From NCBI GenBank assembly GCA_965218435.1, contig CBDCKW010000009.1:3168001-3232000 (forward strand): a DNA stretch of 64,000 bases. Reading direction: 5' to 3'. The DNA is from Truepera sp. (GTDB taxonomy: Bacteria; Deinococcota; Deinococci; Deinococcales; Trueperaceae). The stretch's first letter is position 1. Every line of letters begins with the position of its first letter. The notes below the pieces were generated by a model. It did no database searches. It was given only the letters and a program-made list of their open reading frames with translations, and was not told the origin of the DNA. The position numbers and the translations under genes are program-made. Below are positions 1 through 64,000 of this stretch, in pieces.

Positions 1-2
1 CT

Positions 3-971
3 ACATCAGCATGGACAAAAAAAGAGTTCAACAGCGAGAGAGGGTCTGAGCAATTTTTTCACCTTGGTTTCGGCAAACCAGATTCTCTACGTCCGAAACC
101 TGTTGGCTTAATCGAGCATATTGTTCAGCTGATTAAACCCGACGAAGCCGTTGCGCTCGACTACTTCGCAGGCTCCGGCACCACCGGCCACGCCGTCATC
201 AACCTCAACCGTGAGGATGGCGGCACCCGCAAGTACATCCTGGTGGAGATGGGCGACTACTTCGATACGGTCTTGAAACCGCGTATTCAAAAGGTCGTCT
301 ACAGCAAAGACTGGAAAGACGGTAAGCCGGTGTCGCGGGAGGGTAGCAGCCAGCTCATTAAGGTGCTGAGGCTCGAGTCTTACGAGGACGCGCTGAATAA
401 CCTCGAGGTCAGGAGGCCCACTACCGGGCAGGGTGAGCTGGACTTTTCCGGTGACGCCATGAAGGGCTTTCGGGAGGACTACCTGCTGCACTACATGTTG
501 GATGTAGAAACGCGGGGCAGCGCGTCGCTCCTGAACATTGACGGTTTTAGAGACCCGTTCGCGTATGAGCTGAAGATTGCCAGCAGCAGCGCAGGCGAGA
601 CGCAGCCCACCAAAGTTGACCTCATCGAGACGTTTAACTACCTGTTGGGTTTGCAGGTCAAAACCACCGAGACGCTACAGGGCTTTAAGGTCGTTACCGG
701 ACAAACTCTGAGCGGGGAAAAAGTGTTGGTGATTTGGCGCAACCTGGACAAAAAAGACAACGCGGCGCTCGATAACTTTCTCTCTAGGCAGAAGTACAAC
801 CCTCGAGACATGGAGTTCGACCTGATTTACGTCAACGGCGACAACAACCTGCAGAACCTGCGGCGTGAAGATGAAACCTGGAAAGTTCGGCTGATTGAAG
901 AGGAGTTTCAACGGCTGATGTTCGATGTTAGGTCTGACGGGGCTAGTGCCCCTAACCTAAGGGACGTTTGA
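3..971 (+). CDS. mod: Type III restriction-modification DNA methyltransferase (Mod), 5'-truncated by the window edge
   Basis: Frame is open from base 3: ...RPKPVGLIEHIV...ALDYFAGSGTTGHAV (PKP plus the SAM-binding motif I of beta-class N6-MTases), then the typical Mod C-terminus 'VDLIETFNYLLGL...IYVNGDNNL'. Overlaps res. Confidence 0.9.
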   Translation, partial: TSAWTKKEFNSERGSEQFFHLGFGKPDSLRPKPVGLIEHIVQLIKPDEAVALDYFAGSGTTGHAVINLNREDGGTRKYILVEMGDYFDTVLKPRIQKVVYSKDWKDGKPVSREGSSQLIKVLRLESYEDALNNLEVRRPTTGQGELDFSGDAMKGFREDYLLHYMLDVETRGSASLLNIDGFRDPFAYELKIASSSAGETQPTKVDLIETFNYLLGLQVKTTETLQGFKVVTGQTLSGEKVLVIWRNLDKKDNAALDNFLSRQKYNPRDMEFDLIYVNGDNNLQNLRREDETWKVRLIEEEFQRLMFDVRSDGASAPNLRDV

Positions 972-3900
972 TGACGGTTGCAACGGAAGGCAAGGCAACG
1001 AAAAGGGCAAAAAAAGTAGACGTGCGGCTCGACCAGCAGCTTGTCTTGAACCGCTATTTACTGGGGCTTTTCGGGGTCGAGAAGCTTGAAGACCTGACGG
1101 AGGAACTCAAAGGCTCGGAGCTAGAGCGGCTTGACGAGAACAACATCTCGCAGTTTCACCACGAGCTGACGCACCGGCTTGGGCGGGCAGAACGTGTGTC
1201 GGGGGCGGTCGGCACACTCACCAAAGAGCTACTGCTCGGCTATGACGAGAACATCGTCTCGCACACGCTCCGTATCAGCCAGACGCGGGCGGAGCCGCTT
1301 CGCTGGAAATACTTTCAGTACCTCTCGCTGCTCTTTACCGAAATCTATCTGGACGCTTACTTTCGTGACCCGGACAGGCTTTTGGTGGGGCTGAACGAGC
1401 AGCTGGACGCCGTAAACGAGGAGCAGGGGACAGAACTCCCGCCTTACGAGCCGGACGACCTCCGCAAGCTCGCCTTCTGGAACGCGACGGGCTCGGGCAA
1501 GACGCTCTTGATGCACGTCAACATCTTGCAGTATCAGCACTACGCTAAGCGGCACGCTCAGGAAGGGGCGCTCAACCGTGTGATTTTGCTCACGCCCAAC
1601 GAGGGGCTTTCAAACCAGCACCTTAAGGAGTTTGAGGCGTCGGGTTTGGGGGCGGTGCGCTTTCAAAAAGACGGTGGCGGGCTCTTTTCCGGGGGCGCGG
1701 TCGAGGTCATTGACATTCATAAGCTTGCAGAAGAGTCGGGCGAGAAGACGGTTGCGGTGGACGCCTTTGAGGGCAACAACCTGGTTTTGGTGGATGAAGG
1801 ACACCGGGGCAGTTCGGGGCTCGAGTGGAAACGCCGCCGGGACGCGCTCTCTGTCGACGGGTTCGCGTTCGAGTATTCGGCAACCTTCGGGCAGGCGGTC
1901 AAGGCGAGTAAAAAGGACGACCTCAAGGCCGAATACGCTAAGTGCATCTTGTTCGACTACTCGTACCGCTACTTCTACGCTGACGGCTTCGGCAAAGACT
2001 TTCGCATCTTTAATGTGGGTGAGGAGCGTGAAGAAGTCCGGCAGCTCTACCTCACAGCCTGCTTACTGACTTTTTACCAGCAACTCCGCGCTTATAAAGA
2101 GAACGCACAAGCGTTTGCACCTTATGGGCTCGAGAAACCCTTGTGGGTCTTTGTCGGCGGCACAGTGACGGCGGTGCGAACCGTCGGGGGGCAGAAAGTC
2201 TCGGACGTGCTCGACGTGCTGCTTTTTCTGGCTTCATTTACCTCTGAGCGGGAGACAGTGCTGCGGCGTATCGAAACCTTACTGAGCGGGCACACCGGGC
2301 TTTTATCGGGCGCTAGCACGGATGCTTTCGCCAAAAGTTTTAGCTATTTGGTTTCCAGCAAAGACGCGCCGGAGGTTATTTACGCGGACATCTTGAAACG
2401 CGTTTTTAACGCGGGTGGTACAGGCAAGTTGCACGTCTCGCAGATAAAAGCTGCCGACGGAGAGATTGCGCTTCGTTTGGGTGAGAACGAACCCTTCGGC
2501 GTTATCAACGTCGGTGACGCGAAAGCACTTACCGACCTGTGCGGAGAACACCCAGACACGCTCTTGGTTGAGGACAGCGACTTTGCCGACTCGCTCTTTG
2601 GACGTATCAACCAGAAAGACTCGCCGGTCAACGTCCTTATCGGCTCTAAAAAGTTTACCGAGGGCTGGAGCAGCTGGCGGGTCTCAACGATGGGGCTCAT
2701 GAACATCGGGCGTTCCGAAGGCAGCGAGATTATCCAGCTCTTTGGGCGCGGGGTGCGGCTCAGGGGTTTTGAAGGTTCGCTCAAACGTAGCAGCGCGTTG
2801 GTGAGGACAACGGTGGGAACGAGCGGGATGCCCGCACCGGAGAACTTGCCACTCGTTGAGACGCTCGGTATTTTCGGCGTTCGCGCGGACTACATGCAGC
2901 ACTTTAAGGAGTACCTCGAGGAAGAGGGTATCCCGACTAACGAAGAGCGCGTAGAGTTCACGTTGCCGATTGTTAAAACGCTGGCCACTGAACCGCTTAA
3001 GGTCATCGGTATTCAGGGCGGGCTCGAGTTTAAGCAAGCTGGCCCCAAAGTTCTGCTGGGGCCACCACCGGAGGCGTTCACCAAAAGGCTCGTGGCGGTT
3101 AACTGGTATCCGAAGCTCGAGGCGGCCCAGAGTAAGGGTGTCAAAACGGGCAACGGTAGCGTGACGCTGCATACGGGCGTACTGGGCACAGAACACGTGG
3201 CACTTTTAGACCTGGACGCCCTTACCTTTGAGCTTCAGCGTTTCAAATACGAACGCAACTGGCATAACGTAAGCGTTTCTAAAGAAGCGGTGGCGGCGCT
3301 TTTGGCACGTCACGACTGGTACAAGCTCGAGATTCCGGCGCGGGAACTCCGCTTTACCTCATTTACGCAGGTGCGCGTCTGGCAGGAGGTAGCGACGGCG
3401 CTTCTGAAAAAATACCTCGAGCGGTTTTACACCTATCACAAGGCTGCGTGGGAAGGCGAGCGCCTCGAGGTGCAGACGCTTTCAGCGAAGAGCAGCAACT
3501 TTGTCGAACAGTACAAGGTGACGGTAGATGCACCTGAGAAGGAGCTGCTCGTCAAGCTAGAAGCACTTAAGGACAAGCTCGAGCGGGGTGAGCAGAGCGG
3601 CGATATAGCTTTCGGCGACTTTTACGCTTACGGCCTCGGTGTCCACCAGTACTACCCGCTTATCGCGAGTTGGGCCAAAGGGATTTCGGTCAGCCCGGTT
3701 GCGCTTAATTTGGGCGAGAAAGATTTTACCTACGACCTGAAAAGTTATCTCGAGCGCCCGGACACGCCCCTTACAGGCCAAAAGGTCTACCTGCTGCGTA
3801 ACCAGAGCCGGGGCAAAGGCTTAGGCTTTTTCGCCGAGGAAAACTTCTACCCCGACTTTATCCTCTGGATTGTGGACGGCGCACGGCAGTTCGTAACTTT

Positions 3901-4207
3901 CGTAGACCCTAGAGGCTTGCGTAACCTGAGTGGGTTGGAAGACCCCAAGATAACCTTTTTCAAAAAGGTCAAAGAGTTTGAGCAAAAACTAGGTGACCCC
4001 AATCTCATCTTAAACTCGTTTATCGTCTCCGGTACGCCGCTCGCGGACGTAAACTGGTGGGACAAAACGCTAGGCGAGCACGGGTTTTGCAAGTACAACG
4101 TGCTGTTTCAAAAAAGCTCTGCTTATAGCTCGGACTACAACTACGTCGGTACGATGGTCAAGCTTCTTTTGCAGCAAGGGGCAGCAGGACTCAAAGAGCA
4201 GCTTTAG
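968..4207 (+). CDS. res: Type III restriction endonuclease Res subunit (SF2 helicase plus PD-(D/E)xK-like nuclease)
   Basis: Walker A NATGSGKT, DEGH, SAT, QLFGRGVR; C-terminal FYPDFILW...FVDPRG; coupled to mod (the annotated start may be the ATG at 971). Confidence 0.88.
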   Translation: MMTVATEGKATKRAKKVDVRLDQQLVLNRYLLGLFGVEKLEDLTEELKGSELERLDENNISQFHHELTHRLGRAERVSGAVGTLTKELLLGYDENIVSHTLRISQTRAEPLRWKYFQYLSLLFTEIYLDAYFRDPDRLLVGLNEQLDAVNEEQGTELPPYEPDDLRKLAFWNATGSGKTLLMHVNILQYQHYAKRHAQEGALNRVILLTPNEGLSNQHLKEFEASGLGAVRFQKDGGGLFSGGAVEVIDIHKLAEESGEKTVAVDAFEGNNLVLVDEGHRGSSGLEWKRRRDALSVDGFAFEYSATFGQAVKASKKDDLKAEYAKCILFDYSYRYFYADGFGKDFRIFNVGEEREEVRQLYLTACLLTFYQQLRAYKENAQAFAPYGLEKPLWVFVGGTVTAVRTVGGQKVSDVLDVLLFLASFTSERETVLRRIETLLSGHTGLLSGASTDAFAKSFSYLVSSKDAPEVIYADILKRVFNAGGTGKLHVSQIKAADGEIALRLGENEPFGVINVGDAKALTDLCGEHPDTLLVEDSDFADSLFGRINQKDSPVNVLIGSKKFTEGWSSWRVSTMGLMNIGRSEGSEIIQLFGRGVRLRGFEGSLKRSSALVRTTVGTSGMPAPENLPLVETLGIFGVRADYMQHFKEYLEEEGIPTNEERVEFTLPIVKTLATEPLKVIGIQGGLEFKQAGPKVLLGPPPEAFTKRLVAVNWYPKLEAAQSKGVKTGNGSVTLHTGVLGTEHVALLDLDALTFELQRFKYERNWHNVSVSKEAVAALLARHDWYKLEIPARELRFTSFTQVRVWQEVATALLKKYLERFYTYHKAAWEGERLEVQTLSAKSSNFVEQYKVTVDAPEKELLVKLEALKDKLERGEQSGDIAFGDFYAYGLGVHQYYPLIASWAKGISVSPVALNLGEKDFTYDLKSYLERPDTPLTGQKVYLLRNQSRGKGLGFFAEENFYPDFILWIVDGARQFVTFVDPRGLRNLSGLEDPKITFFKKVKEFEQKLGDPNLILNSFIVSGTPLADVNWWDKTLGEHGFCKYNVLFQKSSAYSSDYNYVGTMVKLLLQQGAAGLKEQL

Positions 4208-4220
4208 ATAAGGTCTCGTG

Positions 4221-4279
4221 AAAAAACCGAGCTGAGAGTAGTATCCAACGCAAGTTAGACACCGCTCTCAGCTCGGTTT
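4221..4279. terminator. Long hairpin after res; terminator-like, with the U-tract on the minus strand
   Basis: AAACCGAGCTGAGAG (4224-4238) pairs perfectly with CTCTCAGCTCGGTTT (4265-4279); an inner stem ends in a GCAA loop. Confidence 0.6.
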
Positions 4280-4589
4280 CTAGGCGAACCCACGACAAAA
4301 ACTAGGGTACTCGAGCTGTCATGCTAAACAGGTGGGTTAGGTAAGGCTCCTTTTTTAAGGGTTCCAGCGTCGCGGAACACCCATCATGAAGTGCTCTGTA
4401 AAACAGATGTGGGAAAGCGTATCACCCGTATGAACCGAGCGGCTTAAAGTTCAAGGCATGGTCGCACCTCTACGTGAAGAGCCTAGTCAAGGTATAAGGC
4501 ACGTCTTGCCGGACGTGCTCGAGCCCTTTTAACTTGAGCAGGATGCTAAGCACAGCACCAAAACCGTCTTTTAGAAGTATCGTACCGCC

Positions 4590-4997
4590 GAATAGTGCAA
4601 CCGGAGCAGCGGCGTTCGACCTAGACGGTGTCACGTTGTTAAAAACGCGTGGACTAGACGCCGACGTTGCCGAGTACCTTAACTGCGCCTACGGCGACCG
4701 GGCCGTAAAAGTTGCCGAGCTCGCCCAAACCTATCCGGGACGCCTCGTACCGGGGCACCCATAGCTCGAGGCCGAAGTCGTCTACAGCGCCACCTATAAG
4801 GGAGCCGATACCGCCGTTGATTGTGCCGTACCCGGCTGGCGTTTTGAGACCAAAGGGCGGCGCTGGGGGCGCTGCCTAGAGTCATTGACCTGCTCGGCCA
4901 AACGCTTTCGTGGGACGAAGCCAGAAAACAGCGAGAGAGGCAGGAAGCTATGGCCTACTTCGGCAAAACCAAAGAACCTCAACCGGTGATGTCTTAA
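4590..4997 (+). pseudogene. glpD: C-terminal remnant of FAD-dependent glycerol-3-phosphate dehydrogenase
   Basis: Reads ...AYGDRAVKVAELA...RLVPGHP*LEAEVVYSA..., then after a frameshift RTRLAF*DQRAALGALPRVIDLLGQTLSWDEARKQRE, which is the GlpD C-terminal pattern. Two stops, a frameshift, no N-terminus. Confidence 0.75.
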
Positions 4998-5016
4998 AGT
5001 CGTCAGCCAGACGAAT

Positions 5017-5820
5017 CTAAATTGCTGTGTGTCTATTAAGAGCACCGTATCGCTCTTCCCATGTGTCTAAGAGAGGCTTCACGCTCATGAGCAAAGTTTT
5101 GCAGTAGCTCATCAGCTCTAAGTTTGCGTAGTCTTGTTCTCGTGGTGAAGCTGCTAGCCGCCAAACGATTTGAAAAGCGAGTGAAACTGCTACCTTAGCT
5201 TTTTGAAAGCAGAATGCGGCATATCGCCAATTCGTCATTTTGTTGAGTTTGGGATGTAATGCCAAGGGCAAAGCTCCGGAGGACGGATGCACAGCCTTAT
5301 CTTTAAAGTGGTAGATGTGTTTTAGTGCTTCTCTGAGCCCTTGAGTGTCTGAGTTGTCTATTCGATATGCCAGTCTGAGCACTTCTAAAACTTGTTTATA
5401 TCTAGCTGTCCTGTTATTGTACCAAGCTCGAGCCGTTTCGTCGGGTATAGTCACATAGTCTTTCGTGCTCGCATAAAATGCGTCTACCGCTATTCCAGCT
5501 GCCATCATTGCTTGCATACCAGAAGAGAACTCAAGCTTTAGCGCCTCACCTATCTCCTCGTTGTTATTTCTTTCTTCTGCATCTGTTATGGCGTTACTGT
5601 TCTTCTCTGTTATCACGAGATGACCGTAAGCAATTTGCAGCCAGTACGGACACATGTAAGACCCGGTGTGAAACTCAATCGGCTGAGCCTCTAACTTTCC
5701 ATCGTCCCTAATGCTTATCGTCAAGCTCGGTATAACTAGACTGTCACCTTCAACAAGAAACGGCTGTATATCTTGAGAACTCTCTTTATCCTTCTGTCCT
5801 TCATCATCTTCATTGACCAT
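5017..5820 (-). CDS. Hypothetical protein, low GC, possible HEPN-like fold
   Basis: 267-aa ORF, visibly AT-richer than its flanks; 'AAGIAVDAF' helix and 'FKDKAVHP' resemble the HEPN E/D...Rx4H motifs. Confidence 0.6.
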   Translation of the reverse strand: MVNEDDEGQKDKESSQDIQPFLVEGDSLVIPSLTISIRDDGKLEAQPIEFHTGSYMCPYWLQIAYGHLVITEKNSNAITDAEERNNNEEIGEALKLEFSSGMQAMMAAGIAVDAFYASTKDYVTIPDETARAWYNNRTARYKQVLEVLRLAYRIDNSDTQGLREALKHIYHFKDKAVHPSSGALPLALHPKLNKMTNWRYAAFCFQKAKVAVSLAFQIVWRLAASPREQDYANLELMSYCKTLLMSVKPLLDTWEERYGALNRHTAI

Positions 5821-5904
5821 GACCGATTATCACGAATGCAAAAAGTTTTTACAATACACTCCCTTGAGTTAGAAACAAGCAATGATAAGCTCTGCTGAAT
5901 CAGT

Positions 5905-6132
5905 CTATTTCTCGCGCCACCGCCCCGAATCATCTTTTTCGTAGGTCTGCCCGACCGCCGACCACGCCACCCGGTGCGAGACCTCTTCACGTGAGGCGTC
6001 GTCACGGCGCTCATCCGGGTCTTTGTACTCGTCCCAGGCGCTGTTATAGGCGGCGCGGTAGATTTCTTGGGCGTGTTTGGGCAGGTTATCTTGAACCGAG
6101 TCGGGTAAATCACTTAGATTTTTGTAAGGCAT
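5905..6132 (-). CDS. chaB: ChaB family putative cation transport regulator
   Basis: MPY..LSDLPDSVQDNLPKHAQEIYRAAYNSAW...HRVAWSAV...YEK..GRW signature. Confidence 0.92.
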   Translation of the reverse strand: MPYKNLSDLPDSVQDNLPKHAQEIYRAAYNSAWDEYKDPDERRDDASREEVSHRVAWSAVGQTYEKDDSGRWREK

Positions 6133-6171
6133 GTCGAACCCTCGACCCTCGTATCGTTACGCTAAGTCAGA

Positions 6172-7026
6172 TTATTCCCGAGAAACCTTGCCCAGACTGT
6201 TCTCTGGTTCCGGTTGCAGGTCCTCTTCCGGCCGCACCTCTTCAGAAACGGGCTTGTCCCGCAAGACGCCGCGTAAAAGGATAACGTAACCGACGATACC
6301 GATAAGCGCAAACGAAAACCACTGAAACGCATACGAGAGGTGCGGCCCCTGGCTGATTTCGGGAGGCGGCGGCGGAACGGGGAGTTGCCCCGACTGAGCA
6401 GGCGTCTGCGTGGCGAGTTCTAAAAAGACGGGCTCGAGCGTATACGGCCGCCCTACACTGAGACGGGCCGGATCAACAAAGAAGGCTGCCTCGAGCTTTC
6501 CTTTAGCCGGGTCTTTCTGAACCAAACCGAGCGAACCGAGAAACCCGCCCCCGGTAGGTTCCGGCTGAGCGGGTTGCAAAATGCCGGTCACAGTTACCTT
6601 TTCGGGCGGCGGCGCAGCTTCTCTAATCGGTGGATCGTCGAGCGCGAAAGGCACCCACCCCCGGTCTACTAAGAGCGCACGGCCCGACGCTAAACGTAGG
6701 GGCGTCAGGACGTGATAACCCGGTTGCTCGTTTAGCGCACGGGAACGAAGTAAAAGCTCGTTCGCCGTATCAAAACGTCCCGTTACTTGGGCGCGGCGGT
6801 AGGCGACCGAATCCTCTGCCCGCTCAGAAGCAGTCGAAGAATATTGGTTGACGAGTTGGCCAAAGGGCTGAGGTCGAGCCTCGAGGCGGGCCTCGAGCAG
6901 CGCGTTATACGCTTCCCGCTGAGCGAGGCGGCGCAACTGCCAAAAGCCAAAGTTGACAAACAAGACAACCAAGCCGAAGGCTAAAAGATGACCGAACAAC
7001 CAGCGCGGCGTTAAAAGTTTTTTCAT
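6172..7026 (-). CDS. SURF1/Shy1 family cytochrome oxidase assembly protein
   Basis: GFWQLRR, PGYHVLTPL, LLVDRGWVP and HLSYAFQWFSFA motifs; ATG at 7026 with GAGG RBS; last gene of the oxidase operon. Confidence 0.9.
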   Translation of the reverse strand: MKKLLTPRWLFGHLLAFGLVVLFVNFGFWQLRRLAQREAYNALLEARLEARPQPFGQLVNQYSSTASERAEDSVAYRRAQVTGRFDTANELLLRSRALNEQPGYHVLTPLRLASGRALLVDRGWVPFALDDPPIREAAPPPEKVTVTGILQPAQPEPTGGGFLGSLGLVQKDPAKGKLEAAFFVDPARLSVGRPYTLEPVFLELATQTPAQSGQLPVPPPPPEISQGPHLSYAFQWFSFALIGIVGYVILLRGVLRDKPVSEEVRPEEDLQPEPENSLGKVSRE

Positions 7027-7116
7027 GTCCTCTTCTCGAGCAAAAAGGGACGCAGCAGCATAAACTGTGCGCCCCTTTAGTATCAACGTGTCAACAAACG
7101 TGTCAAACGGTGACGC

Positions 7117-9762
7117 TCAGTTCGTGCCCCTTTGTGGACTTCCGGGGGTAATATCATTGCCCGCTCCGGGACCCGGCAGCTGTTCGGGTATTTCACCGGG
7201 AGCCGTTCCGGTCGCCTCGGGGACGCCCGTCGTGGTGGACTCAGGCAACGTATTGATTTGTCCTGAATTGCCCCCTCGACCCTGAATACTCTCCTCTTGA
7301 TAGACGCTGTACGGGTCACCGGCGTTGCGGAGGTGACCGGGGCCTTGGTAAAAGATCGGCAACACGTAGACGATCAGCAAGACGAAAATCCACACGCCGT
7401 CAACTAGGTGCCAATACGCGACGGGAACCTCGAGCCCGTTTTGCAACTTCGGCGTAAATTTGTTTCGTTGGCCCCGGAAAAACGCGACCCCCAACATCGT
7501 CAACCCGGCGATGACGTGCAGCATGTGCAGACCGGTAATCGTAAAGAACGCCGACAAGTAGAGGTTTTGCCGGGGGTCGGCGCGGCCCAAAATTTCGCGC
7601 CACTCGAAGCTGGTGATCCCCAAGAAGATAGCGCCAAAGGCGATCGTAACCGCGAGCAAACCCAAAAAGGTATTGCGTTTGCCGTGGTTAAAGTCGTGAT
7701 GCGCGACGTGAACCGTCAGCGAACTCGAGACTAAAAAGAGCGTGTTGAGGAGCGCCAGCTTGATGCTCGGCAGCTCGGCCGGAAACGACATCCGGCCGTT
7801 TAAGAGCAGGTAAAAAAACGCCGAAAAGACCATTAAAAAGAGCGCGATTTCGGAACCTAAAAACCAGTACGTCGCCATCATCCCGTTGGGGGTCTTGGTG
7901 CGGTTGTGATGCTCGACCTCGAGCTCAATCTCAGGACTGGCGAACGCGGGCTCGTTGGCCCACATGATAAAGGCGAAGAGTGCTACGGCGATACCGACGG
8001 TCCAAAGCGGCCCCTGTAAGACCATCCCGGCTAAAAAGAGCCCGAGGCCACCGGCAGCGATCAGCGGCCAGATGCTGGCGTTGGGCAGATGGATATCGGA
8101 CTCACGCAGCGTTGCCCCTTCGCCGACCGGCCAGAGCCCGAGCTTTTTCCAGTCATAAAGTGGGCGTTCGCTGTGAAACTCGGTTGGGAGCGTGACGCCA
8201 AAGTTGTACGCAGGGGGTGGGCTCGAGGTCGCCCACTCGAGGCTGTACCCAAAACCCCACGGGTTAGGCCCAGCTTCTTTAGGTTTACGGAGGCTGACCA
8301 CGACGTTATAGACGAATAACAGAAACCCGAACGCGAGCATCAGCGAGCCGATTGACGAGATCGCGTTCCAGATACCCCAACCAAGACCCTCAGCGTAAGT
8401 ATAGATGCGGCGCGGCATCCCTAAAAGCCCCAAGATGTACTGCGGAAAGTAGGTCACCATAAAGCCGACGAACCAAAGCCAAAAGAGCCACTTGCCCATA
8501 CGCTCGTTGAGGAACCGACCGGTCATTTTAGGAAACCAGTAAAACGTTGCGGCCATCACGATAAAGATCGAACCGCCGATCAAGATATTGTGAAAGTGCG
8601 CGACGACCCAGTAGGTATCGTGCATCTGCCAGGTAAACGGCACAATGGCGAGCGCCACGCCGGTAATCCCGCCGATGGTAAAGAGGAAGATAAATCCCAA
8701 ACACATCAGCATCGCGGTATTAAAGACGATCTTACCCTTCCAAATTGTGGCCAGCCAGTTGAAAATCTTGACGCCCGTCGGTACCGCGACCAGCATCGTG
8801 GTAAAGGCGAAGACCGAGTTGAGAATCGGGCTGCCCATCGAGGTAAACATGTGATGCGCCCACACCAGATAACTGACCAGCGCAATGCCCATCGTCGCTC
8901 CGGCTAAAGCGGTGTAGCCGAAGATCGGTTTACGGGTCATCGTCGGCAAGATTTCCGAGACAATCCCAAACCACGGCAACACCATAATGTACACCGCCGG
9001 GTGCGAATAAAACCAAAAGAGGTGCTGATATAAAACCGGGTCGCCACCAATCGCGGGGTTATAGAGGCTGATACCGGTCGTGCGGTCAAGCAAGGTAATC
9101 ATCGTCGCGGCGGTGATCCCCGGCGTCGCTAAAACCTGCAAAAACGACGTGGCCATCATCGCCCAGCCAAACATCGGGAGTTGCCGCCAGCCCATCCCCG
9201 GCGTGCGGAGGTTGACCATTGTAACGATAAAATTGATGCCCGCAAAGATAGACGAAAAACCAACGAGCTGCAAACCTAAAATCCACGAATCCACCCCCGC
9301 CTGCGGCTGGTACTGCGAGCTGGCGAAGGGAAAATAAGCGACCCAGCCCCCTTGCGCCCAACCGCCGAAGAGCGGCGCGGAGTAGAGCAAAAGGCCGCCG
9401 AACAGGTACAGCCAGTACGCAAACGCGTTCATCCGCGGCAGCGCCATATCGCGCGCACCGATCATCAGCGGAATAAAGTAGTTGCCGAACCCGGCGGCAA
9501 TTGGAATAATAAATAAAAACTGCATCGTCGTGCCGTGGGCGGTCAGGATTTGGTTGTAAAAGCTGCCGACGAGCACGTCCATGTTGGGGCGTGAGAGCTG
9601 CAACCGGATCAGCAGCGCCGCAATCCCGCCAAGCGCAAAGAAGACGAAGCTCGTGACCAAATACATGATGCCGATCTTTTTGTGGTCGACGGTGGTTAAC
9701 AGGTCGAGCCAAAGGGGTTTACGTCTGACATCTTGTTGGGACTTTCCGACAGCAATACTCAT
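7117..9762 (-). CDS. ctaD: Cytochrome c oxidase caa3-type, fused subunits I and III (A2-type)
   Basis: TTVDHKKIG, HGTTM, FWFYSHPAVY (YS = A2 type), WAHHMF, VAHFH; C-terminal subunit III motifs SEIALF, TGLHMLHV, YWHLVD. Confidence 0.95.
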   Translation of the reverse strand: MSIAVGKSQQDVRRKPLWLDLLTTVDHKKIGIMYLVTSFVFFALGGIAALLIRLQLSRPNMDVLVGSFYNQILTAHGTTMQFLFIIPIAAGFGNYFIPLMIGARDMALPRMNAFAYWLYLFGGLLLYSAPLFGGWAQGGWVAYFPFASSQYQPQAGVDSWILGLQLVGFSSIFAGINFIVTMVNLRTPGMGWRQLPMFGWAMMATSFLQVLATPGITAATMITLLDRTTGISLYNPAIGGDPVLYQHLFWFYSHPAVYIMVLPWFGIVSEILPTMTRKPIFGYTALAGATMGIALVSYLVWAHHMFTSMGSPILNSVFAFTTMLVAVPTGVKIFNWLATIWKGKIVFNTAMLMCLGFIFLFTIGGITGVALAIVPFTWQMHDTYWVVAHFHNILIGGSIFIVMAATFYWFPKMTGRFLNERMGKWLFWLWFVGFMVTYFPQYILGLLGMPRRIYTYAEGLGWGIWNAISSIGSLMLAFGFLLFVYNVVVSLRKPKEAGPNPWGFGYSLEWATSSPPPAYNFGVTLPTEFHSERPLYDWKKLGLWPVGEGATLRESDIHLPNASIWPLIAAGGLGLFLAGMVLQGPLWTVGIAVALFAFIMWANEPAFASPEIELEVEHHNRTKTPNGMMATYWFLGSEIALFLMVFSAFFYLLLNGRMSFPAELPSIKLALLNTLFLVSSSLTVHVAHHDFNHGKRNTFLGLLAVTIAFGAIFLGITSFEWREILGRADPRQNLYLSAFFTITGLHMLHVIAGLTMLGVAFFRGQRNKFTPKLQNGLEVPVAYWHLVDGVWIFVLLIVYVLPIFYQGPGHLRNAGDPYSVYQEESIQGRGGNSGQINTLPESTTTGVPEATGTAPGEIPEQLPGPGAGNDITPGSPQRGTN

Positions 9763-10979
9763 TGGGCGTTCTCCAGGCTGACGAGGGTGTTGGGCGTAGC
9801 GGACGAAGGTTTGATGTTGAGACTGAGGGCTTGATCAGATTGACCGGATTTTGACTGGCCTCGAGCGAGCTTAGCGTCATTAACGGCGTCGTTAACCGCC
9901 TGCTTCATATCAAAGCCGGGGAGCTTTAACGATTCTAGGTAGGCGGTCAGCTGCTCCGCCTCTTCTTGGCTGAGACCTAAGTTCGGCATTGCCACACCGG
10001 GTTTTACGGTATCGGTGTAGCGAAGCCAGCGGATCATATTTTCGGGTGTGTTGGCCAAAATACCGGCAGCGATACTGGTCCGTGAGCCGATAAACGAGAG
10101 GTTGGGGCCGGTCCGGTTATAGGTGTTGACGCCGTTGACCGCGTGGCAGTTGACGCAACCTTTAGAGACGAAAAGCTGTGACCCGGCAACTGCCAGCTCA
10201 GCCTTGGGGGGAGCGGCCGCTTTTTGCGCGGCAGCTTTCCACGCCTGATAATTTTTGGGCGACAGGGCGATCAGCCGGAGGCGCATGTTGGCGTGGGAGT
10301 CGCCGCAAATTTCAGCGCAGTGGCCGTAAAAAATACCTTCACGGTCGGGGGTAAACCAGAGGGTACGCTCGTTGCCGGGAACCAGGTCGGTTTTACCGGC
10401 GACTTGCGGAATCCAAAACGAGTGCATGGTATCGCCCGACGCGAGGTTGAGTTTAACCGGCGTGCCGACCGGCGCGACGACTTCGTTGGCGGTGACGATC
10501 CCCGAGTCTTTATAGGCCATCTCCCACCAGAACTGCCGACCAACAACGTTGATTTCAATCGCATCTTTGGGCGCGGCAAAACCGTCGAGCTGATAGATGG
10601 CGCTCAGGGTCGGTACGAGCAAAATCGCCAAGATAATCAGGGGAATCACGGTCCAGGCGACCTCGAGCTTTAAGTTCCCGTGCGTCTGCGGCGGTTCGAC
10701 GCTGTGGTCGCGGTCGCGGATACCGCCGACAATGCCCGCAATCATAAACGCCGTCACAATCGCCATCACGAAGATGCTAAAACCCATCACCAACCAGAAG
10801 AGTTTAGAGATTTCGCGGGCGTTGGGCGAAGCGGTGTCGAGTACACTAGGTGTCGGAATGTGCGGCATCCCAGGGGCGGAGATACTCGCAAACGCCAGCC
10901 CCGAACACGAGACCACAAGTATGAGCAAAAATAGCCACGGGAGCTTTTGTAAAGGTCGGCTTTGAACGGGTCTTTTCAC
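9759..10979 (-). CDS. coxB: Cytochrome c oxidase subunit II fused to cytochrome c
   Basis: GRQFWW, HSFW, CuA motif CAEICGDSHANM, heme c motif CVNCH, KPGVAMP. Confidence 0.95.
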   Translation of the reverse strand: MKRPVQSRPLQKLPWLFLLILVVSCSGLAFASISAPGMPHIPTPSVLDTASPNAREISKLFWLVMGFSIFVMAIVTAFMIAGIVGGIRDRDHSVEPPQTHGNLKLEVAWTVIPLIILAILLVPTLSAIYQLDGFAAPKDAIEINVVGRQFWWEMAYKDSGIVTANEVVAPVGTPVKLNLASGDTMHSFWIPQVAGKTDLVPGNERTLWFTPDREGIFYGHCAEICGDSHANMRLRLIALSPKNYQAWKAAAQKAAAPPKAELAVAGSQLFVSKGCVNCHAVNGVNTYNRTGPNLSFIGSRTSIAAGILANTPENMIRWLRYTDTVKPGVAMPNLGLSQEEAEQLTAYLESLKLPGFDMKQAVNDAVNDAKLARGQSKSGQSDQALSLNIKPSSATPNTLVSLENAQ

Positions 10980-10987
10980 ATTCTCTC

Positions 10988-11896
10988 CTAGCTAAGGGCG
11001 CGCTCGAGCGCCATCACTAAAAATAGTAGCGCGAGGTAAGACATCGAATACTTGTATAAACTCAGGGCAGTAGGGCGGTCGATAGCTTCGTTGCGCTGCA
11101 CCTTGACAAACAGTCTGGCGACGCGGACGAGGAGTACCAAGTTAAGAAGGAGAGCAGCAATAAAATAACTCAGACCAAATTCGTGCTGGAAAAAGGGGAT
11201 GAGGGTTAGGGCCACCGTCAGCACGGCGTACATCACCATCTGCAAGACCGTCGCCCGCTCGCCGATAATCGAGGGGGCCATCGGTACGCCCACTTTGTCG
11301 TAGTCATCTTTAATCATAATGGCGAGCGCCCAGAAGTGAACCGGCGTCCAAAAAAAGACCAGCGCAAATAAAAACCAGGCCAGCAAGCTCAGGCTACCGG
11401 TTACCGCGGCCCAGCCGACGAGCGGCGGAATCGCCCCCGCTGCGCCGCCGATCACGATATTTTGCCAGGTGCTACGTTTAAGCCACATCGTGTAGATGAT
11501 GACGTAAAAGGCGATCCCTGCCCACGACAACAGCGCGGCCAACACGTTCGAGGTAAGTGCAATCACTAAAAACGAGCCGATGGTCAGCGCGACGCCGAAG
11601 ATGAGGGCGTCACGGCTCGAGATCACCGTCGTCACCGTCGGCCGCTGCGCCGTTCGTTTCATTCGCACGTCAATATCGCGGTCGTAAACCATGTTAAAAA
11701 CGCCCGCGGCCCCCGCCGACATATAACCGCCTACGACAACACCTAAAAGCGCCAGCCAGCCGGGAAACCCGCTCGCTGCGATAAACATCGCGCCCACGGT
11801 CGTTAAGAGTAAGAGGCTGATCACTTTGGGTTTGGTCAGCGTGACGTAATCGCGCCACGACGCTCTGGGCCTGCTCACTATCACATTCTCAATCAT
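10988..11896 (-). CDS. ctaB: Heme o synthase (protoheme IX farnesyltransferase)
   Basis: LTKPKV, NMVYDRDID..MKRT..RP, QNIVIGGAAGAIPPLVGWAA, FWTPVHFWALA. Confidence 0.95.
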   Translation of the reverse strand: MIENVIVSRPRASWRDYVTLTKPKVISLLLLTTVGAMFIAASGFPGWLALLGVVVGGYMSAGAAGVFNMVYDRDIDVRMKRTAQRPTVTTVISSRDALIFGVALTIGSFLVIALTSNVLAALLSWAGIAFYVIIYTMWLKRSTWQNIVIGGAAGAIPPLVGWAAVTGSLSLLAWFLFALVFFWTPVHFWALAIMIKDDYDKVGVPMAPSIIGERATVLQMVMYAVLTVALTLIPFFQHEFGLSYFIAALLLNLVLLVRVARLFVKVQRNEAIDRPTALSLYKYSMSYLALLFLVMALERALS

Positions 11897-11902
11897 TTTT
11901 AG

Positions 11903-12874
11903 TCACGTTCTCATCCCTTCGTGCCAAGACGGTGCCACTTTAACAGCCGCAGTGCGCGGCAAACCGAGTGTGTAGGCCGTGAGCGCCGACAGGAGCGCGA
12001 ACGCCAGAACTGCCATAAACAGGTGCAGCAGTTGCAAACCAATCGGCCCTAAAAAGGCCAGGTTGAGCGTACCGACCAGCAGCTGCGCGACGTAGACCCC
12101 GAAAAGAATCCGGGCGATGTGGCGGGCTTCCGCGACCGGTTTAAGCCACCAGCTAAGTCCTAAACTGAGGAACAGATAAAGCCCGACTGAAATAGCGATC
12201 AGCGGGTGCAGCACCCGCAGCCGGATCAGCAGATGCGAGGCCGGGTCAAAATCCGCGCGAAACCCTGCGGCGAGACTTTCAGACGGAAACATCGTGTTGC
12301 CCATCGCAGCAATACCCCCGGTAAAGATTAGGAGCAGCATCCCGATCAGACCGACCGAAAGGGTAATGCCGACGAGACTTTGACCGCGCAGACTCGGCGC
12401 GCGCGGCGCACCTTTACGGGCGTACACGAGTGTCAGGGTCAGTGCGCCGATTAAGAGCACCGAGTTGACGAGGTGCGTTGCGACCAGAACGCCGCGGCCA
12501 AAGGTCGCGTTATCGCCGGTCAGCCCGAGGAGCACCGTCGCTGCGCCGAGCAAGGCTTCAAAAATCAAAAAGATAAATGACGCGGTGGCGGCTCCGAAAA
12601 GGGCAGGCGAATCGCGGCGGACGCGGAAGGCGCGGCTTAGGAGCCAACCACCTAGCACCAGGGCGCTGAGTGAAAGCAGCCGGTGCGAGTATTCGACCAG
12701 CGTTTCGGTGGTGGGCGCGAGCGGCACGACCTCACCGTTACAAAGCGGCCAGTGACTGCCACAGCCAGCGCCCGAACCCGTAGCGCGTACGACGGCACCT
12801 TGTAAGATAATCAGCAAATTGACGCCCAAAGTCAGCCACGCCAGCTTAACCGTCGAAAAGTTTATCTTTGGCAC
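11903..12874 (-). CDS. ctaA: Heme a synthase (COX15/CtaA)
   Basis: GAVVRATGSGAGCGSHWPLCNG, EYSHR, multiple TM helices with conserved His. Confidence 0.9.
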   Translation of the reverse strand: MPKINFSTVKLAWLTLGVNLLIILQGAVVRATGSGAGCGSHWPLCNGEVVPLAPTTETLVEYSHRLLSLSALVLGGWLLSRAFRVRRDSPALFGAATASFIFLIFEALLGAATVLLGLTGDNATFGRGVLVATHLVNSVLLIGALTLTLVYARKGAPRAPSLRGQSLVGITLSVGLIGMLLLIFTGGIAAMGNTMFPSESLAAGFRADFDPASHLLIRLRVLHPLIAISVGLYLFLSLGLSWWLKPVAEARHIARILFGVYVAQLLVGTLNLAFLGPIGLQLLHLFMAVLAFALLSALTAYTLGLPRTAAVKVAPSWHEGMRT

Positions 12875-12908
12875 CTACCGCCTCCGTTATATCGCTAATC
12901 GCTGCGTC

Positions 12909-12968
12909 GCGTCTCTATACATAGCGTCTCTATACATAGCATCTCTACACACAGCGTCTTTGCACATA
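12909..12968. repeat. 15-bp tandem repeat x4 upstream of the caa3 operon
   Basis: GCGTCTCTATACATA GCGTCTCTATACATA GCATCTCTACACACA GCGTCTTTGCACATA. Confidence 0.9.
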
Positions 12969-13229
12969 GATTGCAGCTATCTCAGACAGCGTGTCTAGGA
13001 CTATAAGTATAAAAGCTGCGCCTCATAAAACTCAGCGGACAAACGTCCCAAAAGTCCCAGCGGCACGCGCCAGCGTACCATCCACAGAAGTTACCGAACC
13101 GTGCCGCACAGTCTCAATAAGCTTCAGCAGTCTAGGTGCGTAGCCAAAGGTAGCGGAGCGGTATAAAGGCGGAGCGGGGGCACAGTGAGAGCGTAGTAAG
13201 ATATACTAGGCCCAAACAGGAGGCCACGT

Positions 13230-13748
13230 ATGGCGATACCACTACTGCTTTCATCCGTCGCTGCAGGACTTATTGCAACCGCTGTGATGGTGTTCTTTCT
13301 CTATTTACCGCTGCTCTGGCAGGGCAACTATTACGACGTTTTGGGGGCGCTCGGTTCCGCGATTACTCGGCACCTAGACGGCCGCGCCCGTTTTTTAGGC
13401 TCGCTTATCTATTTTGGCGGCGGTGTCTTTTTTGCCATTTTTTACGGTTGGGTTGTGCTCGCGCTGATGCGCGTTCCCCAACCGGTACCCCAAATTATTG
13501 TCTTGTCGGGTTTACCTACGCAGATCAACCTGTTTTATCCGATTTTGGGGATCGCGTTAGGTTTGGGACACGGGATTTTGGTGGCGTTTATTATGACCAT
13601 TATTGTGATTGAGCACCACCCGCTCGAGCAGTTTCGCACCCGTTTTATCTTGGTTATTTCACAGCTTATCAGCCACGTCGCCTTCGGTATTACCGTGATG
13701 TTTTTCCAGTCGCAGTTTTTGCAGCTGTTTTCTCAAGTCCGAGCTTAA
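13230..13748 (+). CDS. Hypothetical membrane protein (about 4 TM) with His residues
   Basis: AGGAGG RBS; hydrophobic segments; GHG, EHHP, SHVAFG. Confidence 0.8.
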   Translation: MAIPLLLSSVAAGLIATAVMVFFLYLPLLWQGNYYDVLGALGSAITRHLDGRARFLGSLIYFGGGVFFAIFYGWVVLALMRVPQPVPQIIVLSGLPTQINLFYPILGIALGLGHGILVAFIMTIIVIEHHPLEQFRTRFILVISQLISHVAFGITVMFFQSQFLQLFSQVRA

Positions 13749-13772
13749 CCGCTCCTATTCCCAGCGGCTTTG

Positions 13773-13801
13773 AGGCGGCGCTCAGGTGCTGAGCGCCGCC
13801 T
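13773..13801. terminator. GC-rich hairpin
   Basis: AGGCGGCGCTCAG-gtg-CTGAGCGCCGCCT followed by TATCTTT. Confidence 0.55.
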
Positions 13802-13908
13802 TATCTTTGGCCTTGGCTGCGTGAACCAAGGCTCTACAAGCGGACTCGGCAAATTCACGAGGACTCGAGCCCACTTGCTTCACGCCTGAGGCTATACTGT
13901 CCTGAACC

Positions 13909-14376
13909 ATGAGGCTTTCGGCAACCGACATCTACGCGTTTCAAGCTTTGGGTTTTTTGGGAACGCAGCCCTCTGAAAAGTGGGTAGGGAGCGACGACAT
14001 CAGCCAAGCGACCGGTATCGCGCGGCCCTACCTGATGCGTGTACTCGCCCAGCTTGTCAGCAAAGGCATCGTCAGCTCAAAAAAAGGAACCGGCGGCGGT
14101 TACGCGCTTAGCACGAACGCGAAAGATATAAACTTGCGGGACGTCATGCGGGCGATTGACGGACCGGTTGCGCCGCTCTCTTGTGTCAGCCTCAACTGGC
14201 ACGTTGCGTGCCCCGAAGAAGACCGTTGCCACGCCCGCAGCGCCGTCTGGGAACGGGTGCGTGACGCGCTGCTAGCGGCTCTTTCAGAAGTAAGCGTCGC
14301 CGACCTCGCCGCAGATTTTGAACAAGGCGTAACCTACACGCCCTGTTTGACACACCTACTCAAACCCAATGTCTGA
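13909..14376 (+). CDS. Rrf2 family transcriptional regulator (IscR/NsrR-like, 3 Cys)
   Basis: [11 protein letters not shown]...[15 protein letters not shown]...CPEEDRC cluster ligands. Confidence 0.92.
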
Positions 14377-14381
14377 AGGGA

Positions 14382-14969
14382 TTAGTCCGACTCAGCGGCA
14401 GTGATGCGCTCGATCCGCCTGTCCGGGACGAGCCAGAGCAGTGCGACTAAAACATACAAACTCAGGGCAAACCAAGCTGCGACAAAAGCCGAAAGAACAG
14501 CAACGATGTAAGCGATAGACGACGCTTTGCCTTTCCAGTCGGCAGAGACGGCCCGAGCCAGTAGCGAACCGGACCCTTCCGAACGGATAATGGTCTGTTG
14601 CAGCACCAGATAGGCAAAAGAAGCCATCAGTAATACCGCACCGTAAAGCGTAGTAGGTACGGCGGCAAAGTGATGTTCACCCATCCAGGCAGTTGTAAAC
14701 GGAATAAGCGAAAGCCAAAAAAGCAGGTGCAAGTTAGCCCAGAGGGTAGCGCCCGTAACTTTGTGTGTAACATGCAGCATATGATGATGGTTGTTCCAGT
14801 AGATACCGATATTGATGAAGCTCAGCGCGTAGCTCAAAAAAACTGGCAGCAGCGGGCGCAGGTCAGCCAAGGCAACCCCTTCAGGGACACGCAGCTCGAG
14901 CACCATAATCGTGATGATAATAGCGAGTACGCCGTCGCTAAACGCCTCGAGCCGTCCTGTCCCTAACAT
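14382..14969 (-). CDS. TMEM175 family potassium channel
   Basis: RLEAFSDGVLAIIITIMVLEL, YWNNHH. Confidence 0.92.
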   Translation of the reverse strand: MLGTGRLEAFSDGVLAIIITIMVLELRVPEGVALADLRPLLPVFLSYALSFINIGIYWNNHHHMLHVTHKVTGATLWANLHLLFWLSLIPFTTAWMGEHHFAAVPTTLYGAVLLMASFAYLVLQQTIIRSEGSGSLLARAVSADWKGKASSIAYIVAVLSAFVAAWFALSLYVLVALLWLVPDRRIERITAAESD

Positions 14970-15000
14970 CTGGTGTCCATAGAGCAGTCTAACTCGGTAC

Positions 15001-15414
15001 TTAGAGAGGTTTATCGCCTAAAGGCTGCGAAAACCGCAGCAGATAGCCGTCCGGGTCTTGCACCCAAAACTCGCGTGAACCGCTCAGCATGTCACCCGTT
15101 TCACGCCACACGTCTTTAAGGTCGCGCTGCATCGCCGTACCGTTCGCTAAAAGCCGCTCGTAAACAGGCGTAATGTCTGAAAGTTCCATCTGCAGGTTGA
15201 TGCCGCGCCCGTAGGGGGGCTCGAGCGGTTTACCTAACCAGCTCTTATCACTTTGCAACAGCATCAGCTGCAGCTCTTCTTGCTCGAGGTAAACGAACTC
15301 CGGGTCGTGTCTGGCGTATAAGACGTTAAACCCTAAAATATGGCTATAGAACTCTAAGCTCCTGGAGAAATCCGAAACATAAAGCTCAGGGACCATCTTC
15401 CGCCAGGTGATCAC
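15001..15414 (-). CDS. VOC/glyoxalase (bleomycin resistance-like) protein
   Basis: VPELYVSD..RSLEFY..LGF, PYGRGINLQ, REFWVQDPDGYLLRF. Confidence 0.9.
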   Translation of the reverse strand: MITWRKMVPELYVSDFSRSLEFYSHILGFNVLYARHDPEFVYLEQEELQLMLLQSDKSWLGKPLEPPYGRGINLQMELSDITPVYERLLANGTAMQRDLKDVWRETGDMLSGSREFWVQDPDGYLLRFSQPLGDKPL

Positions 15415-15788
15415 TGACCACGCTGCGCGTCATAAACGTGCCGTGCTTCAAACACCGCGCGGATATTCTCTTCAGCCCAACCGCCTAAGCGGAAGATAAT
15501 GTCTTCCAAACTCACGCCTAGCTCGGTCAGTTCGTACTCGGTGTGGGGCGGTACCACCGGATAAGAGGTGCGTTTGACCAGACCGTTGCGTTCTAGTTCG
15601 CGCAGCGTTTGGGTCAACATCTTTTGTGAAATCCCCTCGACCGTGTGCTGAAGCTCGCTGTAACGCTGTTTGCCCCCTCGCAAAGCGTAGAGGATGAGAA
15701 CCTGCCACTTCCCGGCCAGCATCTCGAGCACGCTGTTCGACGGGCAGCCCTTGCTCATGACGTTGGGCGCTTGTTGGATTATGTCCAT
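15411..15788 (-). CDS. HxlR family winged-helix regulator
   Basis: CPS...LAGKWQVLIL...RYSELQ...GISQKMLTQTLRELE...YPVVPPHTEYELTELG; true start is probably the ATG at 15788. Confidence 0.92.
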   Translation of the reverse strand: MDIIQQAPNVMSKGCPSNSVLEMLAGKWQVLILYALRGGKQRYSELQHTVEGISQKMLTQTLRELERNGLVKRTSYPVVPPHTEYELTELGVSLEDIIFRLGGWAEENIRAVFEARHVYDAQRGQ

Positions 15789-15819
15789 CACCCAGATATA
15801 ACACATTTTGACCTCTAAC

Positions 15820-15864
15820 GCACCAGAAAGTATGTACTTTACTTTTAGGGCGCACAAAAGTATG
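15820..15864. promoter_or_regulatory. Probable HxlR-family operator between divergent genes
   Basis: Palindrome AAAGTA-tg-TACTTT (15827-15840) and a repeated GCAC...AAAGTATG element. Confidence 0.55.
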
Positions 15865-15903
15865 CTTCCGTCGTCTGTACTTAGTACGACGAGGAGGAAA
15901 AAC

Positions 15904-16749
15904 ATGATTTTAGTTACCACCCCAAACGGCAAAGTCGGCAGTGAAATCGCCAATGCCCTGCTCGAGCAGGGTCAAAAAGTACGGCTCGGCGCACATACCG
16001 TTGACAAAGCGCAAACCGCGTTTCCACAAGCCGAGGTCGTCCCCTTTGACTTTGCCGACGAAGCTACGGTGAGAGCGGCCCTCGAGGGTATTGAGGCGCT
16101 CTATCTGGCGTCTCCCACAGACGCCCAAGCTGCGCCCGTCAACCGCGTGATTGACCTGGCAAAAGAGGCTGGGGTCGAGCGTATTGTGCAGCTTTCCGCG
16201 ATTTCCGCGATGGGCGTAGAAGCCAGCGAGAACCCATTACACGACGTCGAGAAACACCTGAAAGCATCGGGGATGGGGTACACGCTGCTAAAGCCGAACT
16301 GGTTTATGCAAAACTACAGCACCCACTACGCTGAGAGCATCCGCACGCAAAGCACGTTTGCCGAGCCCGCCGGAGACGCGAAGACAGGTTTTATTGACGC
16401 TCGTGATATCGCCGCAGTTGGCGTCAAAGCCTTGACCGAAGAGGGGCATAACACCCAAGCCTATGACCTGACCGGCGCTAGAGCCTATACCCGTAGTGAG
16501 GTTGCCGAAGTGCTCTCACAAGCGACCGATAAAACGGTGACTTACACCGCCATTACCGACGCGCAGTTTCAAGCAGAGATGACCTCGGCAGGTGCGCCCG
16601 CCGCTTACGTCAGGCTGATGACGGATTTGTATCAGGTCGTAAGGGCGGGCCACATTGCGGGCGTGACGCATACCGTTGAGCAAGTAACCGGGCGTGCCCC
16701 TATCTCTTTAGAGCAGTTTGCCCGTGACCACAAAGACGTTTGGTTATAG
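15904..16749 (+). CDS. NmrA-like/atypical SDR NAD(P)-dependent oxidoreductase
   Basis: AGGAGG RBS; MILVTTPNGKVG, LKPNWFMQN, FIDARDIA; divergent from the HxlR gene. Confidence 0.9.
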   Translation: MILVTTPNGKVGSEIANALLEQGQKVRLGAHTVDKAQTAFPQAEVVPFDFADEATVRAALEGIEALYLASPTDAQAAPVNRVIDLAKEAGVERIVQLSAISAMGVEASENPLHDVEKHLKASGMGYTLLKPNWFMQNYSTHYAESIRTQSTFAEPAGDAKTGFIDARDIAAVGVKALTEEGHNTQAYDLTGARAYTRSEVAEVLSQATDKTVTYTAITDAQFQAEMTSAGAPAAYVRLMTDLYQVVRAGHIAGVTHTVEQVTGRAPISLEQFARDHKDVWL

Positions 16750-16753
16750 ACAA

Positions 16754-17209
16754 CTACCGCTTCTGAGTCTTTAAGGGCGCTTCCATCAGCGGAGCCGGGT
16801 GCGCGGTGCAGTAGTAGCTGCTGACCTGCGCGGCTAACTTCGGCGTCAGGGTAAAGGTGATACCTTCATCATCTGCGACGAAGTTGACGTTTGGGTCAGT
16901 CTCAAAAGGCCGGTCTTGAGGGTGCTGATTGAGGAGCGAGTCACCGTTTTTGCCACGAACGGCAAACGGGTGAATCTGCAGCGTTCCCAGATTGACAAAG
17001 TGATACCGCTCTCCGACCGTCAGCGTGATGAGTGTGTTTTGAGTGCCCAGTTTGGCGACGCCTTCCGCTCCCTCGATACGTTTGACGACCCAGGCGCTCG
17101 AGTCCACATTTTGCATTGTCATGGTCACGTCAGCTTGCGCCAAAGCTGCACCTGACATAAGCGAACAAAAAAGCAGGGCAACAACACCCTGCTTAAACCC
17201 AAAGTTCAC
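16754..17209 (-). CDS. Secreted cupredoxin-like (blue copper) protein
   Basis: Signal peptide ending ALA-QA; HPF and YYCTAHPAPLM give His...Cys-x2-His-x4-Met type-1 copper ligands. Confidence 0.65.
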   Translation of the reverse strand: MNFGFKQGVVALLFCSLMSGAALAQADVTMTMQNVDSSAWVVKRIEGAEGVAKLGTQNTLITLTVGERYHFVNLGTLQIHPFAVRGKNGDSLLNQHPQDRPFETDPNVNFVADDEGITFTLTPKLAAQVSSYYCTAHPAPLMEAPLKTQKR

Positions 17210-17212
17210 GTG

Positions 17213-18652
17213 CTAGCCCTCGACCGACATCAGGTAAGGGTCTTCGATGGTTTCACAGACCAGCCGTAAAAACCGCGCCGCGTCTGCGCCGTCAATCAAG
17301 CGGTGGTCATATGAAAGCGACAAAGGCATCATCGTCCGTGGTTTGAACTCGCTCGCAGCGTCGTCCCACACAGGTTCGACCGCGCCCCTGGAGACACCTA
17401 AAATCGCTACGTCCGGCGGGTTGACAATCGGCGTAAACCCGGTGCCGCCGATGCCGCCCAAGTTTGAAATGCTGAAGTTGCCGCCCTGCATGTCTTCGGG
17501 GCCGAGTTTGCGCGCCCTGGCTTTTTCAGCGATGTCGCCCAGCTCTTTGGCCAACTGGATGATGCCTTTTTTATCGACATCGCGGATGACCGGAACAAGT
17601 AAGCCACGTTCGGTATCTACCGCCACGCCTAAGTTGACGTACTCTTTGTAGACGACTTCGTTGGTTTCCAAGTCTAGACTCGCGTTAAACTTCGGAAACT
17701 TTTTCAGCGCCCCCACGACCATCTTGAGGAGCACCGCCGTCGGTGTGAGTTTGGTTCCCGCGGCTTCGGCCCTCGCTTTGTAGCGTTTGCGGAGCTTCTC
17801 GAACTCACCCGTATCAGCTTTGTCAAACTGCGTGACCATCGGGACACTTGTCCAGGCGGTCGTCATCGCCCGTACCGTCGCTTTACGAATACCCGACATC
17901 GGCTCACGGGTGACCGTGCCGTACTTGCTGAAGTCCGGGAGCGGCACAACTTGTGGTGCTGTAGCAGGGGCTTGCGGTGCAGATGGTTGCGCTGCTCCCT
18001 GAGACGCACCTTGAGACGCGCCCTGTGGTTTGCCGCTCGAGGCAAAACTCTTCACATCTTCAGCCGAGATGCGGCCCATAATGCCTGAGCCCGCAACCTC
18101 ACCCAAGTTCACGCCCATCTCACGGGCCAAACGCCGTACCGACGGGGCCGCCGGGATGCTCTCTTTTTCCTCTATCGGCGTGTCGTAAGAGTCCGGCGAC
18201 TTCTCCGCGGATTCGGCGTTTTTGGCATTGGCCGCGTCGTCAATCTCAGCCTCTTCGGTGTCTATCGTTTCGTCTTTGCCCTCGCCCTGAGCTTCTTCGG
18301 CGGGCAGTTCTTCAGCTGCCGCATCTACCGCACCCACATTAGCAGAATCCTCAGCGCCGTCTGTAGCCTCAGCGTTCGTGTCAGCAGTTTCCTCGGCGGT
18401 ATCGCCAGCCGCGCCTTTATCGCCGACGACGAGCACCACCTGTCCGACCGAAGCTTCTTCGTTCTCTTTAACTTGAATCTCTTGCACGACGCCCGCGACC
18501 GATGACGGCACCTCGACGACGGCTTTGTCGGTCTCGAGCTCTAAGACCGGTTGCTCTTTTTCGATGGTGTCACCGACCGCGACCAACACCCCAACGACGG
18601 TGCCACTCGTAATACCCTCGCCTACCTCGGGCAGTTTGAATTCAGTTGCCAT
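17213..18652 (-). CDS. aceF: Pyruvate dehydrogenase E2, dihydrolipoamide acetyltransferase
   Basis: One lipoyl domain (ETDKA), E3-binding domain (AAPSVRRLARE), catalytic SYDHRLIDGA. Confidence 0.95.
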   Translation of the reverse strand: MATEFKLPEVGEGITSGTVVGVLVAVGDTIEKEQPVLELETDKAVVEVPSSVAGVVQEIQVKENEEASVGQVVLVVGDKGAAGDTAEETADTNAEATDGAEDSANVGAVDAAAEELPAEEAQGEGKDETIDTEEAEIDDAANAKNAESAEKSPDSYDTPIEEKESIPAAPSVRRLAREMGVNLGEVAGSGIMGRISAEDVKSFASSGKPQGASQGASQGAAQPSAPQAPATAPQVVPLPDFSKYGTVTREPMSGIRKATVRAMTTAWTSVPMVTQFDKADTGEFEKLRKRYKARAEAAGTKLTPTAVLLKMVVGALKKFPKFNASLDLETNEVVYKEYVNLGVAVDTERGLLVPVIRDVDKKGIIQLAKELGDIAEKARARKLGPEDMQGGNFSISNLGGIGGTGFTPIVNPPDVAILGVSRGAVEPVWDDAASEFKPRTMMPLSLSYDHRLIDGADAARFLRLVCETIEDPYLMSVEG

Positions 18653-18690
18653 GCGTTCCTTTCACGCGCCTCGTCAGGTCAGATATTGAC

Positions 18691-21396
18691 TCAGGCGACA
18701 TGGGCGTCGAGCTTCTCCGGGTTGATGTCTAAGTCTTTAATGGCTTTGGCGACGACCGACGCCTCGAGCTGCCCCTCTTGTTGCAGCGCGTAGAGCGTCG
18801 CTAAGGTGATAAAGCGGGCGTCTACCTCGAAGTGGTTGCGCAGCTCTTCTCTGGCTTCACTTCGGCCGAAGCCGTCTGTTCCCAAGCTGACGATAGGGCG
18901 CGGCAGATGACGAGAAAGCGCGTCCGGCAAAATCTTCAGATAATCCGAAGCTGCGACGAGTACGCCTTTGGTATCTTTAAGCGCCTCGTAGACGAACGCT
19001 TTTTCCGGTTCCTCTTCGGGGTGCAGCCGGTTGCGGCGCTCGACCCGGAGGGCGTCTTGGTGCAGCGACTTATACGAGGTCACGCTCCACACGTCCGCTG
19101 CGACGTTGTAGTCAGAAAGCATCTCTTGCGCCTTTAGAACCTCGAGCATAATTGAACCCGACCCGAAGAGCTGCGCTTTGAGCTTGCTCCGCTTTTTACC
19201 CGACGGCTTATAGAGGTACAACCCTCTCAGCACGCCCTCTTTGACCTCAGCAGCTGAGAGGTGTTCGGGTAGCGCCGGTTGCGGATAATTTTCGTTGCCG
19301 ACCGTAAGGTAGTAGAACACATCCTCTTGCTCCTCGTACATCCGCCGCATTCCCTCGCGGATGATAAAGGCCATCTCATAGGCAAACGACGGGTCGTAGG
19401 CGAGCAGGTTGGGAATCGGATAGGCCAGCACATGCGAGTGACCGTCTTGGTGTTGTAACCCTTCCCCGGCGAGCGTGGTGCGGCCCGCGGTGCCGCCGAG
19501 CAAAAAGCCTTTGGTGCGCATGTCCCCGGCGGCCCACAAGAAGTCGCCAATCCGCTGAAAGCCGAACATCGAGTAGTAGATAAAAAACGGGATGGTATTG
19601 ACGCCGTGCGCGGCGTACGCCGTTCCTGCGGCGATAAACGAGGCAACCGAACCCGCTTCGGTGATGCCCTCTTCTAAAATTTGCCCGTCGGTAGACTCTT
19701 TGTAGTACAAGATGTTGTCCGAGTCCACGGGTTCATAGAGCTGCCCGACGTGCGAGTAGATGCCGATCTGCCGGAACAGTGCTTCCATCCCAAAGGTGCG
19801 AGCCTCGTCAGGGACGATGGGTACGATGAGCTTGCCCCACGCTTTATCGCGCAAAAGTTTGCCCAAAATCCGCACGAAGACCATCGTGGTCGAGGCGGCG
19901 CGGTCGCCGGTCCCTTTGGTAAATTCTTCAAACAAGGCTTCGTCGGGCGCGGCGAGTGGTTCAGCCCGGACGCGTCGTGCGGGCATCCCGCCGCCTAGTG
20001 CTTCGCGGTGCTCCTGCAAATACTTAAACTCTTCTTCGTCCTCTTCCGGGCGGTAAAAAGGATACTTACTGATCTCTTCGTCTTTAATTGGGACTTCAAA
20101 GCGGTCACGGAAAAGCTTGAGCTCGTCCTCGCTGAGTTTTTTCTGCTGGTGCGTAACGTTTTTACCTTCACCTGACTCGCCCAAGCCGTAGCCCTTAACC
20201 GTCCGAGCCAAAATTACGGTCGGTTGCCCCTTATGCTCGGTGGCCTGTTTGAACGCTGAATAGACCTTGATGGGGTCGTGACCGCCGCGGTTGAGTTTGG
20301 CTAAATCGTCGTCGCTCCAGCCTTCGATAAGTGCTTGCAGTTCAGGCGTGTTAAAGAAGTTTTTACGCAGTTCAGCCGCGCCGAAGGCGGCGTAACGCTG
20401 CGATTCGCCGTCTATAAGTTTGTCAAAGCGCCTTAAGAGGACACCCTGCGTGTCTTTTTCTAAGAGCTTATCCCACCCTGAGCCCCAGATGACCTTGATG
20501 ACGTTCCAACCGGTGCCGCGAAAGCTGGCCTCGAGCTCCTGAATGATCTGGCCGTTGCCGCGTACCGGGCCGTCTAAACGTTGCAAATTGCAATTGATCA
20601 CCCAGATCAGGTTATCGAGTTTTTCCCTCGAGGCGAGGCTGATCGCGCCCAACGTTTCGGGTTCGTCGGTCTCACCGTCGCCTAAAAACGCCCAAACCTT
20701 ACCCGAACCGGGCTCTTTGAGGCCGCGGTCCTCAAGGTAGCGGTTAAAGCGCGCCTGATAGATTGAGGTCAGTGGGCCGATCCCCATCGAAACGGTGGCA
20801 AAGGTCCAGTAGTCGGGCATGAGCCACGCGTGTGGGTAGCTGCTCAGCCCCGGCTCTTGTTGCAACTCACGGCGGAAGTTGCGGAGCTGCTCTTTGTGCA
20901 GGCGGCGCTCTAAGTACGACCGCGCGTACATCCCAGGGCTCGCGTGGCCCTGAAAGTAGACCATATCGGCGTCTACACCCGCGTTCGGGCCGCGAAAAAA
21001 GTGATTCATCCCAACTTCATATAGGGTCGCCGCCGACGCGTAGGTTGATAAGTGGCCGCCGATACCCTCGGAATGCTTGTTGGCGTAGAGCACCATCGCC
21101 ACGGCGTTCCAGCGGATCAGGTTGCGGATGCGGCGTTCGATTGCCAAATCGCCAGGGTAGGGCTCGTCTTCGCCTGCCGGAATCGTATTGATGTAGGGCA
21201 TATTGGCGCTGAAGGGAATCTCGACGCCGAGTTTTTTGGCGTGCGCCTCGAGCCGCTCCAAAAGTTCTAAGGTGCGCTCGGGTCCGGCGCTGTCCAGGAC
21301 GTACTCCAAAGACTCGAGCCATTCGCGCAGCTCGACTTCGTTGAGTTGCTGCTGAACGTCGGTGTCGGCCTCAGCGCGTTCTAGGGTATCAGCCAC
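18691..21396 (-). CDS. aceE: Pyruvate dehydrogenase E1, homodimeric type
   Basis: [24 protein letters not shown]...[26 protein letters not shown] at 21396 with GAGGAGG RBS. Confidence 0.96.
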
Positions 21397-21550
21397 AGTA
21401 AAGCCTCCTCTTGGCTGGGGTTTGGCTACCAGAGGCAAAGTGCCCCAGTGTATCAGCTCATCCTATCAAGCTTAAGGCCGTAAAACTGCACACATACGCT
21501 GCAATTATCTTGATGGCCTAACTGAGGGCTGGGTTAAACATAAAGATTTG

Positions 21551-21586
21551 GGCGTAAAAATTTAGGCGTAAAGGTTAAGCGTAAAG
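21551..21586. repeat. Degenerate period-14 repeat (about 2.6 copies)
   Basis: GGCGTAAAAATTTA GGCGTAAAGGTTAA GCGTAAAG. Confidence 0.6.
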
Positions 21587-21601
21587 CAAACCGCCGCAGA
21601 G

Positions 21602-21805
21602 TTAGCGACGTAACCAACCGAGCAGATTGACTACAAGTGTCAATACAAAGCTGACCAGAAGCATCGAAGTCAGCGGAAAAAAGACCGTTTGCGTGCGAAC
21701 ATCACCGGGCAGGTGGCCGAACCAGGCGAACGCTTTAGGGAATACGAGCAGCAAGGCTCCGACGAGCGTTATGCCTAAACCTACCAAGATAAGAGCTCGA
21801 GCCAT
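21602..21805 (-). CDS. DUF2905 family small membrane protein
   Basis: WFGHLPGDVR...VFFPLTSMLLVS signature. Confidence 0.88.
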   Translation of the reverse strand: MARALILVGLGITLVGALLLVFPKAFAWFGHLPGDVRTQTVFFPLTSMLLVSFVLTLVVNLLGWLRR

Positions 21806-21843
21806 CCCTCAGTTTAGCGTTACTGAATGAGTCTCGAGGGATT

Positions 21844-21859
21844 TTGTAAACGATTACAA
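21844..21859. promoter_or_regulatory. LacI-family operator (distal)
   Basis: TTGTAAACGATTACAA palindrome with central CG. Confidence 0.75.
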
Positions 21860-21946
21860 AGTGTCTAAACTTATAATCAGAATTACACTCAAACTAAAGT
21901 GTCAAATGTGTATTTACCACCTCCAAACACAGTAAGTAAGCGGTAC

Positions 21947-21976
21947 TTGACATTTTTCTCGAGTTATCAGTAAACT
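21947..21976 (+). promoter_or_regulatory. Sigma70-type promoter of the sugar operon
   Basis: TTGACA (21947), 18-nt spacer, TAAACT (21971). Confidence 0.65.
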
Positions 21977-21995
21977 CAGCACATCAATTTGTTTT

Positions 21996-22009
21996 TGTAA
22001 GCGTTTACA
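21996..22009. promoter_or_regulatory. LacI-family operator (proximal)
   Basis: TGTAAGCGTTTACA just downstream of the promoter. Confidence 0.75.
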
Positions 22010-22035
22010 GAGATAGCTACTTCAGGGAGCTTTAG

Positions 22036-23034
22036 ATGGCAGCGGAACCCGCGACACGGTTAGCGCCGACAATTCAAGACGTAGCGCAAACCGCCGGGGT
22101 CTCGACCGGTACCGTCAGCCGCGTCCTCAACGGTCGGCCGGGAGTTAAAGCGAGTACCAAAACGGCGGTTTTAGACGCAGTGACGAGGCTTAAATACCGC
22201 CCCGATACGGCGGCGCGGCAGCTCTCCGGGGGCCGCGCCAAACGCATCGGGTTTCACGTGTCGGCGCACGGTAGCCGTTTTTCTCCCTTTTATACGCTCT
22301 TTATAAAGCATTTGATACGAGAGTTTGAAAGAGAGGGTTACCGGTTAGACGATATTCCCAGCCGCCCCGACGGACTTCCGGAAAGACTTTCAGACGGCCT
22401 GATGCTCTTCGGCGTTCACGACGACGACCCCCGGATTTCGTATTTGCAAGCTCGAGATATACCGTTTGTCTTAGAAGGGCACGCCCCCGGTCAGCGCTGG
22501 GTTCAGTCGGACGATTACAGCGGCGGACGGCAAGGAACCGAACACTTGGTACGCCTTAGTCACACCGGCGTTGTGCATCTAAGTGGTGACCTGAGCGGGC
22601 AAGCTGCGTTTGACCGCTTTTGTGGTTACAGAGACGTCCTTACCGAAAACGGTTTACGGGTGCCGGAGCCGCTTAACGGCAGTTTTACGGCGCTCGGCGC
22701 GTACCGGGCGGTGCGGCGGGCGCTAGACGTTGGAACGCAGGTTTCTACACCATTTTCTGCTCTTTTTGCCGCCTCGGACGAGATGGCGCAGGGAGCAATC
22801 ATCGCTTTAGCTGACGCCGGGCTTAAAGTTCCCGGAGACGTGTCGGTCGTCGGCTTTGACGATCTGCCCGAGTTTGGGGAAGGTCTGACGACCGTTCGGC
22901 AAGACCTCGCCAAAATCGCCGAGACTGCGGTCGTGCTCCTGAAAGAAGGGTTGGCAGGGAGACCCGTGCGGCATGAGGTCGTGCCGGTTCAGCTCGTGGT
23001 GCGGGGCAGCACCGCCCGGAGGAGGTCGTCGTGA
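22036..23034 (+). CDS. LacI family transcriptional regulator
   Basis: TIQDVAQTAGVSTGTVSRVLN HTH; VPGDVSVVGFDD; LTTVRQD. Confidence 0.96.
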   Translation: MAAEPATRLAPTIQDVAQTAGVSTGTVSRVLNGRPGVKASTKTAVLDAVTRLKYRPDTAARQLSGGRAKRIGFHVSAHGSRFSPFYTLFIKHLIREFEREGYRLDDIPSRPDGLPERLSDGLMLFGVHDDDPRISYLQARDIPFVLEGHAPGQRWVQSDDYSGGRQGTEHLVRLSHTGVVHLSGDLSGQAAFDRFCGYRDVLTENGLRVPEPLNGSFTALGAYRAVRRALDVGTQVSTPFSALFAASDEMAQGAIIALADAGLKVPGDVSVVGFDDLPEFGEGLTTVRQDLAKIAETAVVLLKEGLAGRPVRHEVVPVQLVVRGSTARRRSS

Positions 23035-23140
23035 TTTAGCTGCTGTAATGTAACTGCTGTGATCTAGCCGCCGCAATTTAACTGCCGTAGTTTAACCGCC
23101 GCAATTTAACTGCTGTAATTTACTACTGTAATTTAACCGC
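23034..23140. repeat. Degenerate 14-bp tandem repeat, about 8 copies
   Basis: ATTTAGCTGCTGTA ATGTAACTGCTGTG ATCTAGCCGCCGCA ATTTAACTGCCGTA GTTTAACCGCCGCA ATTTAACTGCTGTA ATTTACTACTGTA ATTTAACCGC. Confidence 0.92.
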
Positions 23141-23207
23141 ACGTCGGCACCCTAGTCCTACTCACAAGCTCCAACTAGCTGGGCTTACTTGTCTCAAAGG
23201 AGGATAT

Positions 23208-24434
23208 ATGAAACGTTTAGGTTTGGCACTTCTTAGCAGCCTGCTCGCCTGCACCGCGCTGGCACAAACGACCATCCGCATCACCGGTTACGGCGGTCAA
23301 GACCCGGCGATCGTCAACCGGCTGATCAACGAAGTTATCGGCGACAAGCTTTCTGCTGAAGGTATCACTGTACAGTACGAGCCCGTCGAGGGCGACTACA
23401 ACGCCGGACTTTTTAACGCGCTTTCAGCGGGCACGGCGGGTGACGTCTTTTATATTCCGGCAGAGACCGCGCCCGGTATCCTGGCAACAGGCACCGTCTT
23501 GCCCCTTAACGATGTGGTAGACACGTCACCCTTTATAGATACGCTGTTAGAGCCCTTTACCGTGGACGGTCAAGTTTACGGCATCCCGAAAGACTTCAAC
23601 ACGCTGGCCGTTTTTTACAACAAAGACTTGTTTGATGAAGCGGGCGTCGAGTATCCCAATGAAAACGACACCTGGGAGACCTTCGCCAAGAAGCTGCGCG
23701 GCGTTAACGACCTAGGCGGCGACGTTAAGGGCGCGTGCTTTGTCGCCGACCTCGCGCGGATGGGACCGTTCGCTTTTGGCGAGGGTTGGCAGGCACTAGA
23801 CCAAGACGGTAACACCAACCTGCAAGACAAGGCGTTTGTTGACGCTTTCACTTGGTACACCGGCCTGATTCAAGAGGGTGTAACGTCGCTCCCGAGCGAC
23901 TTAGGTCAAGACTGGTCGGGCGGCTGTTTCGGGACGGGTAATACCGGCGTGGCGATTGAAGGCGCGTGGATTTTAGGCTACCTGAGAGACACCGCCCCCA
24001 ACTTGCAGTACGGCACCACCTTTTTGCCGGTCGCCCCGTCAGGTAAAACCGGCAACTACACCTACACGGTGGCCTACGGCGTCAACGCGAACTCGGCCAA
24101 CCAAGACGCTGCCATCAAAGTTTTAGAAGCCTTGACCAGCCCGGAGGCGCAGCAGTGGGTGCTGGAAAACGGTCTTGCTATCCCCAGCCGCAAAGCTCTA
24201 GAAAATAATCCCTACTTCGCCGAAAAAAACCCCGAGGCCGAGGCCAACCGCGTCGTCTTCGAGGGAGCCACGCGTGGCAACGTCGAAAGCTACCAGTTCG
24301 GCAAGGTCGGTACGGACTTCGTAACGCCGATCAATCAGGCGATCAATGCAGTTGCCACCGGTCAGTCGCAGGTCGGTCCGGCTCTTAAACAAGCACAAGG
24401 CGAGGTTGACGCGCTCATCCAGCGCACCCAATAA
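23208..24434 (+). CDS. Sugar ABC transporter substrate-binding protein
   Basis: Signal peptide; GQVYGIPKDFNTLAVFYNKDLFDEAG; AGGAGG RBS. Confidence 0.93.
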   Translation: MKRLGLALLSSLLACTALAQTTIRITGYGGQDPAIVNRLINEVIGDKLSAEGITVQYEPVEGDYNAGLFNALSAGTAGDVFYIPAETAPGILATGTVLPLNDVVDTSPFIDTLLEPFTVDGQVYGIPKDFNTLAVFYNKDLFDEAGVEYPNENDTWETFAKKLRGVNDLGGDVKGACFVADLARMGPFAFGEGWQALDQDGNTNLQDKAFVDAFTWYTGLIQEGVTSLPSDLGQDWSGGCFGTGNTGVAIEGAWILGYLRDTAPNLQYGTTFLPVAPSGKTGNYTYTVAYGVNANSANQDAAIKVLEALTSPEAQQWVLENGLAIPSRKALENNPYFAEKNPEAEANRVVFEGATRGNVESYQFGKVGTDFVTPINQAINAVATGQSQVGPALKQAQGEVDALIQRTQ

Positions 24435-24511
24435 GCAGCCCAGCTTCACGTAACGGGACAGCCGCGACAAAACCGGGTCCGGCTGCCCACCCTTTGAGGA
24501 GGCCAAACCCC

Positions 24512-25606
24512 ATGAAACAAAAGTTCCGCGACGCGGCGGCAGGTTACCTCTTTCTTTTGCCTTTTTTGCTGACGCTCGGTGTGTTTTTCGTCTACGCTTT
24601 TGTACGCGCCGTAGGGTTCAGCTTTACCAATTACAACTTGTTTAACGCCGCCAACCTCGAGTTCATCGGACTGCAAAATTATCTCAATCTGTTTCGGGAT
24701 AATAACTTTCTACGCGCTCTCACCAACTCGGTTACTTTCGCTACCGTGGTAACTGCGCTACAAACGTTTGGCGCACTGCTTATGGCCGCCGTACTCAACC
24801 AAAAGGTGCGCGGGCTGGGCTTTTTCCGGGCCGCTTACTATATGCCCAGCGTGACCAGCAGCGTGGTGATTACGCTCATCTTTTTGTGGCTTTTTCAGCG
24901 TACCGGCTTAATCAACTATCTCACGACGCAGTTTCTCGTCTATCTGCCTTTGATTGCTGTGTTTGCAGCACTCCTGATTGTGATGCAAGTGGTACAGGTA
25001 GCCTTTGAACGCGCCCGCAACCTGCCTGCAAACTGGAACGACCCGGCCTTGTTCGTGATCTCGCTCCTCGTGGCGCTCGCCGGAACCGTGGTGCTTAATA
25101 TCAGCGGGCTTATTTCACCCAGGGACCTGCCCCCCGTAGATTTTAACTGGCTTAATACCCAGCAGCGTGTCGGCTTTATCGGCGTACCCCTGATCGTGAT
25201 TATGGTTCAAAACATCTTTACGACGATTCCGACTTTTATGTTGATGTTTTTAGCGGCGCTGCAAGACGTGCCTGTGTCGTACTACGAAGCGGCATCTTTA
25301 GACGGGGCGAGTGCGGCGCAGCAGTTTCGTTATATCACCGTGCCGTCGGTTCAACCCGTGACTTTTTTGGTCGTCACGCTCGGACTTATCGGCACCTTAC
25401 AGATGTTTGACCAGGTGGCGATTTTTGGGAACGCTGTACCTTTAGAGTCGGTTATTACGCTGGCGTACTTTGTCTACGACCGGATGTTTCCCGGCGGTCA
25501 ACTTCCCGAAGTCGGTTTTGCGTCGGCGGCGGCGATGTTTTTAGCGGTGCTGACGCTGATCGTCGTGCTGATTCAGCGCGTCTTTATCCCGTCGGAGAAA
25601 CGCTGA
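24512..25606 (+). CDS. Carbohydrate ABC transporter permease (MalF-like)
   Basis: GYLFLLP, FIGLQNY, FRAAYYMPSV, EAASLDGA loop. Confidence 0.93.
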   Translation: MKQKFRDAAAGYLFLLPFLLTLGVFFVYAFVRAVGFSFTNYNLFNAANLEFIGLQNYLNLFRDNNFLRALTNSVTFATVVTALQTFGALLMAAVLNQKVRGLGFFRAAYYMPSVTSSVVITLIFLWLFQRTGLINYLTTQFLVYLPLIAVFAALLIVMQVVQVAFERARNLPANWNDPALFVISLLVALAGTVVLNISGLISPRDLPPVDFNWLNTQQRVGFIGVPLIVIMVQNIFTTIPTFMLMFLAALQDVPVSYYEAASLDGASAAQQFRYITVPSVQPVTFLVVTLGLIGTLQMFDQVAIFGNAVPLESVITLAYFVYDRMFPGGQLPEVGFASAAAMFLAVLTLIVVLIQRVFIPSEKR

Positions 25607-27048
25607 TGGCGACGCGCAGCGCACCACGTGGGATTGAAACGTTTGGGAGCCGCGCCGAGTTTGAACGCTGGCACACCCGCCGCCGCTGGGCGCGGGCAGG
25701 GCTTGTCTATCTGGCGATGCTCTTTTTTGCGGTGGTGCTCTTAGGACCGATTTTATTTGCGGCAATCTCGAGCGTCAAAACGAACCCGCTCGAGTACCCG
25801 CCAACGCTTAACATCCCGCAGCTCTCCCCCGCCAACTGGTCGGCGGCGGCGCGCCTCGGCGCAGCGGGTCGTGGTGGGCGCTGGTTCGGCGGCTTCGCGC
25901 CCGGCGCAGATGTACCCTTTCGGATCACCTATTTCGTCCCTGAAGGGCAACAGGCCGAAGCGCCCGAAGTGGTGGTGTCGCGTCGCCGGAGCGGTGGGTT
26001 ACAAGCGGCGCAAGTGATCGAGTTTGCCGCCGACTACGCTAAGGTGAGCCCGGTTGCGGAGGTCTCGAGCACGCCCGGTTCTAAGGAGGTGCGCGGCGAG
26101 GAGACCGCCGGACAGTTCGTGACCTACAGCTTTAATGTGACCTATCCCGGCAAGGGGCCGAAAGTTGACACGCTACCCGTAGATATTACCGCCCCGGTCA
26201 ATCAGCTTTATACCGACGCGACGCTGAGCCCGAGTCGGCTCGAGCGGCGGGGCCGGGTCGCCTCGTTTGATACCATCGTTCCCGGCGCACTCGGCTACGT
26301 GTTTCGCAACTACACACGCGTTTTTGCCGAAGTCAAAAGTGTCACGACCGGCGAAAGCCTCTTCTGGGCGTGGACGCGCAACTCGTTTTTGATCGGTATC
26401 GTCCGAGTTTTAAGCACGTTGCTGTTCGCGTCAATGGCCGGTTACGCGCTCGCGCGGCTCCGTTTCCCAGGTAAAAACATCATCTTTTTTGCCACGCTCT
26501 TCAGCATGATGATCCCCGGTCAGGTCACCTTTATCTCAAACTATCTGGTCTTACGTGACGGCATCTTCGGCTTGACCCAACTTTTCGGCGTACCGACGCT
26601 CTTAAATACGATTTGGGCGGTGATTGTCGGCGGGGCGAGCGGGTCGGCCTTGGTTGCTGCCGGGATGGTCTTCTTGATGAAACAGTTTTTCGAGTCTATC
26701 CCCAACGAGGTTGAAGAAGCGGCGATGATTGACGGGGCGAACCACTGGCGGCGCTACTGGAACGTCGTGTTACCGATGGCTCGGCCCGCGTTGGGCGCAG
26801 TCGCCATCCTCAGCTTTCAAGGTGCGTGGAACGAGTTTTTCTGGCCTTTTATCGTCCTGACGACCCCCGAAGACATCAAAACGCTGCCGATTGGCCTGTT
26901 GTCGTTTCGGCAAATCTACGGCGCGACCGGTGACTGGGGCCTGATCTTAGCAGGCGCGATTTTGAGTGCGCTCCCGATTGTCATCTTGTTCATCGTATTC
27001 CAGCGTTACTTTTTAGAGGGCGTGTCGTACGGGGGCGGCAAAGAGTAA
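25606..27048 (+). CDS. Carbohydrate ABC transporter permease (MalG-like) with large extracytoplasmic insertion
   Basis: AGYALARLRFPG, EEAAMIDGA, WNEFFWP, FQRYFLEG; long hydrophilic insert after TM1. Confidence 0.92.
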   Translation: MATRSAPRGIETFGSRAEFERWHTRRRWARAGLVYLAMLFFAVVLLGPILFAAISSVKTNPLEYPPTLNIPQLSPANWSAAARLGAAGRGGRWFGGFAPGADVPFRITYFVPEGQQAEAPEVVVSRRRSGGLQAAQVIEFAADYAKVSPVAEVSSTPGSKEVRGEETAGQFVTYSFNVTYPGKGPKVDTLPVDITAPVNQLYTDATLSPSRLERRGRVASFDTIVPGALGYVFRNYTRVFAEVKSVTTGESLFWAWTRNSFLIGIVRVLSTLLFASMAGYALARLRFPGKNIIFFATLFSMMIPGQVTFISNYLVLRDGIFGLTQLFGVPTLLNTIWAVIVGGASGSALVAAGMVFLMKQFFESIPNEVEEAAMIDGANHWRRYWNVVLPMARPALGAVAILSFQGAWNEFFWPFIVLTTPEDIKTLPIGLLSFRQIYGATGDWGLILAGAILSALPIVILFIVFQRYFLEGVSYGGGKE

Positions 27049-27119
27049 GAGTCAGTCATCAGTAGCCAGAATTCAATAGTCAGTAAAGAAGCTTTAGGCT
27101 GAATTCTGATACCTGACTA
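27049..27119. repeat. Heptamer tandem repeats in inverted arrangement
   Basis: GAGTCAG TCATCAG TAGCCAG AATTCAA TAGTCAG ... CTGAATT CTGATAC CTGACTA. Confidence 0.7.
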
Positions 27120-27139
27120 CTTTAGTTTTTTGGAGCTTT

Positions 27140-28972
27140 ATGGACCTCAGCAAAGACGTCGTTCTCAAAGAAAACTACACTTTTCTCGTCGCTGACGCCG
27201 CCGGACAGATTACGGGTGGCGAACACGGGCTTTACAACCGCGATACTCGCTTCTTAAACCGTTACAGCTGGTCTTTGGGCGAGGATATTCAGGCTCTCTT
27301 AGTCTATACGCCGCGCCCGGACACCCTTACGGCGCACTACGCGCTGATAGGGGGACCGTCGCAAGTTTTGGGGATTGAGCGGCAGCTTAACGTACATGCG
27401 GGCGGCATTACAGATAGTTTAGAGCTGCAAAACACCGGTTCTGAGCCTCGAGACGTCACCCTTAAACTCACGGTGGCGGGCGACTTTGCCGATATGTTCG
27501 AGGCTAGGGGCTGGGACAAGTTAGAACGCACGCCGGTCAAGCTTCAAAAGGAGGGTGAGACGTTTGCGCTGCGTTACGAAGCGCAAGACGGGGCACAGGT
27601 GGGAACGGTGCTGGGGCCATCCCAAACCCCCAACGATGTACAGGCGTACACACTCGTATTTAGACTGACGCTGGCCCCCAAAGAAGTGCGTACGCTCAGC
27701 GTTACCGTCACGCTGCAGACGCTGGGCGAAGACTATCCGGGCGTCGGTTACGAGACGTGGCTCGAGGGGTTTTCAACACTGCCAACACTTTCGCAGCGTC
27801 ATCAAGAAGTCTTGACCCAAGCTCAAAAAGACCTCCGCGCCCTGCTGCTCTTTACCGAACACGGCCCGTATTTAGCCGCAGGCATCCCCTGGTACGTCGC
27901 CGCTTTTGGCCGGGACGCGCTCTTAGCCGCTTCGATGCTCTTGCCTCATCATCCGGAGGTCGCTGAGGGTGTGTTGCGTTACCTTGCGGCCTATCAGGGC
28001 AAAAAATACGACAAGGTAACCGCTGAAGCCCCCGGCAAGATCATGCATGAGCTGCGTTTTGGTGAGCTGACGCGGTTGGGCGAGACGCCCTTCGGCCCTT
28101 ATTACGGCACCGTGGACGCGACTGCCCTGTTTGTCATGCTCCTCTATCAGCTCTACGAGCAAACCGGTGACTTGACGCTCGTTCAGGAGTTGCGCCCGCA
28201 CTGGGAAGCGGCGCTAACTTGGATGACTGAGATTGCCGACGCCGATGGGGACGGGTTTCTCGAGTTCAGTGGCGCGGGCGAAAAAGGGTTAGCGGTGCAA
28301 ACCTGGAAAGACTCGAGAGACTCGCTCAGTCACCGTAACGGACAGCTGGCGGAGGGGGCGATTGCCGGGAGTGAAGTCCAGGGTTACGCTTACGCCGCCT
28401 ACCGCGCCGCCGCCGACTTTTACGACGCGCTCGGTCAAGGTGAGGACGCACAAAGCTGGCGTGAACGTGCCGAAGGGCTCAAAAGCTCGTTTCACGACCG
28501 CTTTTGGTTGGACGAGCTGCAGACCTACGCGCTGGCGCTGGACGGCAACAAGTGTCCCTTAGAGGTGCAGAGCTCGAACGCCGGACAGCTGTTATGGACC
28601 GGCATCGTCCCGGACGACACCGCACCCAAACTCGTTAAAGCGCTCTTTTCAGACCCGAATTGGTCAGGCTGGGGTATCCGCACGCTCGGCAGCGGTGAGG
28701 TGCGTTACAACCCGGTGTCGTATCACAACGGCTCGGTGTGGCCGCACGACACGGCGCTGATTGCAGGCGGCTTGGCACGTTACGGTTTCGAAGAAGAGGC
28801 GGCGCAAATCCGCGCGGCGCTTTTTGACTTGGCCTCGAGCCAGAGCGACCACCGCCTCCCCGAACTCGTCGCCGGTTATCCCAGAACGGCGGCCCCACCC
28901 ATTCCTTACCCGGTCGCGTGCCGCCCCCAAGCGTGGGACGCAGCGGCGCTGCTCTATCTGCTGACGTTATAA
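27140..28972 (+). CDS. Glycogen debranching enzyme-like / amylo-alpha-1,6-glucosidase family glycoside hydrolase
   Basis: GLYNRDTRFL, AAGIPWYVAAFGRD, EAPGKIMHELRFG, YYGTVDAT, WKDS, YNPVSYHNGSVWPHD, PQAW. Confidence 0.9.
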   Translation: MDLSKDVVLKENYTFLVADAAGQITGGEHGLYNRDTRFLNRYSWSLGEDIQALLVYTPRPDTLTAHYALIGGPSQVLGIERQLNVHAGGITDSLELQNTGSEPRDVTLKLTVAGDFADMFEARGWDKLERTPVKLQKEGETFALRYEAQDGAQVGTVLGPSQTPNDVQAYTLVFRLTLAPKEVRTLSVTVTLQTLGEDYPGVGYETWLEGFSTLPTLSQRHQEVLTQAQKDLRALLLFTEHGPYLAAGIPWYVAAFGRDALLAASMLLPHHPEVAEGVLRYLAAYQGKKYDKVTAEAPGKIMHELRFGELTRLGETPFGPYYGTVDATALFVMLLYQLYEQTGDLTLVQELRPHWEAALTWMTEIADADGDGFLEFSGAGEKGLAVQTWKDSRDSLSHRNGQLAEGAIAGSEVQGYAYAAYRAAADFYDALGQGEDAQSWRERAEGLKSSFHDRFWLDELQTYALALDGNKCPLEVQSSNAGQLLWTGIVPDDTAPKLVKALFSDPNWSGWGIRTLGSGEVRYNPVSYHNGSVWPHDTALIAGGLARYGFEEEAAQIRAALFDLASSQSDHRLPELVAGYPRTAAPPIPYPVACRPQAWDAAALLYLLTL

Positions 28973-28980
28973 CAAGCGAC

Positions 28981-29147
28981 TAGGCTCTGTTGACATTGAA
29001 AACCAGCCAGCTAGAGGTGTTTGCAGTGTGCCTTATAGAAGCAGTAATTCAGCATGGAAGCGTTGAAGCGTTGCTGGCTGGGCTGAGCAAACAGCGTGTC
29101 TCTCGCACTCGAGACGTGACGAGCAGAGCAAAGGTCAACACGGTCCA
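28981..29147. mobile_element. Putative MITE / IS5-family-like remnant (about 165 bp)
   Basis: Imperfect terminal inverted repeats TAGGCTCTGTTGACATT ... AAGGTCAACACGGTCCA; no transposase. Confidence 0.4.
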
Positions 29148-29197
29148 GTGAGCAGCATAGACTCGCTGCTCACGGTTCGCCTATCAAGTTGTTCTGG

Positions 29198-30178
29198 TTA
29201 TTTTTGTGATTCCGGCAACTCGGAGACTTCGGTGTGTTCAACCTCATCTTCCGGGTCTTTTGATTTAGGGCTCAACAAAGACGCAACGATGCTGATCGCT
29301 AGCGCACCGATGATAATCCCCAAACTCGCCACGATCGGGATGGTGATGTGAAAGTATTCGATCAGCATCTTGACGCCCACGAAGGTCAAGACGAACGCCA
29401 GACCGTAACGCAGATAGACAAACTTGTGAATCACCCCGGCGAGCAAAAAGTAAAGGCTCCGCAAGCCCAGAATGGCAAAGATGTTGCTGGTAAAGACGAT
29501 AAAGGGTTCTTGGGTGATGGCAAAGATGGCCGGAATCGAGTCGAGCGCGAAAACTAGATCGGTCAGCTCGATCATCACGAGAACGAGTAGCAGAGGTGTG
29601 ACCATCCGGCGGCCCGCCTCGAGCACTGTAAACTTCGCCTCCCGGTAACCGTCGGTGACAGGAAATAACCGGCGGACAAAACGGAGTGCGGCGTTTTTTT
29701 CCAGGTCAACCGTGTCGCCTTCGTCGCTAAAAAACATCCTGACGCCTGCAAAGACCAAAAACGCGCCGAAGAGATAGATAACCCAGTGAAAGTTGGCAAT
29801 AAGCGCCGCGCCGAGCGCGATCATCGCGCCGCGCATCACCAGCGCCCCCAAAATACCCCAAAAAAGAACCCGGTGTTGGTACTGTGACGGTACGGCAAAC
29901 GCTGAAAAGATCAGGACAAAAACGAAGATATTATCTACCGAGAGCGAGTATTCGATGAGGTAACCGGTTAAGAACTCGAGTCCAAATCGTGGCCCTGTAA
30001 CAAGATAAAGTCCCAGGTTAAAGAGGAGCGCCAGCGACACCCAAACCGCCGTCCAGGTACCCGCTTCGCGGACACTTACGGTATGCGCCTCGCGGTTAAA
30101 GACGCCCAGATCGAGCGCCAACATCGCCAAGACAAAAACTAAAAAACCGATCCAAAAGACCAGGGGTACCTCGAGCAC
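29198..30178 (-). CDS. terC: TerC/Alx family metal (Mn2+) homeostasis membrane protein
   Basis: FLTGYLIEYSLSVDNIFVF, QHRVLFWGILGA, DLVFALDSIPAIFAIT, FTSNIFAILGLRSLYF; probable GTG start at 30178 after GGAAAGG. Confidence 0.93.
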   Translation of the reverse strand: MLEVPLVFWIGFLVFVLAMLALDLGVFNREAHTVSVREAGTWTAVWVSLALLFNLGLYLVTGPRFGLEFLTGYLIEYSLSVDNIFVFVLIFSAFAVPSQYQHRVLFWGILGALVMRGAMIALGAALIANFHWVIYLFGAFLVFAGVRMFFSDEGDTVDLEKNAALRFVRRLFPVTDGYREAKFTVLEAGRRMVTPLLLVLVMIELTDLVFALDSIPAIFAITQEPFIVFTSNIFAILGLRSLYFLLAGVIHKFVYLRYGLAFVLTFVGVKMLIEYFHITIPIVASLGIIIGALAISIVASLLSPKSKDPEDEVEHTEVSELPESQK

Positions 30179-30218
30179 ACTTGCAACCTTTCCCCGACGT
30201 GGTTTTACCTGCGCCGGT

Positions 30219-30399
30219 TCAGGTCTCGCACTGTTTTCGAACGCCGGAAGAGCCTTGCTCTTCGTGCTGACGACGTTCAACCCCGTTTCTAGTACTACAC
30301 TGCGCTGCGAAATCTACGTTGCAAAATTCACACTGTAAAAGTTGCACCGTAAGCACGGTAAAACCAGCAGCAAAACCGACGGGTGGCTACTCCCCTGCT
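30219..30399 (-). ncRNA. yybP-ykoY (Mn2+-sensing) riboswitch
   Basis: Minus strand reads CAGGGGAGTAGC...CGTCGTCAGCACG(hairpin)CCGGCG...GCGAGACCTG, the conserved family blocks, directly upstream of terC. Confidence 0.85.
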
Positions 30400-30481
30400 T
30401 GGGGCACTATAACAGCTCGTGAGTCCTTCGTGCGAAGGCGTTCTCACGTACTTGTTTGACAAACTTATGCTAGAGCTGCGC

Positions 30482-31180
30482 TTAAAGACGCGCCAATATC
30501 CCGAGCACGACCGCTTTTGCTCGCCGCGCAGCCAGCGGCGTAAAGGTGCGAAAATCCACCTCAGCGCCCCCGTCGGCGCTGTCACTGAGCGAGCGGACGA
30601 TGACAAAAGGAACCCTGGCGCGGCTACACACTTGAGCGGCGGCGGCCCCTTCCATCTCGGCGCAGGCCCCGCCAAACGTTTGGGAGAGAAACGTTACCTT
30701 AGCCGCGTCCGCGATAAATTGGTCGCCTGAAAGTACCCGGCCCGAAACGACCCTGACTTCTCCTGCTGCAACTTCGGCGAGCGCCTGAGCCGACGCTAAC
30801 GCCGCCTTTTGCAACGTCTCGTCAGCCGCCCAGCTGAGCGGTTCTCCCGGAACTTCACCGAGCGCGTAACCGAGCGCCTGCACGTCCACGTCATGCTGCA
30901 GCGCGTCACGGCTGACCACGATGTCTCCGACCCTGAGACCCGGCGCGACCCCGCCCGCAACGCCCGTAAAAATCACGTGCGAGACGCCCTCCAAAACAAG
31001 GGTTTGCGCGAGCGCCGCCGCATTGACCTTACCGACGCCGCACTGTGCGACGAGCACCGGCTTACCTTGCAGAGTTCCGGTATGCAGCGTATACGCGCCC
31101 CGCCGCATTGTCTTTTGTTCCCTTAAGTCGCTTAGAAGCTGCTCGAGCTCTTCTGCCATCGCGCCGATAATTCCAATCAC
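30482..31180 (-). CDS. mtnN: 5'-methylthioadenosine/S-adenosylhomocysteine nucleosidase
   Basis: IGIIGAMAEE, CGVGKVNAA, FTGVAGG, SGDQF, EMEGAA, RSLSDSAD. Confidence 0.95.
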   Translation of the reverse strand: MIGIIGAMAEELEQLLSDLREQKTMRRGAYTLHTGTLQGKPVLVAQCGVGKVNAAALAQTLVLEGVSHVIFTGVAGGVAPGLRVGDIVVSRDALQHDVDVQALGYALGEVPGEPLSWAADETLQKAALASAQALAEVAAGEVRVVSGRVLSGDQFIADAAKVTFLSQTFGGACAEMEGAAAAQVCSRARVPFVIVRSLSDSADGGAEVDFRTFTPLAARRAKAVVLGILARL

Positions 31181-31235
31181 AGCCTCAGCTTACGCTGCCG
31201 TACCTGAGAACAGCGGCGTAAGTGCCGTTCGAGCA

Positions 31236-31766
31236 TTAAACGAACCGTTCGCGTAACGCCGCCCACACCGCCGGGTCAGCCGTACGAAAGGTCACCTCAG
31301 CCCCTGGAAACCGGAAGCGCACACCGTAAAGCTGTTCTCGGCTCCTAGTTTCTTCTTCAAAAAAACGAACGCCCTGCAGGTCTTTCCAGAGCAGCACCCG
31401 GCGGCTCCGCTGCGGCCAGAAGTTTTGCAGCTCGAGCCCCACCGCCCCGACCGTCAGCCTGACCCCACCGAGCGCCAAAGCGCCAAAAAGCCCGCCGAGC
31501 AGCCCCGGCAACAGCCAAAACGGTGTTTCAGAGAGCGTCGGCAACCGCCCGAACCAACCTAAACTCAGCGCCACCGAATAGAGGTAGACGCCGCACATCA
31601 GTGCGCCCAGCAGCCACACACCTCTGGTTAGCGAACCGGGCGCGTAAAAGGTGAACTGTGTGGGAGTTTGCGAAAGCTGTCGGCGAGCGCGCAAAACGCC
31701 CAAATCCAAAACCCTTGGGTCTAAACTGTCGGCTACAGGTTTGGAAGATAGTTTCGGGCGTCTCAT
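31236..31766 (-). CDS. Hypothetical membrane protein (2 TM plus possible PH-like domain)
   Basis: 176-aa ORF with two hydrophobic segments; TATACT -10 just before the ATG. Confidence 0.65.
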   Translation of the reverse strand: MRRPKLSSKPVADSLDPRVLDLGVLRARRQLSQTPTQFTFYAPGSLTRGVWLLGALMCGVYLYSVALSLGWFGRLPTLSETPFWLLPGLLGGLFGALALGGVRLTVGAVGLELQNFWPQRSRRVLLWKDLQGVRFFEEETRSREQLYGVRFRFPGAEVTFRTADPAVWAALRERFV

Positions 31767-32282
31767 CAGAAGTATAAAGCTGGTTTTTACGGTGAGTAGA
31801 CAAAAAAAATCGCGCTCGTGACGAACGCTTTGATTCTTTTAGTTTACACCCGTATGCGTTATCTGTCAAGATTATGCACTCAAACCCGGACAAAAGTCTG
31901 TATATTCATCTTTGAGGTGCTAAAAGCTGAGAAGCTACGTGCTGACAACGCCTTGTTTACGGGGTTAATCATCATGGGTCTATTAAGTGGGTTATGCAAA
32001 AGCTCGAGTCACCTCAGGAACGGACTTATTTAGCCTCAGTGGATTTTGTCCAGGTCTTGAAATTCAGCACCTGCAAAACCTATAAGAAACAAGGTGGCTA
32101 CACGTAAAGAAACGCACCGGCAGCTAACCCGCCGTTACCCGAGCCCCTTGCAATTTTAGCTAGCCCCTGAAGCGAGTTTTAGCCTAAAACCCAAAGCGGC
32201 GATTTTCCACAAAACATTTACTAAGCCGCTAGATGTAAGGTTTTGAATATCTAAAATGTTTATAAACGCAGACAATACGGCC

Positions 32283-33107
32283 ATGACCGAGCTTCCTATC
32301 TCGCCGCTTGCACGGCGCATTGCTGAAGAGAACAACGTCAACTGGCGAGCTTTAGAAGGTAGTGACGCCGGGGGCGGCGTCAACGAACGCGACGTTCTCA
32401 ACTATCTCGAGCAGGTGATGCTCGGTACTAAGCCGGTTGATCCGACCCCTGAGCCGCTTCCCGAGGGGATGACTGCCTGGGCCGACGAACCTATTCACGC
32501 CGAGGGTCAAGCTTCCCGGTCCACTGACGCTACCGCCGCTGAACGTTCAGACGAAGATTTAGAAGCCGTCTATCAGAAGATGTTTGCCGAGTTAGCAGCG
32601 TTAAAAACCGACGCTGCCGAGATGGGACGTGCGCGTGACGTCGCGGAAGAGGGGCGCACCGAAGCTCACGCCGAGCTGACTCAGCTCAGGGAGACGCTGA
32701 CCGGCAGAGAAACCGAATTGGCCGACCGGAACGCCGAACTGAGCCGGGTACAGGCGCAGGTTGCGCAGCTCGAAACCGCCGCCGCCGCACACGAAGCGAA
32801 AGCGCGTGAAGGGCAGCTCGAGCTCGCCCGTTTGCGTGAAACGCTCAACGCCCAAGACGAAGAACTCGTCGAGGTTCACACGCTTAAACGGCAGGCCGAA
32901 GAGCTTAGGGCGAAGTTAGGAGACGCGCAGGCGCAGGCCAAAGCGTTGCAAGAGCACAGCTACGCGCTTTCTGAAAGCCTCAATCAGGCCAACGACGCGG
33001 CCCAAAAAGCCAAGGCTGAAACCGAGCGGCTGAGAACGGCGCACGCGGGTCTCGAGCGGACTATGACCAAACTTAAACAGCGCCCGTGGTGGAAGCTGTG
33101 GGGCTAG
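32283..33107 (+). CDS. E3-binding (peripheral-subunit-binding) domain protein with coiled coil and C-terminal PWWKLWG tail
   Basis: ISPLARRIAEENNVNWRALEGS..GGGVNERDVL resembles the E3-binding domain; heptad-rich central region. Confidence 0.8.
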   Translation: MTELPISPLARRIAEENNVNWRALEGSDAGGGVNERDVLNYLEQVMLGTKPVDPTPEPLPEGMTAWADEPIHAEGQASRSTDATAAERSDEDLEAVYQKMFAELAALKTDAAEMGRARDVAEEGRTEAHAELTQLRETLTGRETELADRNAELSRVQAQVAQLETAAAAHEAKAREGQLELARLRETLNAQDEELVEVHTLKRQAEELRAKLGDAQAQAKALQEHSYALSESLNQANDAAQKAKAETERLRTAHAGLERTMTKLKQRPWWKLWG

Positions 33108-33171
33108 ACGCGCCAGCCACGGCTGCAGCCCAGGTCCCGGCAAACGTAGGGGCGAATGTATGGGCGGGCGT

Positions 33172-33687
33172 ATGATGGACGCTGCTTCACGGCTTCACGG
33201 TCAGGCGCTCCGCACGGTCGAAGCGCAGCTCGGCGAACTGCTCGCCAAAGGTCGCGCCCGCCACGCACTTATTATCGATCTGCGCGGTTTTGTCCTGCTG
33301 CATATTTGTGCGCCGACGGCTTCCGAGCCGCCTCCCTTAGACTCCCTTGGTTCGCTGGTCGCCTCGAACTTTTTAGCGACTGCTGCGCTCGCCAAACTGT
33401 TCGGTGAACGAGGGTTTAGAGAGCTGACCCAGCAGGGTGAAGAGGTGGTGACCTACACCGAAGAACTCGGTGACGAGGCGCTACTCGTCACGGTATTTGC
33501 AACTTCTGAACCGCTCGGCCGGATTAAATATCTAAGCAAAAAAACCGCCGAGTCTCTTCTCAAAGTGCTTTCAGAAAGCACTGAAGCGAAACCGGACCTT
33601 TCTTTAGGTGACGACTGGGAACAAGATAATCAAGATTTGCTCGAGGTTCTTTTGCCCAGCGCACAGCCAAAACCCAAAAAAGCTTGA
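33172..33687 (+). CDS. mglB: MglB-like Roadblock/LC7 protein
   Basis: ALIIDLRGFVLLH...PPPLDSLGSLVASNFLATAALAKLFGE..F.ELTQQGE...ALLVTVF...PLGRIK closely follows Thermus MglB; start uncertain (33160-33175). Confidence 0.85.
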   Translation: MMDAASRLHGQALRTVEAQLGELLAKGRARHALIIDLRGFVLLHICAPTASEPPPLDSLGSLVASNFLATAALAKLFGERGFRELTQQGEEVVTYTEELGDEALLVTVFATSEPLGRIKYLSKKTAESLLKVLSESTEAKPDLSLGDDWEQDNQDLLEVLLPSAQPKPKKA

Positions 33688-34183
33688 GTTTACTCCGTTG
33701 GTACTTCCAAGCAGTGCTTTCTTAACTGTTACGTTTAGGCGCTACTACTTTTCTTCTGCTGGCAGCAATTTGTAGAATGCTGGGCGTTGTTGCACAAATT
33801 AGAATCAGAAGGTCTCAGCATGCTTTTACTTATAAATCGTTTGCGAGTATTTTTCACCTCAACGATGGAAAGCTACTTTCTGACGATTTTCCGTCTTCGT
33901 TTCAGAGACTTACTTTTGATTCCGGAATTCATGCAACAAAGCCGAAACGCTGGCTAAAAACAAAAGTCAGGCTTGGCTCAAAGACAATACCGGACGCCGA
34001 AGCAAGCTTTTTCATTTTTGGTTTTGTACTGAGGTTGTACTAAGTAGTACGCTGAAACATCTCTGACGCCTTCTCGAGCTTGAGCCCGAGGTTGGAACCT
34101 TATGCTGCGGAGGCCGTTGCCCTCTACCGGTTACACAGCAGGCTTTGGCGGTAGCGGCCCTTAACCCCAACTCAACGTACCTA

Positions 34184-35257
34184 TCACGGCGTGACGAAAA
34201 AAAACGCCAGCCCCAGCACCGCGTACACTGCCACGAGCAGTAAGCCCTCAAACCAGGTGGTTTCGCCGTCGGCAGCGATCGCGTTGACGCTAAACGCAAC
34301 CCCGGCCACGGCGATCAGCTCGAGCGGGGTAAAAACCAAATTGAGCGGCTTACCCATAAAGTAAGAGACGATGACCAGAATCGGCGCGACCAAGAGCGCG
34401 ACCTGAATGCTCGAGCCCACCGTAATACTCAGCACCAAACCCATGCGGTCTTGCCGCGCGAAGTACATGGCTGAAACGTATTCGGCAGCGTTGCCGATAA
34501 TCGCCAGCACGGTAATCCCTAAAAAGAAGGGGCTTAACCCGAGACTGCCGGCGGTGGCTTCTAACGCACCTGAAACGAGTTCGGCCTCGAGCGCCGTTAC
34601 AGCGGTTGCCCCCAGCAGTACACCGAGCGCCAGCCACACCGACCACCGTGCGCCCTCTTCCCCTTCTCCACCTTCCGGTTGCCGTGAAAACACGTCCCGG
34701 TGCGTGACCAAGGTGTAAACGAGGTTAGCGATATAGACAAGCATCAGCACCACGGCGACGCTGAGGCTTAGCTGTTCGTCTAACGACCCGGCGTTCGGCA
34801 CGCCCAGCACGGTACGTTCGGTGTAGTTAAATAGAGCAGGGACCAAGAGCCCGATCAGCGCCAAGAGGAGGAGGCTCGAGAGCAGCCCTGAGCGTTCGCG
34901 CTTAAACGTCTGCGCTTCACGCCCCCAACTGCCGATCAAAATCGCAAGCCCCAGCCCCAACAAGCTGTTACCGATGATCGAACCGGTAATTTGCGCTTTG
35001 ACGACCGCTTGTTGCCCCGCTGACAGCACAAACAGCGCCAATACGAGTTCGGCAGTGTTGCCGAACGTGACGTTTAAGAGGCCACCGATAGCCGGGCCGG
35101 AGAGCTTGGCGAGTTGCTCGGTCGCCCGCCGAATCCATTCGGCCAGCGGGATAATGGCGATCACCGCGCTGACAAAAACCCACACGGGCGCAGCGTGAAC
35201 CACGTAGGTTAAGACTAAGGAAACCGGAACGAGAAGGAGCAGCCAGGTAAAGATCAT
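34184..35257 (-). CDS. cax: Calcium/proton antiporter (CaCA family)
   Basis: [46 protein letters not shown]. Confidence 0.95.
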
Positions 35258-35297
35258 CTAGTGAACCTTCTCGGTCGTTAGGCTAAGGCAATCCTGC

Positions 35298-35903
35298 TTA
35301 AGAAGCATTTTTCCCGTTCTTTCGCCCCCGCAGCAACTCGAGGCCCACCGGAATCAGCGACACCACGATGACGACGCCGATGACGAGAAGCAAGTAGCGG
35401 TCTAAGTTGGGGATGAGCTGACCCAAAAAGTAGGCCGCCGTCGGGACGCCCGCCCCCCAGAGCAGACCACCGATTGCGTTAAAGCTCAAAAAGCGGCGGT
35501 AGGGCATCTTGGCGACGCCCGCGACCGGCGGCGCGAAGGTCCGTACGACCGGAATAAAGCGCGCCAGCACGAGCGTCTTCGCACCGTAGCGGTCAAAATA
35601 AGCTCGAGCCCGCTCGACATTTTTCGGGTTAAAAAACCGCGACTTGGGACGGCGAAACAGGCGTGGCCCGACACGCTTACCGATTTCGTAGCCTACCGAG
35701 TCCCCGATAATGGCGGCGGCGACGCTTACCAAGGCGACGAGCGGGAGCGACAGCGTACCCGCCGCCGCTAAAATACCGGCGGTCACCAGTAGGCTGTCAC
35801 CGGGCAAAATAAACCCGACCAAGAGCCCCGTTTCGCCAAAGAGCATCCCGAAGACACCCAGATAAGACGCCGTAACTAAAAAATGTTGCAGGTTAAAAAG
35901 CAT
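35298..35903 (-). CDS. DedA family membrane protein
   Basis: FGETGLLVGFILPGDSLL, ARFIPVVRTFAP. Confidence 0.95.
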   Translation of the reverse strand: MLFNLQHFLVTASYLGVFGMLFGETGLLVGFILPGDSLLVTAGILAAAGTLSLPLVALVSVAAAIIGDSVGYEIGKRVGPRLFRRPKSRFFNPKNVERARAYFDRYGAKTLVLARFIPVVRTFAPPVAGVAKMPYRRFLSFNAIGGLLWGAGVPTAAYFLGQLIPNLDRYLLLVIGVVIVVSLIPVGLELLRGRKNGKNAS

Positions 35904-36209
35904 CAGGACACGCTCCTTCTAGCTAAGCGGTGCCGACCGCTGCGTTTGTTCGGCTTTTACCCAGCCGGACTGAAGGTTGTGACTCGAGACTGATTCAGCC
36001 TCGCCCAGAACAGACCGAGCAGCACAGCTGAGCATAAGGTTCAAGTTTGCCGGAATAGCGTACCCGAGGTTGCAAAGACGAAGCCACGATTCGTCGCCAC
36101 GCCGCTTGACGTCGCCACGCCTAAGGAAAGCTGAGCAAGGATAATAACGATTACGAAAGAAACTCTCGAGTACACTGATAAAACACACGTTCATTTTTAG
36201 GAGGCCGTA

Positions 36210-36920
36210 ATGAAACAGCTGTTGATCGTTACCGCAATGTTGATAAGTGTCGCTTTCGCCCAAAACTCCCAAGGCGAGGTTGAGGTAATGAGCGGGGGTC
36301 AGGCTTACGCCTCGTACCTCGCCGCGCCGAAAGGTGATGGGCCGTATCCGGGGATCGTCCTGATTCACTCGTTTAATGGGCTCGAGGAAGGCTACCGCAC
36401 CATGACCGACCAGGTTGCCGCCGAGGGCTTCGTCGTCCTCGCGGTGGGTTGGCAGACCTTTGAACGGCAACCTACCGACGCCACCGTCGAGCAGCTCATC
36501 CGCGACAGCTACGCTTTTTTAGGTGAACGGGATGATGTGGATATAGGGCGTTTGGGGCTGACCGGCTTTTGTGCCGGGGGCCGCTACACCATGCTGCTTT
36601 TGCCGCAACTCGGAGATGTCAAAGCAGGCGTCGCCTGGTACGGTTTCCCGACCTCCGGCGACCCGTCTCCCACCGATTTGATCGGTGACTTAGACGCGCC
36701 GATGCTGATTTTGCACGGCACTGCCGACGAGTCCAGCTCGGTCGCCGACATCTACGCCTACGCCACCAAACTAGACAGCGCAGGTAAATCCTTTGAACTG
36801 AAGGTCTACCAAGGCGAGCCGCACGGGTTTATGTTGCAAGACGGCCAACTCCGCACCGACGCGACCGCGCAAGACGCGTTTGACGAGATGGTCGGGTTTT
36901 TTAGGCGCAAGCTCGAGTAA
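36210..36920 (+). CDS. Dienelactone hydrolase family protein with signal peptide
   Basis: GFCAGG nucleophile, HGTADE, HGF; N-terminal signal peptide. Confidence 0.9.
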   Translation: MKQLLIVTAMLISVAFAQNSQGEVEVMSGGQAYASYLAAPKGDGPYPGIVLIHSFNGLEEGYRTMTDQVAAEGFVVLAVGWQTFERQPTDATVEQLIRDSYAFLGERDDVDIGRLGLTGFCAGGRYTMLLLPQLGDVKAGVAWYGFPTSGDPSPTDLIGDLDAPMLILHGTADESSSVADIYAYATKLDSAGKSFELKVYQGEPHGFMLQDGQLRTDATAQDAFDEMVGFFRRKLE

Positions 36921-37050
36921 TCAGTCCTCAGCATTTAGAAAACTGCGCTTAAGCCGGTAACAGCCTCCACACCGACTTAAGCGCAATTCTCGAGCACTCA
37001 AGCAGCCAAAGTCAACAGTCAGCTCGTCGTACCCGATTAAAAACACTCTG

Positions 37051-38214
37051 TCAAAAGCGGTAGACCGCCGCCAGGTCGCCGCCCCCCGGAATCTCTTCCG
37101 GGTCAACGACGTAGACCGTTCCGCCGTTAAGCAGGGTGTGAATAGCGGCGAGGTCATAGAGGTCGTAGCTGCCGGTGCGCTCCTCGTCGTACAGTTCGGG
37201 GATACGCGCGTCGGCGTCGTAACGCCCCCACTGCTGCTGACCGAGCGGGACAAAGAGCGTCTCGATACGGTGGTCATACGAGGCGGGCAATACATCTTTG
37301 AGATCGGCTGAGGCTCTGGCCGGGTCTTCACCGCGAACGATCATAAAACTCTCAGCGTCCCGCTCGCGCCGTTCGCTGAAGTGCGGCGCGACGAGTTCCC
37401 ACGCGCGTTCGTGCAGCGCCTCGTTACTTTGCACTTCAGGATTTGCGTCCACGTAAGTATCTAAGAGTCCCTGATAGTGGTTGGCTTTTTGGTAGATCGG
37501 GAAATCCGTGACGTTACCCACAAACACGAGCGGAATCTGTGCCCCTTGCGGGTCTAAAAACTTTCTGACGCTGGTGTCAAGTGCCGTAAAAAAGCGCAAG
37601 ATACGGGTGTTACGGTCGTCTTCCTCGGCACCTTGAAACTGTAACGAGGTGCCGTCGCCACCCCCGCCGCCGGTCCCAAACGCCCTCGAGGTCGGTTCAG
37701 CGTCGTCATCAAAGCGTAGGGCGTCCTCCATACTGGTCGGCGCGTCTTCTAAAGCCACTTCAGAGACGTTGTAACGGGTGGCCTCGAGCAGCCGCACACT
37801 GTTGAGCGTGACTGCCAAGATGTAAAAGCGGCCGTCACCGGTCAGGAGCGGCAACAGCGGTTTGAAATGAAACCGGTCGGAGACGACTGTCAGCTCTTCA
37901 GGCACAATCGGCAGTCGGTACTGAAAGTTTTCGCCCTCGCTGACAAACACCGCGAGCCCTTTACGCTGATGCTGCCAAAAATTGTTGTCGTCAATCAGCG
38001 CCTGCGCCGGACCCAACAACGCGTCTACTGCGCGGTCATCGTAACCACGTTCATTAAGGCGGTTTTCGGCGTCTTGCACACGGTTTTTGAAACGGATGGC
38101 GTTTTCACGGGTATCGGGTCCCGCTTCGTGTGTCGGCAGGTAGATAGACACCGCGTCGCCATGTTCGGCTTGGGTTAGCTTTTTAAGTTCGTCTTTCGTC
38201 GGTATGTTTGTCAT
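37051..38214 (-). CDS. Bacterial archaeo-eukaryotic release factor (baeRF3/7-like) family protein
   Basis: VSIYLPTH, IRFKN, DRFHFKPLLP, C-terminal TLLNGGTVYVV...LAAVYRF. Confidence 0.85.
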   Translation of the reverse strand: MTNIPTKDELKKLTQAEHGDAVSIYLPTHEAGPDTRENAIRFKNRVQDAENRLNERGYDDRAVDALLGPAQALIDDNNFWQHQRKGLAVFVSEGENFQYRLPIVPEELTVVSDRFHFKPLLPLLTGDGRFYILAVTLNSVRLLEATRYNVSEVALEDAPTSMEDALRFDDDAEPTSRAFGTGGGGGDGTSLQFQGAEEDDRNTRILRFFTALDTSVRKFLDPQGAQIPLVFVGNVTDFPIYQKANHYQGLLDTYVDANPEVQSNEALHERAWELVAPHFSERRERDAESFMIVRGEDPARASADLKDVLPASYDHRIETLFVPLGQQQWGRYDADARIPELYDEERTGSYDLYDLAAIHTLLNGGTVYVVDPEEIPGGGDLAAVYRF

Positions 38215-38498
38215 GGTTATTTCTACCCCTCATCATGCGCGGGTGCTGTAGTGACGCATAAGGTCTCGTACGAGTGACTTACCGGTTTGAGCGGCGTTGG
38301 CAGCGTGGTAGAGAGAAGAAGTCAGGAGTTGGAACACAGAATCTAGAAGCTGACGGGCTGGGACTAGCTGGCAAAAGTAGATAAGGCACAACCTGAGCAG
38401 CCTCGTTTTAGCCCTTAGCTTGGGTTTATCACCGCCAGACGTTACGGTCTGCGATTCGGCTAAAAGGTAGATTGAAATTAGCTATCGTGGAGGCAAAG

Positions 38499-39530
38499 AT
38501 GAAGTTACTCGTTTTAGGCGGTACCGGTTTTTTGGGTTATCACGTCGTAGCTGAGGCTGTGGCACTCGGCCACACGGTCACGACTTTTAACCGTCAGGGT
38601 AAAAGTGAGATTGAAGGCGTCGAGGCCCTTAAAGGGGACCGTAAGGATGACCTCTCAGCCCTCGAGGGGCGCACTTGGGACGCCGTGATTGACACCTTTA
38701 GCGACCCGGACGCGATTACGGAGACCGCGAAGCTGCTTTCGGGTTCGGTACACGCTTACGGGTTTGTTTCGGGGATCAGCATCTATCACCCGGACGGCCC
38801 CGACGTGGTAGCCGAAGATGCGCCCCTCAGAGATGAAGACGAGGCGCTCGAGGACGACCCCTTGCAAGCACGGAGCTTACTCAAGCTGGCGTGTGAGCGG
38901 GCACTTCACGAGCATTTTACGGGTGACCTGCTGATTGTCCGCCCCGGCATCATGGTTGGGCCACGCGACCCGACCGACCGCTTGACCTGGTGGCCGGTCA
39001 GATTTGCTAAGGCCCTCGCCGGTCAAGTACCTGTTCTGACCCCCGGTGACCCCGAACGGCCCGTACAGTTTACCGACGCTCGAGACTTAGCCGCGTGGAT
39101 GGTGAGGTCGCTGGGACCTAATCCCAGTGGACCTCTGACCGGAACTTATAACGCGGTGGGGCCGGGGCGTAAAGAGAGTTTGCAGAATGTTTTGGCCGCT
39201 TGCTTACAGGCCGCTCGTGACTCAGCGGCGACAGAACTCGAGCCGAACACAGACGTGCAACTCATTTGGGCCGGTGAGGAGTTTTTACGGCAACAGCTCG
39301 CCGACGTAGAAGACGAGGCGCGGCCGCTCTGGTTTCCCGAAGATCAGATTCCTTTTGCGGTGGTAGACAGCTCTAAAGCAGAGGCGGCGGGACTGACGTT
39401 TCGCTCCAGCTATGAGACTGCTAGGGACACGCTACGGTGGCGCAACGAGCAAGACGAGGCGCTTAAAGCGGGCTTTAGTTCAGAAGATGAACAAGCTTTG
39501 ATCAGAGCTTGGAAAGATGACGAGGGTTAG
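38499..39530 (+). CDS. NAD-dependent epimerase/dehydratase family protein
   Basis: LVLGGTGFLG, WDAVID, RPGIMVGPRDPTDR, QFTDARDLA. Confidence 0.9.
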   Translation: MKLLVLGGTGFLGYHVVAEAVALGHTVTTFNRQGKSEIEGVEALKGDRKDDLSALEGRTWDAVIDTFSDPDAITETAKLLSGSVHAYGFVSGISIYHPDGPDVVAEDAPLRDEDEALEDDPLQARSLLKLACERALHEHFTGDLLIVRPGIMVGPRDPTDRLTWWPVRFAKALAGQVPVLTPGDPERPVQFTDARDLAAWMVRSLGPNPSGPLTGTYNAVGPGRKESLQNVLAACLQAARDSAATELEPNTDVQLIWAGEEFLRQQLADVEDEARPLWFPEDQIPFAVVDSSKAEAAGLTFRSSYETARDTLRWRNEQDEALKAGFSSEDEQALIRAWKDDEG

Positions 39531-39633
39531 CGGCTGACTGAAAGTGTGAAGGTCTGGGCTCGAGTCAGAAATTACGTTCGCGGCTCCAAAGCAAAAGAGA
39601 CCCAACCTGTGTGGTGAAGTCTCCCAAAACTCA

Positions 39634-39682
39634 TAGCTGCTTACTGCTTACTTTCTACTTCTTAATCCTTACTTCTTACACC
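39634..39682. repeat. Heptamer tandem repeat x7
   Basis: TAGCTGC TTACTGC TTACTTT CTACTTC TTAATCC TTACTTC TTACACC. Confidence 0.8.
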
Positions 39683-39691
39683 AAACTCCAG

Positions 39692-40516
39692 CTAAGAACT
39701 CAGCACGGGCGACCCGGAGAGTTGGGCTTCTTCTTCGACAAATTTGCGGACGAGGTAACGAACGACGCCGATGGAGCTGGCATCTTTGAGCCGCAGGAGC
39801 AGCGTGCCGCGTTCAGCTATTTTGGTAATTAAGAGGCTCTGCCCCTGAAAATCGAGGTGCAGACTGCCCAGCTCGCCGCCACTTTCTCCAGCTAGACCCA
39901 GATGCTCACCGAGCGCCCCGGCAACCGAGGCGAGCGTGCGGCTGTAGACCGCTAAGGTCGCGCCGTCGTCCAACCCGCGCCCGACCTGCGCCAAGCACGC
40001 GCCCTGAGCGTCGGCAAAAAGCGCGGCGTGAACCGCCGAGTTCTCGAGCAGCGCCGCCAAGAGGGTCTCGAGGCTTTCCGGCTGCCGCGGAGACGACGCG
40101 GGCACTTGCTCGGGCACATCACTGAGTTCGGTGTCAGCTTCGGGGGCGGGCGCAGCTGACGCGAGCGCCGCTTCGATCTTGGGAAACAGTTCCACCGGGG
40201 TAAAGGGTTTTTTGGCGATTCCAGCTGCGCCGACCTCTTCGGCCTGCCGCTCCACGTCGGCGTTGACGATCCCTGAAATGAGGAGCACCGGCAGCTGGCT
40301 GTAACGCGCGTCGGCTTTAAGCTCCCGGCAGAGCGCGAACCCGTCCATCCCGGGCATCACCACATCGGCAATCACGAGCGAGGGCTTGCTGTGAGCGAGT
40401 TTTTTCAGTGCCTCTTCCGCGCTGCCGGTGGCGATCACCTCGAGCTTACGCATGGACAAGATACGCTCTAAAGCTTTACGAACACTGACACTGTCGTCAA
40501 CTACAAGAATCTTCAT
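39692..40516 (-). CDS. Response regulator: receiver plus C-terminal Roadblock/LC7-like domain
   Basis: ILVVDD...IADVVMP...KKPF; Pro/Ala linker; AALFADAQGACLA...LLITKI...SSIGVVRY. Confidence 0.85.
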   Translation of the reverse strand: MKILVVDDSVSVRKALERILSMRKLEVIATGSAEEALKKLAHSKPSLVIADVVMPGMDGFALCRELKADARYSQLPVLLISGIVNADVERQAEEVGAAGIAKKPFTPVELFPKIEAALASAAPAPEADTELSDVPEQVPASSPRQPESLETLLAALLENSAVHAALFADAQGACLAQVGRGLDDGATLAVYSRTLASVAGALGEHLGLAGESGGELGSLHLDFQGQSLLITKIAERGTLLLRLKDASSIGVVRYLVRKFVEEEAQLSGSPVLSS

Positions 40517-40566
40517 CGGTCTCTCCTTTTGGCTGGTAACGGGCTGCTACACGGGTTAGGGGTAGC

Positions 40567-41343
40567 TCAGGCGGGAACCTGCTCGGTCTGTTCGGGGGTT
40601 TCGTCTAGGTTTACAGCGACCTGTAAGAGGAGCTTGTCTAAAGACGTGCGGATCGTTGTCGGTATTTTGGCCGGTAGCCCGTGGGCGAATAAAAACGGCG
40701 TCTGCGGCGCGTGGTGAACTCGCGCGAAGATGCGCTGGAGCGCGTCCTCACCGCTGCGCTCTAGTAGGGTCGCGTGACACAAGCGGCCCTCTTTGAAGTA
40801 GAGCGTGCCTTCTTGCTCACCGATCAAGACGACGAGTCTGCCCGTCCTTTTGCCTTGACCGAGCGAAACTACCAAGTCAAAAAGGGTGAGGGCCTCGAGC
40901 GTCCCGCTGACTTTGACCGCGCCGCTGCTATGGTCGCGCTCGTAGCTGCGCCGCAGGGGTTCAGGAGCAGTTTCAGCGAGTTTGCCCGAAACGAGCAGCA
41001 GCGACAGGGCTTCAGCAAGGATTTCGGTGGGCTCTGCGTGCGCCCCTAAGATAAGGTGATGGTCCGGGAGCACGAGGTCGCCGCCGGTATCGGCGAGCAG
41101 GATAAAGGGCACTTGGCGGAGCGTAGCGTCGTCACACACGAGGTCAAAAAGGTCATGGCCGCTCATATCCCCAAGCACCTCACTGCTCACAATCAGGTCG
41201 GCGCTCTGACGCTCGAGCCAGCTCAGCGCGTAGAGTGCGCCGCTCACGACTTCGAGCTCGAGCCGCTCAGCAAACACCATGCGGAAACGACCGAGCAGCG
41301 CGTCCAACGCGGCCGCGTCGGTCGTCGCCACGAGAATTTTCAC
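40567..41343 (-). CDS. Pseudo-receiver plus PATAN/DUF4388 domain protein
   Basis: Degenerate receiver (ILVATTD; LIVSSE where the phospho-Asp is expected); SGTLEALTLFDLVVSLGQGKRTGRL...GTLYFKEGRLCHA. Confidence 0.82.
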   Translation of the reverse strand: MKILVATTDAAALDALLGRFRMVFAERLELEVVSGALYALSWLERQSADLIVSSEVLGDMSGHDLFDLVCDDATLRQVPFILLADTGGDLVLPDHHLILGAHAEPTEILAEALSLLLVSGKLAETAPEPLRRSYERDHSSGAVKVSGTLEALTLFDLVVSLGQGKRTGRLVVLIGEQEGTLYFKEGRLCHATLLERSGEDALQRIFARVHHAPQTPFLFAHGLPAKIPTTIRTSLDKLLLQVAVNLDETPEQTEQVPA

Positions 41344-41373
41344 CTAACTCCTTGCGGGCGGCGGACGCGCATC

Positions 41374-44300
41374 TTAGTTCGCGGCCGTCCTATTCATACT
41401 GTCGGCCGTACCGACGCTGCGACCGGCCACCGCGCGGCTTAAAAAGCTTAGAAGTTTAGTTTCGTCTACGGGTTTGGTCAAGTAGTCCGTTGCGCCGAGC
41501 TCAAAAGCCAGCCGCATATGTTTTTCACCCGCGCGGGTGGTCATCACCAGAAGCGGCAGCTCGGCTAAATCCGGTTTACGGCGCACCTCTTCGATGAGTT
41601 CATAGCCGTTCATCCGCGGCATCTCGAGGTCGCTTAGGAGCGCGTCAAAACTTGTGCCTCTCAGCAGCTCGAGCGCCTCTAACCCGTCGGCGGCGGTGCT
41701 GACGCGGTAGCCTGCGCGCGTGAGCATCTTAGCGACGACTTTACGCACACTGATGCTGTCGTCAACTAAGAGCAGGTGACCCGACGCGACCGGCGCGAAG
41801 CTCTGGGGCCGAATAAAAGTTTGGGTGCCGGTACCTTGCGCGCGTCCGGCTAGGGCGCGAACCCCGGTCGGGTCAAGCATCAAAACGATGTCCCCCGACC
41901 CGGACACAGCAGCTCCGGCGAGGTGCGTCAAAGACTGCAGCGGCGCTTCAAGACCGCGCACGACCACCTCCTCGAGTTCTAAAAAGGTGTCTACCCCAAA
42001 CGCCGCTTTCGTGCCGCCGACGTCTAACAGCGCAAGTTGTACGAGCGGAGCCTCGAGTGTAGGCAAACCGAACAGCTCGCGTAGGGAGAAAAATTCGGCG
42101 AGTTGGTCCTCGACCATTACAAAGGTCCGGTCACCGTCACGGATAAAGTCACTTTGGGGCAGCGCCCGCAGAACCCGCACGGCGTCCGCGGGCAGCGCCA
42201 TCAGCTGCTCACCGACCTTTAAGGTGAGCGCTTCGGTAACGATCAGGGTTAGCGGCAGGGCGAGGGTAAAACGGGTACCCCGGCCCGGTTCACTCTGAAT
42301 GGCGACCTCGCCTTTTAGCCGCGCGATGTTGGCGGCGACCGCCTCCATCCCGACGCCGCGGCCCGCGTCGGTCGTCACCGTTTCAGCCGTGCTCAGGCCG
42401 GGTAAAAAGATCAGCTCCAAAGCTTCACGCGCCGAGAGTTTTGCGAGTGCTTCGGCGCTCAGCAAACCGCGCTCGAGCGCCTTAGCTTTTACCGCCGGGG
42501 CGTCAATCCCGCGCCCGTCGTCGGACACTTCGATATAGACGCGGTTGCCTTCGTGACGGGCGCTGACGCTGAGGGTACCTTGGGCAGGTTTGCCTGCTGC
42601 AAGACGCACTTCTTCAGTTTCGATGCCGTGAAAGGCGGCGTTTTTAACGAGGTGTAAAAGTGGGTCGGCGACGGCTTCTAAAATCAAGTTGTCAATTTCG
42701 ACCGCCTCGCCGCTCGCCCGGAAGTTGTACGATTTGCCCGGTACTTCGGTAACCAGACGGCGCAACCGGCCGAACAGCTGCCGCACCGCGACCATCCGGG
42801 CGCGGCCGACCTCACCCCGGAGTGAGCGGGTGAGTTTTTCAACCCCGTCGGTTTCTTCCCGTAACCGGCTCCCTAATTGACCGAACTGCGCTTGCACCTC
42901 GGCCAGGTCACTCGACATTTCGGCGACGCTGCGGGCCAAGATATTGAGGTCGCTGTACGAATCGAACTCGAGCTCATCAAACTGCGCACTTAAATCGAGG
43001 CGTAAACTCCGGCCTTGGGTTTCACCTTCCTCAGCACTGTTGCGGTCGCTACATTGCGGCAACGACGCTTGGAGGCGCGGGTTGAGGTAGCGTTCTTCAA
43101 ATTCTGAGACCGTCCGGCCCAAACGGGTGCGGCTGGCGTCTAACAGCTCGGTCAAGCTGCTGAACTGCCCGAGCAACCGGTCTACGCGGGCGCGCGCCGA
43201 GACGAGTTCGTTGGAGAGCGTCATCAGCGTGTCGAGTTTGGCCAAACTGACCCGGATAGTGCTGGCAGTCGGACCGGCGGTATCTCCGGTGGCAGCCGCC
43301 TGTGTAGCAACCTGCTGCTCGGGAGTCTCGGCAAGGGGTTCTAAGCGTGCCCAAAAGGTGTCCAGCGTGGTCGTTAAGGTGTCGTCACCTCCCTCAGCGA
43401 CGCTGAGCAGTTGCTCTAACACCTCGCTGCCGGTGGCAACGATCTCGGCGACAGCCGCGTCGAAGGGCAGCCCTTGTTCGCGCACCTCGATCATCAGACG
43501 TTCTAAACCGAGGGCGACGTCGGGCATCACCGGACAACCGACGGTTGCGGCGGCTCCTTTGACTGTGTGCGCCGCGCGGAAGATCAGGCTGACCTGCGCG
43601 TCGGCGACGCCCGCTTCGGAAATCATCTCGGCGGCGGCGCGAACCGTCGCCACGTGGCCCCGCACCTCGGGCGCGAAATGGGGCCAGATATCTTGGTTGG
43701 CCACGTAAAAGGCGCGTAACTCAGCCTCGAGGTCAGCTGAACCGGGCGCGGCTGCAGAAGCAGTTTTTGCGGGAGCTGAGCCTGCGCCTAAAGCCGCGCC
43801 GGTGACAGTCTGATAGGTGGGCTCGAGTCCCAAGTGCGTCTGCAGTTCGGTCCAAACCATCTGCGTTTTGCTCTCGACGTTGGTGGCGCGCCCCTCGGCG
43901 GCGGCGAGCATCAATGAGAGCGTGTCGGTACCGTCTTTTAGCACCCGCTGCGCCGCGTTATCAAACGCCGCGTCCCCTTCACGCACCTCGACCATCAGAT
44001 CTTCTAACAGGTGCGCGAGGTCACCCATAGGGGTCAGCCCGACCATATAGGCCGCCCCTTTAAGCGTGTGGGTCGAGCGGAACAGCTCGGTCAGGCGCTC
44101 GCTGCTGGCACCCTCGTCGCGCACCGCCTGCAGCGTCTCAGTTAAAGTTTCTAGGTGCTCATAAGCTTCAGGCGCAAAAAACTCCCAATCGTTTTGATGT
44201 TCTCTAAAAAAGCTGCGGAGCGTCTCGGTCAGGCTGAGCTGCGCCCCGTCAGCGGGGGCGCTTTCGGCTGTGCGCTGCGCGGCCAGTTTTGCGGCGCTGC

Positions 44301-44718
44301 GAAACGCGTCGCGGTTTTCGCGCAATAGGTCTTGGAGGAGCGCCGAGCCGCCTAAATAGTTGAGCTCGAGGCCCAAATCACCCTCAGCACGCCCTTCGGC
44401 AATCCGGGTCAACGCGTCTTGCAAACAGACCGCGACTTTTTCTAAAAACGCCCGGACCCGCCCTGTTTCAGCAGCAGGCAAGTATTTGCTCTGCGCCAGC
44501 AGACGTCCGGCAAGTTCGGCGAGGCTCGAGACTTGCGGGTAGCGGTAAAGTGCCGCGGTTCCCTTGAGGCGGTGGGTCACCACCGCCAGCTCTTTAAGCA
44601 CCTCGGGTTCAAAATCGCCTTGCAACTTGGCGGTTGCCGCTTCAAAGTGACCGAGCGCGTCCCACGCGTCGAAGATAAAGCTGTCTTGCAAGTCTGGCGG
44701 TACCGTCTCGGTCTGCAC
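41374..44718 (-). CDS. cheA: Hybrid CheA/ChpA-like kinase (3 Hpt, HATPase, CheW, receiver)
   Basis: HRLKG, HTLKG, HTVKG; HLVKNA, DDGRG, FLPGLST, GRGVGM; LLVDDS...SDLEMP. Confidence 0.95.
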   Translation of the reverse strand: MQTETVPPDLQDSFIFDAWDALGHFEAATAKLQGDFEPEVLKELAVVTHRLKGTAALYRYPQVSSLAELAGRLLAQSKYLPAAETGRVRAFLEKVAVCLQDALTRIAEGRAEGDLGLELNYLGGSALLQDLLRENRDAFRSAAKLAAQRTAESAPADGAQLSLTETLRSFFREHQNDWEFFAPEAYEHLETLTETLQAVRDEGASSERLTELFRSTHTLKGAAYMVGLTPMGDLAHLLEDLMVEVREGDAAFDNAAQRVLKDGTDTLSLMLAAAEGRATNVESKTQMVWTELQTHLGLEPTYQTVTGAALGAGSAPAKTASAAAPGSADLEAELRAFYVANQDIWPHFAPEVRGHVATVRAAAEMISEAGVADAQVSLIFRAAHTVKGAAATVGCPVMPDVALGLERLMIEVREQGLPFDAAVAEIVATGSEVLEQLLSVAEGGDDTLTTTLDTFWARLEPLAETPEQQVATQAAATGDTAGPTASTIRVSLAKLDTLMTLSNELVSARARVDRLLGQFSSLTELLDASRTRLGRTVSEFEERYLNPRLQASLPQCSDRNSAEEGETQGRSLRLDLSAQFDELEFDSYSDLNILARSVAEMSSDLAEVQAQFGQLGSRLREETDGVEKLTRSLRGEVGRARMVAVRQLFGRLRRLVTEVPGKSYNFRASGEAVEIDNLILEAVADPLLHLVKNAAFHGIETEEVRLAAGKPAQGTLSVSARHEGNRVYIEVSDDGRGIDAPAVKAKALERGLLSAEALAKLSAREALELIFLPGLSTAETVTTDAGRGVGMEAVAANIARLKGEVAIQSEPGRGTRFTLALPLTLIVTEALTLKVGEQLMALPADAVRVLRALPQSDFIRDGDRTFVMVEDQLAEFFSLRELFGLPTLEAPLVQLALLDVGGTKAAFGVDTFLELEEVVVRGLEAPLQSLTHLAGAAVSGSGDIVLMLDPTGVRALAGRAQGTGTQTFIRPQSFAPVASGHLLLVDDSISVRKVVAKMLTRAGYRVSTAADGLEALELLRGTSFDALLSDLEMPRMNGYELIEEVRRKPDLAELPLLVMTTRAGEKHMRLAFELGATDYLTKPVDETKLLSFLSRAVAGRSVGTADSMNRTAAN

Positions 44719-44728
44719 GTCAACCTCC

Positions 44729-46990
44729 TTAAGCGAGGCGAAAGCGGACTAAGCTCTCGGTCAGACGTTCGGCGAGTTCTTGCAGGTTCTCGGCGGCTTC
44801 CCGGCCCTGCACCACCCGGTCGCGTGACGACTCGGACAAAGTGGCCATCGACTGGACCGAACTCCCCACTTCAGAAACGCTCATAACCTGCGCTTCGGTC
44901 GCTTGTGAGATGTTTTGCGCAAACTGCACCGCCTGCTGCACCACCACGGCGACCTCTTTCAGGCGTTCCCCTGCTTCAGTGGCCACGCGGTAACCGGCCT
45001 CTACCTCACGGGTTCCCCCTTCAACCCCGAGATTCACCTCTTGCACCTCTTCTTGAATCCGTTTGATCAGCGCGTCCACGCGGTTGGTCGCCACCGAGGT
45101 GTCTTCGGCGAGCTTACGAACCTCGTCGGCGATAACCGAAAAACGCTGTCCGGCTTCACCGGCACCGGCGGCCTCAATCGCCGCGTTCAGCGCGAGCAGG
45201 TTGGTTTGTGATGAAATCCGTGAAATCGTCTCGACGATCTCCGAAATCTCCAAAGAGCGTTCACCGAGCGTTTTCACGCGTTTGGAAATCCCTTGCACCT
45301 CACGGCGGATATTTTGCATCCCGCCGAGCGTGTCGTCCACGGCTTTTTGCCCCTGTTCCGAAGCACTCAGGGCTTGCTGCGCCGCTCTCGCCGACGCTTC
45401 GGCGTCACGGGCCATCTGCTGAATCGAACCCGTGACCTGCACGACTTGGTTACGTGCCCGCTGCGCTTCAACCGCCTGCTGCTGCGCCCCGGTAGCGATC
45501 GCTTCCGTAGTTAAGAGCATCTCACCCGAACCGCTCCGCACCGAGTTCGCCGTGTCGGTAAACTCGGTTAAGACCAAACCGATCTCTTCAACCATCAGGT
45601 TGATCGCGTCAACCACGTTTCCGAGCACGTCTTCAGACACTTGCCCGCGCTGAGTAAAGTCGCCGCTGGCGATGTCCATGGCGACGTTCAAAAAGCTGCC
45701 GATGTTACTTTGCAGTTCGCGGTTACGTTCCAAAATCTCGGCGTCGGACTGCGCTTTAAGTTGCAGCTGTTTAACCGAGTCGTTAAACGCCGCCGCGAGC
45801 ACCCCGAGTTCGTCGGTGGACGAGACGTTGGCGCGGGCGTTCAGGTCACCTTGACTTAAACGTGTCGAGGCGGTAAAAAGCTGGTTGATCGGCCTCGAGA
45901 TACGGTTGGCAACCGCAGCAGAAAGTAGGAACGCGAGAGCAGTCGCAAGCGCGACGAGCGTAAGTGCGATGAGCTGCGTTCTGCGCAAGTTGGCGACGCG
46001 GGCTTCCAAAAGGTCACCAAGGACGTTAAAACTGGTGTTATGCAGGGCGGTGAGGTCGGCCAGGGCCGAGTTCGCGTCCCCGTTAAGGGCGCGGGGACCC
46101 GGCAGTTCGGCGGCCTCGAGTACGACTTGTTTGACCCCGACAATATAGGTGTCAACCGACTGCGCAACTCTGGCAACCGGCGCGGTTAGGGCCGCTGCTA
46201 AATTAGGATTGGCCTGGACTGCGTAGGCGACGTCTTGCTCTACCTCTCTTAGACCTCTGGTCGCAAAGGCCAGCTGCTGGCCGATAAACGCCCGTTCCGG
46301 CGCGGTAATTTCGTTACGGTAGAGGACGCTGTTGGTACGGTCGAGAACCGTGTTAAGGGTAGACTCGAGCTCGAGCAACCGGTTGACCGCCAGGCTCATG
46401 ACGTAGTAGCTGTCTTGGTCAGGGTCAAGAATCAGGTTCGAGGCGTTGCCAACGTCGCTAAAGAGACGCGGAATATCGACGCGCAAAAGGTCGAGGTGTC
46501 TAAAGGCGTTTTGCCCGACGGTGCCTTGAGCGGCTTTTTGCTGAATCTCTGCCCACGCTGCGGCGAGCGCCCCAACTTGTTCACGGGTCCCGAACTCACC
46601 GCCGTAAAGCTGGTCTACGCGGATAAGGTCGGCGAGCGCCGCGTCTACCCGGGCGCTGGCTTCGGTCTGCTGCGGCAAGGCGCTGTCGTCACCACGTAAC
46701 ACCCGGTCGGACACCGCGAGGTGCTGCTCGAGCGCGACGAGCAGCGCTTTGGCCGGTTTGAGGTACTCGGCTCCGCGAATCTCTTTTGCGCCAAAATTGA
46801 TGTTTGTGTTTTGCGTGTTGATCAGGAGCCCCACCACGACAAACAAGGGGACGACGAAAGCGGCGGTAATGAGCAGCAGCTTTTGCCAAATCTTGAGCGA
46901 GCCTAAAAAGTCTTTGGCTTTAGGGCGGCCTCCGGGTGGGCTTTGGGGCAGGCGGCGAGCCGGACGTGGGGGGCGTTGAGGGGTGTCCAT
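44729..46990 (-). CDS. Methyl-accepting chemotaxis protein (PilJ-like)
   Basis: Two TM helices, periplasmic domain, HAMP ([11 protein letters not shown]), [20 protein letters not shown]. Confidence 0.95.
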
Positions 46991-46998
46991 AAAAACTC

Positions 46999-47437
46999 CT
47001 ATTCGTAAACTTCAGCTTCCAGCCGTGGTTCGTCGGAAGCTGGGAAAAGGGCGTTGAGCAAAAGCGGAAAGCTGAGCAAGATAGCCAGAATCAAAAAGAA
47101 GTCGAGCGACAAAGACACGCCTGAACTCGAGAGCACGTCCAGCTCAGCCGAGGCGGGAAGCGCTGTAAAGCGGGCGGCGGCTATGCCGACGTAGTGCAAG
47201 AGCGGAATCGCCGAACCCACCACTGCAGAGACGATCAGAGTACGGTTGCGGATATTACCAAAGCGGCTCGAGGTCATCGTCCACAAACCAAACGAGCAGA
47301 TCACGACCGCGACGACGACCGAAACTCCGACCATCGGGAGGCCAAAGCCCAGCGCCGCGTTCATCCGCATAGCGACGATCCATGAGATTGCGACGAGGGT
47401 CGAATCGTGTGACAGCGAGGTGCGCAGCGTGATTCAT
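46999..47437 (-). pseudogene. Degenerate MHYT-domain membrane sensor
   Basis: MNHAAHLAV, then after a frameshift HDSTLVAISWIVAMRMNAALGFGLPMVGVSVVVAV...LLHYVGIAAARF; only part of the MHYT repeats remains. Confidence 0.6.
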
Positions 47438-47565
47438 AACGGGTTGTCTCTACTTTCTTGATAGTTGGGTTGCTAAAACTTTTGTAACTGGTTTTTGCGC
47501 CCAGCTGTTTGCGTTCGGCTGTTTGTAGCTGGCTCACAACTGCGTAGCCGAGACCGTAGGCCGTA

Positions 47566-48006
47566 TTAGGCCGCTACGAGCTGACGCTCCAAAGTGTTCA
47601 TCACTGCTGCGACGTCGAGCAGGACAGCTTGGAGGTCGCCGTGCGTCACTGTGCCCCTGCTAAACGCTTGCACTGCGGGGTCAGGTTTGCCGGTGGTGGT
47701 TTTGTAGGGAAAAAAGCCGAAAACTTCATCTAAGTAAAAAGCCGACGGGTGTCCTTCATAGTCAACCAGCGCGGCTCTACTATTTGTCGGCACCGGTGCC
47801 GCGGGCAGCTCGAGCAGTGGGCGCAGATCAATCAGGGGCAAGATTGCGCCACGAACACTAAAAAGCCCGAGCAGTTCCGGTCCGACCCTGGGAACCCGGG
47901 TCAAGTTGTTGACCACGACAATCTGACGCAAGTATTCGCTCCCGAGCGCGAGCCGCTGCTCGCCCAGGCGAAAGTAACAAGCCCGCTGAGAGACCGTATA
48001 GCTCAT
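47566..48006 (-). CDS. cheW: CheW-like coupling protein
   Basis: LTRVPR..PELLGLFSVRGAILPLIDLR. Confidence 0.92.
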   Translation of the reverse strand: MSYTVSQRACYFRLGEQRLALGSEYLRQIVVVNNLTRVPRVGPELLGLFSVRGAILPLIDLRPLLELPAAPVPTNSRAALVDYEGHPSAFYLDEVFGFFPYKTTTGKPDPAVQAFSRGTVTHGDLQAVLLDVAAVMNTLERQLVAA

Positions 48007-48018
48007 GGATAGCCCACT

Positions 48019-48378
48019 CTAGAGCTGTTTCCTTACCGCAGCCAGCACGGACTCAGGCGTAAAGGGTTTGGTTACATAGTCCACAGCACCTTGCCGCAAC
48101 CCCCAACGAATATCGGTGTCTTCGCCTTTTGAGCTGACCATAATGACGGGCACCGTTTTGGTCGCGCTCTGGCGTTTGAGGCCGCGCAGCACCTCGTAAC
48201 CGTTCCTTTCAGGCATCACCACGTCGAGCAAAATAAGGTCGGGCGTATCTTCGCGGAGTTTGGTTTCAGCGCCGGTTCCACTCGAGAGTGTCTGAACACG
48301 GTGCCCCTCACCTCTTAAAATTGATGCGAGCATGTCAAGGGTTGCCGAGGAGTCGTCAATCAGCGTAATTTTTGCCAC
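48019..48378 (-). CDS. Single-domain CheY/PilH-like response regulator
   Basis: ITLIDDS, LLDVVMPERNGYE, WGLRQGA.DYVTKPF; GTG at 48378 with AAAGGA RBS. Confidence 0.93.
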   Translation of the reverse strand: MAKITLIDDSSATLDMLASILRGEGHRVQTLSSGTGAETKLREDTPDLILLDVVMPERNGYEVLRGLKRQSATKTVPVIMVSSKGEDTDIRWGLRQGAVDYVTKPFTPESVLAAVRKQL

Positions 48379-48814
48379 AGAATTCCTTTCTGATAGCGCC
48401 ACCACCCAAGCGTGTGTCAAGGGTGTGGCGGCTCGAGGCACTACGGCCCCCGTGCCCTTACTATGAGGCGCGGTGTGACCGTTGCACTGTTAAAAACTTC
48501 GTCTAGCTTTAAGCTAGCGAGTAAAGTAAAAATTCTTACTGTGGTTTGCCTGGCCGCTCAAGCTAACCGGATTGACGGCGTGCCGTAGGGCATAAGTCAG
48601 AATGAAGAACTCAGACGTGGGTGCTTGACCGGGAAAACAGGGGCTCGAGCGCAGTACGCCCCACCAGTGTTAAACCGGTGAAGCTTGATTTTTCACAGCT
48701 CTGAGCGCCCAAGCCTCGTATAACTAGGGTCGGGGTACCGCGCCGCGCAAGTACCGGCAACAACCAGCTAGCGAGCGCCAGCCGGGTAACGAATGCCAAA
48801 GATGGGTAGAACCT

Positions 48815-49429
48815 ATGACGACGCACCTGCACTACGCTGCCAGCACCTACGTCTTTCGGCTGCTCGGCCGCGGGCGCGCGGGCGTGCAGCGCCTGCCCGG
48901 TAGCGCGTTGGGTGGGGCGCTGGCGGCTCTCCGTGAAGCGGGGCAAAACGCACTTATCGAAGTTGAACTCCCGAACGGCTCGCTAGGGCGGCTACTCGTT
49001 CAGGTCGGCCGCCCGGTATTTGCCCAGTACGAAAGCAAGCTCGCAGAAGCGGCGTTAGCGGAGCTTGGGGCGGGTACAGCGGAGGCGCACCTCTATCTCC
49101 TCAAACTCAGCGACGAGCAGATCATCTTTGCCTGCGCCGCCCTGAGGGGGATTCCCTTGGCGCTCGGCGAAACACTGCCGACAGAGACTGAACACTTTTC
49201 GGCGCTCCTGACGCAGCTCGGGCAGCAGAGGTTTACCGGCGTGGTGGCGCTCGAGCAGGGCTTACAAACCCTCATCTGGCGGTTTCAGCGTGGCCGCCTC
49301 CTTAATAACGCCGAGCTTCCCGGCAAGGTAAGAGCAGGCCGCTTGACCCAACTCGTTTGGCAAGAGCAGTTGCTTCCAGAAATCGGCGAGCCCGAAGCTC
49401 TACAGGAACCGCGCAAACTTCAGACGTAG
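48815..49429 (+). CDS. Hypothetical protein with two PATAN/DUF4388-like repeats
   Basis: ALREAGQNALIEV...GRLLVQVGRPVFA and LLTQLGQQRFTGVVAL...RFQRGRLL; divergent from the che operon. Confidence 0.6.
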   Translation: MTTHLHYAASTYVFRLLGRGRAGVQRLPGSALGGALAALREAGQNALIEVELPNGSLGRLLVQVGRPVFAQYESKLAEAALAELGAGTAEAHLYLLKLSDEQIIFACAALRGIPLALGETLPTETEHFSALLTQLGQQRFTGVVALEQGLQTLIWRFQRGRLLNNAELPGKVRAGRLTQLVWQEQLLPEIGEPEALQEPRKLQT

Positions 49430-49478
49430 CATAGGCTTTGGCGCAAACTTCAGCACAGGTTTCGGCATAGGTTTCAGC
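49411..49478. repeat. Degenerate 12-bp repeat array
   Basis: GCGCAAACTTCA (twice), GCATAGGCTTTG, GCACAGGTTTCG, GCATAGGTTTCA. Confidence 0.7.
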
Positions 49479-49685
49479 TAAAGCTGCTAGTCCGGCGCAG
49501 CTCGAGCCGATACGGGCAACGATTTCACCTACGTCACCTACGTCACCCCCGCCACTCGCGCCAACGCGGGCTAAGACACAGGCTCATAAGGCAAAAGCTC
49601 ACACCGTTCAAAACCCGGCTTCACACAGTCGAGCGTATCGCCGGGTCAGCGGCTGCCAGGGACTTTAGAGACAGTTTTTGAGTAG

Positions 49686-49734
49686 TAGGTTTTAAGCAAT
49701 AGGTTTTAAGCGGTAAGGAGTGAGAAGTTAGAAG
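49686..49734. repeat. Heptamer tandem repeat x7
   Basis: TAGGTTT TAAGCAA TAGGTTT TAAGCGG TAAGGAG TGAGAAG TTAGAAG. Confidence 0.7.
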
Positions 49735-50045
49735 GCAGCTTGCCCGGACAAATGGCGTTTTTCGCGCACCTATGCCGGTAAAAGTAAAGGTTGATAGGGC
49801 TCCGTACCAGAGCGCCGAATACCGGAGCACCGAAGAATATCCGCTTGAAACGACGGTTTAGTCAGGCGTCTTTACCCATGTAACCAAAACCTCAACATGC
49901 TTAAGAAGATAGACGGGCCCTTTCAAACTGTGACTTGACCCGAAAAACGGCTCTAAAAGAGCGTCTACGATAGGGTGTCACGGCTTAGGAATGTGACGAT
50001 CAGTCACAAAAAGATAGACCTGGCAAGCCACCATCTGGAGGAAAT

Positions 50046-50717
50046 ATGAGTTATTCGTCAAAGTACAGCAGCCAAGCCTACGGCTCAAGCTCGAGCTACA
50101 GCAACTCTAACGATCAAGACGACACGAACTGGGGTTACGTCGCTGTCGGTGGGGTGCTGATTGCAGCGGGCGCTTATCTGATCTTCCGCGGCGTCAATCA
50201 AGCTGACAGCGGTTCTAGCGGTGGTTCTAGCAGTAGCGGTCAGTATGCTCCTTACCGTAATCAGGGTGCGGGCATTCAGGTCAGAGAAAGCATCGTGATT
50301 GAAAAGCCCGACAGTGAACTCTACCGTTACTGGCGCAACCTCGAGAACCTACCGCACATTATGAGTCATTTAGAGTCGGTGACCGAGATGGGCAGCCGCT
50401 CGCACTGGAAAGCTAAAGGACCGCTCGGGATCAGTCTCGAGTGGGACGCCGTTGTTACCGACGAGCGCGAAAACGAAACGGTTTCGTGGCGTTCTTTAGA
50501 GGATTCACAAATTCCCAACGAAGGCACCGTGCGTTTCAGCCGCCGCGATGACAACAGCACCGAGGTCATCGTGTCTTTGACCTATCACCCCCCGCTCGGG
50601 CCGGTCGGCGCAGCTGTCGCCAAACTTTTTGGTGAAGAGCCCTCCCAGCAGATTAAAGACGACCTGCAAAACTTCAAGCAGTCCGTCGAGGGCGGCACAC
50701 TTTCTCTAAGCCTTTAG
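50046..50717 (+). CDS. SRPBCC (cyclase/dehydrase) family protein
   Basis: LYRYWRNLENLPHIMSHLESV, RSHWKAKGPLG, LFGEEPSQQIKDDL. Confidence 0.92.
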   Translation: MSYSSKYSSQAYGSSSSYSNSNDQDDTNWGYVAVGGVLIAAGAYLIFRGVNQADSGSSGGSSSSGQYAPYRNQGAGIQVRESIVIEKPDSELYRYWRNLENLPHIMSHLESVTEMGSRSHWKAKGPLGISLEWDAVVTDERENETVSWRSLEDSQIPNEGTVRFSRRDDNSTEVIVSLTYHPPLGPVGAAVAKLFGEEPSQQIKDDLQNFKQSVEGGTLSLSL

Positions 50718-50748
50718 CAGCGAGTTGGTCAGCACCACGGCGTTACGA

Positions 50749-50779
50749 GAGCTGCCCGAGGTTGGGCGGCTTTTTCTTT
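50749..50779 (+). terminator. Rho-independent terminator
   Basis: GAGCTGCCCGA-gg-TTGGGCGGCTT followed by a T-rich tail. Confidence 0.75.
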
Positions 50780-50962
50780 AGCTGAGTTATAGAGCTCGAG
50801 GCGCAAACTTTGAGGCTTAAACAGCACTAAGAAAGTGACCCGAGTATCACCTTAGAATGTGCGTGCCGGTCAGTAAAAACTGTATTAGGAGCGTTGCCGA
50901 CCGGTTCCGAACGCAGTGAGAACGGACTTGCTACCTGCTAAAAGCTTTAAGGAGTAAGTATA

Positions 50963-51754
50963 GTGGAATTTACGGTGAGAGAACCCTTAACGGCTGAGCA
51001 GTTGGCGCGTATCCGCCATATCGAAGAGGTCGCCGCCGACGCTGTACCCGCCGCAGTTACCGAATACCTGGACGGGTGGCGGCTCCGGTTTAACCACGGC
51101 GTTAAACGCCGCCCTAATTCGGTGTTGGCAGCTGAACGTGGCGTGCTGAGCTTAGCGGCCAAAGTCGCGCACGCCGAAGCATTTTACGCCGCTCACGGGC
51201 TCAAAGCGCGGTTTCAGCTCTCGCCTGCGTCGTTACCGGAAGGACTAGACGCGTTTTTAACGGCGCGTGGTTACGGGCGCGTTCCTGAAGCTGTAAGTGT
51301 TCAGGTCGCATCTTTGGAGACTTTGGGGGAGGCTCGAGCCCATTCCGGAGCTACAGTCAAGCTGCTAGAACACCCTAACGAGACATTCTTAGACCTCTAC
51401 TGCGACACCGAAGGGCTGAGCGGCCACCGCGCGGCGGCGTTGACCGAGATGCTCGGCAGATTGCCGGGAAAAGCTGCGTTTGCCCTTGTCTATGTTGAGG
51501 ACCGTCCGGCCGCTACTGGGGTCGGGGTAGCGCACGGCGACATGCTCGGGCTGTTTAACATCGCCACGGCCCCGTCAGCGCGGCGGCGAGGACTCGCAAG
51601 CGCCGCTGTCACGGCGCTGCTCAGTTGGGGTCGGGCTCAAGGTGTAAAGACCGCGTACCTTCAAGTTTCCGAAAACAATACGGGCGCACAGATGCTGTAT
51701 CAACACTTCGGCTTTCGGACGCTCTACCCCTACTATTACCTCGAGGCACCCTAA
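50963..51754 (+). CDS. GNAT family N-acetyltransferase
   Basis: DGWRLRF...RRPNSV; IATAPSARRRGLA; AYLQV..NN.GA..LY..FGF. Confidence 0.92.
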   Translation: MEFTVREPLTAEQLARIRHIEEVAADAVPAAVTEYLDGWRLRFNHGVKRRPNSVLAAERGVLSLAAKVAHAEAFYAAHGLKARFQLSPASLPEGLDAFLTARGYGRVPEAVSVQVASLETLGEARAHSGATVKLLEHPNETFLDLYCDTEGLSGHRAAALTEMLGRLPGKAAFALVYVEDRPAATGVGVAHGDMLGLFNIATAPSARRRGLASAAVTALLSWGRAQGVKTAYLQVSENNTGAQMLYQHFGFRTLYPYYYLEAP

Positions 51755-51949
51755 CGCTAATACCGCTCAGCGGGCGAAACTCCCTAGATGTCGTCTATGA
51801 CGTTGACTTTAACCGTTCTCTCCCCTACACTTGAATTAGGCACAGACCTGCTGCGCCTTACTACCCCCTAAATTTTGGACCCCAAGAAGAGATAAAGCAC
51901 TAGGTTCTGAGTATGGGCTAAGGTTTAAGCAGGCCCAGAAAGGACCTAT

Positions 51950-53545
51950 ATGTTTATTAACTTCCCTTTGCGGGAGCCGGTCGCGCGTGCGCTCGCGGCC
52001 AAAGGCTTTACCACGCAAACCGCTATTCAAGAGGCGGCTCTCCCGCACGCACTAAACGGCGGCGACGTACTGGGTTTAGCCCGCACCGGCACCGGCAAGA
52101 CGCTCGCCTTCGGTCTACCCATCGCCCACCGCTTGACTCCTGAAAATGCACGGGGCCGCGCCCCTCGCGCACTTATCCTTGCACCGACGCGTGAACTCGC
52201 CTTGCAAGTTGCGGGGGAGCTCGAGTGGCTCGCCACTGACCTTAACGTCGTTACCGTTTACGGCGGTACCGGGTACGGCAAACAAGCCGCCGACTTAAAA
52301 CGCGGCGCGGACATCGTAGTCGCCACGCCTGGACGAGCGATTGACTATTACAAACAAGGCTTGTTGCAACTCGCCCATGTCGAGGTCGTCGTGTTAGATG
52401 AAGCCGACGAGATGCTTAACGCCGGGTTTGAAGAGGACGTCGAACTGCTTTTATCCGCCACGCCTGACGAGCGCCAGACGATGCTCTTTTCCGCCACGCT
52501 GCCCCGCTGGGCCGAAAACTTGGCCGCGCGGCACCTCCGTAACCCACTCCTTGCCAACGTCGTTCAAGATGAAGAGGTTTCTTACAACGAGATCGCTATC
52601 GAAGCGCCCGTCAGCGCCCGGTTAGGCATTTTAAGCGACGTGCTGCACGTTCACGGTCAGGGCCACACCATCGTCTTTACCCGGACCAAAGCCGAAGTAG
52701 ACGAACTCGCCAAGGCGCTGAGCGCCCAAGGTCACGCCGCCGAAGCGGTTCACGGCGACCTCAATCAGGTGCAGCGTGAACGCGTATTAGACCGCTTTCG
52801 CGCCGGTCAGGTGACGGTCTTGGTCGCCACCGACGTGGCCGCCCGCGGCCTCGATATTCCCGATGTTGATCTGGTCGTCCATTACCGCTTTCCCGAACAA
52901 GCTGAAAGGTATCAGCACCGTTCGGGGCGCACCGGACGCGCTGGCCGCGCCGGTACGGTGATCTTATTAATGAGCCCGCGTGAACGCCGTGAGCTGAGTA
53001 TGTTAGAGCGCGCTATCTCACGCAAGTTAGAGCGCGTCACCCCGCCTCAGCCTGAAACCGTACAACAAGCTAAACTCGCCGGACTTCAGCGCAGCATCGC
53101 CCTACAGACCTCTGAAGATAGAGCTGCTTGGCAAGCGGTGGCGAAGACGTGGTTTGAAACCGGCGATACCGATACGCTCGCCGGACTTTTGGCCCTGACT
53201 CTGGGCGGCGCTCCGGCTCCGCGCAGCTTACTCACCGGTGAAGAAGGTTGGACGACCGTGCAGCTTCAGGGTCGCCCCTTAAGCGTGCCGCAAACCGTGC
53301 GCCTCCTTAAACAAGCGGGCGTCGGCGATCTAGGCCGGATTCAAGCGGGTCTTAAAGGCAGTTACGCTGATGTAAGGCCCGATGAAGTGGGCGCGTTGCC
53401 GAGTACGCTCGAGGACGTCAGCGTCATCTCGGCCAGCAGCGTCGAAGCGGCCCCACAGTTTGACCGCTCCGAGAGAAAAGACTCAGGCCGACCCCGCCGC
53501 CGCCCCGACAGCGGCAACCGCAGGGGTATACGCTATAACCGCTAA
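51950..53545 (+). CDS. DEAD-box RNA helicase (Thermus Hera-like)
   Basis: ARTGTGKT, PTRELA, TPGR, DEAD, SAT, ARGLD, HRSGRTGRAG. Confidence 0.96.
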   Translation: MFINFPLREPVARALAAKGFTTQTAIQEAALPHALNGGDVLGLARTGTGKTLAFGLPIAHRLTPENARGRAPRALILAPTRELALQVAGELEWLATDLNVVTVYGGTGYGKQAADLKRGADIVVATPGRAIDYYKQGLLQLAHVEVVVLDEADEMLNAGFEEDVELLLSATPDERQTMLFSATLPRWAENLAARHLRNPLLANVVQDEEVSYNEIAIEAPVSARLGILSDVLHVHGQGHTIVFTRTKAEVDELAKALSAQGHAAEAVHGDLNQVQRERVLDRFRAGQVTVLVATDVAARGLDIPDVDLVVHYRFPEQAERYQHRSGRTGRAGRAGTVILLMSPRERRELSMLERAISRKLERVTPPQPETVQQAKLAGLQRSIALQTSEDRAAWQAVAKTWFETGDTDTLAGLLALTLGGAPAPRSLLTGEEGWTTVQLQGRPLSVPQTVRLLKQAGVGDLGRIQAGLKGSYADVRPDEVGALPSTLEDVSVISASSVEAAPQFDRSERKDSGRPRRRPDSGNRRGIRYNR

Positions 53546-53619
53546 GTGACTTGAGTCTGCAAGCGATGCAACTGCATCTGCGTCGCTTGTGATTCTTTTA
53601 GGTATTTAGCCGACCGTGC

Positions 53620-53874
53620 CTAACGGCGTCCTTGTACCGCCTTAACGATAAAGAGCAGAATCACCGCGCCGATCACGGCTGTGATCAGACTGATAATGAA
53701 GTTGGCGTTTGGATTGACACCGAAAAAGCGCACGACGTAGCCGCCGATAAACGCCCCGATGATCCCTACAATGATGTCAACCAGGCACCCCTGTTGCCGA
53801 TTGGTCCCAGCGATCAAACTGGCAATCCAACCCGCGAGCGCCCCTAAAATAATCCAGCCGATAAAACCGAACAT
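53620..53874 (-). CDS. GlsB/YeaQ/YmgE (transglycosylase-associated) stress membrane protein
   Basis: [13 protein letters not shown]...[13 protein letters not shown]...[17 protein letters not shown]. Confidence 0.93.
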
Positions 53875-53984
53875 AGTAGCCTCCTAAGCGGCATTTTAGC
53901 CTGAAACAGGCTTGCATGGAAAGTGTGCGGGTGTACAGGCGGACTAGGCCACCTGTACACAACCGGCAGAATCTACGCTCACTG

Positions 53985-54375
53985 AGATTAGCTCGAGCCT
54001 TCCCGATCCCAAAACGCGGTGAACTTTCGCGCCGCCGCCTCGACTTCGTAAGTGTCTTTAGAGGTGTCCATTTCGGCGGTCAAGTTGCGGCTAAAGGTCT
54101 CTGGGGTGCGCTCATGCGACTCAAAATCCAAACATCTTTCAGAACGTAAACGTTCAACCATCCGGTACGCTCGAGCGTCTACACTGAGCCCGACCAAAAT
54201 CCGCGTCTTCTCGACACTTTCCAAAGAGGCGTAAAGCCGCCGGAATCCGCTTGTCCGTAACCGACCGACACGTCAAAATACTGCGCGTCCTTAAGCGTTT
54301 GGACAAAACGGCCGTAAAGCGTTCCGTCCGGTTCGTTGTAAAAAACCGCAGGTCGGTTTGAGAAACGCTCGGTAT
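53985..54375 (-). pseudogene. 5' remnant of a PLD-domain/SNF2-type helicase gene (defence-associated family)
   Basis: Across frameshifts reads TDLRFF(T)NEPDGTLYGRFVQTLKDAQYFDVSVGY..TSGFRRLYASLESVEKTRILVGLSVD...RKFTAF(L)GSGRLEL; ATA where the start codon is expected; stops before the HxK motif. Confidence 0.7.
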
Positions 54376-54495
54376 AGCACCCTTCTCTCGGCTCGTTCGG
54401 CTTACGTCTGTTACGACTTACTTTGCCTTGTGGCGTTTGGCGGACAGTTTATAAAGTTCACGGCATTCGCATCGGTTTCTTCTGGCAGCGGTGTA

Positions 54496-54517
54496 ACAAA
54501 GGGTTGCAACCCTTTGT
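54496..54517. repeat. Perfect 22-bp palindrome
   Basis: ACAAAGGGTTGCAACCCTTTGT. Confidence 0.9.
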
Positions 54518-54573
54518 CGCAGATATACGCGTGGTTCTAGGTAGCTTTTGGTGCGCGTGATAGCGTAAAGCTT

Positions 54574-55965
54574 GTGACATTACCTGCGGGTTTTACGGCA
54601 AAGATGCAGGCGCTTTTGGGCGCTGAAGCCGAAGCATTTTTAGCGAGTTTGGCGGGGCCTGCACGGGTCGGTTTACGGGTCAATACGCTCAAATGTTTAC
54701 CGGAGCATTTTCAGGAGCTTTTACCGTGGAGGCTCGAGCCTCTCCCCTGGTGCAATTCCGGCTTTCTCCTAAACGAACCCGTACGTCCCGGCCTGCATCC
54801 GCTCCACCGCGCCGGGGTTTACTACCTGCAAGAACCTTCAGCGATGGCAGTTGCGGAGGCCCTAGCCCCCGAACCGGGCGAATGGGTGATTGACCTAGCC
54901 GCTGCGCCGGGCGGTAAAGCGACACATTTGGCAAGTTTGATGGAACAGGGTTTACTGGTTGCCAATGAGGTCACCGGGAGCCGAGTGCGGGCGTTGGGAG
55001 AAAACCTCGAGCGGTGCGGCGTCCGGCACGCCCTGATTACGAGCGAGAGCGTAGAAAAGCTTGCGGCGAGGTGGGGCGCGGTTTTTGACCGGGTGCTGCT
55101 CGACGCGCCGTGTTCGGGTGAAGGGATGTTTCGCAAATCTGCAGAAGCTGTGTCGCAGTGGAGCGAGTATCTAGTCCGGAGCTGTGCGGCGCGGCAAGAC
55201 GGGCTACTCGCTGAAGCTGCCAAGCTCGTCAAACCGGGCGGCGTACTCGTTTACAGCACCTGCACCTTTGCCCCTAAAGAGAACGAAGCAGTCATCGCGG
55301 CATTTTTGGGTGAACATCCCGAGTTTGAACCTGTACCCCTCGAGCTTCCCGGCGCGTCAACCGGACGTACCGACTGGGTTACGGCGTCCGCAGAAGGCTT
55401 GGAGCGCACCATCCGTTTTTGGCCGCATCTGAGCCCCGGCGAAGGACACTTTATCGCCAAACTCAGACGAATTTCGGGGCGAACTTCTGGGCATTCTAAA
55501 GCTAAAGCGCGCCGTAAAACCGTCGTACCGACGCCGCTGCCTCGGCAAGCCAAAGACCTCTGGAGCACCTTTATTCGTGAAACGTTCCGCAGTGCGCCGC
55601 TACCGAATGCACCTTTAATCCTGCGCGGTGACCAGCTTTACGCCTTACCTGGAACACTGCCCGACCTTACCGGGCTCCGCACCCTCCGCTCCGGCGTGTG
55701 GTTGGGAACCTTGAAGAAAAACCGTTTTGAACCGGCGCATAGCCTGGCACTGGCGCTGACCCAAGCAGAATTGGCTGAGGTGCAGGCGTTAGACCTAGCA
55801 AACAGTCCGGAACTAGGGCGGTACTTGCAAGGAGATGTGCTCGAGGCTCCCGGCGAAGACGGCTGGCTCGTCGTCACCGTGTCAGGGTTTGCGCTCGGGT
55901 GGGGACGGCGGAACCGGGGCACGCTCAAAAACTTTTATCCCAAAGGGCTAAGGCTCGCGCCGTAA
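54574..55965 (+). CDS. rsmF: 16S rRNA m5C methyltransferase (RsmF/NOL1/NOP2 family)
   Basis: YYLQEPSAM, DLAAAPGGK, LLDAPCSGEGMFRK, YSTCT...ENE, C-terminal LKNFYPKGLR. Confidence 0.93.
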   Translation: MTLPAGFTAKMQALLGAEAEAFLASLAGPARVGLRVNTLKCLPEHFQELLPWRLEPLPWCNSGFLLNEPVRPGLHPLHRAGVYYLQEPSAMAVAEALAPEPGEWVIDLAAAPGGKATHLASLMEQGLLVANEVTGSRVRALGENLERCGVRHALITSESVEKLAARWGAVFDRVLLDAPCSGEGMFRKSAEAVSQWSEYLVRSCAARQDGLLAEAAKLVKPGGVLVYSTCTFAPKENEAVIAAFLGEHPEFEPVPLELPGASTGRTDWVTASAEGLERTIRFWPHLSPGEGHFIAKLRRISGRTSGHSKAKARRKTVVPTPLPRQAKDLWSTFIRETFRSAPLPNAPLILRGDQLYALPGTLPDLTGLRTLRSGVWLGTLKKNRFEPAHSLALALTQAELAEVQALDLANSPELGRYLQGDVLEAPGEDGWLVVTVSGFALGWGRRNRGTLKNFYPKGLRLAP

Positions 55966-55978
55966 AGTCAGCTCCCGG

Positions 55979-56392
55979 TTAGGCACGGCTTACGGCCCAC
56001 ACCGAACTTGCAGCCACGACGATATGCATCAGCTCTAACATGACGACCGTTAGTCTCGGCGCACCGGTCAGCGTAAACGGCGTAAAGATCATCAGGGCGA
56101 AGATTACGGCGGCAACGAGATAAAATGTCCGCTTCGGCTGAGCGGTAAAACGCACCAGCAGCAAAAAGACGAGCGCGGCGATAATTACCGGGAAAAAACT
56201 AAAGATGATCACCGGAACGACGGTAAAGGGCTGCCCCTGAACCTGGACTGTGGGCGGAAACGCCCCGAATAGCTTGCCTAAAAGGTAGAGCAGCACATTG
56301 ATGAGGAGCGCAGCGGCAACCAGGGTGGCAAACGTCAGGTTCCGGTAAGAGACGGCTCGAGTTTTTACGGGGGTAGCCTGGTCAGAGGTCAA
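55979..56392 (-). CDS. Small membrane protein (DUF6069-like)
   Basis: Four hydrophobic segments, LELMHIVVA; AAGGAG RBS before TTG. Confidence 0.75.
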   Translation of the reverse strand: MTSDQATPVKTRAVSYRNLTFATLVAAALLINVLLYLLGKLFGAFPPTVQVQGQPFTVVPVIIFSFFPVIIAALVFLLLVRFTAQPKRTFYLVAAVIFALMIFTPFTLTGAPRLTVVMLELMHIVVAASSVWAVSRA

Positions 56393-56670
56393 AACAACTC
56401 CTTTAGAGCTTTAGCGTAGCGAACCGAGACTGCGCCGCGCAAGTTCGGAGTAGTCCAAGCTCAGTTACAGGCTGACCAAATCGTTTTGCGCACCTCGGGC
56501 TCGGGTAGGGCGGCGCAGCGTTCGTTTAAGATAGGCTTAGCAGTGCCGACTCCAGGATCGGCAAAAACTAAAGTTGAGAGAAAACGCACACTGTAGGGCG
56601 GCCCGGCTGACGACACTTTTTGAGTGACGAGGGCAGTGACTAACAAAGGCTTAGCAACATGTTTCATCAT

Positions 56671-56706
56671 GGTTTACTAGGTGGTTTACCAGGCGGTTTG
56701 CCAGGG
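56671..56706. repeat. 12-bp tandem repeat x3
   Basis: GGTTTACTAGGT GGTTTACCAGGC GGTTTGCCAGGG. Confidence 0.75.
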
Positions 56707-56787
56707 CAGAGCCTGGGCGCACCAGGCGCAGACGGCAAAACAGTTTGACCTTCTTTTGACCTCAAGTTTCTAACCTCGGGAGGATAG

Positions 56788-57912
56788 ATGAAAATTGCCT
56801 TTATCAAAGCGGGCAGCTTTTCGCACACGAACGCCAACGTCGAAACGCTCTTAACCAAGCACTTTCCGGACGCTGAGCTCGAGATCATTGACGTTCTCAA
56901 GCTCGTCCCCACCAAGTCTCTTGCCAACTTGTTAGGTGTTGTCAGCGAAAAAGGGGTGAGCGTGTTTTGGGACAATCGGTCTTTATCACGGCACCTTTCC
57001 AGCTCGGTGCATTACACCCAAAAGGTGCGGCGCGCCCTTGAAAAGCGCCTTGCCGGTCAGGACTACGCGTTTACCTTTCAAACTCAGTCTTTATTTGACG
57101 CCAGCGTACCGGGCGTACCCCACTTTCTTTATACCGACCATACCCGGCTCGCCAATCGCCACTATCCCGGCTACAGTCTTAAAGGTTTTTCGCCCAAACT
57201 TTTAGAGCTCGAGACCGAAAGCTACCACCGGGCTACGCGCGTTTTTACCATGAGCGAAAACATCACCCGTTCGCTGATAGAAGATTATGGTTGCGACCCC
57301 GAAAAGGTCGTTTGCGCCTCGGTAGGCAGCAACGTAAACTACCCGTCAGATGTAGACGCGAGTTTGGAACGCTACACGAAACGCCACCTTCTCTTCGTCG
57401 GGCTTAATTGGGAGCGCAAGGGGGGACCGCTACTAGTCGAAGCCTTTACGCGCGTATTAGACGTTTACCCGGACGCCAAACTGACCGTCGTAGGGTGCAG
57501 CCCGAAGCTCGAGCTCCCTAACTGTCAAGTGCTCGGCGTGATAAGCCCACAAGCAGTAGCAGAGTTTTACCGCGACGCGTCGGTGTTTTGTTTACCGACC
57601 AACCGGGAACCTTTCGGCATCGTGTTCGTCGAGGCCGCAAACTACAAGTTGCCGGTCGTAGCCACGCGTATCGGCGCGATTCCCGAAATTGTCTTAGAGG
57701 GTAAGAGCGGCTTACTGATCGAGCCTAGAGACGTCGCCGCGCTTACAGACGCACTCCTCACGCTCTTAGGCGACCCGGAGAAGTGCCGAGCGTTTGGACA
57801 GGCGGGGTTTGAGCACGTCCGTCGGCACTACACTTGGGAACACGTCGGAGAGACCTTTTTCAGTCATATCCGCCCCCAGCTGGCTGCCGCCTCGAGTCCT
57901 GAAGGGGCCTAG
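56788..57912 (+). CDS. Glycosyltransferase family 4
   Basis: LLFVG..WERKGG, EPFGIVFVEAA, PVVATRIGAIPEIV. Confidence 0.93.
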   Translation: MKIAFIKAGSFSHTNANVETLLTKHFPDAELEIIDVLKLVPTKSLANLLGVVSEKGVSVFWDNRSLSRHLSSSVHYTQKVRRALEKRLAGQDYAFTFQTQSLFDASVPGVPHFLYTDHTRLANRHYPGYSLKGFSPKLLELETESYHRATRVFTMSENITRSLIEDYGCDPEKVVCASVGSNVNYPSDVDASLERYTKRHLLFVGLNWERKGGPLLVEAFTRVLDVYPDAKLTVVGCSPKLELPNCQVLGVISPQAVAEFYRDASVFCLPTNREPFGIVFVEAANYKLPVVATRIGAIPEIVLEGKSGLLIEPRDVAALTDALLTLLGDPEKCRAFGQAGFEHVRRHYTWEHVGETFFSHIRPQLAAASSPEGA

Positions 57913-58115
57913 AGAGAAAACGAGCTCGAGATGTTTGTACCGCTGGGGCGTCGGCTATAGCAAGAGCCCTATACAATTCACGCCTTCTATTTATAACTTT
58001 TGTCCGTTTGTTATGGACAGCGTAGCGAACTGAGGCGTGTGACGCAAATTCAGGTGAAGCTCGCGCCACAATAGTTGATCTTTTCAGGCGTTGTGGAAAA
58101 GACATGCGGGCAAAG

Positions 58116-58568
58116 TTACATGGCGGAATTAAGGAGTTTCTCGAGTTGATTTCGCAGCTGAGCCAGCTCTTTTTCACCAAGTAGCGCGGCATATTCTGCT
58201 TCAAGGATGAGTTTCACGTCATACGCGGCGCGTAGGGCATCTTTGCCCAACTCGGTAAAGCCGATAAGCGACGCTCGGTTATCGCTCGCGTCTTTTTTTC
58301 GTTCGACGTAGCCTTTTTTCTCGAGTTCGTGAGCCAGCTGACCCATAGCTTGCTTAGTTACGCCAGCCCTGTCAGCCAAGGTCGTGATGCGTGTACCCTC
58401 TATGTCTAAGTTGGCAATCAACACCGTATGAAAAAGCGTGATATTGGTGAATCCCTTTTCGTGTAGTAGGTTAACAGCACGCTCACTGTAGGCACGCGCA
58501 ACGCGTTGAAATAATCGTCCTATATTTTTTTCTCGCATATCCAGCAAGTTTTTCTGAAGTTCAGACAT
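58116..58568 (-). CDS. MarR family transcriptional regulator
   Basis: TTLADRAGVTKQAMGQLAHELEKKGYVER..DASDNRA...TELG; ATG at 58568. Confidence 0.92.
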   Translation of the reverse strand: MSELQKNLLDMREKNIGRLFQRVARAYSERAVNLLHEKGFTNITLFHTVLIANLDIEGTRITTLADRAGVTKQAMGQLAHELEKKGYVERKKDASDNRASLIGFTELGKDALRAAYDVKLILEAEYAALLGEKELAQLRNQLEKLLNSAM

Positions 58569-58583
58569 TACCGTTTCCTTGAC

Positions 58584-58630
58584 AGTAAAGACAAGTTGCT
58601 TTACTATTAATTGGTCAATCAACTTGACTA
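58584..58630. promoter_or_regulatory. Putative MarR operator palindromes
   Basis: AGTAAAG-N8-CTTTACT and GTCAA-N5-TTGAC between the divergent marR and ABM genes. Confidence 0.55.
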
Positions 58631-58649
58631 TACCGTTCGGAGGTTACCC

Positions 58650-58946
58650 ATGTTTGTCATCAGAGTGCGGCTGACTGTAAAACCAGAAAGTAGAGATGCT
58701 CTTCTCTCTCATATGCAGGCGGAGATGCAAAGAAACAGCGAGCTAGACGGCTGTAAAGCTTATGCCCTTTACCAAAATGCTTTCGACACCAATGCCTTTC
58801 TTTTGTACGAAGAGTGGCGTAATGTGGCTGCGTTTAACAGCTATAAAGACTCCGAGGCTTTCAAGCAAATTATGAGCGCACTTTTCCCACTTATCGCAGG
58901 TAAACCCGACTCTGCCTATTACGATTCGACTTTAGTCGGCCCCTGA
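58650..58946 (+). CDS. Antibiotic biosynthesis monooxygenase (ABM) family protein
   Basis: VKPESRD...GC..YALYQ...FLLYEEW; GGAGG RBS. Confidence 0.88.
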   Translation: MFVIRVRLTVKPESRDALLSHMQAEMQRNSELDGCKAYALYQNAFDTNAFLLYEEWRNVAAFNSYKDSEAFKQIMSALFPLIAGKPDSAYYDSTLVGP

Positions 58947-59726
58947 TATAGTTTCTAAAACCTCCGACAAGAGCGCCCTCGTCGTACTCATTCCCTCTTC
59001 TGCATAAACGGTCTCTTGCCCCGACCAATCGCCGAAATATCCGCCCGCTTCGCGCAACAAGACCGGAAACGGCCCGCAGTCCCAGGCGTTCATCACCGGG
59101 TCAAACATCGCTTCCATCCGGCCCGTAGCCACCAGCATGTGCCCGTAAGCGTCCGACCAGCCCCGGCGGTCGTAGGCTGCGGCAGCTAGACGTGACCACT
59201 CAGCTTCACGGTTATAGGCAGCAAAACTGGCGATATCGGTAAAGCCGACGGTGCTTTTAGCGAGGGTTGTTTTGTCCGACACCCGCGCCGGACGCCCGTT
59301 GAGCGTACAGCCCAAACCCGTTGCAGCGGCGCAGAGTTCGTTTAGGGCTGGAAAATAGGCGACGCCGACCTCGACGCGGCCTTCAACCTCGAGACCCAAT
59401 AAGACCCCATAAAGTGGCACGCCCCGGACGAACGCTTTAGTGCCGTCAACCGGGTCTACGAGCCAACGGTGCGTCGCATCTTTGGTATCTTCACCAAACT
59501 CTTCACCGACGATAGCGTGTTCTGGATACCGCGCCCCCAAGCGGCGGCGAATCAGCGTTTCAGCTTCGCGGTCTGCGAGCGTGACGGGGCTGGCGTCGTC
59601 TTTGTAGGTCAGCCCCAAGCCTTCCGGCGAGCGGCCGAAGTAACCGAGCGTCAGGCGTCCGGCGTCATAGGCGAGTTCAGTGGCGAACTCGAGCAGGGGC
59701 TTAAGGTGAGCAGGTGATGGGGGCAT
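58932..59726 (-). CDS. hisN: Histidinol-phosphate phosphatase, inositol monophosphatase family
   Basis: KDDASPVTLADREAE, GEEFG, DPVDGTKAFVRGVP, WD. Confidence 0.85.
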   Translation of the reverse strand: MPPSPAHLKPLLEFATELAYDAGRLTLGYFGRSPEGLGLTYKDDASPVTLADREAETLIRRRLGARYPEHAIVGEEFGEDTKDATHRWLVDPVDGTKAFVRGVPLYGVLLGLEVEGRVEVGVAYFPALNELCAAATGLGCTLNGRPARVSDKTTLAKSTVGFTDIASFAAYNREAEWSRLAAAAYDRRGWSDAYGHMLVATGRMEAMFDPVMNAWDCGPFPVLLREAGGYFGDWSGQETVYAEEGMSTTRALLSEVLETISGAD

Positions 59727-59914
59727 AGCGTGTCCTTTGCTGTTGGGCTAGGTGCAGGTGGGTCAGGTACAGGTTTTTATAACGGCCAGGGCGTACTTGC
59801 CGGCTCACCGGCTTAACTCTCGCTTGCTACTTTTTCGCTACCCTTAAAACGTCTATAAAGCCCAAAAGCAGCGTATCTTTCTGCCAGACAGTATATGACG
59901 CGCTAAGCTGAACT

Positions 59915-61069
59915 ATGATCTATACGCGCGAGCGGCTCGAGGGGCGCGAAGCCGAGACGTTGGCTCCTTACGCTGTGCTCGCCTCACAGAGCCGGGGCCG
60001 TAGCTACCCGGAACCCGAATCACGTTACCGCACCGCCTTTCAAAAAGACCGCGACCGGGTGATTCACACCTCGGCGTTTCGGCGGCTCGAGTACAAAACG
60101 CAAGTCTTTGTCAACTACGAAGGCGACCACTACCGCACCCGCTTGACGCACACCTTAGAGGTCGCGCAGGTTGCCAAAAGCATCACCCGTGCCCTCGGCC
60201 TAAACGACGACCTTGCTGAAACGGTCGCCCTCGCCCACGACCTCGGGCATCCGCCCTTTGGTCACGCCGGAGAAGATACCCTTAACCGGCTGGCGAAGGC
60301 CGACGGCGGCTTTGACCACAACAAACAGTCGCTCAGGGTGGTGACCGAACTCGAGCACCGCTACCCAGACTTTCCCGGCCTCAATTTAACCTGGGAGACC
60401 CTAGAGGGCATCATGAAACACGAAACTGAGTACGACCTGCCAGGGTTTGGCAGCGACTGGGAACCCGATTTGCAACCCTCGTTGGAGGCGCAAGTTGTCA
60501 ATGTGGCCGATGAGCTGGCGTACAACGCGCACGACTTAGAAGACGGACTGCGCGGCGGTCACCTGAGCCCGCCGCAAATTGCCGAAGTTCCGCTCGTCGG
60601 CGACCTCATGACGCAGCTGGGGCTGGACACGCACCATTTCGGCAGTGCTGAACGCTACATTTTGATTCGCGAACTGCTGGGATTGACGATTGAGAGCACC
60701 ATCCGCGAAACCGACCGTCAGCTCGGCGTTTACGGCGTCGAAACGTTGAGTGATGTGCGGCACGCGCCGACCAAACTCGTCTGCACTGAGCCCAAACTGC
60801 ACGCAGAGCTCGCCGAGCTTAAAAGTTTTTTGTACGCCAACCTCTACTACCACTACCGCCAAATCCGCATGACCCGTAAAGCCGACCGGATGCTCTCGGC
60901 GCTCTTTTCGGCCTACTGTGACACCCCAAAGATGCTGCCGTGGGCGGTGCAGGCAGAGGTCGAGGGAAAAGGACTCGTGCGCACAGTTACGGATTACCTG
61001 GCGGGGATGACCGACCGCTACGCTTCGGATGAATACCGGAGGCTCTTCGACCCACTCTCGCTGACTTAA
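59915..61069 (+). CDS. dgt: Deoxyguanosinetriphosphate triphosphohydrolase-like HD protein
   Basis: FQKDRDRVIH..AFRRLEYKTQVF, RTRLTHTLEV, AHDLGHPPFGHAGE, DYLAGMTD. Confidence 0.96.
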   Translation: MIYTRERLEGREAETLAPYAVLASQSRGRSYPEPESRYRTAFQKDRDRVIHTSAFRRLEYKTQVFVNYEGDHYRTRLTHTLEVAQVAKSITRALGLNDDLAETVALAHDLGHPPFGHAGEDTLNRLAKADGGFDHNKQSLRVVTELEHRYPDFPGLNLTWETLEGIMKHETEYDLPGFGSDWEPDLQPSLEAQVVNVADELAYNAHDLEDGLRGGHLSPPQIAEVPLVGDLMTQLGLDTHHFGSAERYILIRELLGLTIESTIRETDRQLGVYGVETLSDVRHAPTKLVCTEPKLHAELAELKSFLYANLYYHYRQIRMTRKADRMLSALFSAYCDTPKMLPWAVQAEVEGKGLVRTVTDYLAGMTDRYASDEYRRLFDPLSLT

Positions 61070-61235
61070 GGATAAGGATTTGCTAGAGCTAACAAGCCGT
61101 TAACTTGACCCCACAACACAGTTATGACAGAACCACTGTGCCTAACATGCCAACCGAGCATACTCGAGGCACGTTAACGAGAGCATCAAGATCAAGCTAT
61201 GCTCTTGTAGAAAACGTAACCTTCGGGAGGGGAAG

Positions 61236-61655
61236 ATGGACAACGACCTACAAGACTTTGAACAGTTTTTGAAACAGCGTGAGGAAGCTTCACAAGCGTA
61301 TGTGAACGGCGACGCCGAGCCGCTGCGCCGCATTTCTACGCGCACGTCGCCTGCCACCTTTTTCGGTCCACCCGGCGACGTGGTTCAAGAGCCGGAACAG
61401 GTTATCTCGAGCTACAAAAGCAGCGCCGAACACTTCGAGTCCAGCAGTGACAACCACTTTGAAACACTTCAAATGGCAGCAAATGACGATATTGCTTATT
61501 GGGTCGGGATTCAGCGGGCAACCGCTCGCATGAAGGGACAAGCGGAAGAGGCTTCTTTCAATCTACGCCTAACCGAACTGTTCCGCCGCGAAGAGGGCGA
61601 ATGGAAGATGGTTCATCATCACGCCGACTTTCTTAAAATGGAAGCTGAAGACTGA
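61236..61655 (+). CDS. NTF2-like (SnoaL/DUF4440) family protein
   Basis: AYVNGD, LRLTELFRREEGEWKMVHHHAD. Confidence 0.85.
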   Translation: MDNDLQDFEQFLKQREEASQAYVNGDAEPLRRISTRTSPATFFGPPGDVVQEPEQVISSYKSSAEHFESSSDNHFETLQMAANDDIAYWVGIQRATARMKGQAEEASFNLRLTELFRREEGEWKMVHHHADFLKMEAED

Positions 61656-61738
61656 AAACTTAGCCACCACCCAACAAGTTATGGAAAAGGCGAAATAGAT
61701 TTGTCCCATAAAAACGTTTGTCTTTCTTGGAGACTGTA

Positions 61739-62512
61739 ATGAAAACCTTTGACCATCATTCAGGCAAACATTTAGAGATAGACGGAGCCAGCATCTATTA
61801 CGAAGAAACCGGCGATAAGAACGCTTCGGTTTTACTGCTTTTGCACGGAGGCTTTGGGAACCTCGAGGACTTTAACCCCATCCTTCCCGACCTAACGAAA
61901 ACCTTTAGAGTCATTGGGATGGACAGCCAGGGGCAGGGCAAATCAACGCTCGGTTCACACCCATTGACGTATGAGCGGTTGCAAAAAGATGTTGAACGTG
62001 TGCTCGAGCACCTCAACATTGACGCTTTGAGTATTATCGGCTTTAGCGACGGCGGCATTACCGCTTACAGACTTGCTTCACTGACATCGTTAAACATTGA
62101 CAAGCTCGTAACAATTGGTTCACGTTGGCATCTAAAAAACACCGAAGCAACACGAGATATATTTCTAAAAATTACCGGCGAGAGTTGGCGAGAAAAGTTT
62201 CCTGACATGTACGACGACTACCAAAGCCTCAATCCCGAACCGGATTTCGACTTTCTGACTCATTCTCTCATTGATATGTGGCTCGATTCCGCGTCATCTG
62301 GCTATCCGAACGAGGCGGTCAAAAACATTTTCTCTTCCTTGCTGATCGTTCGCGGTGATGACGACCATCTTATCTCTAAAGAAACGGTTGTCGAATTGTC
62401 AGAACTCGTAAAAGGCTCGAGCTTGTTCAACATTCCGTTTGCGGGGCACGACGCCTTTGTGAGTCAAAAAGAGATATTCATGCTTGGCTTAAACGAGTTT
62501 CTCGAGCGATAA
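61739..62512 (+). CDS. Alpha/beta fold hydrolase
   Basis: LLLHGG, GQGKS, GFSDGG nucleophile, GDDD, AGH. Confidence 0.92.
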   Translation: MKTFDHHSGKHLEIDGASIYYEETGDKNASVLLLLHGGFGNLEDFNPILPDLTKTFRVIGMDSQGQGKSTLGSHPLTYERLQKDVERVLEHLNIDALSIIGFSDGGITAYRLASLTSLNIDKLVTIGSRWHLKNTEATRDIFLKITGESWREKFPDMYDDYQSLNPEPDFDFLTHSLIDMWLDSASSGYPNEAVKNIFSSLLIVRGDDDHLISKETVVELSELVKGSSLFNIPFAGHDAFVSQKEIFMLGLNEFLER

Positions 62513-62534
62513 TCCCAGATTTTGTAACCGCTGA

Positions 62535-62679
62535 GGTCATCCTCTATTAGCGTTTTTGGAACGATGCCAAATCGCTATGGTTGCCAGAGTTACTGTGCTA
62601 AGCCGTGTAACCATTTGTGAAAGAAATGATGCCTGCCCGTATACTCAAGAAAATCAAGGAGGCAATTGATAATGAGTGA
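62535..62679 (+). pseudogene. 3' remnant of a RelE/HigB-type toxin
   Basis: VILY*RFWND..LWL..., then KEMMPARILKKIKEAIDNE*, overlapping the antitoxin start; internal stops, no 5' part. Confidence 0.55.
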
Positions 62680-62974
62680 CAAAGACTTGGCTCAGTGGGA
62701 AGAAGGGCGTGACCTTGGGCAAGAGATTCTCGAGGGTATTAAAGCAGTTCAGTCAGGCGATATAGGTCGCAAATTCACGCCCAAGTCTTTTTCAGTGGTG
62801 CGTACACGTGAGAAGTCAGGGCTTAGCCAAAGCCGCTTTGCCGAGCTCTTAGGAGTGTCTGTCCGCACGCTGCAAGACTGGGAACAAGGGCGACGTGAAC
62901 CGTCAGGCGCAGCTAAGACCTTGCTTAAAATAGCTGAACTGCACCCCGAAGTTCTAAGTGAAGTAGCAGCTTAG
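62672..62974 (+). CDS. XRE-family HTH antitoxin (HigA-like)
   Basis: REKSGLSQSRFAELLGVSVRTLQDWEQGRREPSGAAKTLL; AGGAGG RBS. Confidence 0.9.
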   Translation: MSDKDLAQWEEGRDLGQEILEGIKAVQSGDIGRKFTPKSFSVVRTREKSGLSQSRFAELLGVSVRTLQDWEQGRREPSGAAKTLLKIAELHPEVLSEVAA

Positions 62975-63025
62975 TGGGATGGGTTTCTCCCGACTAGAAA
63001 AGATTGACACTCTAAGTAGCATCTG

Positions 63026-63598
63026 ATGAAACCGAAAGTAAGCTGGTCGGTCATACTCTTCGCGGCTCTGCTCTTAACAGGCGGTAAGCCAATAACGAGT
63101 TCTCACAGTAAGCAGGTTGTTCAGCCTAGTAAGCAAGTTGCCAGACAAAACCATTTGGCCGAAAGCTTAAAGACTTGGCAAAGACCCAAAGCTCTTCATA
63201 ACGGTAGCTACCGCTACAGCGTTGAAGGAGGCTTTTTGACTTTCTACGGCGTTACAACTATTACGGTAAGAAAAGGTAAAGTGGTCTCGCAAATCCATAG
63301 TTATTTTGAAAGAAATAACAAAGACCAATGGGTATTTATGGACGAATACAGTTGGACCGAAGAAGGTGTAGCAGTTGGAAGTCACGAAGGTGTTGCACCG
63401 CTCACAGTAGATGAGCTTTACAAAGTTTGCCGAGACGAGGTGCTTACCCGAAATCCCCGAGTTAACGATATTTATCTCGACTTCAAAGCCAACGGCGTGT
63501 TGGACAGTTGCGTCTATGGCCTTAAGGGTTTTACCACTGACGTTTTTCCAGGCGTTTATGTTGGTACGCTCGAGTTTCTCCCCACTAAACCCGACTAA
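63026..63598 (+). CDS. Hypothetical secreted protein (DUF6174-like)
   Basis: Signal-like N-terminus; YRYSV...TITVRKGKVV...TVDELY; low GC; followed by a terminator. Confidence 0.65.
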   Translation: MKPKVSWSVILFAALLLTGGKPITSSHSKQVVQPSKQVARQNHLAESLKTWQRPKALHNGSYRYSVEGGFLTFYGVTTITVRKGKVVSQIHSYFERNNKDQWVFMDEYSWTEEGVAVGSHEGVAPLTVDELYKVCRDEVLTRNPRVNDIYLDFKANGVLDSCVYGLKGFTTDVFPGVYVGTLEFLPTKPD

Positions 63599-63617
63599 AC
63601 CGTAACCAAGCTAAACG

Positions 63618-63648
63618 AAAAGGGACGGCCTCAGCACGTCCCTTTTTT
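63618..63648. terminator. Bidirectional rho-independent terminator
   Basis: AAAAGGGACG-gcctcagca-CGTCCCTTTTTT between convergent genes. Confidence 0.85.
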
Positions 63649-63661
63649 ACTGGTAAATAGT

Positions 63662-64000
63662 TTACTTCCCGAGCGTACTCCGCGCCGTCCCGAGCAGCTC
63701 ACCCGTCGAAACATCTCTAAACCACGCCGACCCGAGGTTAGGCTTGTCTATCCGGACCATCACCCACGGGTTGGTGAGCGCCTGCGTCGTCAGGGTGCCG
63801 GGAGCGGGTTGAGTAATAGCAAGGTCGAGATACGCTTCGCCCTGTTCGACGGCGACGTTTTGCACATCTACGCTGTAACCGCCGCTGCGCTGCGTGCCTA
63901 AAAAGAAGGCGGCGACGCTTGACTGCCCAAAATCAACCTCCGGCAGTGGGGGCGGAGAGGTCATCGCGCCGTAAGCGCGGTTCCAGATCGTTTCCAAATC
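63662..64000 (-). CDS. PrcB C-terminal domain protein (partial; 5' end is outside the window)
   Basis: VDF....VAAFFLG...SGGYSV.V...TQALTNPWVMV. Confidence 0.8.
   Translation of the reverse strand, partial: DLETIWNRAYGAMTSPPPLPEVDFGQSSVAAFFLGTQRSGGYSVDVQNVAVEQGEAYLDLAITQPAPGTLTTQALTNPWVMVRIDKPNLGSAWFRDVSTGELLGTARSTLGK

Follow-up and report, generated by a model that had tools for sequence, protein, structure and literature searches.

The window, the whole stretch of 64,000 nucleotides of Truepera sp. DNA (genome G000) analysed here, begins inside a type III mod gene that is split in two and continues with a type III restriction gene (Res), and copies of the palindrome CTCGAG are dispersed along its whole length (Table 1). 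The PF01555 match in mod crosses a stop and two frames (G000:C9:3167300-3168257). Type III recognition sites are asymmetric, and because of this and of the splitting of mod over two frames we rejected the type III system as an unlikely cause of CTCGAG, as the first-pass annotation had done for its Mod. The Res gene is a bystander, a defence gene carrying CTCGAG at the density of its host.

Table 1. Features of the window and related loci elsewhere in G000.
Feature	Coordinates	Strand	Remarks
Type III mod gene, split; 3′ portion of second piece	1..971	+	PF01555 match
Type III restriction gene (Res), 1,079 aa	968..4207	+	Pfam ResIII; 10 CTCGAG sites
Two intergenic CTCGAG copies (4310, 4518)	4310..4523	.	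Outside gene calls
CheA-like kinase gene	41374..44718	-	10 CTCGAG sites; illustrates core-gene density
Dispersed CTCGAG copies, n=157	372..63574	.	2.45/kb; subset of genome-wide 9,883
P0001, candidate writer	G000:C9:3672240-3673934		Outside window
mutS-mutL	C9:2474335-2478527		Outside window
addA	C9:3359875-3362589		Outside window

Dinucleotide shuffles predict 21.5 ± 4.4 CTCGAG sites for the window, and 0 of 100 shuffles reach the 157 observed. The dispersed, HIP1-like pattern described in the first-pass annotation is therefore real: its 27 sites in the first 8.3 kb were recovered, its GC content of ~57%, judged by eye, compares with a computed 56.3%, and 17 of its 18 spacer sites lie outside gene calls, the exception (32003) falling in a low-scoring 37-aa call. 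In the whole genome CTCGAG is the top-ranking hexamer, with 9,883 copies (2,060 per Mb, one per ~490 bases). Each of the nine contigs carries it, at 1.2–5.2/kb; the density is even along the chromosome (191–246 per 100 kb) and higher on the small plasmids (5.2/kb on C6). A regex search of G000 for dnaA gave no match.

The Leu-Glu frame holds 102 of the window sites, the other two frames 22 and 9, and the remaining 24 of 157 are non-coding or inside low-score gene calls. After synonymous-codon shuffling of 4,052 G000 genes, observed/expected ratios (O/E) were 3.21, 6.61 and 5.14 by frame, and in intergenic DNA (429 copies in 238 kb) CTCGAG is the rank-1 hexamer with an O/E of 7.2. Sites do occupy other frames, and codon use cannot explain the excess, both as proposed from the letters alone; since the excess persists under the shuffle and in spacers, the result goes against the null and not against the finding. 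The mirror word GAGCTC is depleted in G000, as is CGATCG (O/E 0.15). Sites had also been seen in AT-rich genes, where they are indeed present but sparser: genes of at most 45% GC carry 0.80 CTCGAG/kb and use it for 15% of Leu-Glu pairs, against 2.0–2.4/kb and 50–59% in genes above 56% GC. Eight multicopy mobile genes contain 0 copies versus 2.2 expected. The flanks are mildly biased to G before and C after the hexamer (GCTCGAGC), with G at the intergenic −1 position in 430 of 855 strand-counts (background 25%), and the preference is about equal on either side in the three chromosome segments compared.

The preference is for the exact word alone, which is about nine times commoner than genes and base make-up would require. 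Its pseudo-likelihood coefficient in G000 is +2.2 (k = 9.0), that of the runner-up palindrome +0.32, and the nine one-off classes range from −0.20 (TTCGAG) to +0.48 (background sd 0.10). The word is also retained. At Leu-Glu pairs conserved with genome G005, compared over the coding DNA of 800 kb out of the 4.0-Mb chromosome, CTCGAG persists in 475 of 599 cases and CTC-GAC in 100 of 173, so that the conservation in orthologues suggested for inspection is indeed found; the odds ratio for orthologous sites is 15.6, versus 0–12.8 for 16 control dicodons (the 12.8 from 8 cases). In copy number and outlier status, in being over-represented in every frame as well as in non-coding DNA, and in this conservation, CTCGAG is a highly iterated palindrome (HIP) in the broad sense.

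Whether gain or loss is altered depends on the substitution model. Our first model, without doublet exchanges or rate variation, gave c = 1.8 and preferred fast gain; it was superseded by one that yields c = 1.28 with one factor and is improved by 6.7 units through a separate doublet term. The best fit, c = 0.52, corresponds to a loss ~6 times slower and a gain 1.5 times faster if k = 9; classical selection (c ~0.8) lies inside its interval, and under the better model pure gain fits worse by 14 log-likelihood units and is rejected. Of the annotation's idea that an active process creates or keeps the sites, the DNA-level process stands, and keeping is better backed than creating, the simpler model pointing the opposite way. 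Three sequencing runs from one study cover the region, and the 40 differences tabulated from ~3,200 are too few for gain/loss counts. In G000 the sites avoid one another, with ratios of 0.56 at 6–25 bp, 0.78–0.86 at 25–200, 0.91 at 200–300 and ~1.0 farther away; three of four control words have no deficit, and the short-gap deficit is absent in the f5, G044 and G001 samples. Lag counts to 150 bp in G000, judged by eye, gave no obvious periodicity.

Comparison of related genomes, another check proposed at the outset, places the excess across Deinococcales: many Trueperaceae and Meiothermus-like genera show it strongly, family f5 has it to an extreme degree, and Deinococcus-like genomes lack it. 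Fold excess runs from none up to 45-fold, and density differs ~tenfold among relatives. In some GC-rich relatives (G016, G020) a density of 1.3–1.9 sites/kb goes with k ~1. In the Thermus-like G134 the shuffle O/E is 0.89, yet k is 7–15 against a TCGA-avoiding background; the raw CTCGAG/GAGCTC ratio is misleading in Thermus-like genomes. Outside the phylum, CTCGAG is the top hexamer of the Myxococcota genome G205 (k 8–10), and among 61 genomes it stands far above GAGCTC only in G205 and G210, which are also the best two P0001 matches. A literature search, with subscription papers largely outside its scope, found no paper describing a CTCGAG excess.

A methylase of the XhoI/PaeR7I kind had been suggested as the agent. 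An orphan methylase does co-occur, of a different family: PaeR7I/XhoI-type methylases were not found in G000, which has P0001 instead, a gamma-class orphan adenine methylase (Pfam M_Eco57I_C, not TaqI_C) that its sequence assigns to a third family beside the PaeR7I/XhoI and TaqI types. No homologue of the partner nuclease accompanies P0001 in G000. The XhoI-family nuclease PF04555 is absent from G000 and present in 5 of 201 relatives; G000 thus has neither the cognate nuclease nor the site avoidance of a type II XhoI/PaeR7I system, CTCGAG being enriched instead. Its other methylases are type I, type III and two C5 enzymes in low-GC islands. The orphan methylase adjoins dnaG in many Trueperaceae, and 53 of 57 genomes of family f4 have exactly one of the three methylase families (TaqI-like 32, PaeR7I-like 7, P0001-like 14). 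Tables S3/S4 of PMC4752239 list orphan m6A CTCGAG methylases (M.Mru1279II, M.Mch9957IV, M.Mhy14884I) in Meiothermus ruber, M. chliarophilus and Marinithermus hydrothermalis, with 94–99.5% of sites methylated and no cognate nuclease entered there; its main text is silent on these genera and on a genome-wide CTCGAG excess in them.

For P0001 we infer CTCG(m6A)G as the probable target, from the pattern in which the families substitute for one another, the Myxococcota pair and a partner-nuclease lead. The link of this nuclease to the XhoI family is weak (a cluster with 13% PF04555; probability 1.2%); the partner protein P0123 had no match in a Pfam search, and its fold resembles a generic PD-(D/E)XK nuclease (best Z 9.2, NucC), which gives no specificity. 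No solved structure of P0001 was found, and its phage and plasmid relatives are only distant ones. CTCGAG avoidance, examined near 73 P-family loci outside Deinococcota, gave no pointer to the target (O/E 0.78–0.93 in three of four groups). The G205 and G210 enzymes form a clade separate from the Deinococcota ones, in a tree built without 7 (6 Trueperaceae, 1 g20) of the 51 rows selected, which a motif filter had removed. G211 has a 48% relative of P0001 and no partner nuclease was seen there, yet it shows no CTCGAG excess. The three methylase families occur in 0 of 12 f5 genomes (k 26–46) and 0 of 4 g42 genomes (k 7), and a search of 3–4 f5 genomes with four Pfam families gave no conserved methylase. 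Methylation is not strictly required for the excess, because Allomeiothermus silvanus DSM 9946, whose five published methylation motifs do not include CTCGAG, has it as well (k ~4 on a plasmid).

Among Trueperaceae the excess goes with the joint presence of methylase and MutL. A CTCGAG/GAGCTC ratio of at least 3.3 was found in 19 of 20 genomes with both, 1 of 1 with MutL only, 0 of 14 with the methylase only and 1 of 24 with neither, these 59 genomes being related and possibly reflecting one loss event, with a ratio that GAGCTC avoidance inflates and k fitted in five Trueperaceae. The G000 MutL retains what we take to be its own endonuclease motif. MutH (PF02976), the nickase of Dam-MutH type repair, was not found in G000 and was detected in 9 of 201 relatives and in the E. 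coli control.

We tentatively favour the view that CTCGAG is held by biased heteroduplex repair, with P0001 marking the adenine and MutS/MutL-dependent repair keeping the marked strand. P0001 would methylate CTCGAG as CTCG(m6A)G; two alleles would meet when replication errs, when chromosome copies undergo gene conversion or when DNA enters the cell; and the methylated, site-bearing strand would act as template for MutS/MutL-dependent repair. A second CTCGAG inside one repair tract would add little, which would give the self-avoidance of sites within ~300 bp. Where the excess exists without a known methylase, the enzyme would need to have been lost or replaced. What lends this view some weight is the excess in every frame and in spacers, the exact-word specificity, the retention, the self-avoidance, the co-occurrence with orphan methylases and MutL and the independent Myxococcota case. 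Our reserve comes from the excess in A. silvanus, f5 and g42 without a known CTCGAG methylase and from the missing MutH in G000, and we are equally cautious in view of G001, where k is just 1.4–2.0 despite MutL and two methylases, of G211, and of the absent short-gap deficit in f5, G044 and G001. A search for a reader of the methyl mark found no candidate.

The reader might instead be independent of methylation and belong to recombination, for example AddAB, for which CTCGAG would be a Chi-like but palindromic stop, with the methylases a consequence that shields the sites from invading XhoI-type nucleases. We consider this unlikely, although it deserves serious weight. It would account for A. 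silvanus, f5, the ease with which three methylase families replace one another, the exact-word specificity and the self-avoidance; AddA occurs in all enriched Deinococcales groups, including 12 of 12 f5 genomes and g42, and Deinococcus is without addAB in the account of PMC11143384. In f1 AddA is found in 57 of 58 genomes and missing from G007 (k 1.2); f2 gives weak matches only (16 of 58). However, AddA is also present at k ~1 (G016, G020) and in 37 of 38 MutL-lacking Trueperaceae with low CTCGAG/GAGCTC ratios. The AddA matches of G205 and G210 are distant (E 1e-10 to 1e-11), as are those of three relatives that lack the excess, and the pair therefore shares the methylase and not AddA. Chi is an asymmetric word oriented with replication, whereas CTCGAG is palindromic with about equal flanks. 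10.1101/2024.09.10.611283 reports that an addAB deletion in Synechococcus left the HIP1 effect and that known Chi sites are non-palindromic.

Methylated CTCGAG could also label DNA as self during natural transformation, either at uptake or in the processing that follows, a role proposed for HIP1 too, with biased uptake driving the word; this strikes us as rather improbable. Precedents described in 10.1101/2024.09.10.611283 are methylated HIP1, which raises transformation ~100-fold, and the methylated RAATTY of Campylobacter jejuni. G000 has ComEC-like and DprA-like motif matches (regex only), and the temperate-looking phage MMP17 carries CTCGAG at a host-like density (2.6/kb, k 4–5) while phage P23-45 is sparse (0.12/kb). 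Yet uptake sequences show graded matches, and the one-off words are not enriched here. Uptake gives no reason for the MutL pattern, it meets the same methylase-less exceptions as repair does, and the competence of Truepera sp. is putative.

We give a low probability to the idea that an abundant nucleoid or chromosome-maintenance protein binds CTCGAG, with ordinary purifying selection acting to keep its coverage even. The even chromosomal density, the short-range self-avoidance and the place of classical selection within the best-model interval agree with it, and Xu et al. argue likewise for HIP1 in the part of PMC5861425 concerned; but we have no candidate protein, density varies ~tenfold among relatives, small plasmids exceed the chromosome, and no obvious periodicity appears to 150 bp. 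Directional mutation, such as Vsr-type T:G repair at a 5mC site making CTCGAG from set precursors without retention, is very improbable. The low CTC-GAA count among G000 Leu-Glu codon pairs (316), the bottom rank of TTCGAG, the fast gain of the simpler model and the m5C CTCGAG methylases with Vsr known from other phyla fit it; against this, no one-off class is strongly drained, pure gain is rejected, the two C5 methylases of G000 sit in low-GC islands, and the marks reported in relatives are m6A. Codon and dipeptide usage (Leu-Glu as CTC-GAG) is refuted for G000, since the majority of window sites in that frame and the GC-rich relatives with k ~1 are outweighed by a three- to sevenfold excess across frames after the synonymous shuffle, a sevenfold excess in spacers and the depletion of GAGCTC.

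If CTCGAG is kept by methyl-favouring repair, it would be a counterpart of HIP1 outside cyanobacteria. A broader proposal, possible but in our eyes doubtful, is a general MutH-free route in bacteria: a restriction methylase, once orphaned, would come to label strands or alleles for MutS/MutL-linked repair and thereby bring its own word to HIP levels. CTCGAG would have taken this route at least twice, once across Deinococcales, where three enzymes would be interchangeable, and once in a Myxococcota lineage that acquired the same enzyme family separately, and HIP1 would be one case of a repeatable process. The reason for HIP1 in cyanobacteria has been an open question for three decades. An order-wide HIP with another word offers ready-made comparisons between genomes that have methylase, MutL or AddAB and genomes that do not, and adds an independent lineage from a second phylum. 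Since there are relatives in culture that can be transformed and whose methylomes are known, the cause is open to direct test. We predict that adding or methylating CTCGAG alters transformation efficiency in Deinococcales thermophiles, and that CTCGAG has shifted protein sequence (Leu-Glu dipeptide O/E 1.25 in G000, 2.2–2.3 in f5).

Among known systems, methyl-directed mismatch repair of E. coli works through Dam and GATC, a word in far smaller excess than CTCGAG, and differs further in that G000 has no MutH and a MutL with its own presumed endonuclease motif. Shared are an orphan m6A methylase, a palindromic site and, as PMC4390886 outlines it, a proposed strand mark with MutS/MutL. P0001 resembles M.Mru1279II, M.Mch9957IV, M.Mhy14884I, M.PaeR7I/M.XhoI and M.TaqI as a gamma-class m6A enzyme (NPPY/F), and the first three also in coming from the same order with no cognate nuclease in Tables S3/S4 of PMC4752239; it differs as a third family with a putative target. 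The RAATTY signal of C. jejuni is likewise an abundant palindrome with an orphan methylase, in the account of 10.1101/2024.09.10.611283, with another word and enzyme family, and an uptake role for CTCGAG is hypothetical. Chi of AddAB/RecBCD, as treated in PMC11143384, is also a short over-represented word accompanied by AddA in all enriched Deinococcales groups, but CTCGAG has no strand polarity, AddA occurs without excess, and the Myxococcota pair has no Deinococcota-type AddA. HIP1 proper is GCGATCGC in a cyanobacterium with DmtA/DmtC, and its high abundance is not seen outside cyanobacteria in the survey part of PMC5861425; here phylum and word differ, the word being a hexamer with a soft flank preference only. 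The excess is 15–300-fold in the HIP1 accounts and ~9-fold in G000 (26–46-fold in f5), Elhai's model calls for methylation of a C that follows G where Deinococcales relatives carry m6A (PMC4390886), and three unrelated methylase families replace one another for CTCGAG. In PMC4390886, PMC5861425 and 10.1101/2024.09.10.611283, HIP1 and the alternate HIPs are nevertheless also dispersed short palindromes (500–2,700 per Mb there versus 2,060 here); further common traits are over-representation in every frame and in spacers, conservation of sites across species, a G/C extension of the hexamer core and, usually, an orphan methylase, with exceptions that have none.

CTCGAG occurs 157 times in the window against 21.5 ± 4.4 times in dinucleotide shuffles. 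It is the commonest hexamer of the 4.8 Mb source genome G000, in which the window spans C9:3168001-3232000 (9,883 sites genome-wide; observed/expected, O/E, 5.2 under a second-order Markov model), where its density is even along the chromosome and other palindromes are mostly avoided. AT-rich genes have a lower density, eight multicopy mobile genes have no site (2.2 expected) and 3.5 kb of tRNA holds none, which suggests that the sites build up after arrival. The 21 kb contigs C6 and C8 reach 5.2 and 3.2 sites/kb (chromosome 2.1). GGCGCC (52 sites), GGGCCC (49), TTTAAA (58), GGATCC (67), AGGCCT (93) and GGWCC are strongly avoided; the avoided words outnumber those obviously explained by the methylases found. 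Individual features are listed in the table.

Positions of features in G000 and in other genomes or records
Feature	Position	Strand	Remark
Chemosensory cluster	window 39692-48441	minus	response regulators, CheA-like kinase, MCP, CheW
Type III mod gene	window 1-971; G000:C9:3165773-3168971		two ORFs in different frames, break inside catalytic domain; pseudogene or assembly error; downstream res looks intact
Densest CTCGAG cluster	G000:C9:2230955-2231440		6 sites in 300 bp
Longest CTCGAG-free gap	G000:C9:731378-737052		5.7 kb, spans peptide ABC transporter region
P0123 (partner protein)	L015:866-1534		222 aa, 597 homologues
PaeR7I-like gene directly adjoining broken P0001-family gene	G162:C4:631399-634857 (L077/L119)		looks like methylase replacement in progress
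T. thermophilus plasmid pTT27	L383:1-50000		50 kb; 55 of 59 TCGA inside CTCGAG

The first-pass annotation had held that codon use cannot explain the excess, and this was borne out. With proteins and per-gene codon use held fixed, the O/E of CTCGAG in the three frames is still 3.21 (6,322 vs 1,972), 6.61 (527 vs 80) and 5.14 (1,317 vs 256); the comparison word GAGCTC gives 0.53, 0.30 and 0.22. The enrichment extends to intergenic DNA genome-wide: 2,016 spacers of 20–300 bp contain 429 sites (O/E 7.2), alike in tandem, divergent and convergent spacers, half of them preceded by G. When synonymous choice in 1,500 of 4,052 genes is modelled by pseudo-likelihood, with terms for codons and tetranucleotides, the exact word is favoured by a factor k of 9.0; the next palindrome has a coefficient of +0.32, and nine one-off classes range from −0.20 to +0.48. 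The CTCGAG excess is a DNA-level effect.

Across 201 genomes of the order, with lineage labels inferred from gene content and named homologues, we found 4.3–6.5 CTCGAG/kb in family f5 (12/12), 1.4–3.5 in the Meiothermus-like g20, 2.5–3.4 in g42 and g44, 0.6–1.6 in the Thermus-like g17, at most 0.27 in the Deinococcus-like f2 and 0.3–2.6 in the Trueperaceae (f1). Fitted on samples of 40–400 kb, k is 26–46 in f5, 9–11 in G000, 8–12 in G005, 9 in G044, 7 in G179, 4–5 in G024 and 7–15 over a TCGA-avoiding background in G134; it falls to 1.4–2.0 in G001, 1.0–1.4 in G016, G020 and G007, and near 0 in G060. In pTT27, TCGA is purged outside the CTCGAG context. Meiothermus phage MMP17 carries 2.6 sites/kb and Thermus phage P23-45 0.12/kb. 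The first-pass description "HIP1-like" stands for the behaviour: the excess is real, order-wide and HIP-like, and distinct from HIP1 itself.

Sites are also conserved in orthologues, in line with the earlier notion of a process that creates or keeps them. In 524 orthologue pairs of G000 and G005 (800 kb of G005), 475 of 599 CTCGAG sites at conserved Leu-Glu pairs are common to both, against 100 of 173 for the CTC-GAC control. Fast gain was favoured by a reversible substitution model that left out doublet exchange (model parameter c = 1.8), and one with rate variation, seven control tables and one factor gave c = 1.28. Setting the CTC-TTR doublet edge free improved the fit by 6.7 units and yielded c = 0.52 (roughly 0.3–0.9), which at k = 9 means that sites are lost about six times more slowly and gained 1.5 times faster; here pure gain is rejected by 14 units. 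Control pseudo-targets span 0.83–2.11. Under these models retention is a better reading than creation, though not a firm one. Neighbouring sites are fewer around occupied than around unoccupied Leu-Glu pairs of G000, with ratios of 0.56 at 6–25 bp, 0.78–0.86 at 25–200 bp, 0.91 at 200–300 bp and about 1.0 beyond. The control word GTCGAG has a deficit below 50 bp; GCCGAG, CTCGAC and GCGGCG have no short-range deficit in G000. G005 shares the short-gap deficit (108 vs 143, 118 vs 139), which is absent in the f5, G044 and G001 samples.

A co-occurring methylase, as the first-pass annotation had envisaged, does exist in G000. The candidate, P0001, is a 564-aa gamma-class adenine methylase encoded near dnaG, with glgA on one side and a site-2 protease gene on the other, and is present in 5/5 congeners, 29/58 f1 and 14/18 g20 genomes, often adjoining dnaG. 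Its relatives in many other phyla mostly have P0123 downstream, a predicted PD-(D/E)XK nuclease fold with a weak XhoI-family lead; together they apparently form an uncharacterised type II restriction-modification family. At 45 P0001-family loci checked, the partner was found only in G005, G087 and G012, and is absent at the G000 locus. PaeR7I targets CTCGAG, and a second, M.PaeR7I-like family (64% to a protein so named) occurs in 14/201 genomes. The third, M.TaqI-like (E 1e-126), occurs in all 30 g17, both g45 and G024; its TCGA methylation would hit the same adenine as in CTCGAG. Exactly one of the three families is present in 53 of 57 f4 genomes. No member of the three turned up in f5 or g42, and a search with four Pfam methylase families gave no enzyme common to the f5 genomes tested. 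For M. hydrothermalis, M. ruber and M. chliarophilus, Blow et al. (PMC4752239) list orphan methylases that are active and place m6A at CTCGAG; their tables contain none for M. silvanus, whose plasmid has a k of about 4.

An independent instance comes from another phylum: among 73 P0001-family loci outside the Deinococcota, one (L181, Myxococcota bacterium G205) has a local CTCGAG O/E of 7.4. The G205 genome holds 19,006 CTCGAG vs 170 GAGCTC, with excesses of 2.3×, 23.8× and 4.3× by frame in 134 kb, 8 vs 1.6 sites in spacers and a k of 8–10. Within G205 and 60 relatives, the excess is confined to G205 and G210 (2.7 and 2.2/kb; L181, L286, L287), which also carry the top two P0001 matches, at 52%; in G211 a 48% match comes with no excess. 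In G205 the orphan methylase lies beside a suf operon, in G210 beside an ATPase gene; both genomes are MAGs, and the pair counts as one event. In a tree of 44 rows (7 dropped beforehand), the enzymes of Trueperaceae (10 rows), g20 (8) and Myxococcota (2) fall into three distinct groups, each supported, whose relations to one another are weakly supported. GAGCTC, a circular permutation of CTCGAG, is nearly missing from several lineages with the strongest enrichment (G205, G210, f5, g21, g30): 10/12 f5 genomes have 3–25 copies, and G205 and G210 have 170 and 152. Some Deinococcus-like genomes are also low in it, so the link may be chance.

MutL was found in 20/58 f1 genomes plus G000, 58/58 f2, 5/15 f3, 56/57 f4 and 12/12 f5; the other 38 of the 58 f1 genomes searched gave no match. 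Within f1, a high CTCGAG/GAGCTC ratio occurs in 19/20 genomes with MutL and methylase, 0/14 with methylase only and 1/24 with neither, a pattern confounded by kinship, GC content and GAGCTC avoidance. The G000 MutL retains its endonuclease motif, and MutH was not found in G000. AddA is nearly universal outside f2, a distribution in keeping with the gap in Deinococcus and with the methylase-less lineages but at odds with G016 and G020; the Deinococcota-type AddA was not found in G205/G210.

A bias that operates along a heteroduplex tract is consistent with the preference for the exact word, with retention and with the falling return from further sites nearer than about 300 bp. That the methylated site serves as a strand mark is suggested by the repeated recruitment of same-adenine enzymes, by the Myxococcota pair and by the way the excess follows MutL within f1. 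We tentatively propose that methylated CTCGAG may bias heteroduplex repair toward the marked strand, which would be the strand to keep. The main rival, in which a methylation-blind reader makes CTCGAG abundant and the methylases are kept as protection, is favoured by A. silvanus and f5; we regard it as rather unlikely.

Our literature searches found no published description of the CTCGAG excess, and the sections covered of PMC13756078 and PMC5861425 have no match for Deinococcus or Thermus; the kind of phenomenon is known from cyanobacterial HIP1. The Synechococcus results of 10.1101/2024.09.10.611283 include an about 100-fold rise in transformation by methylated HIP1, an effect that survives addAB deletion. 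A strand-mark role for HIP1 was proposed by Elhai (PMC4390886, section 3.4), and our strand-mark reading of CTCGAG would transfer the same idea, with m6A as the mark and a putative reader.
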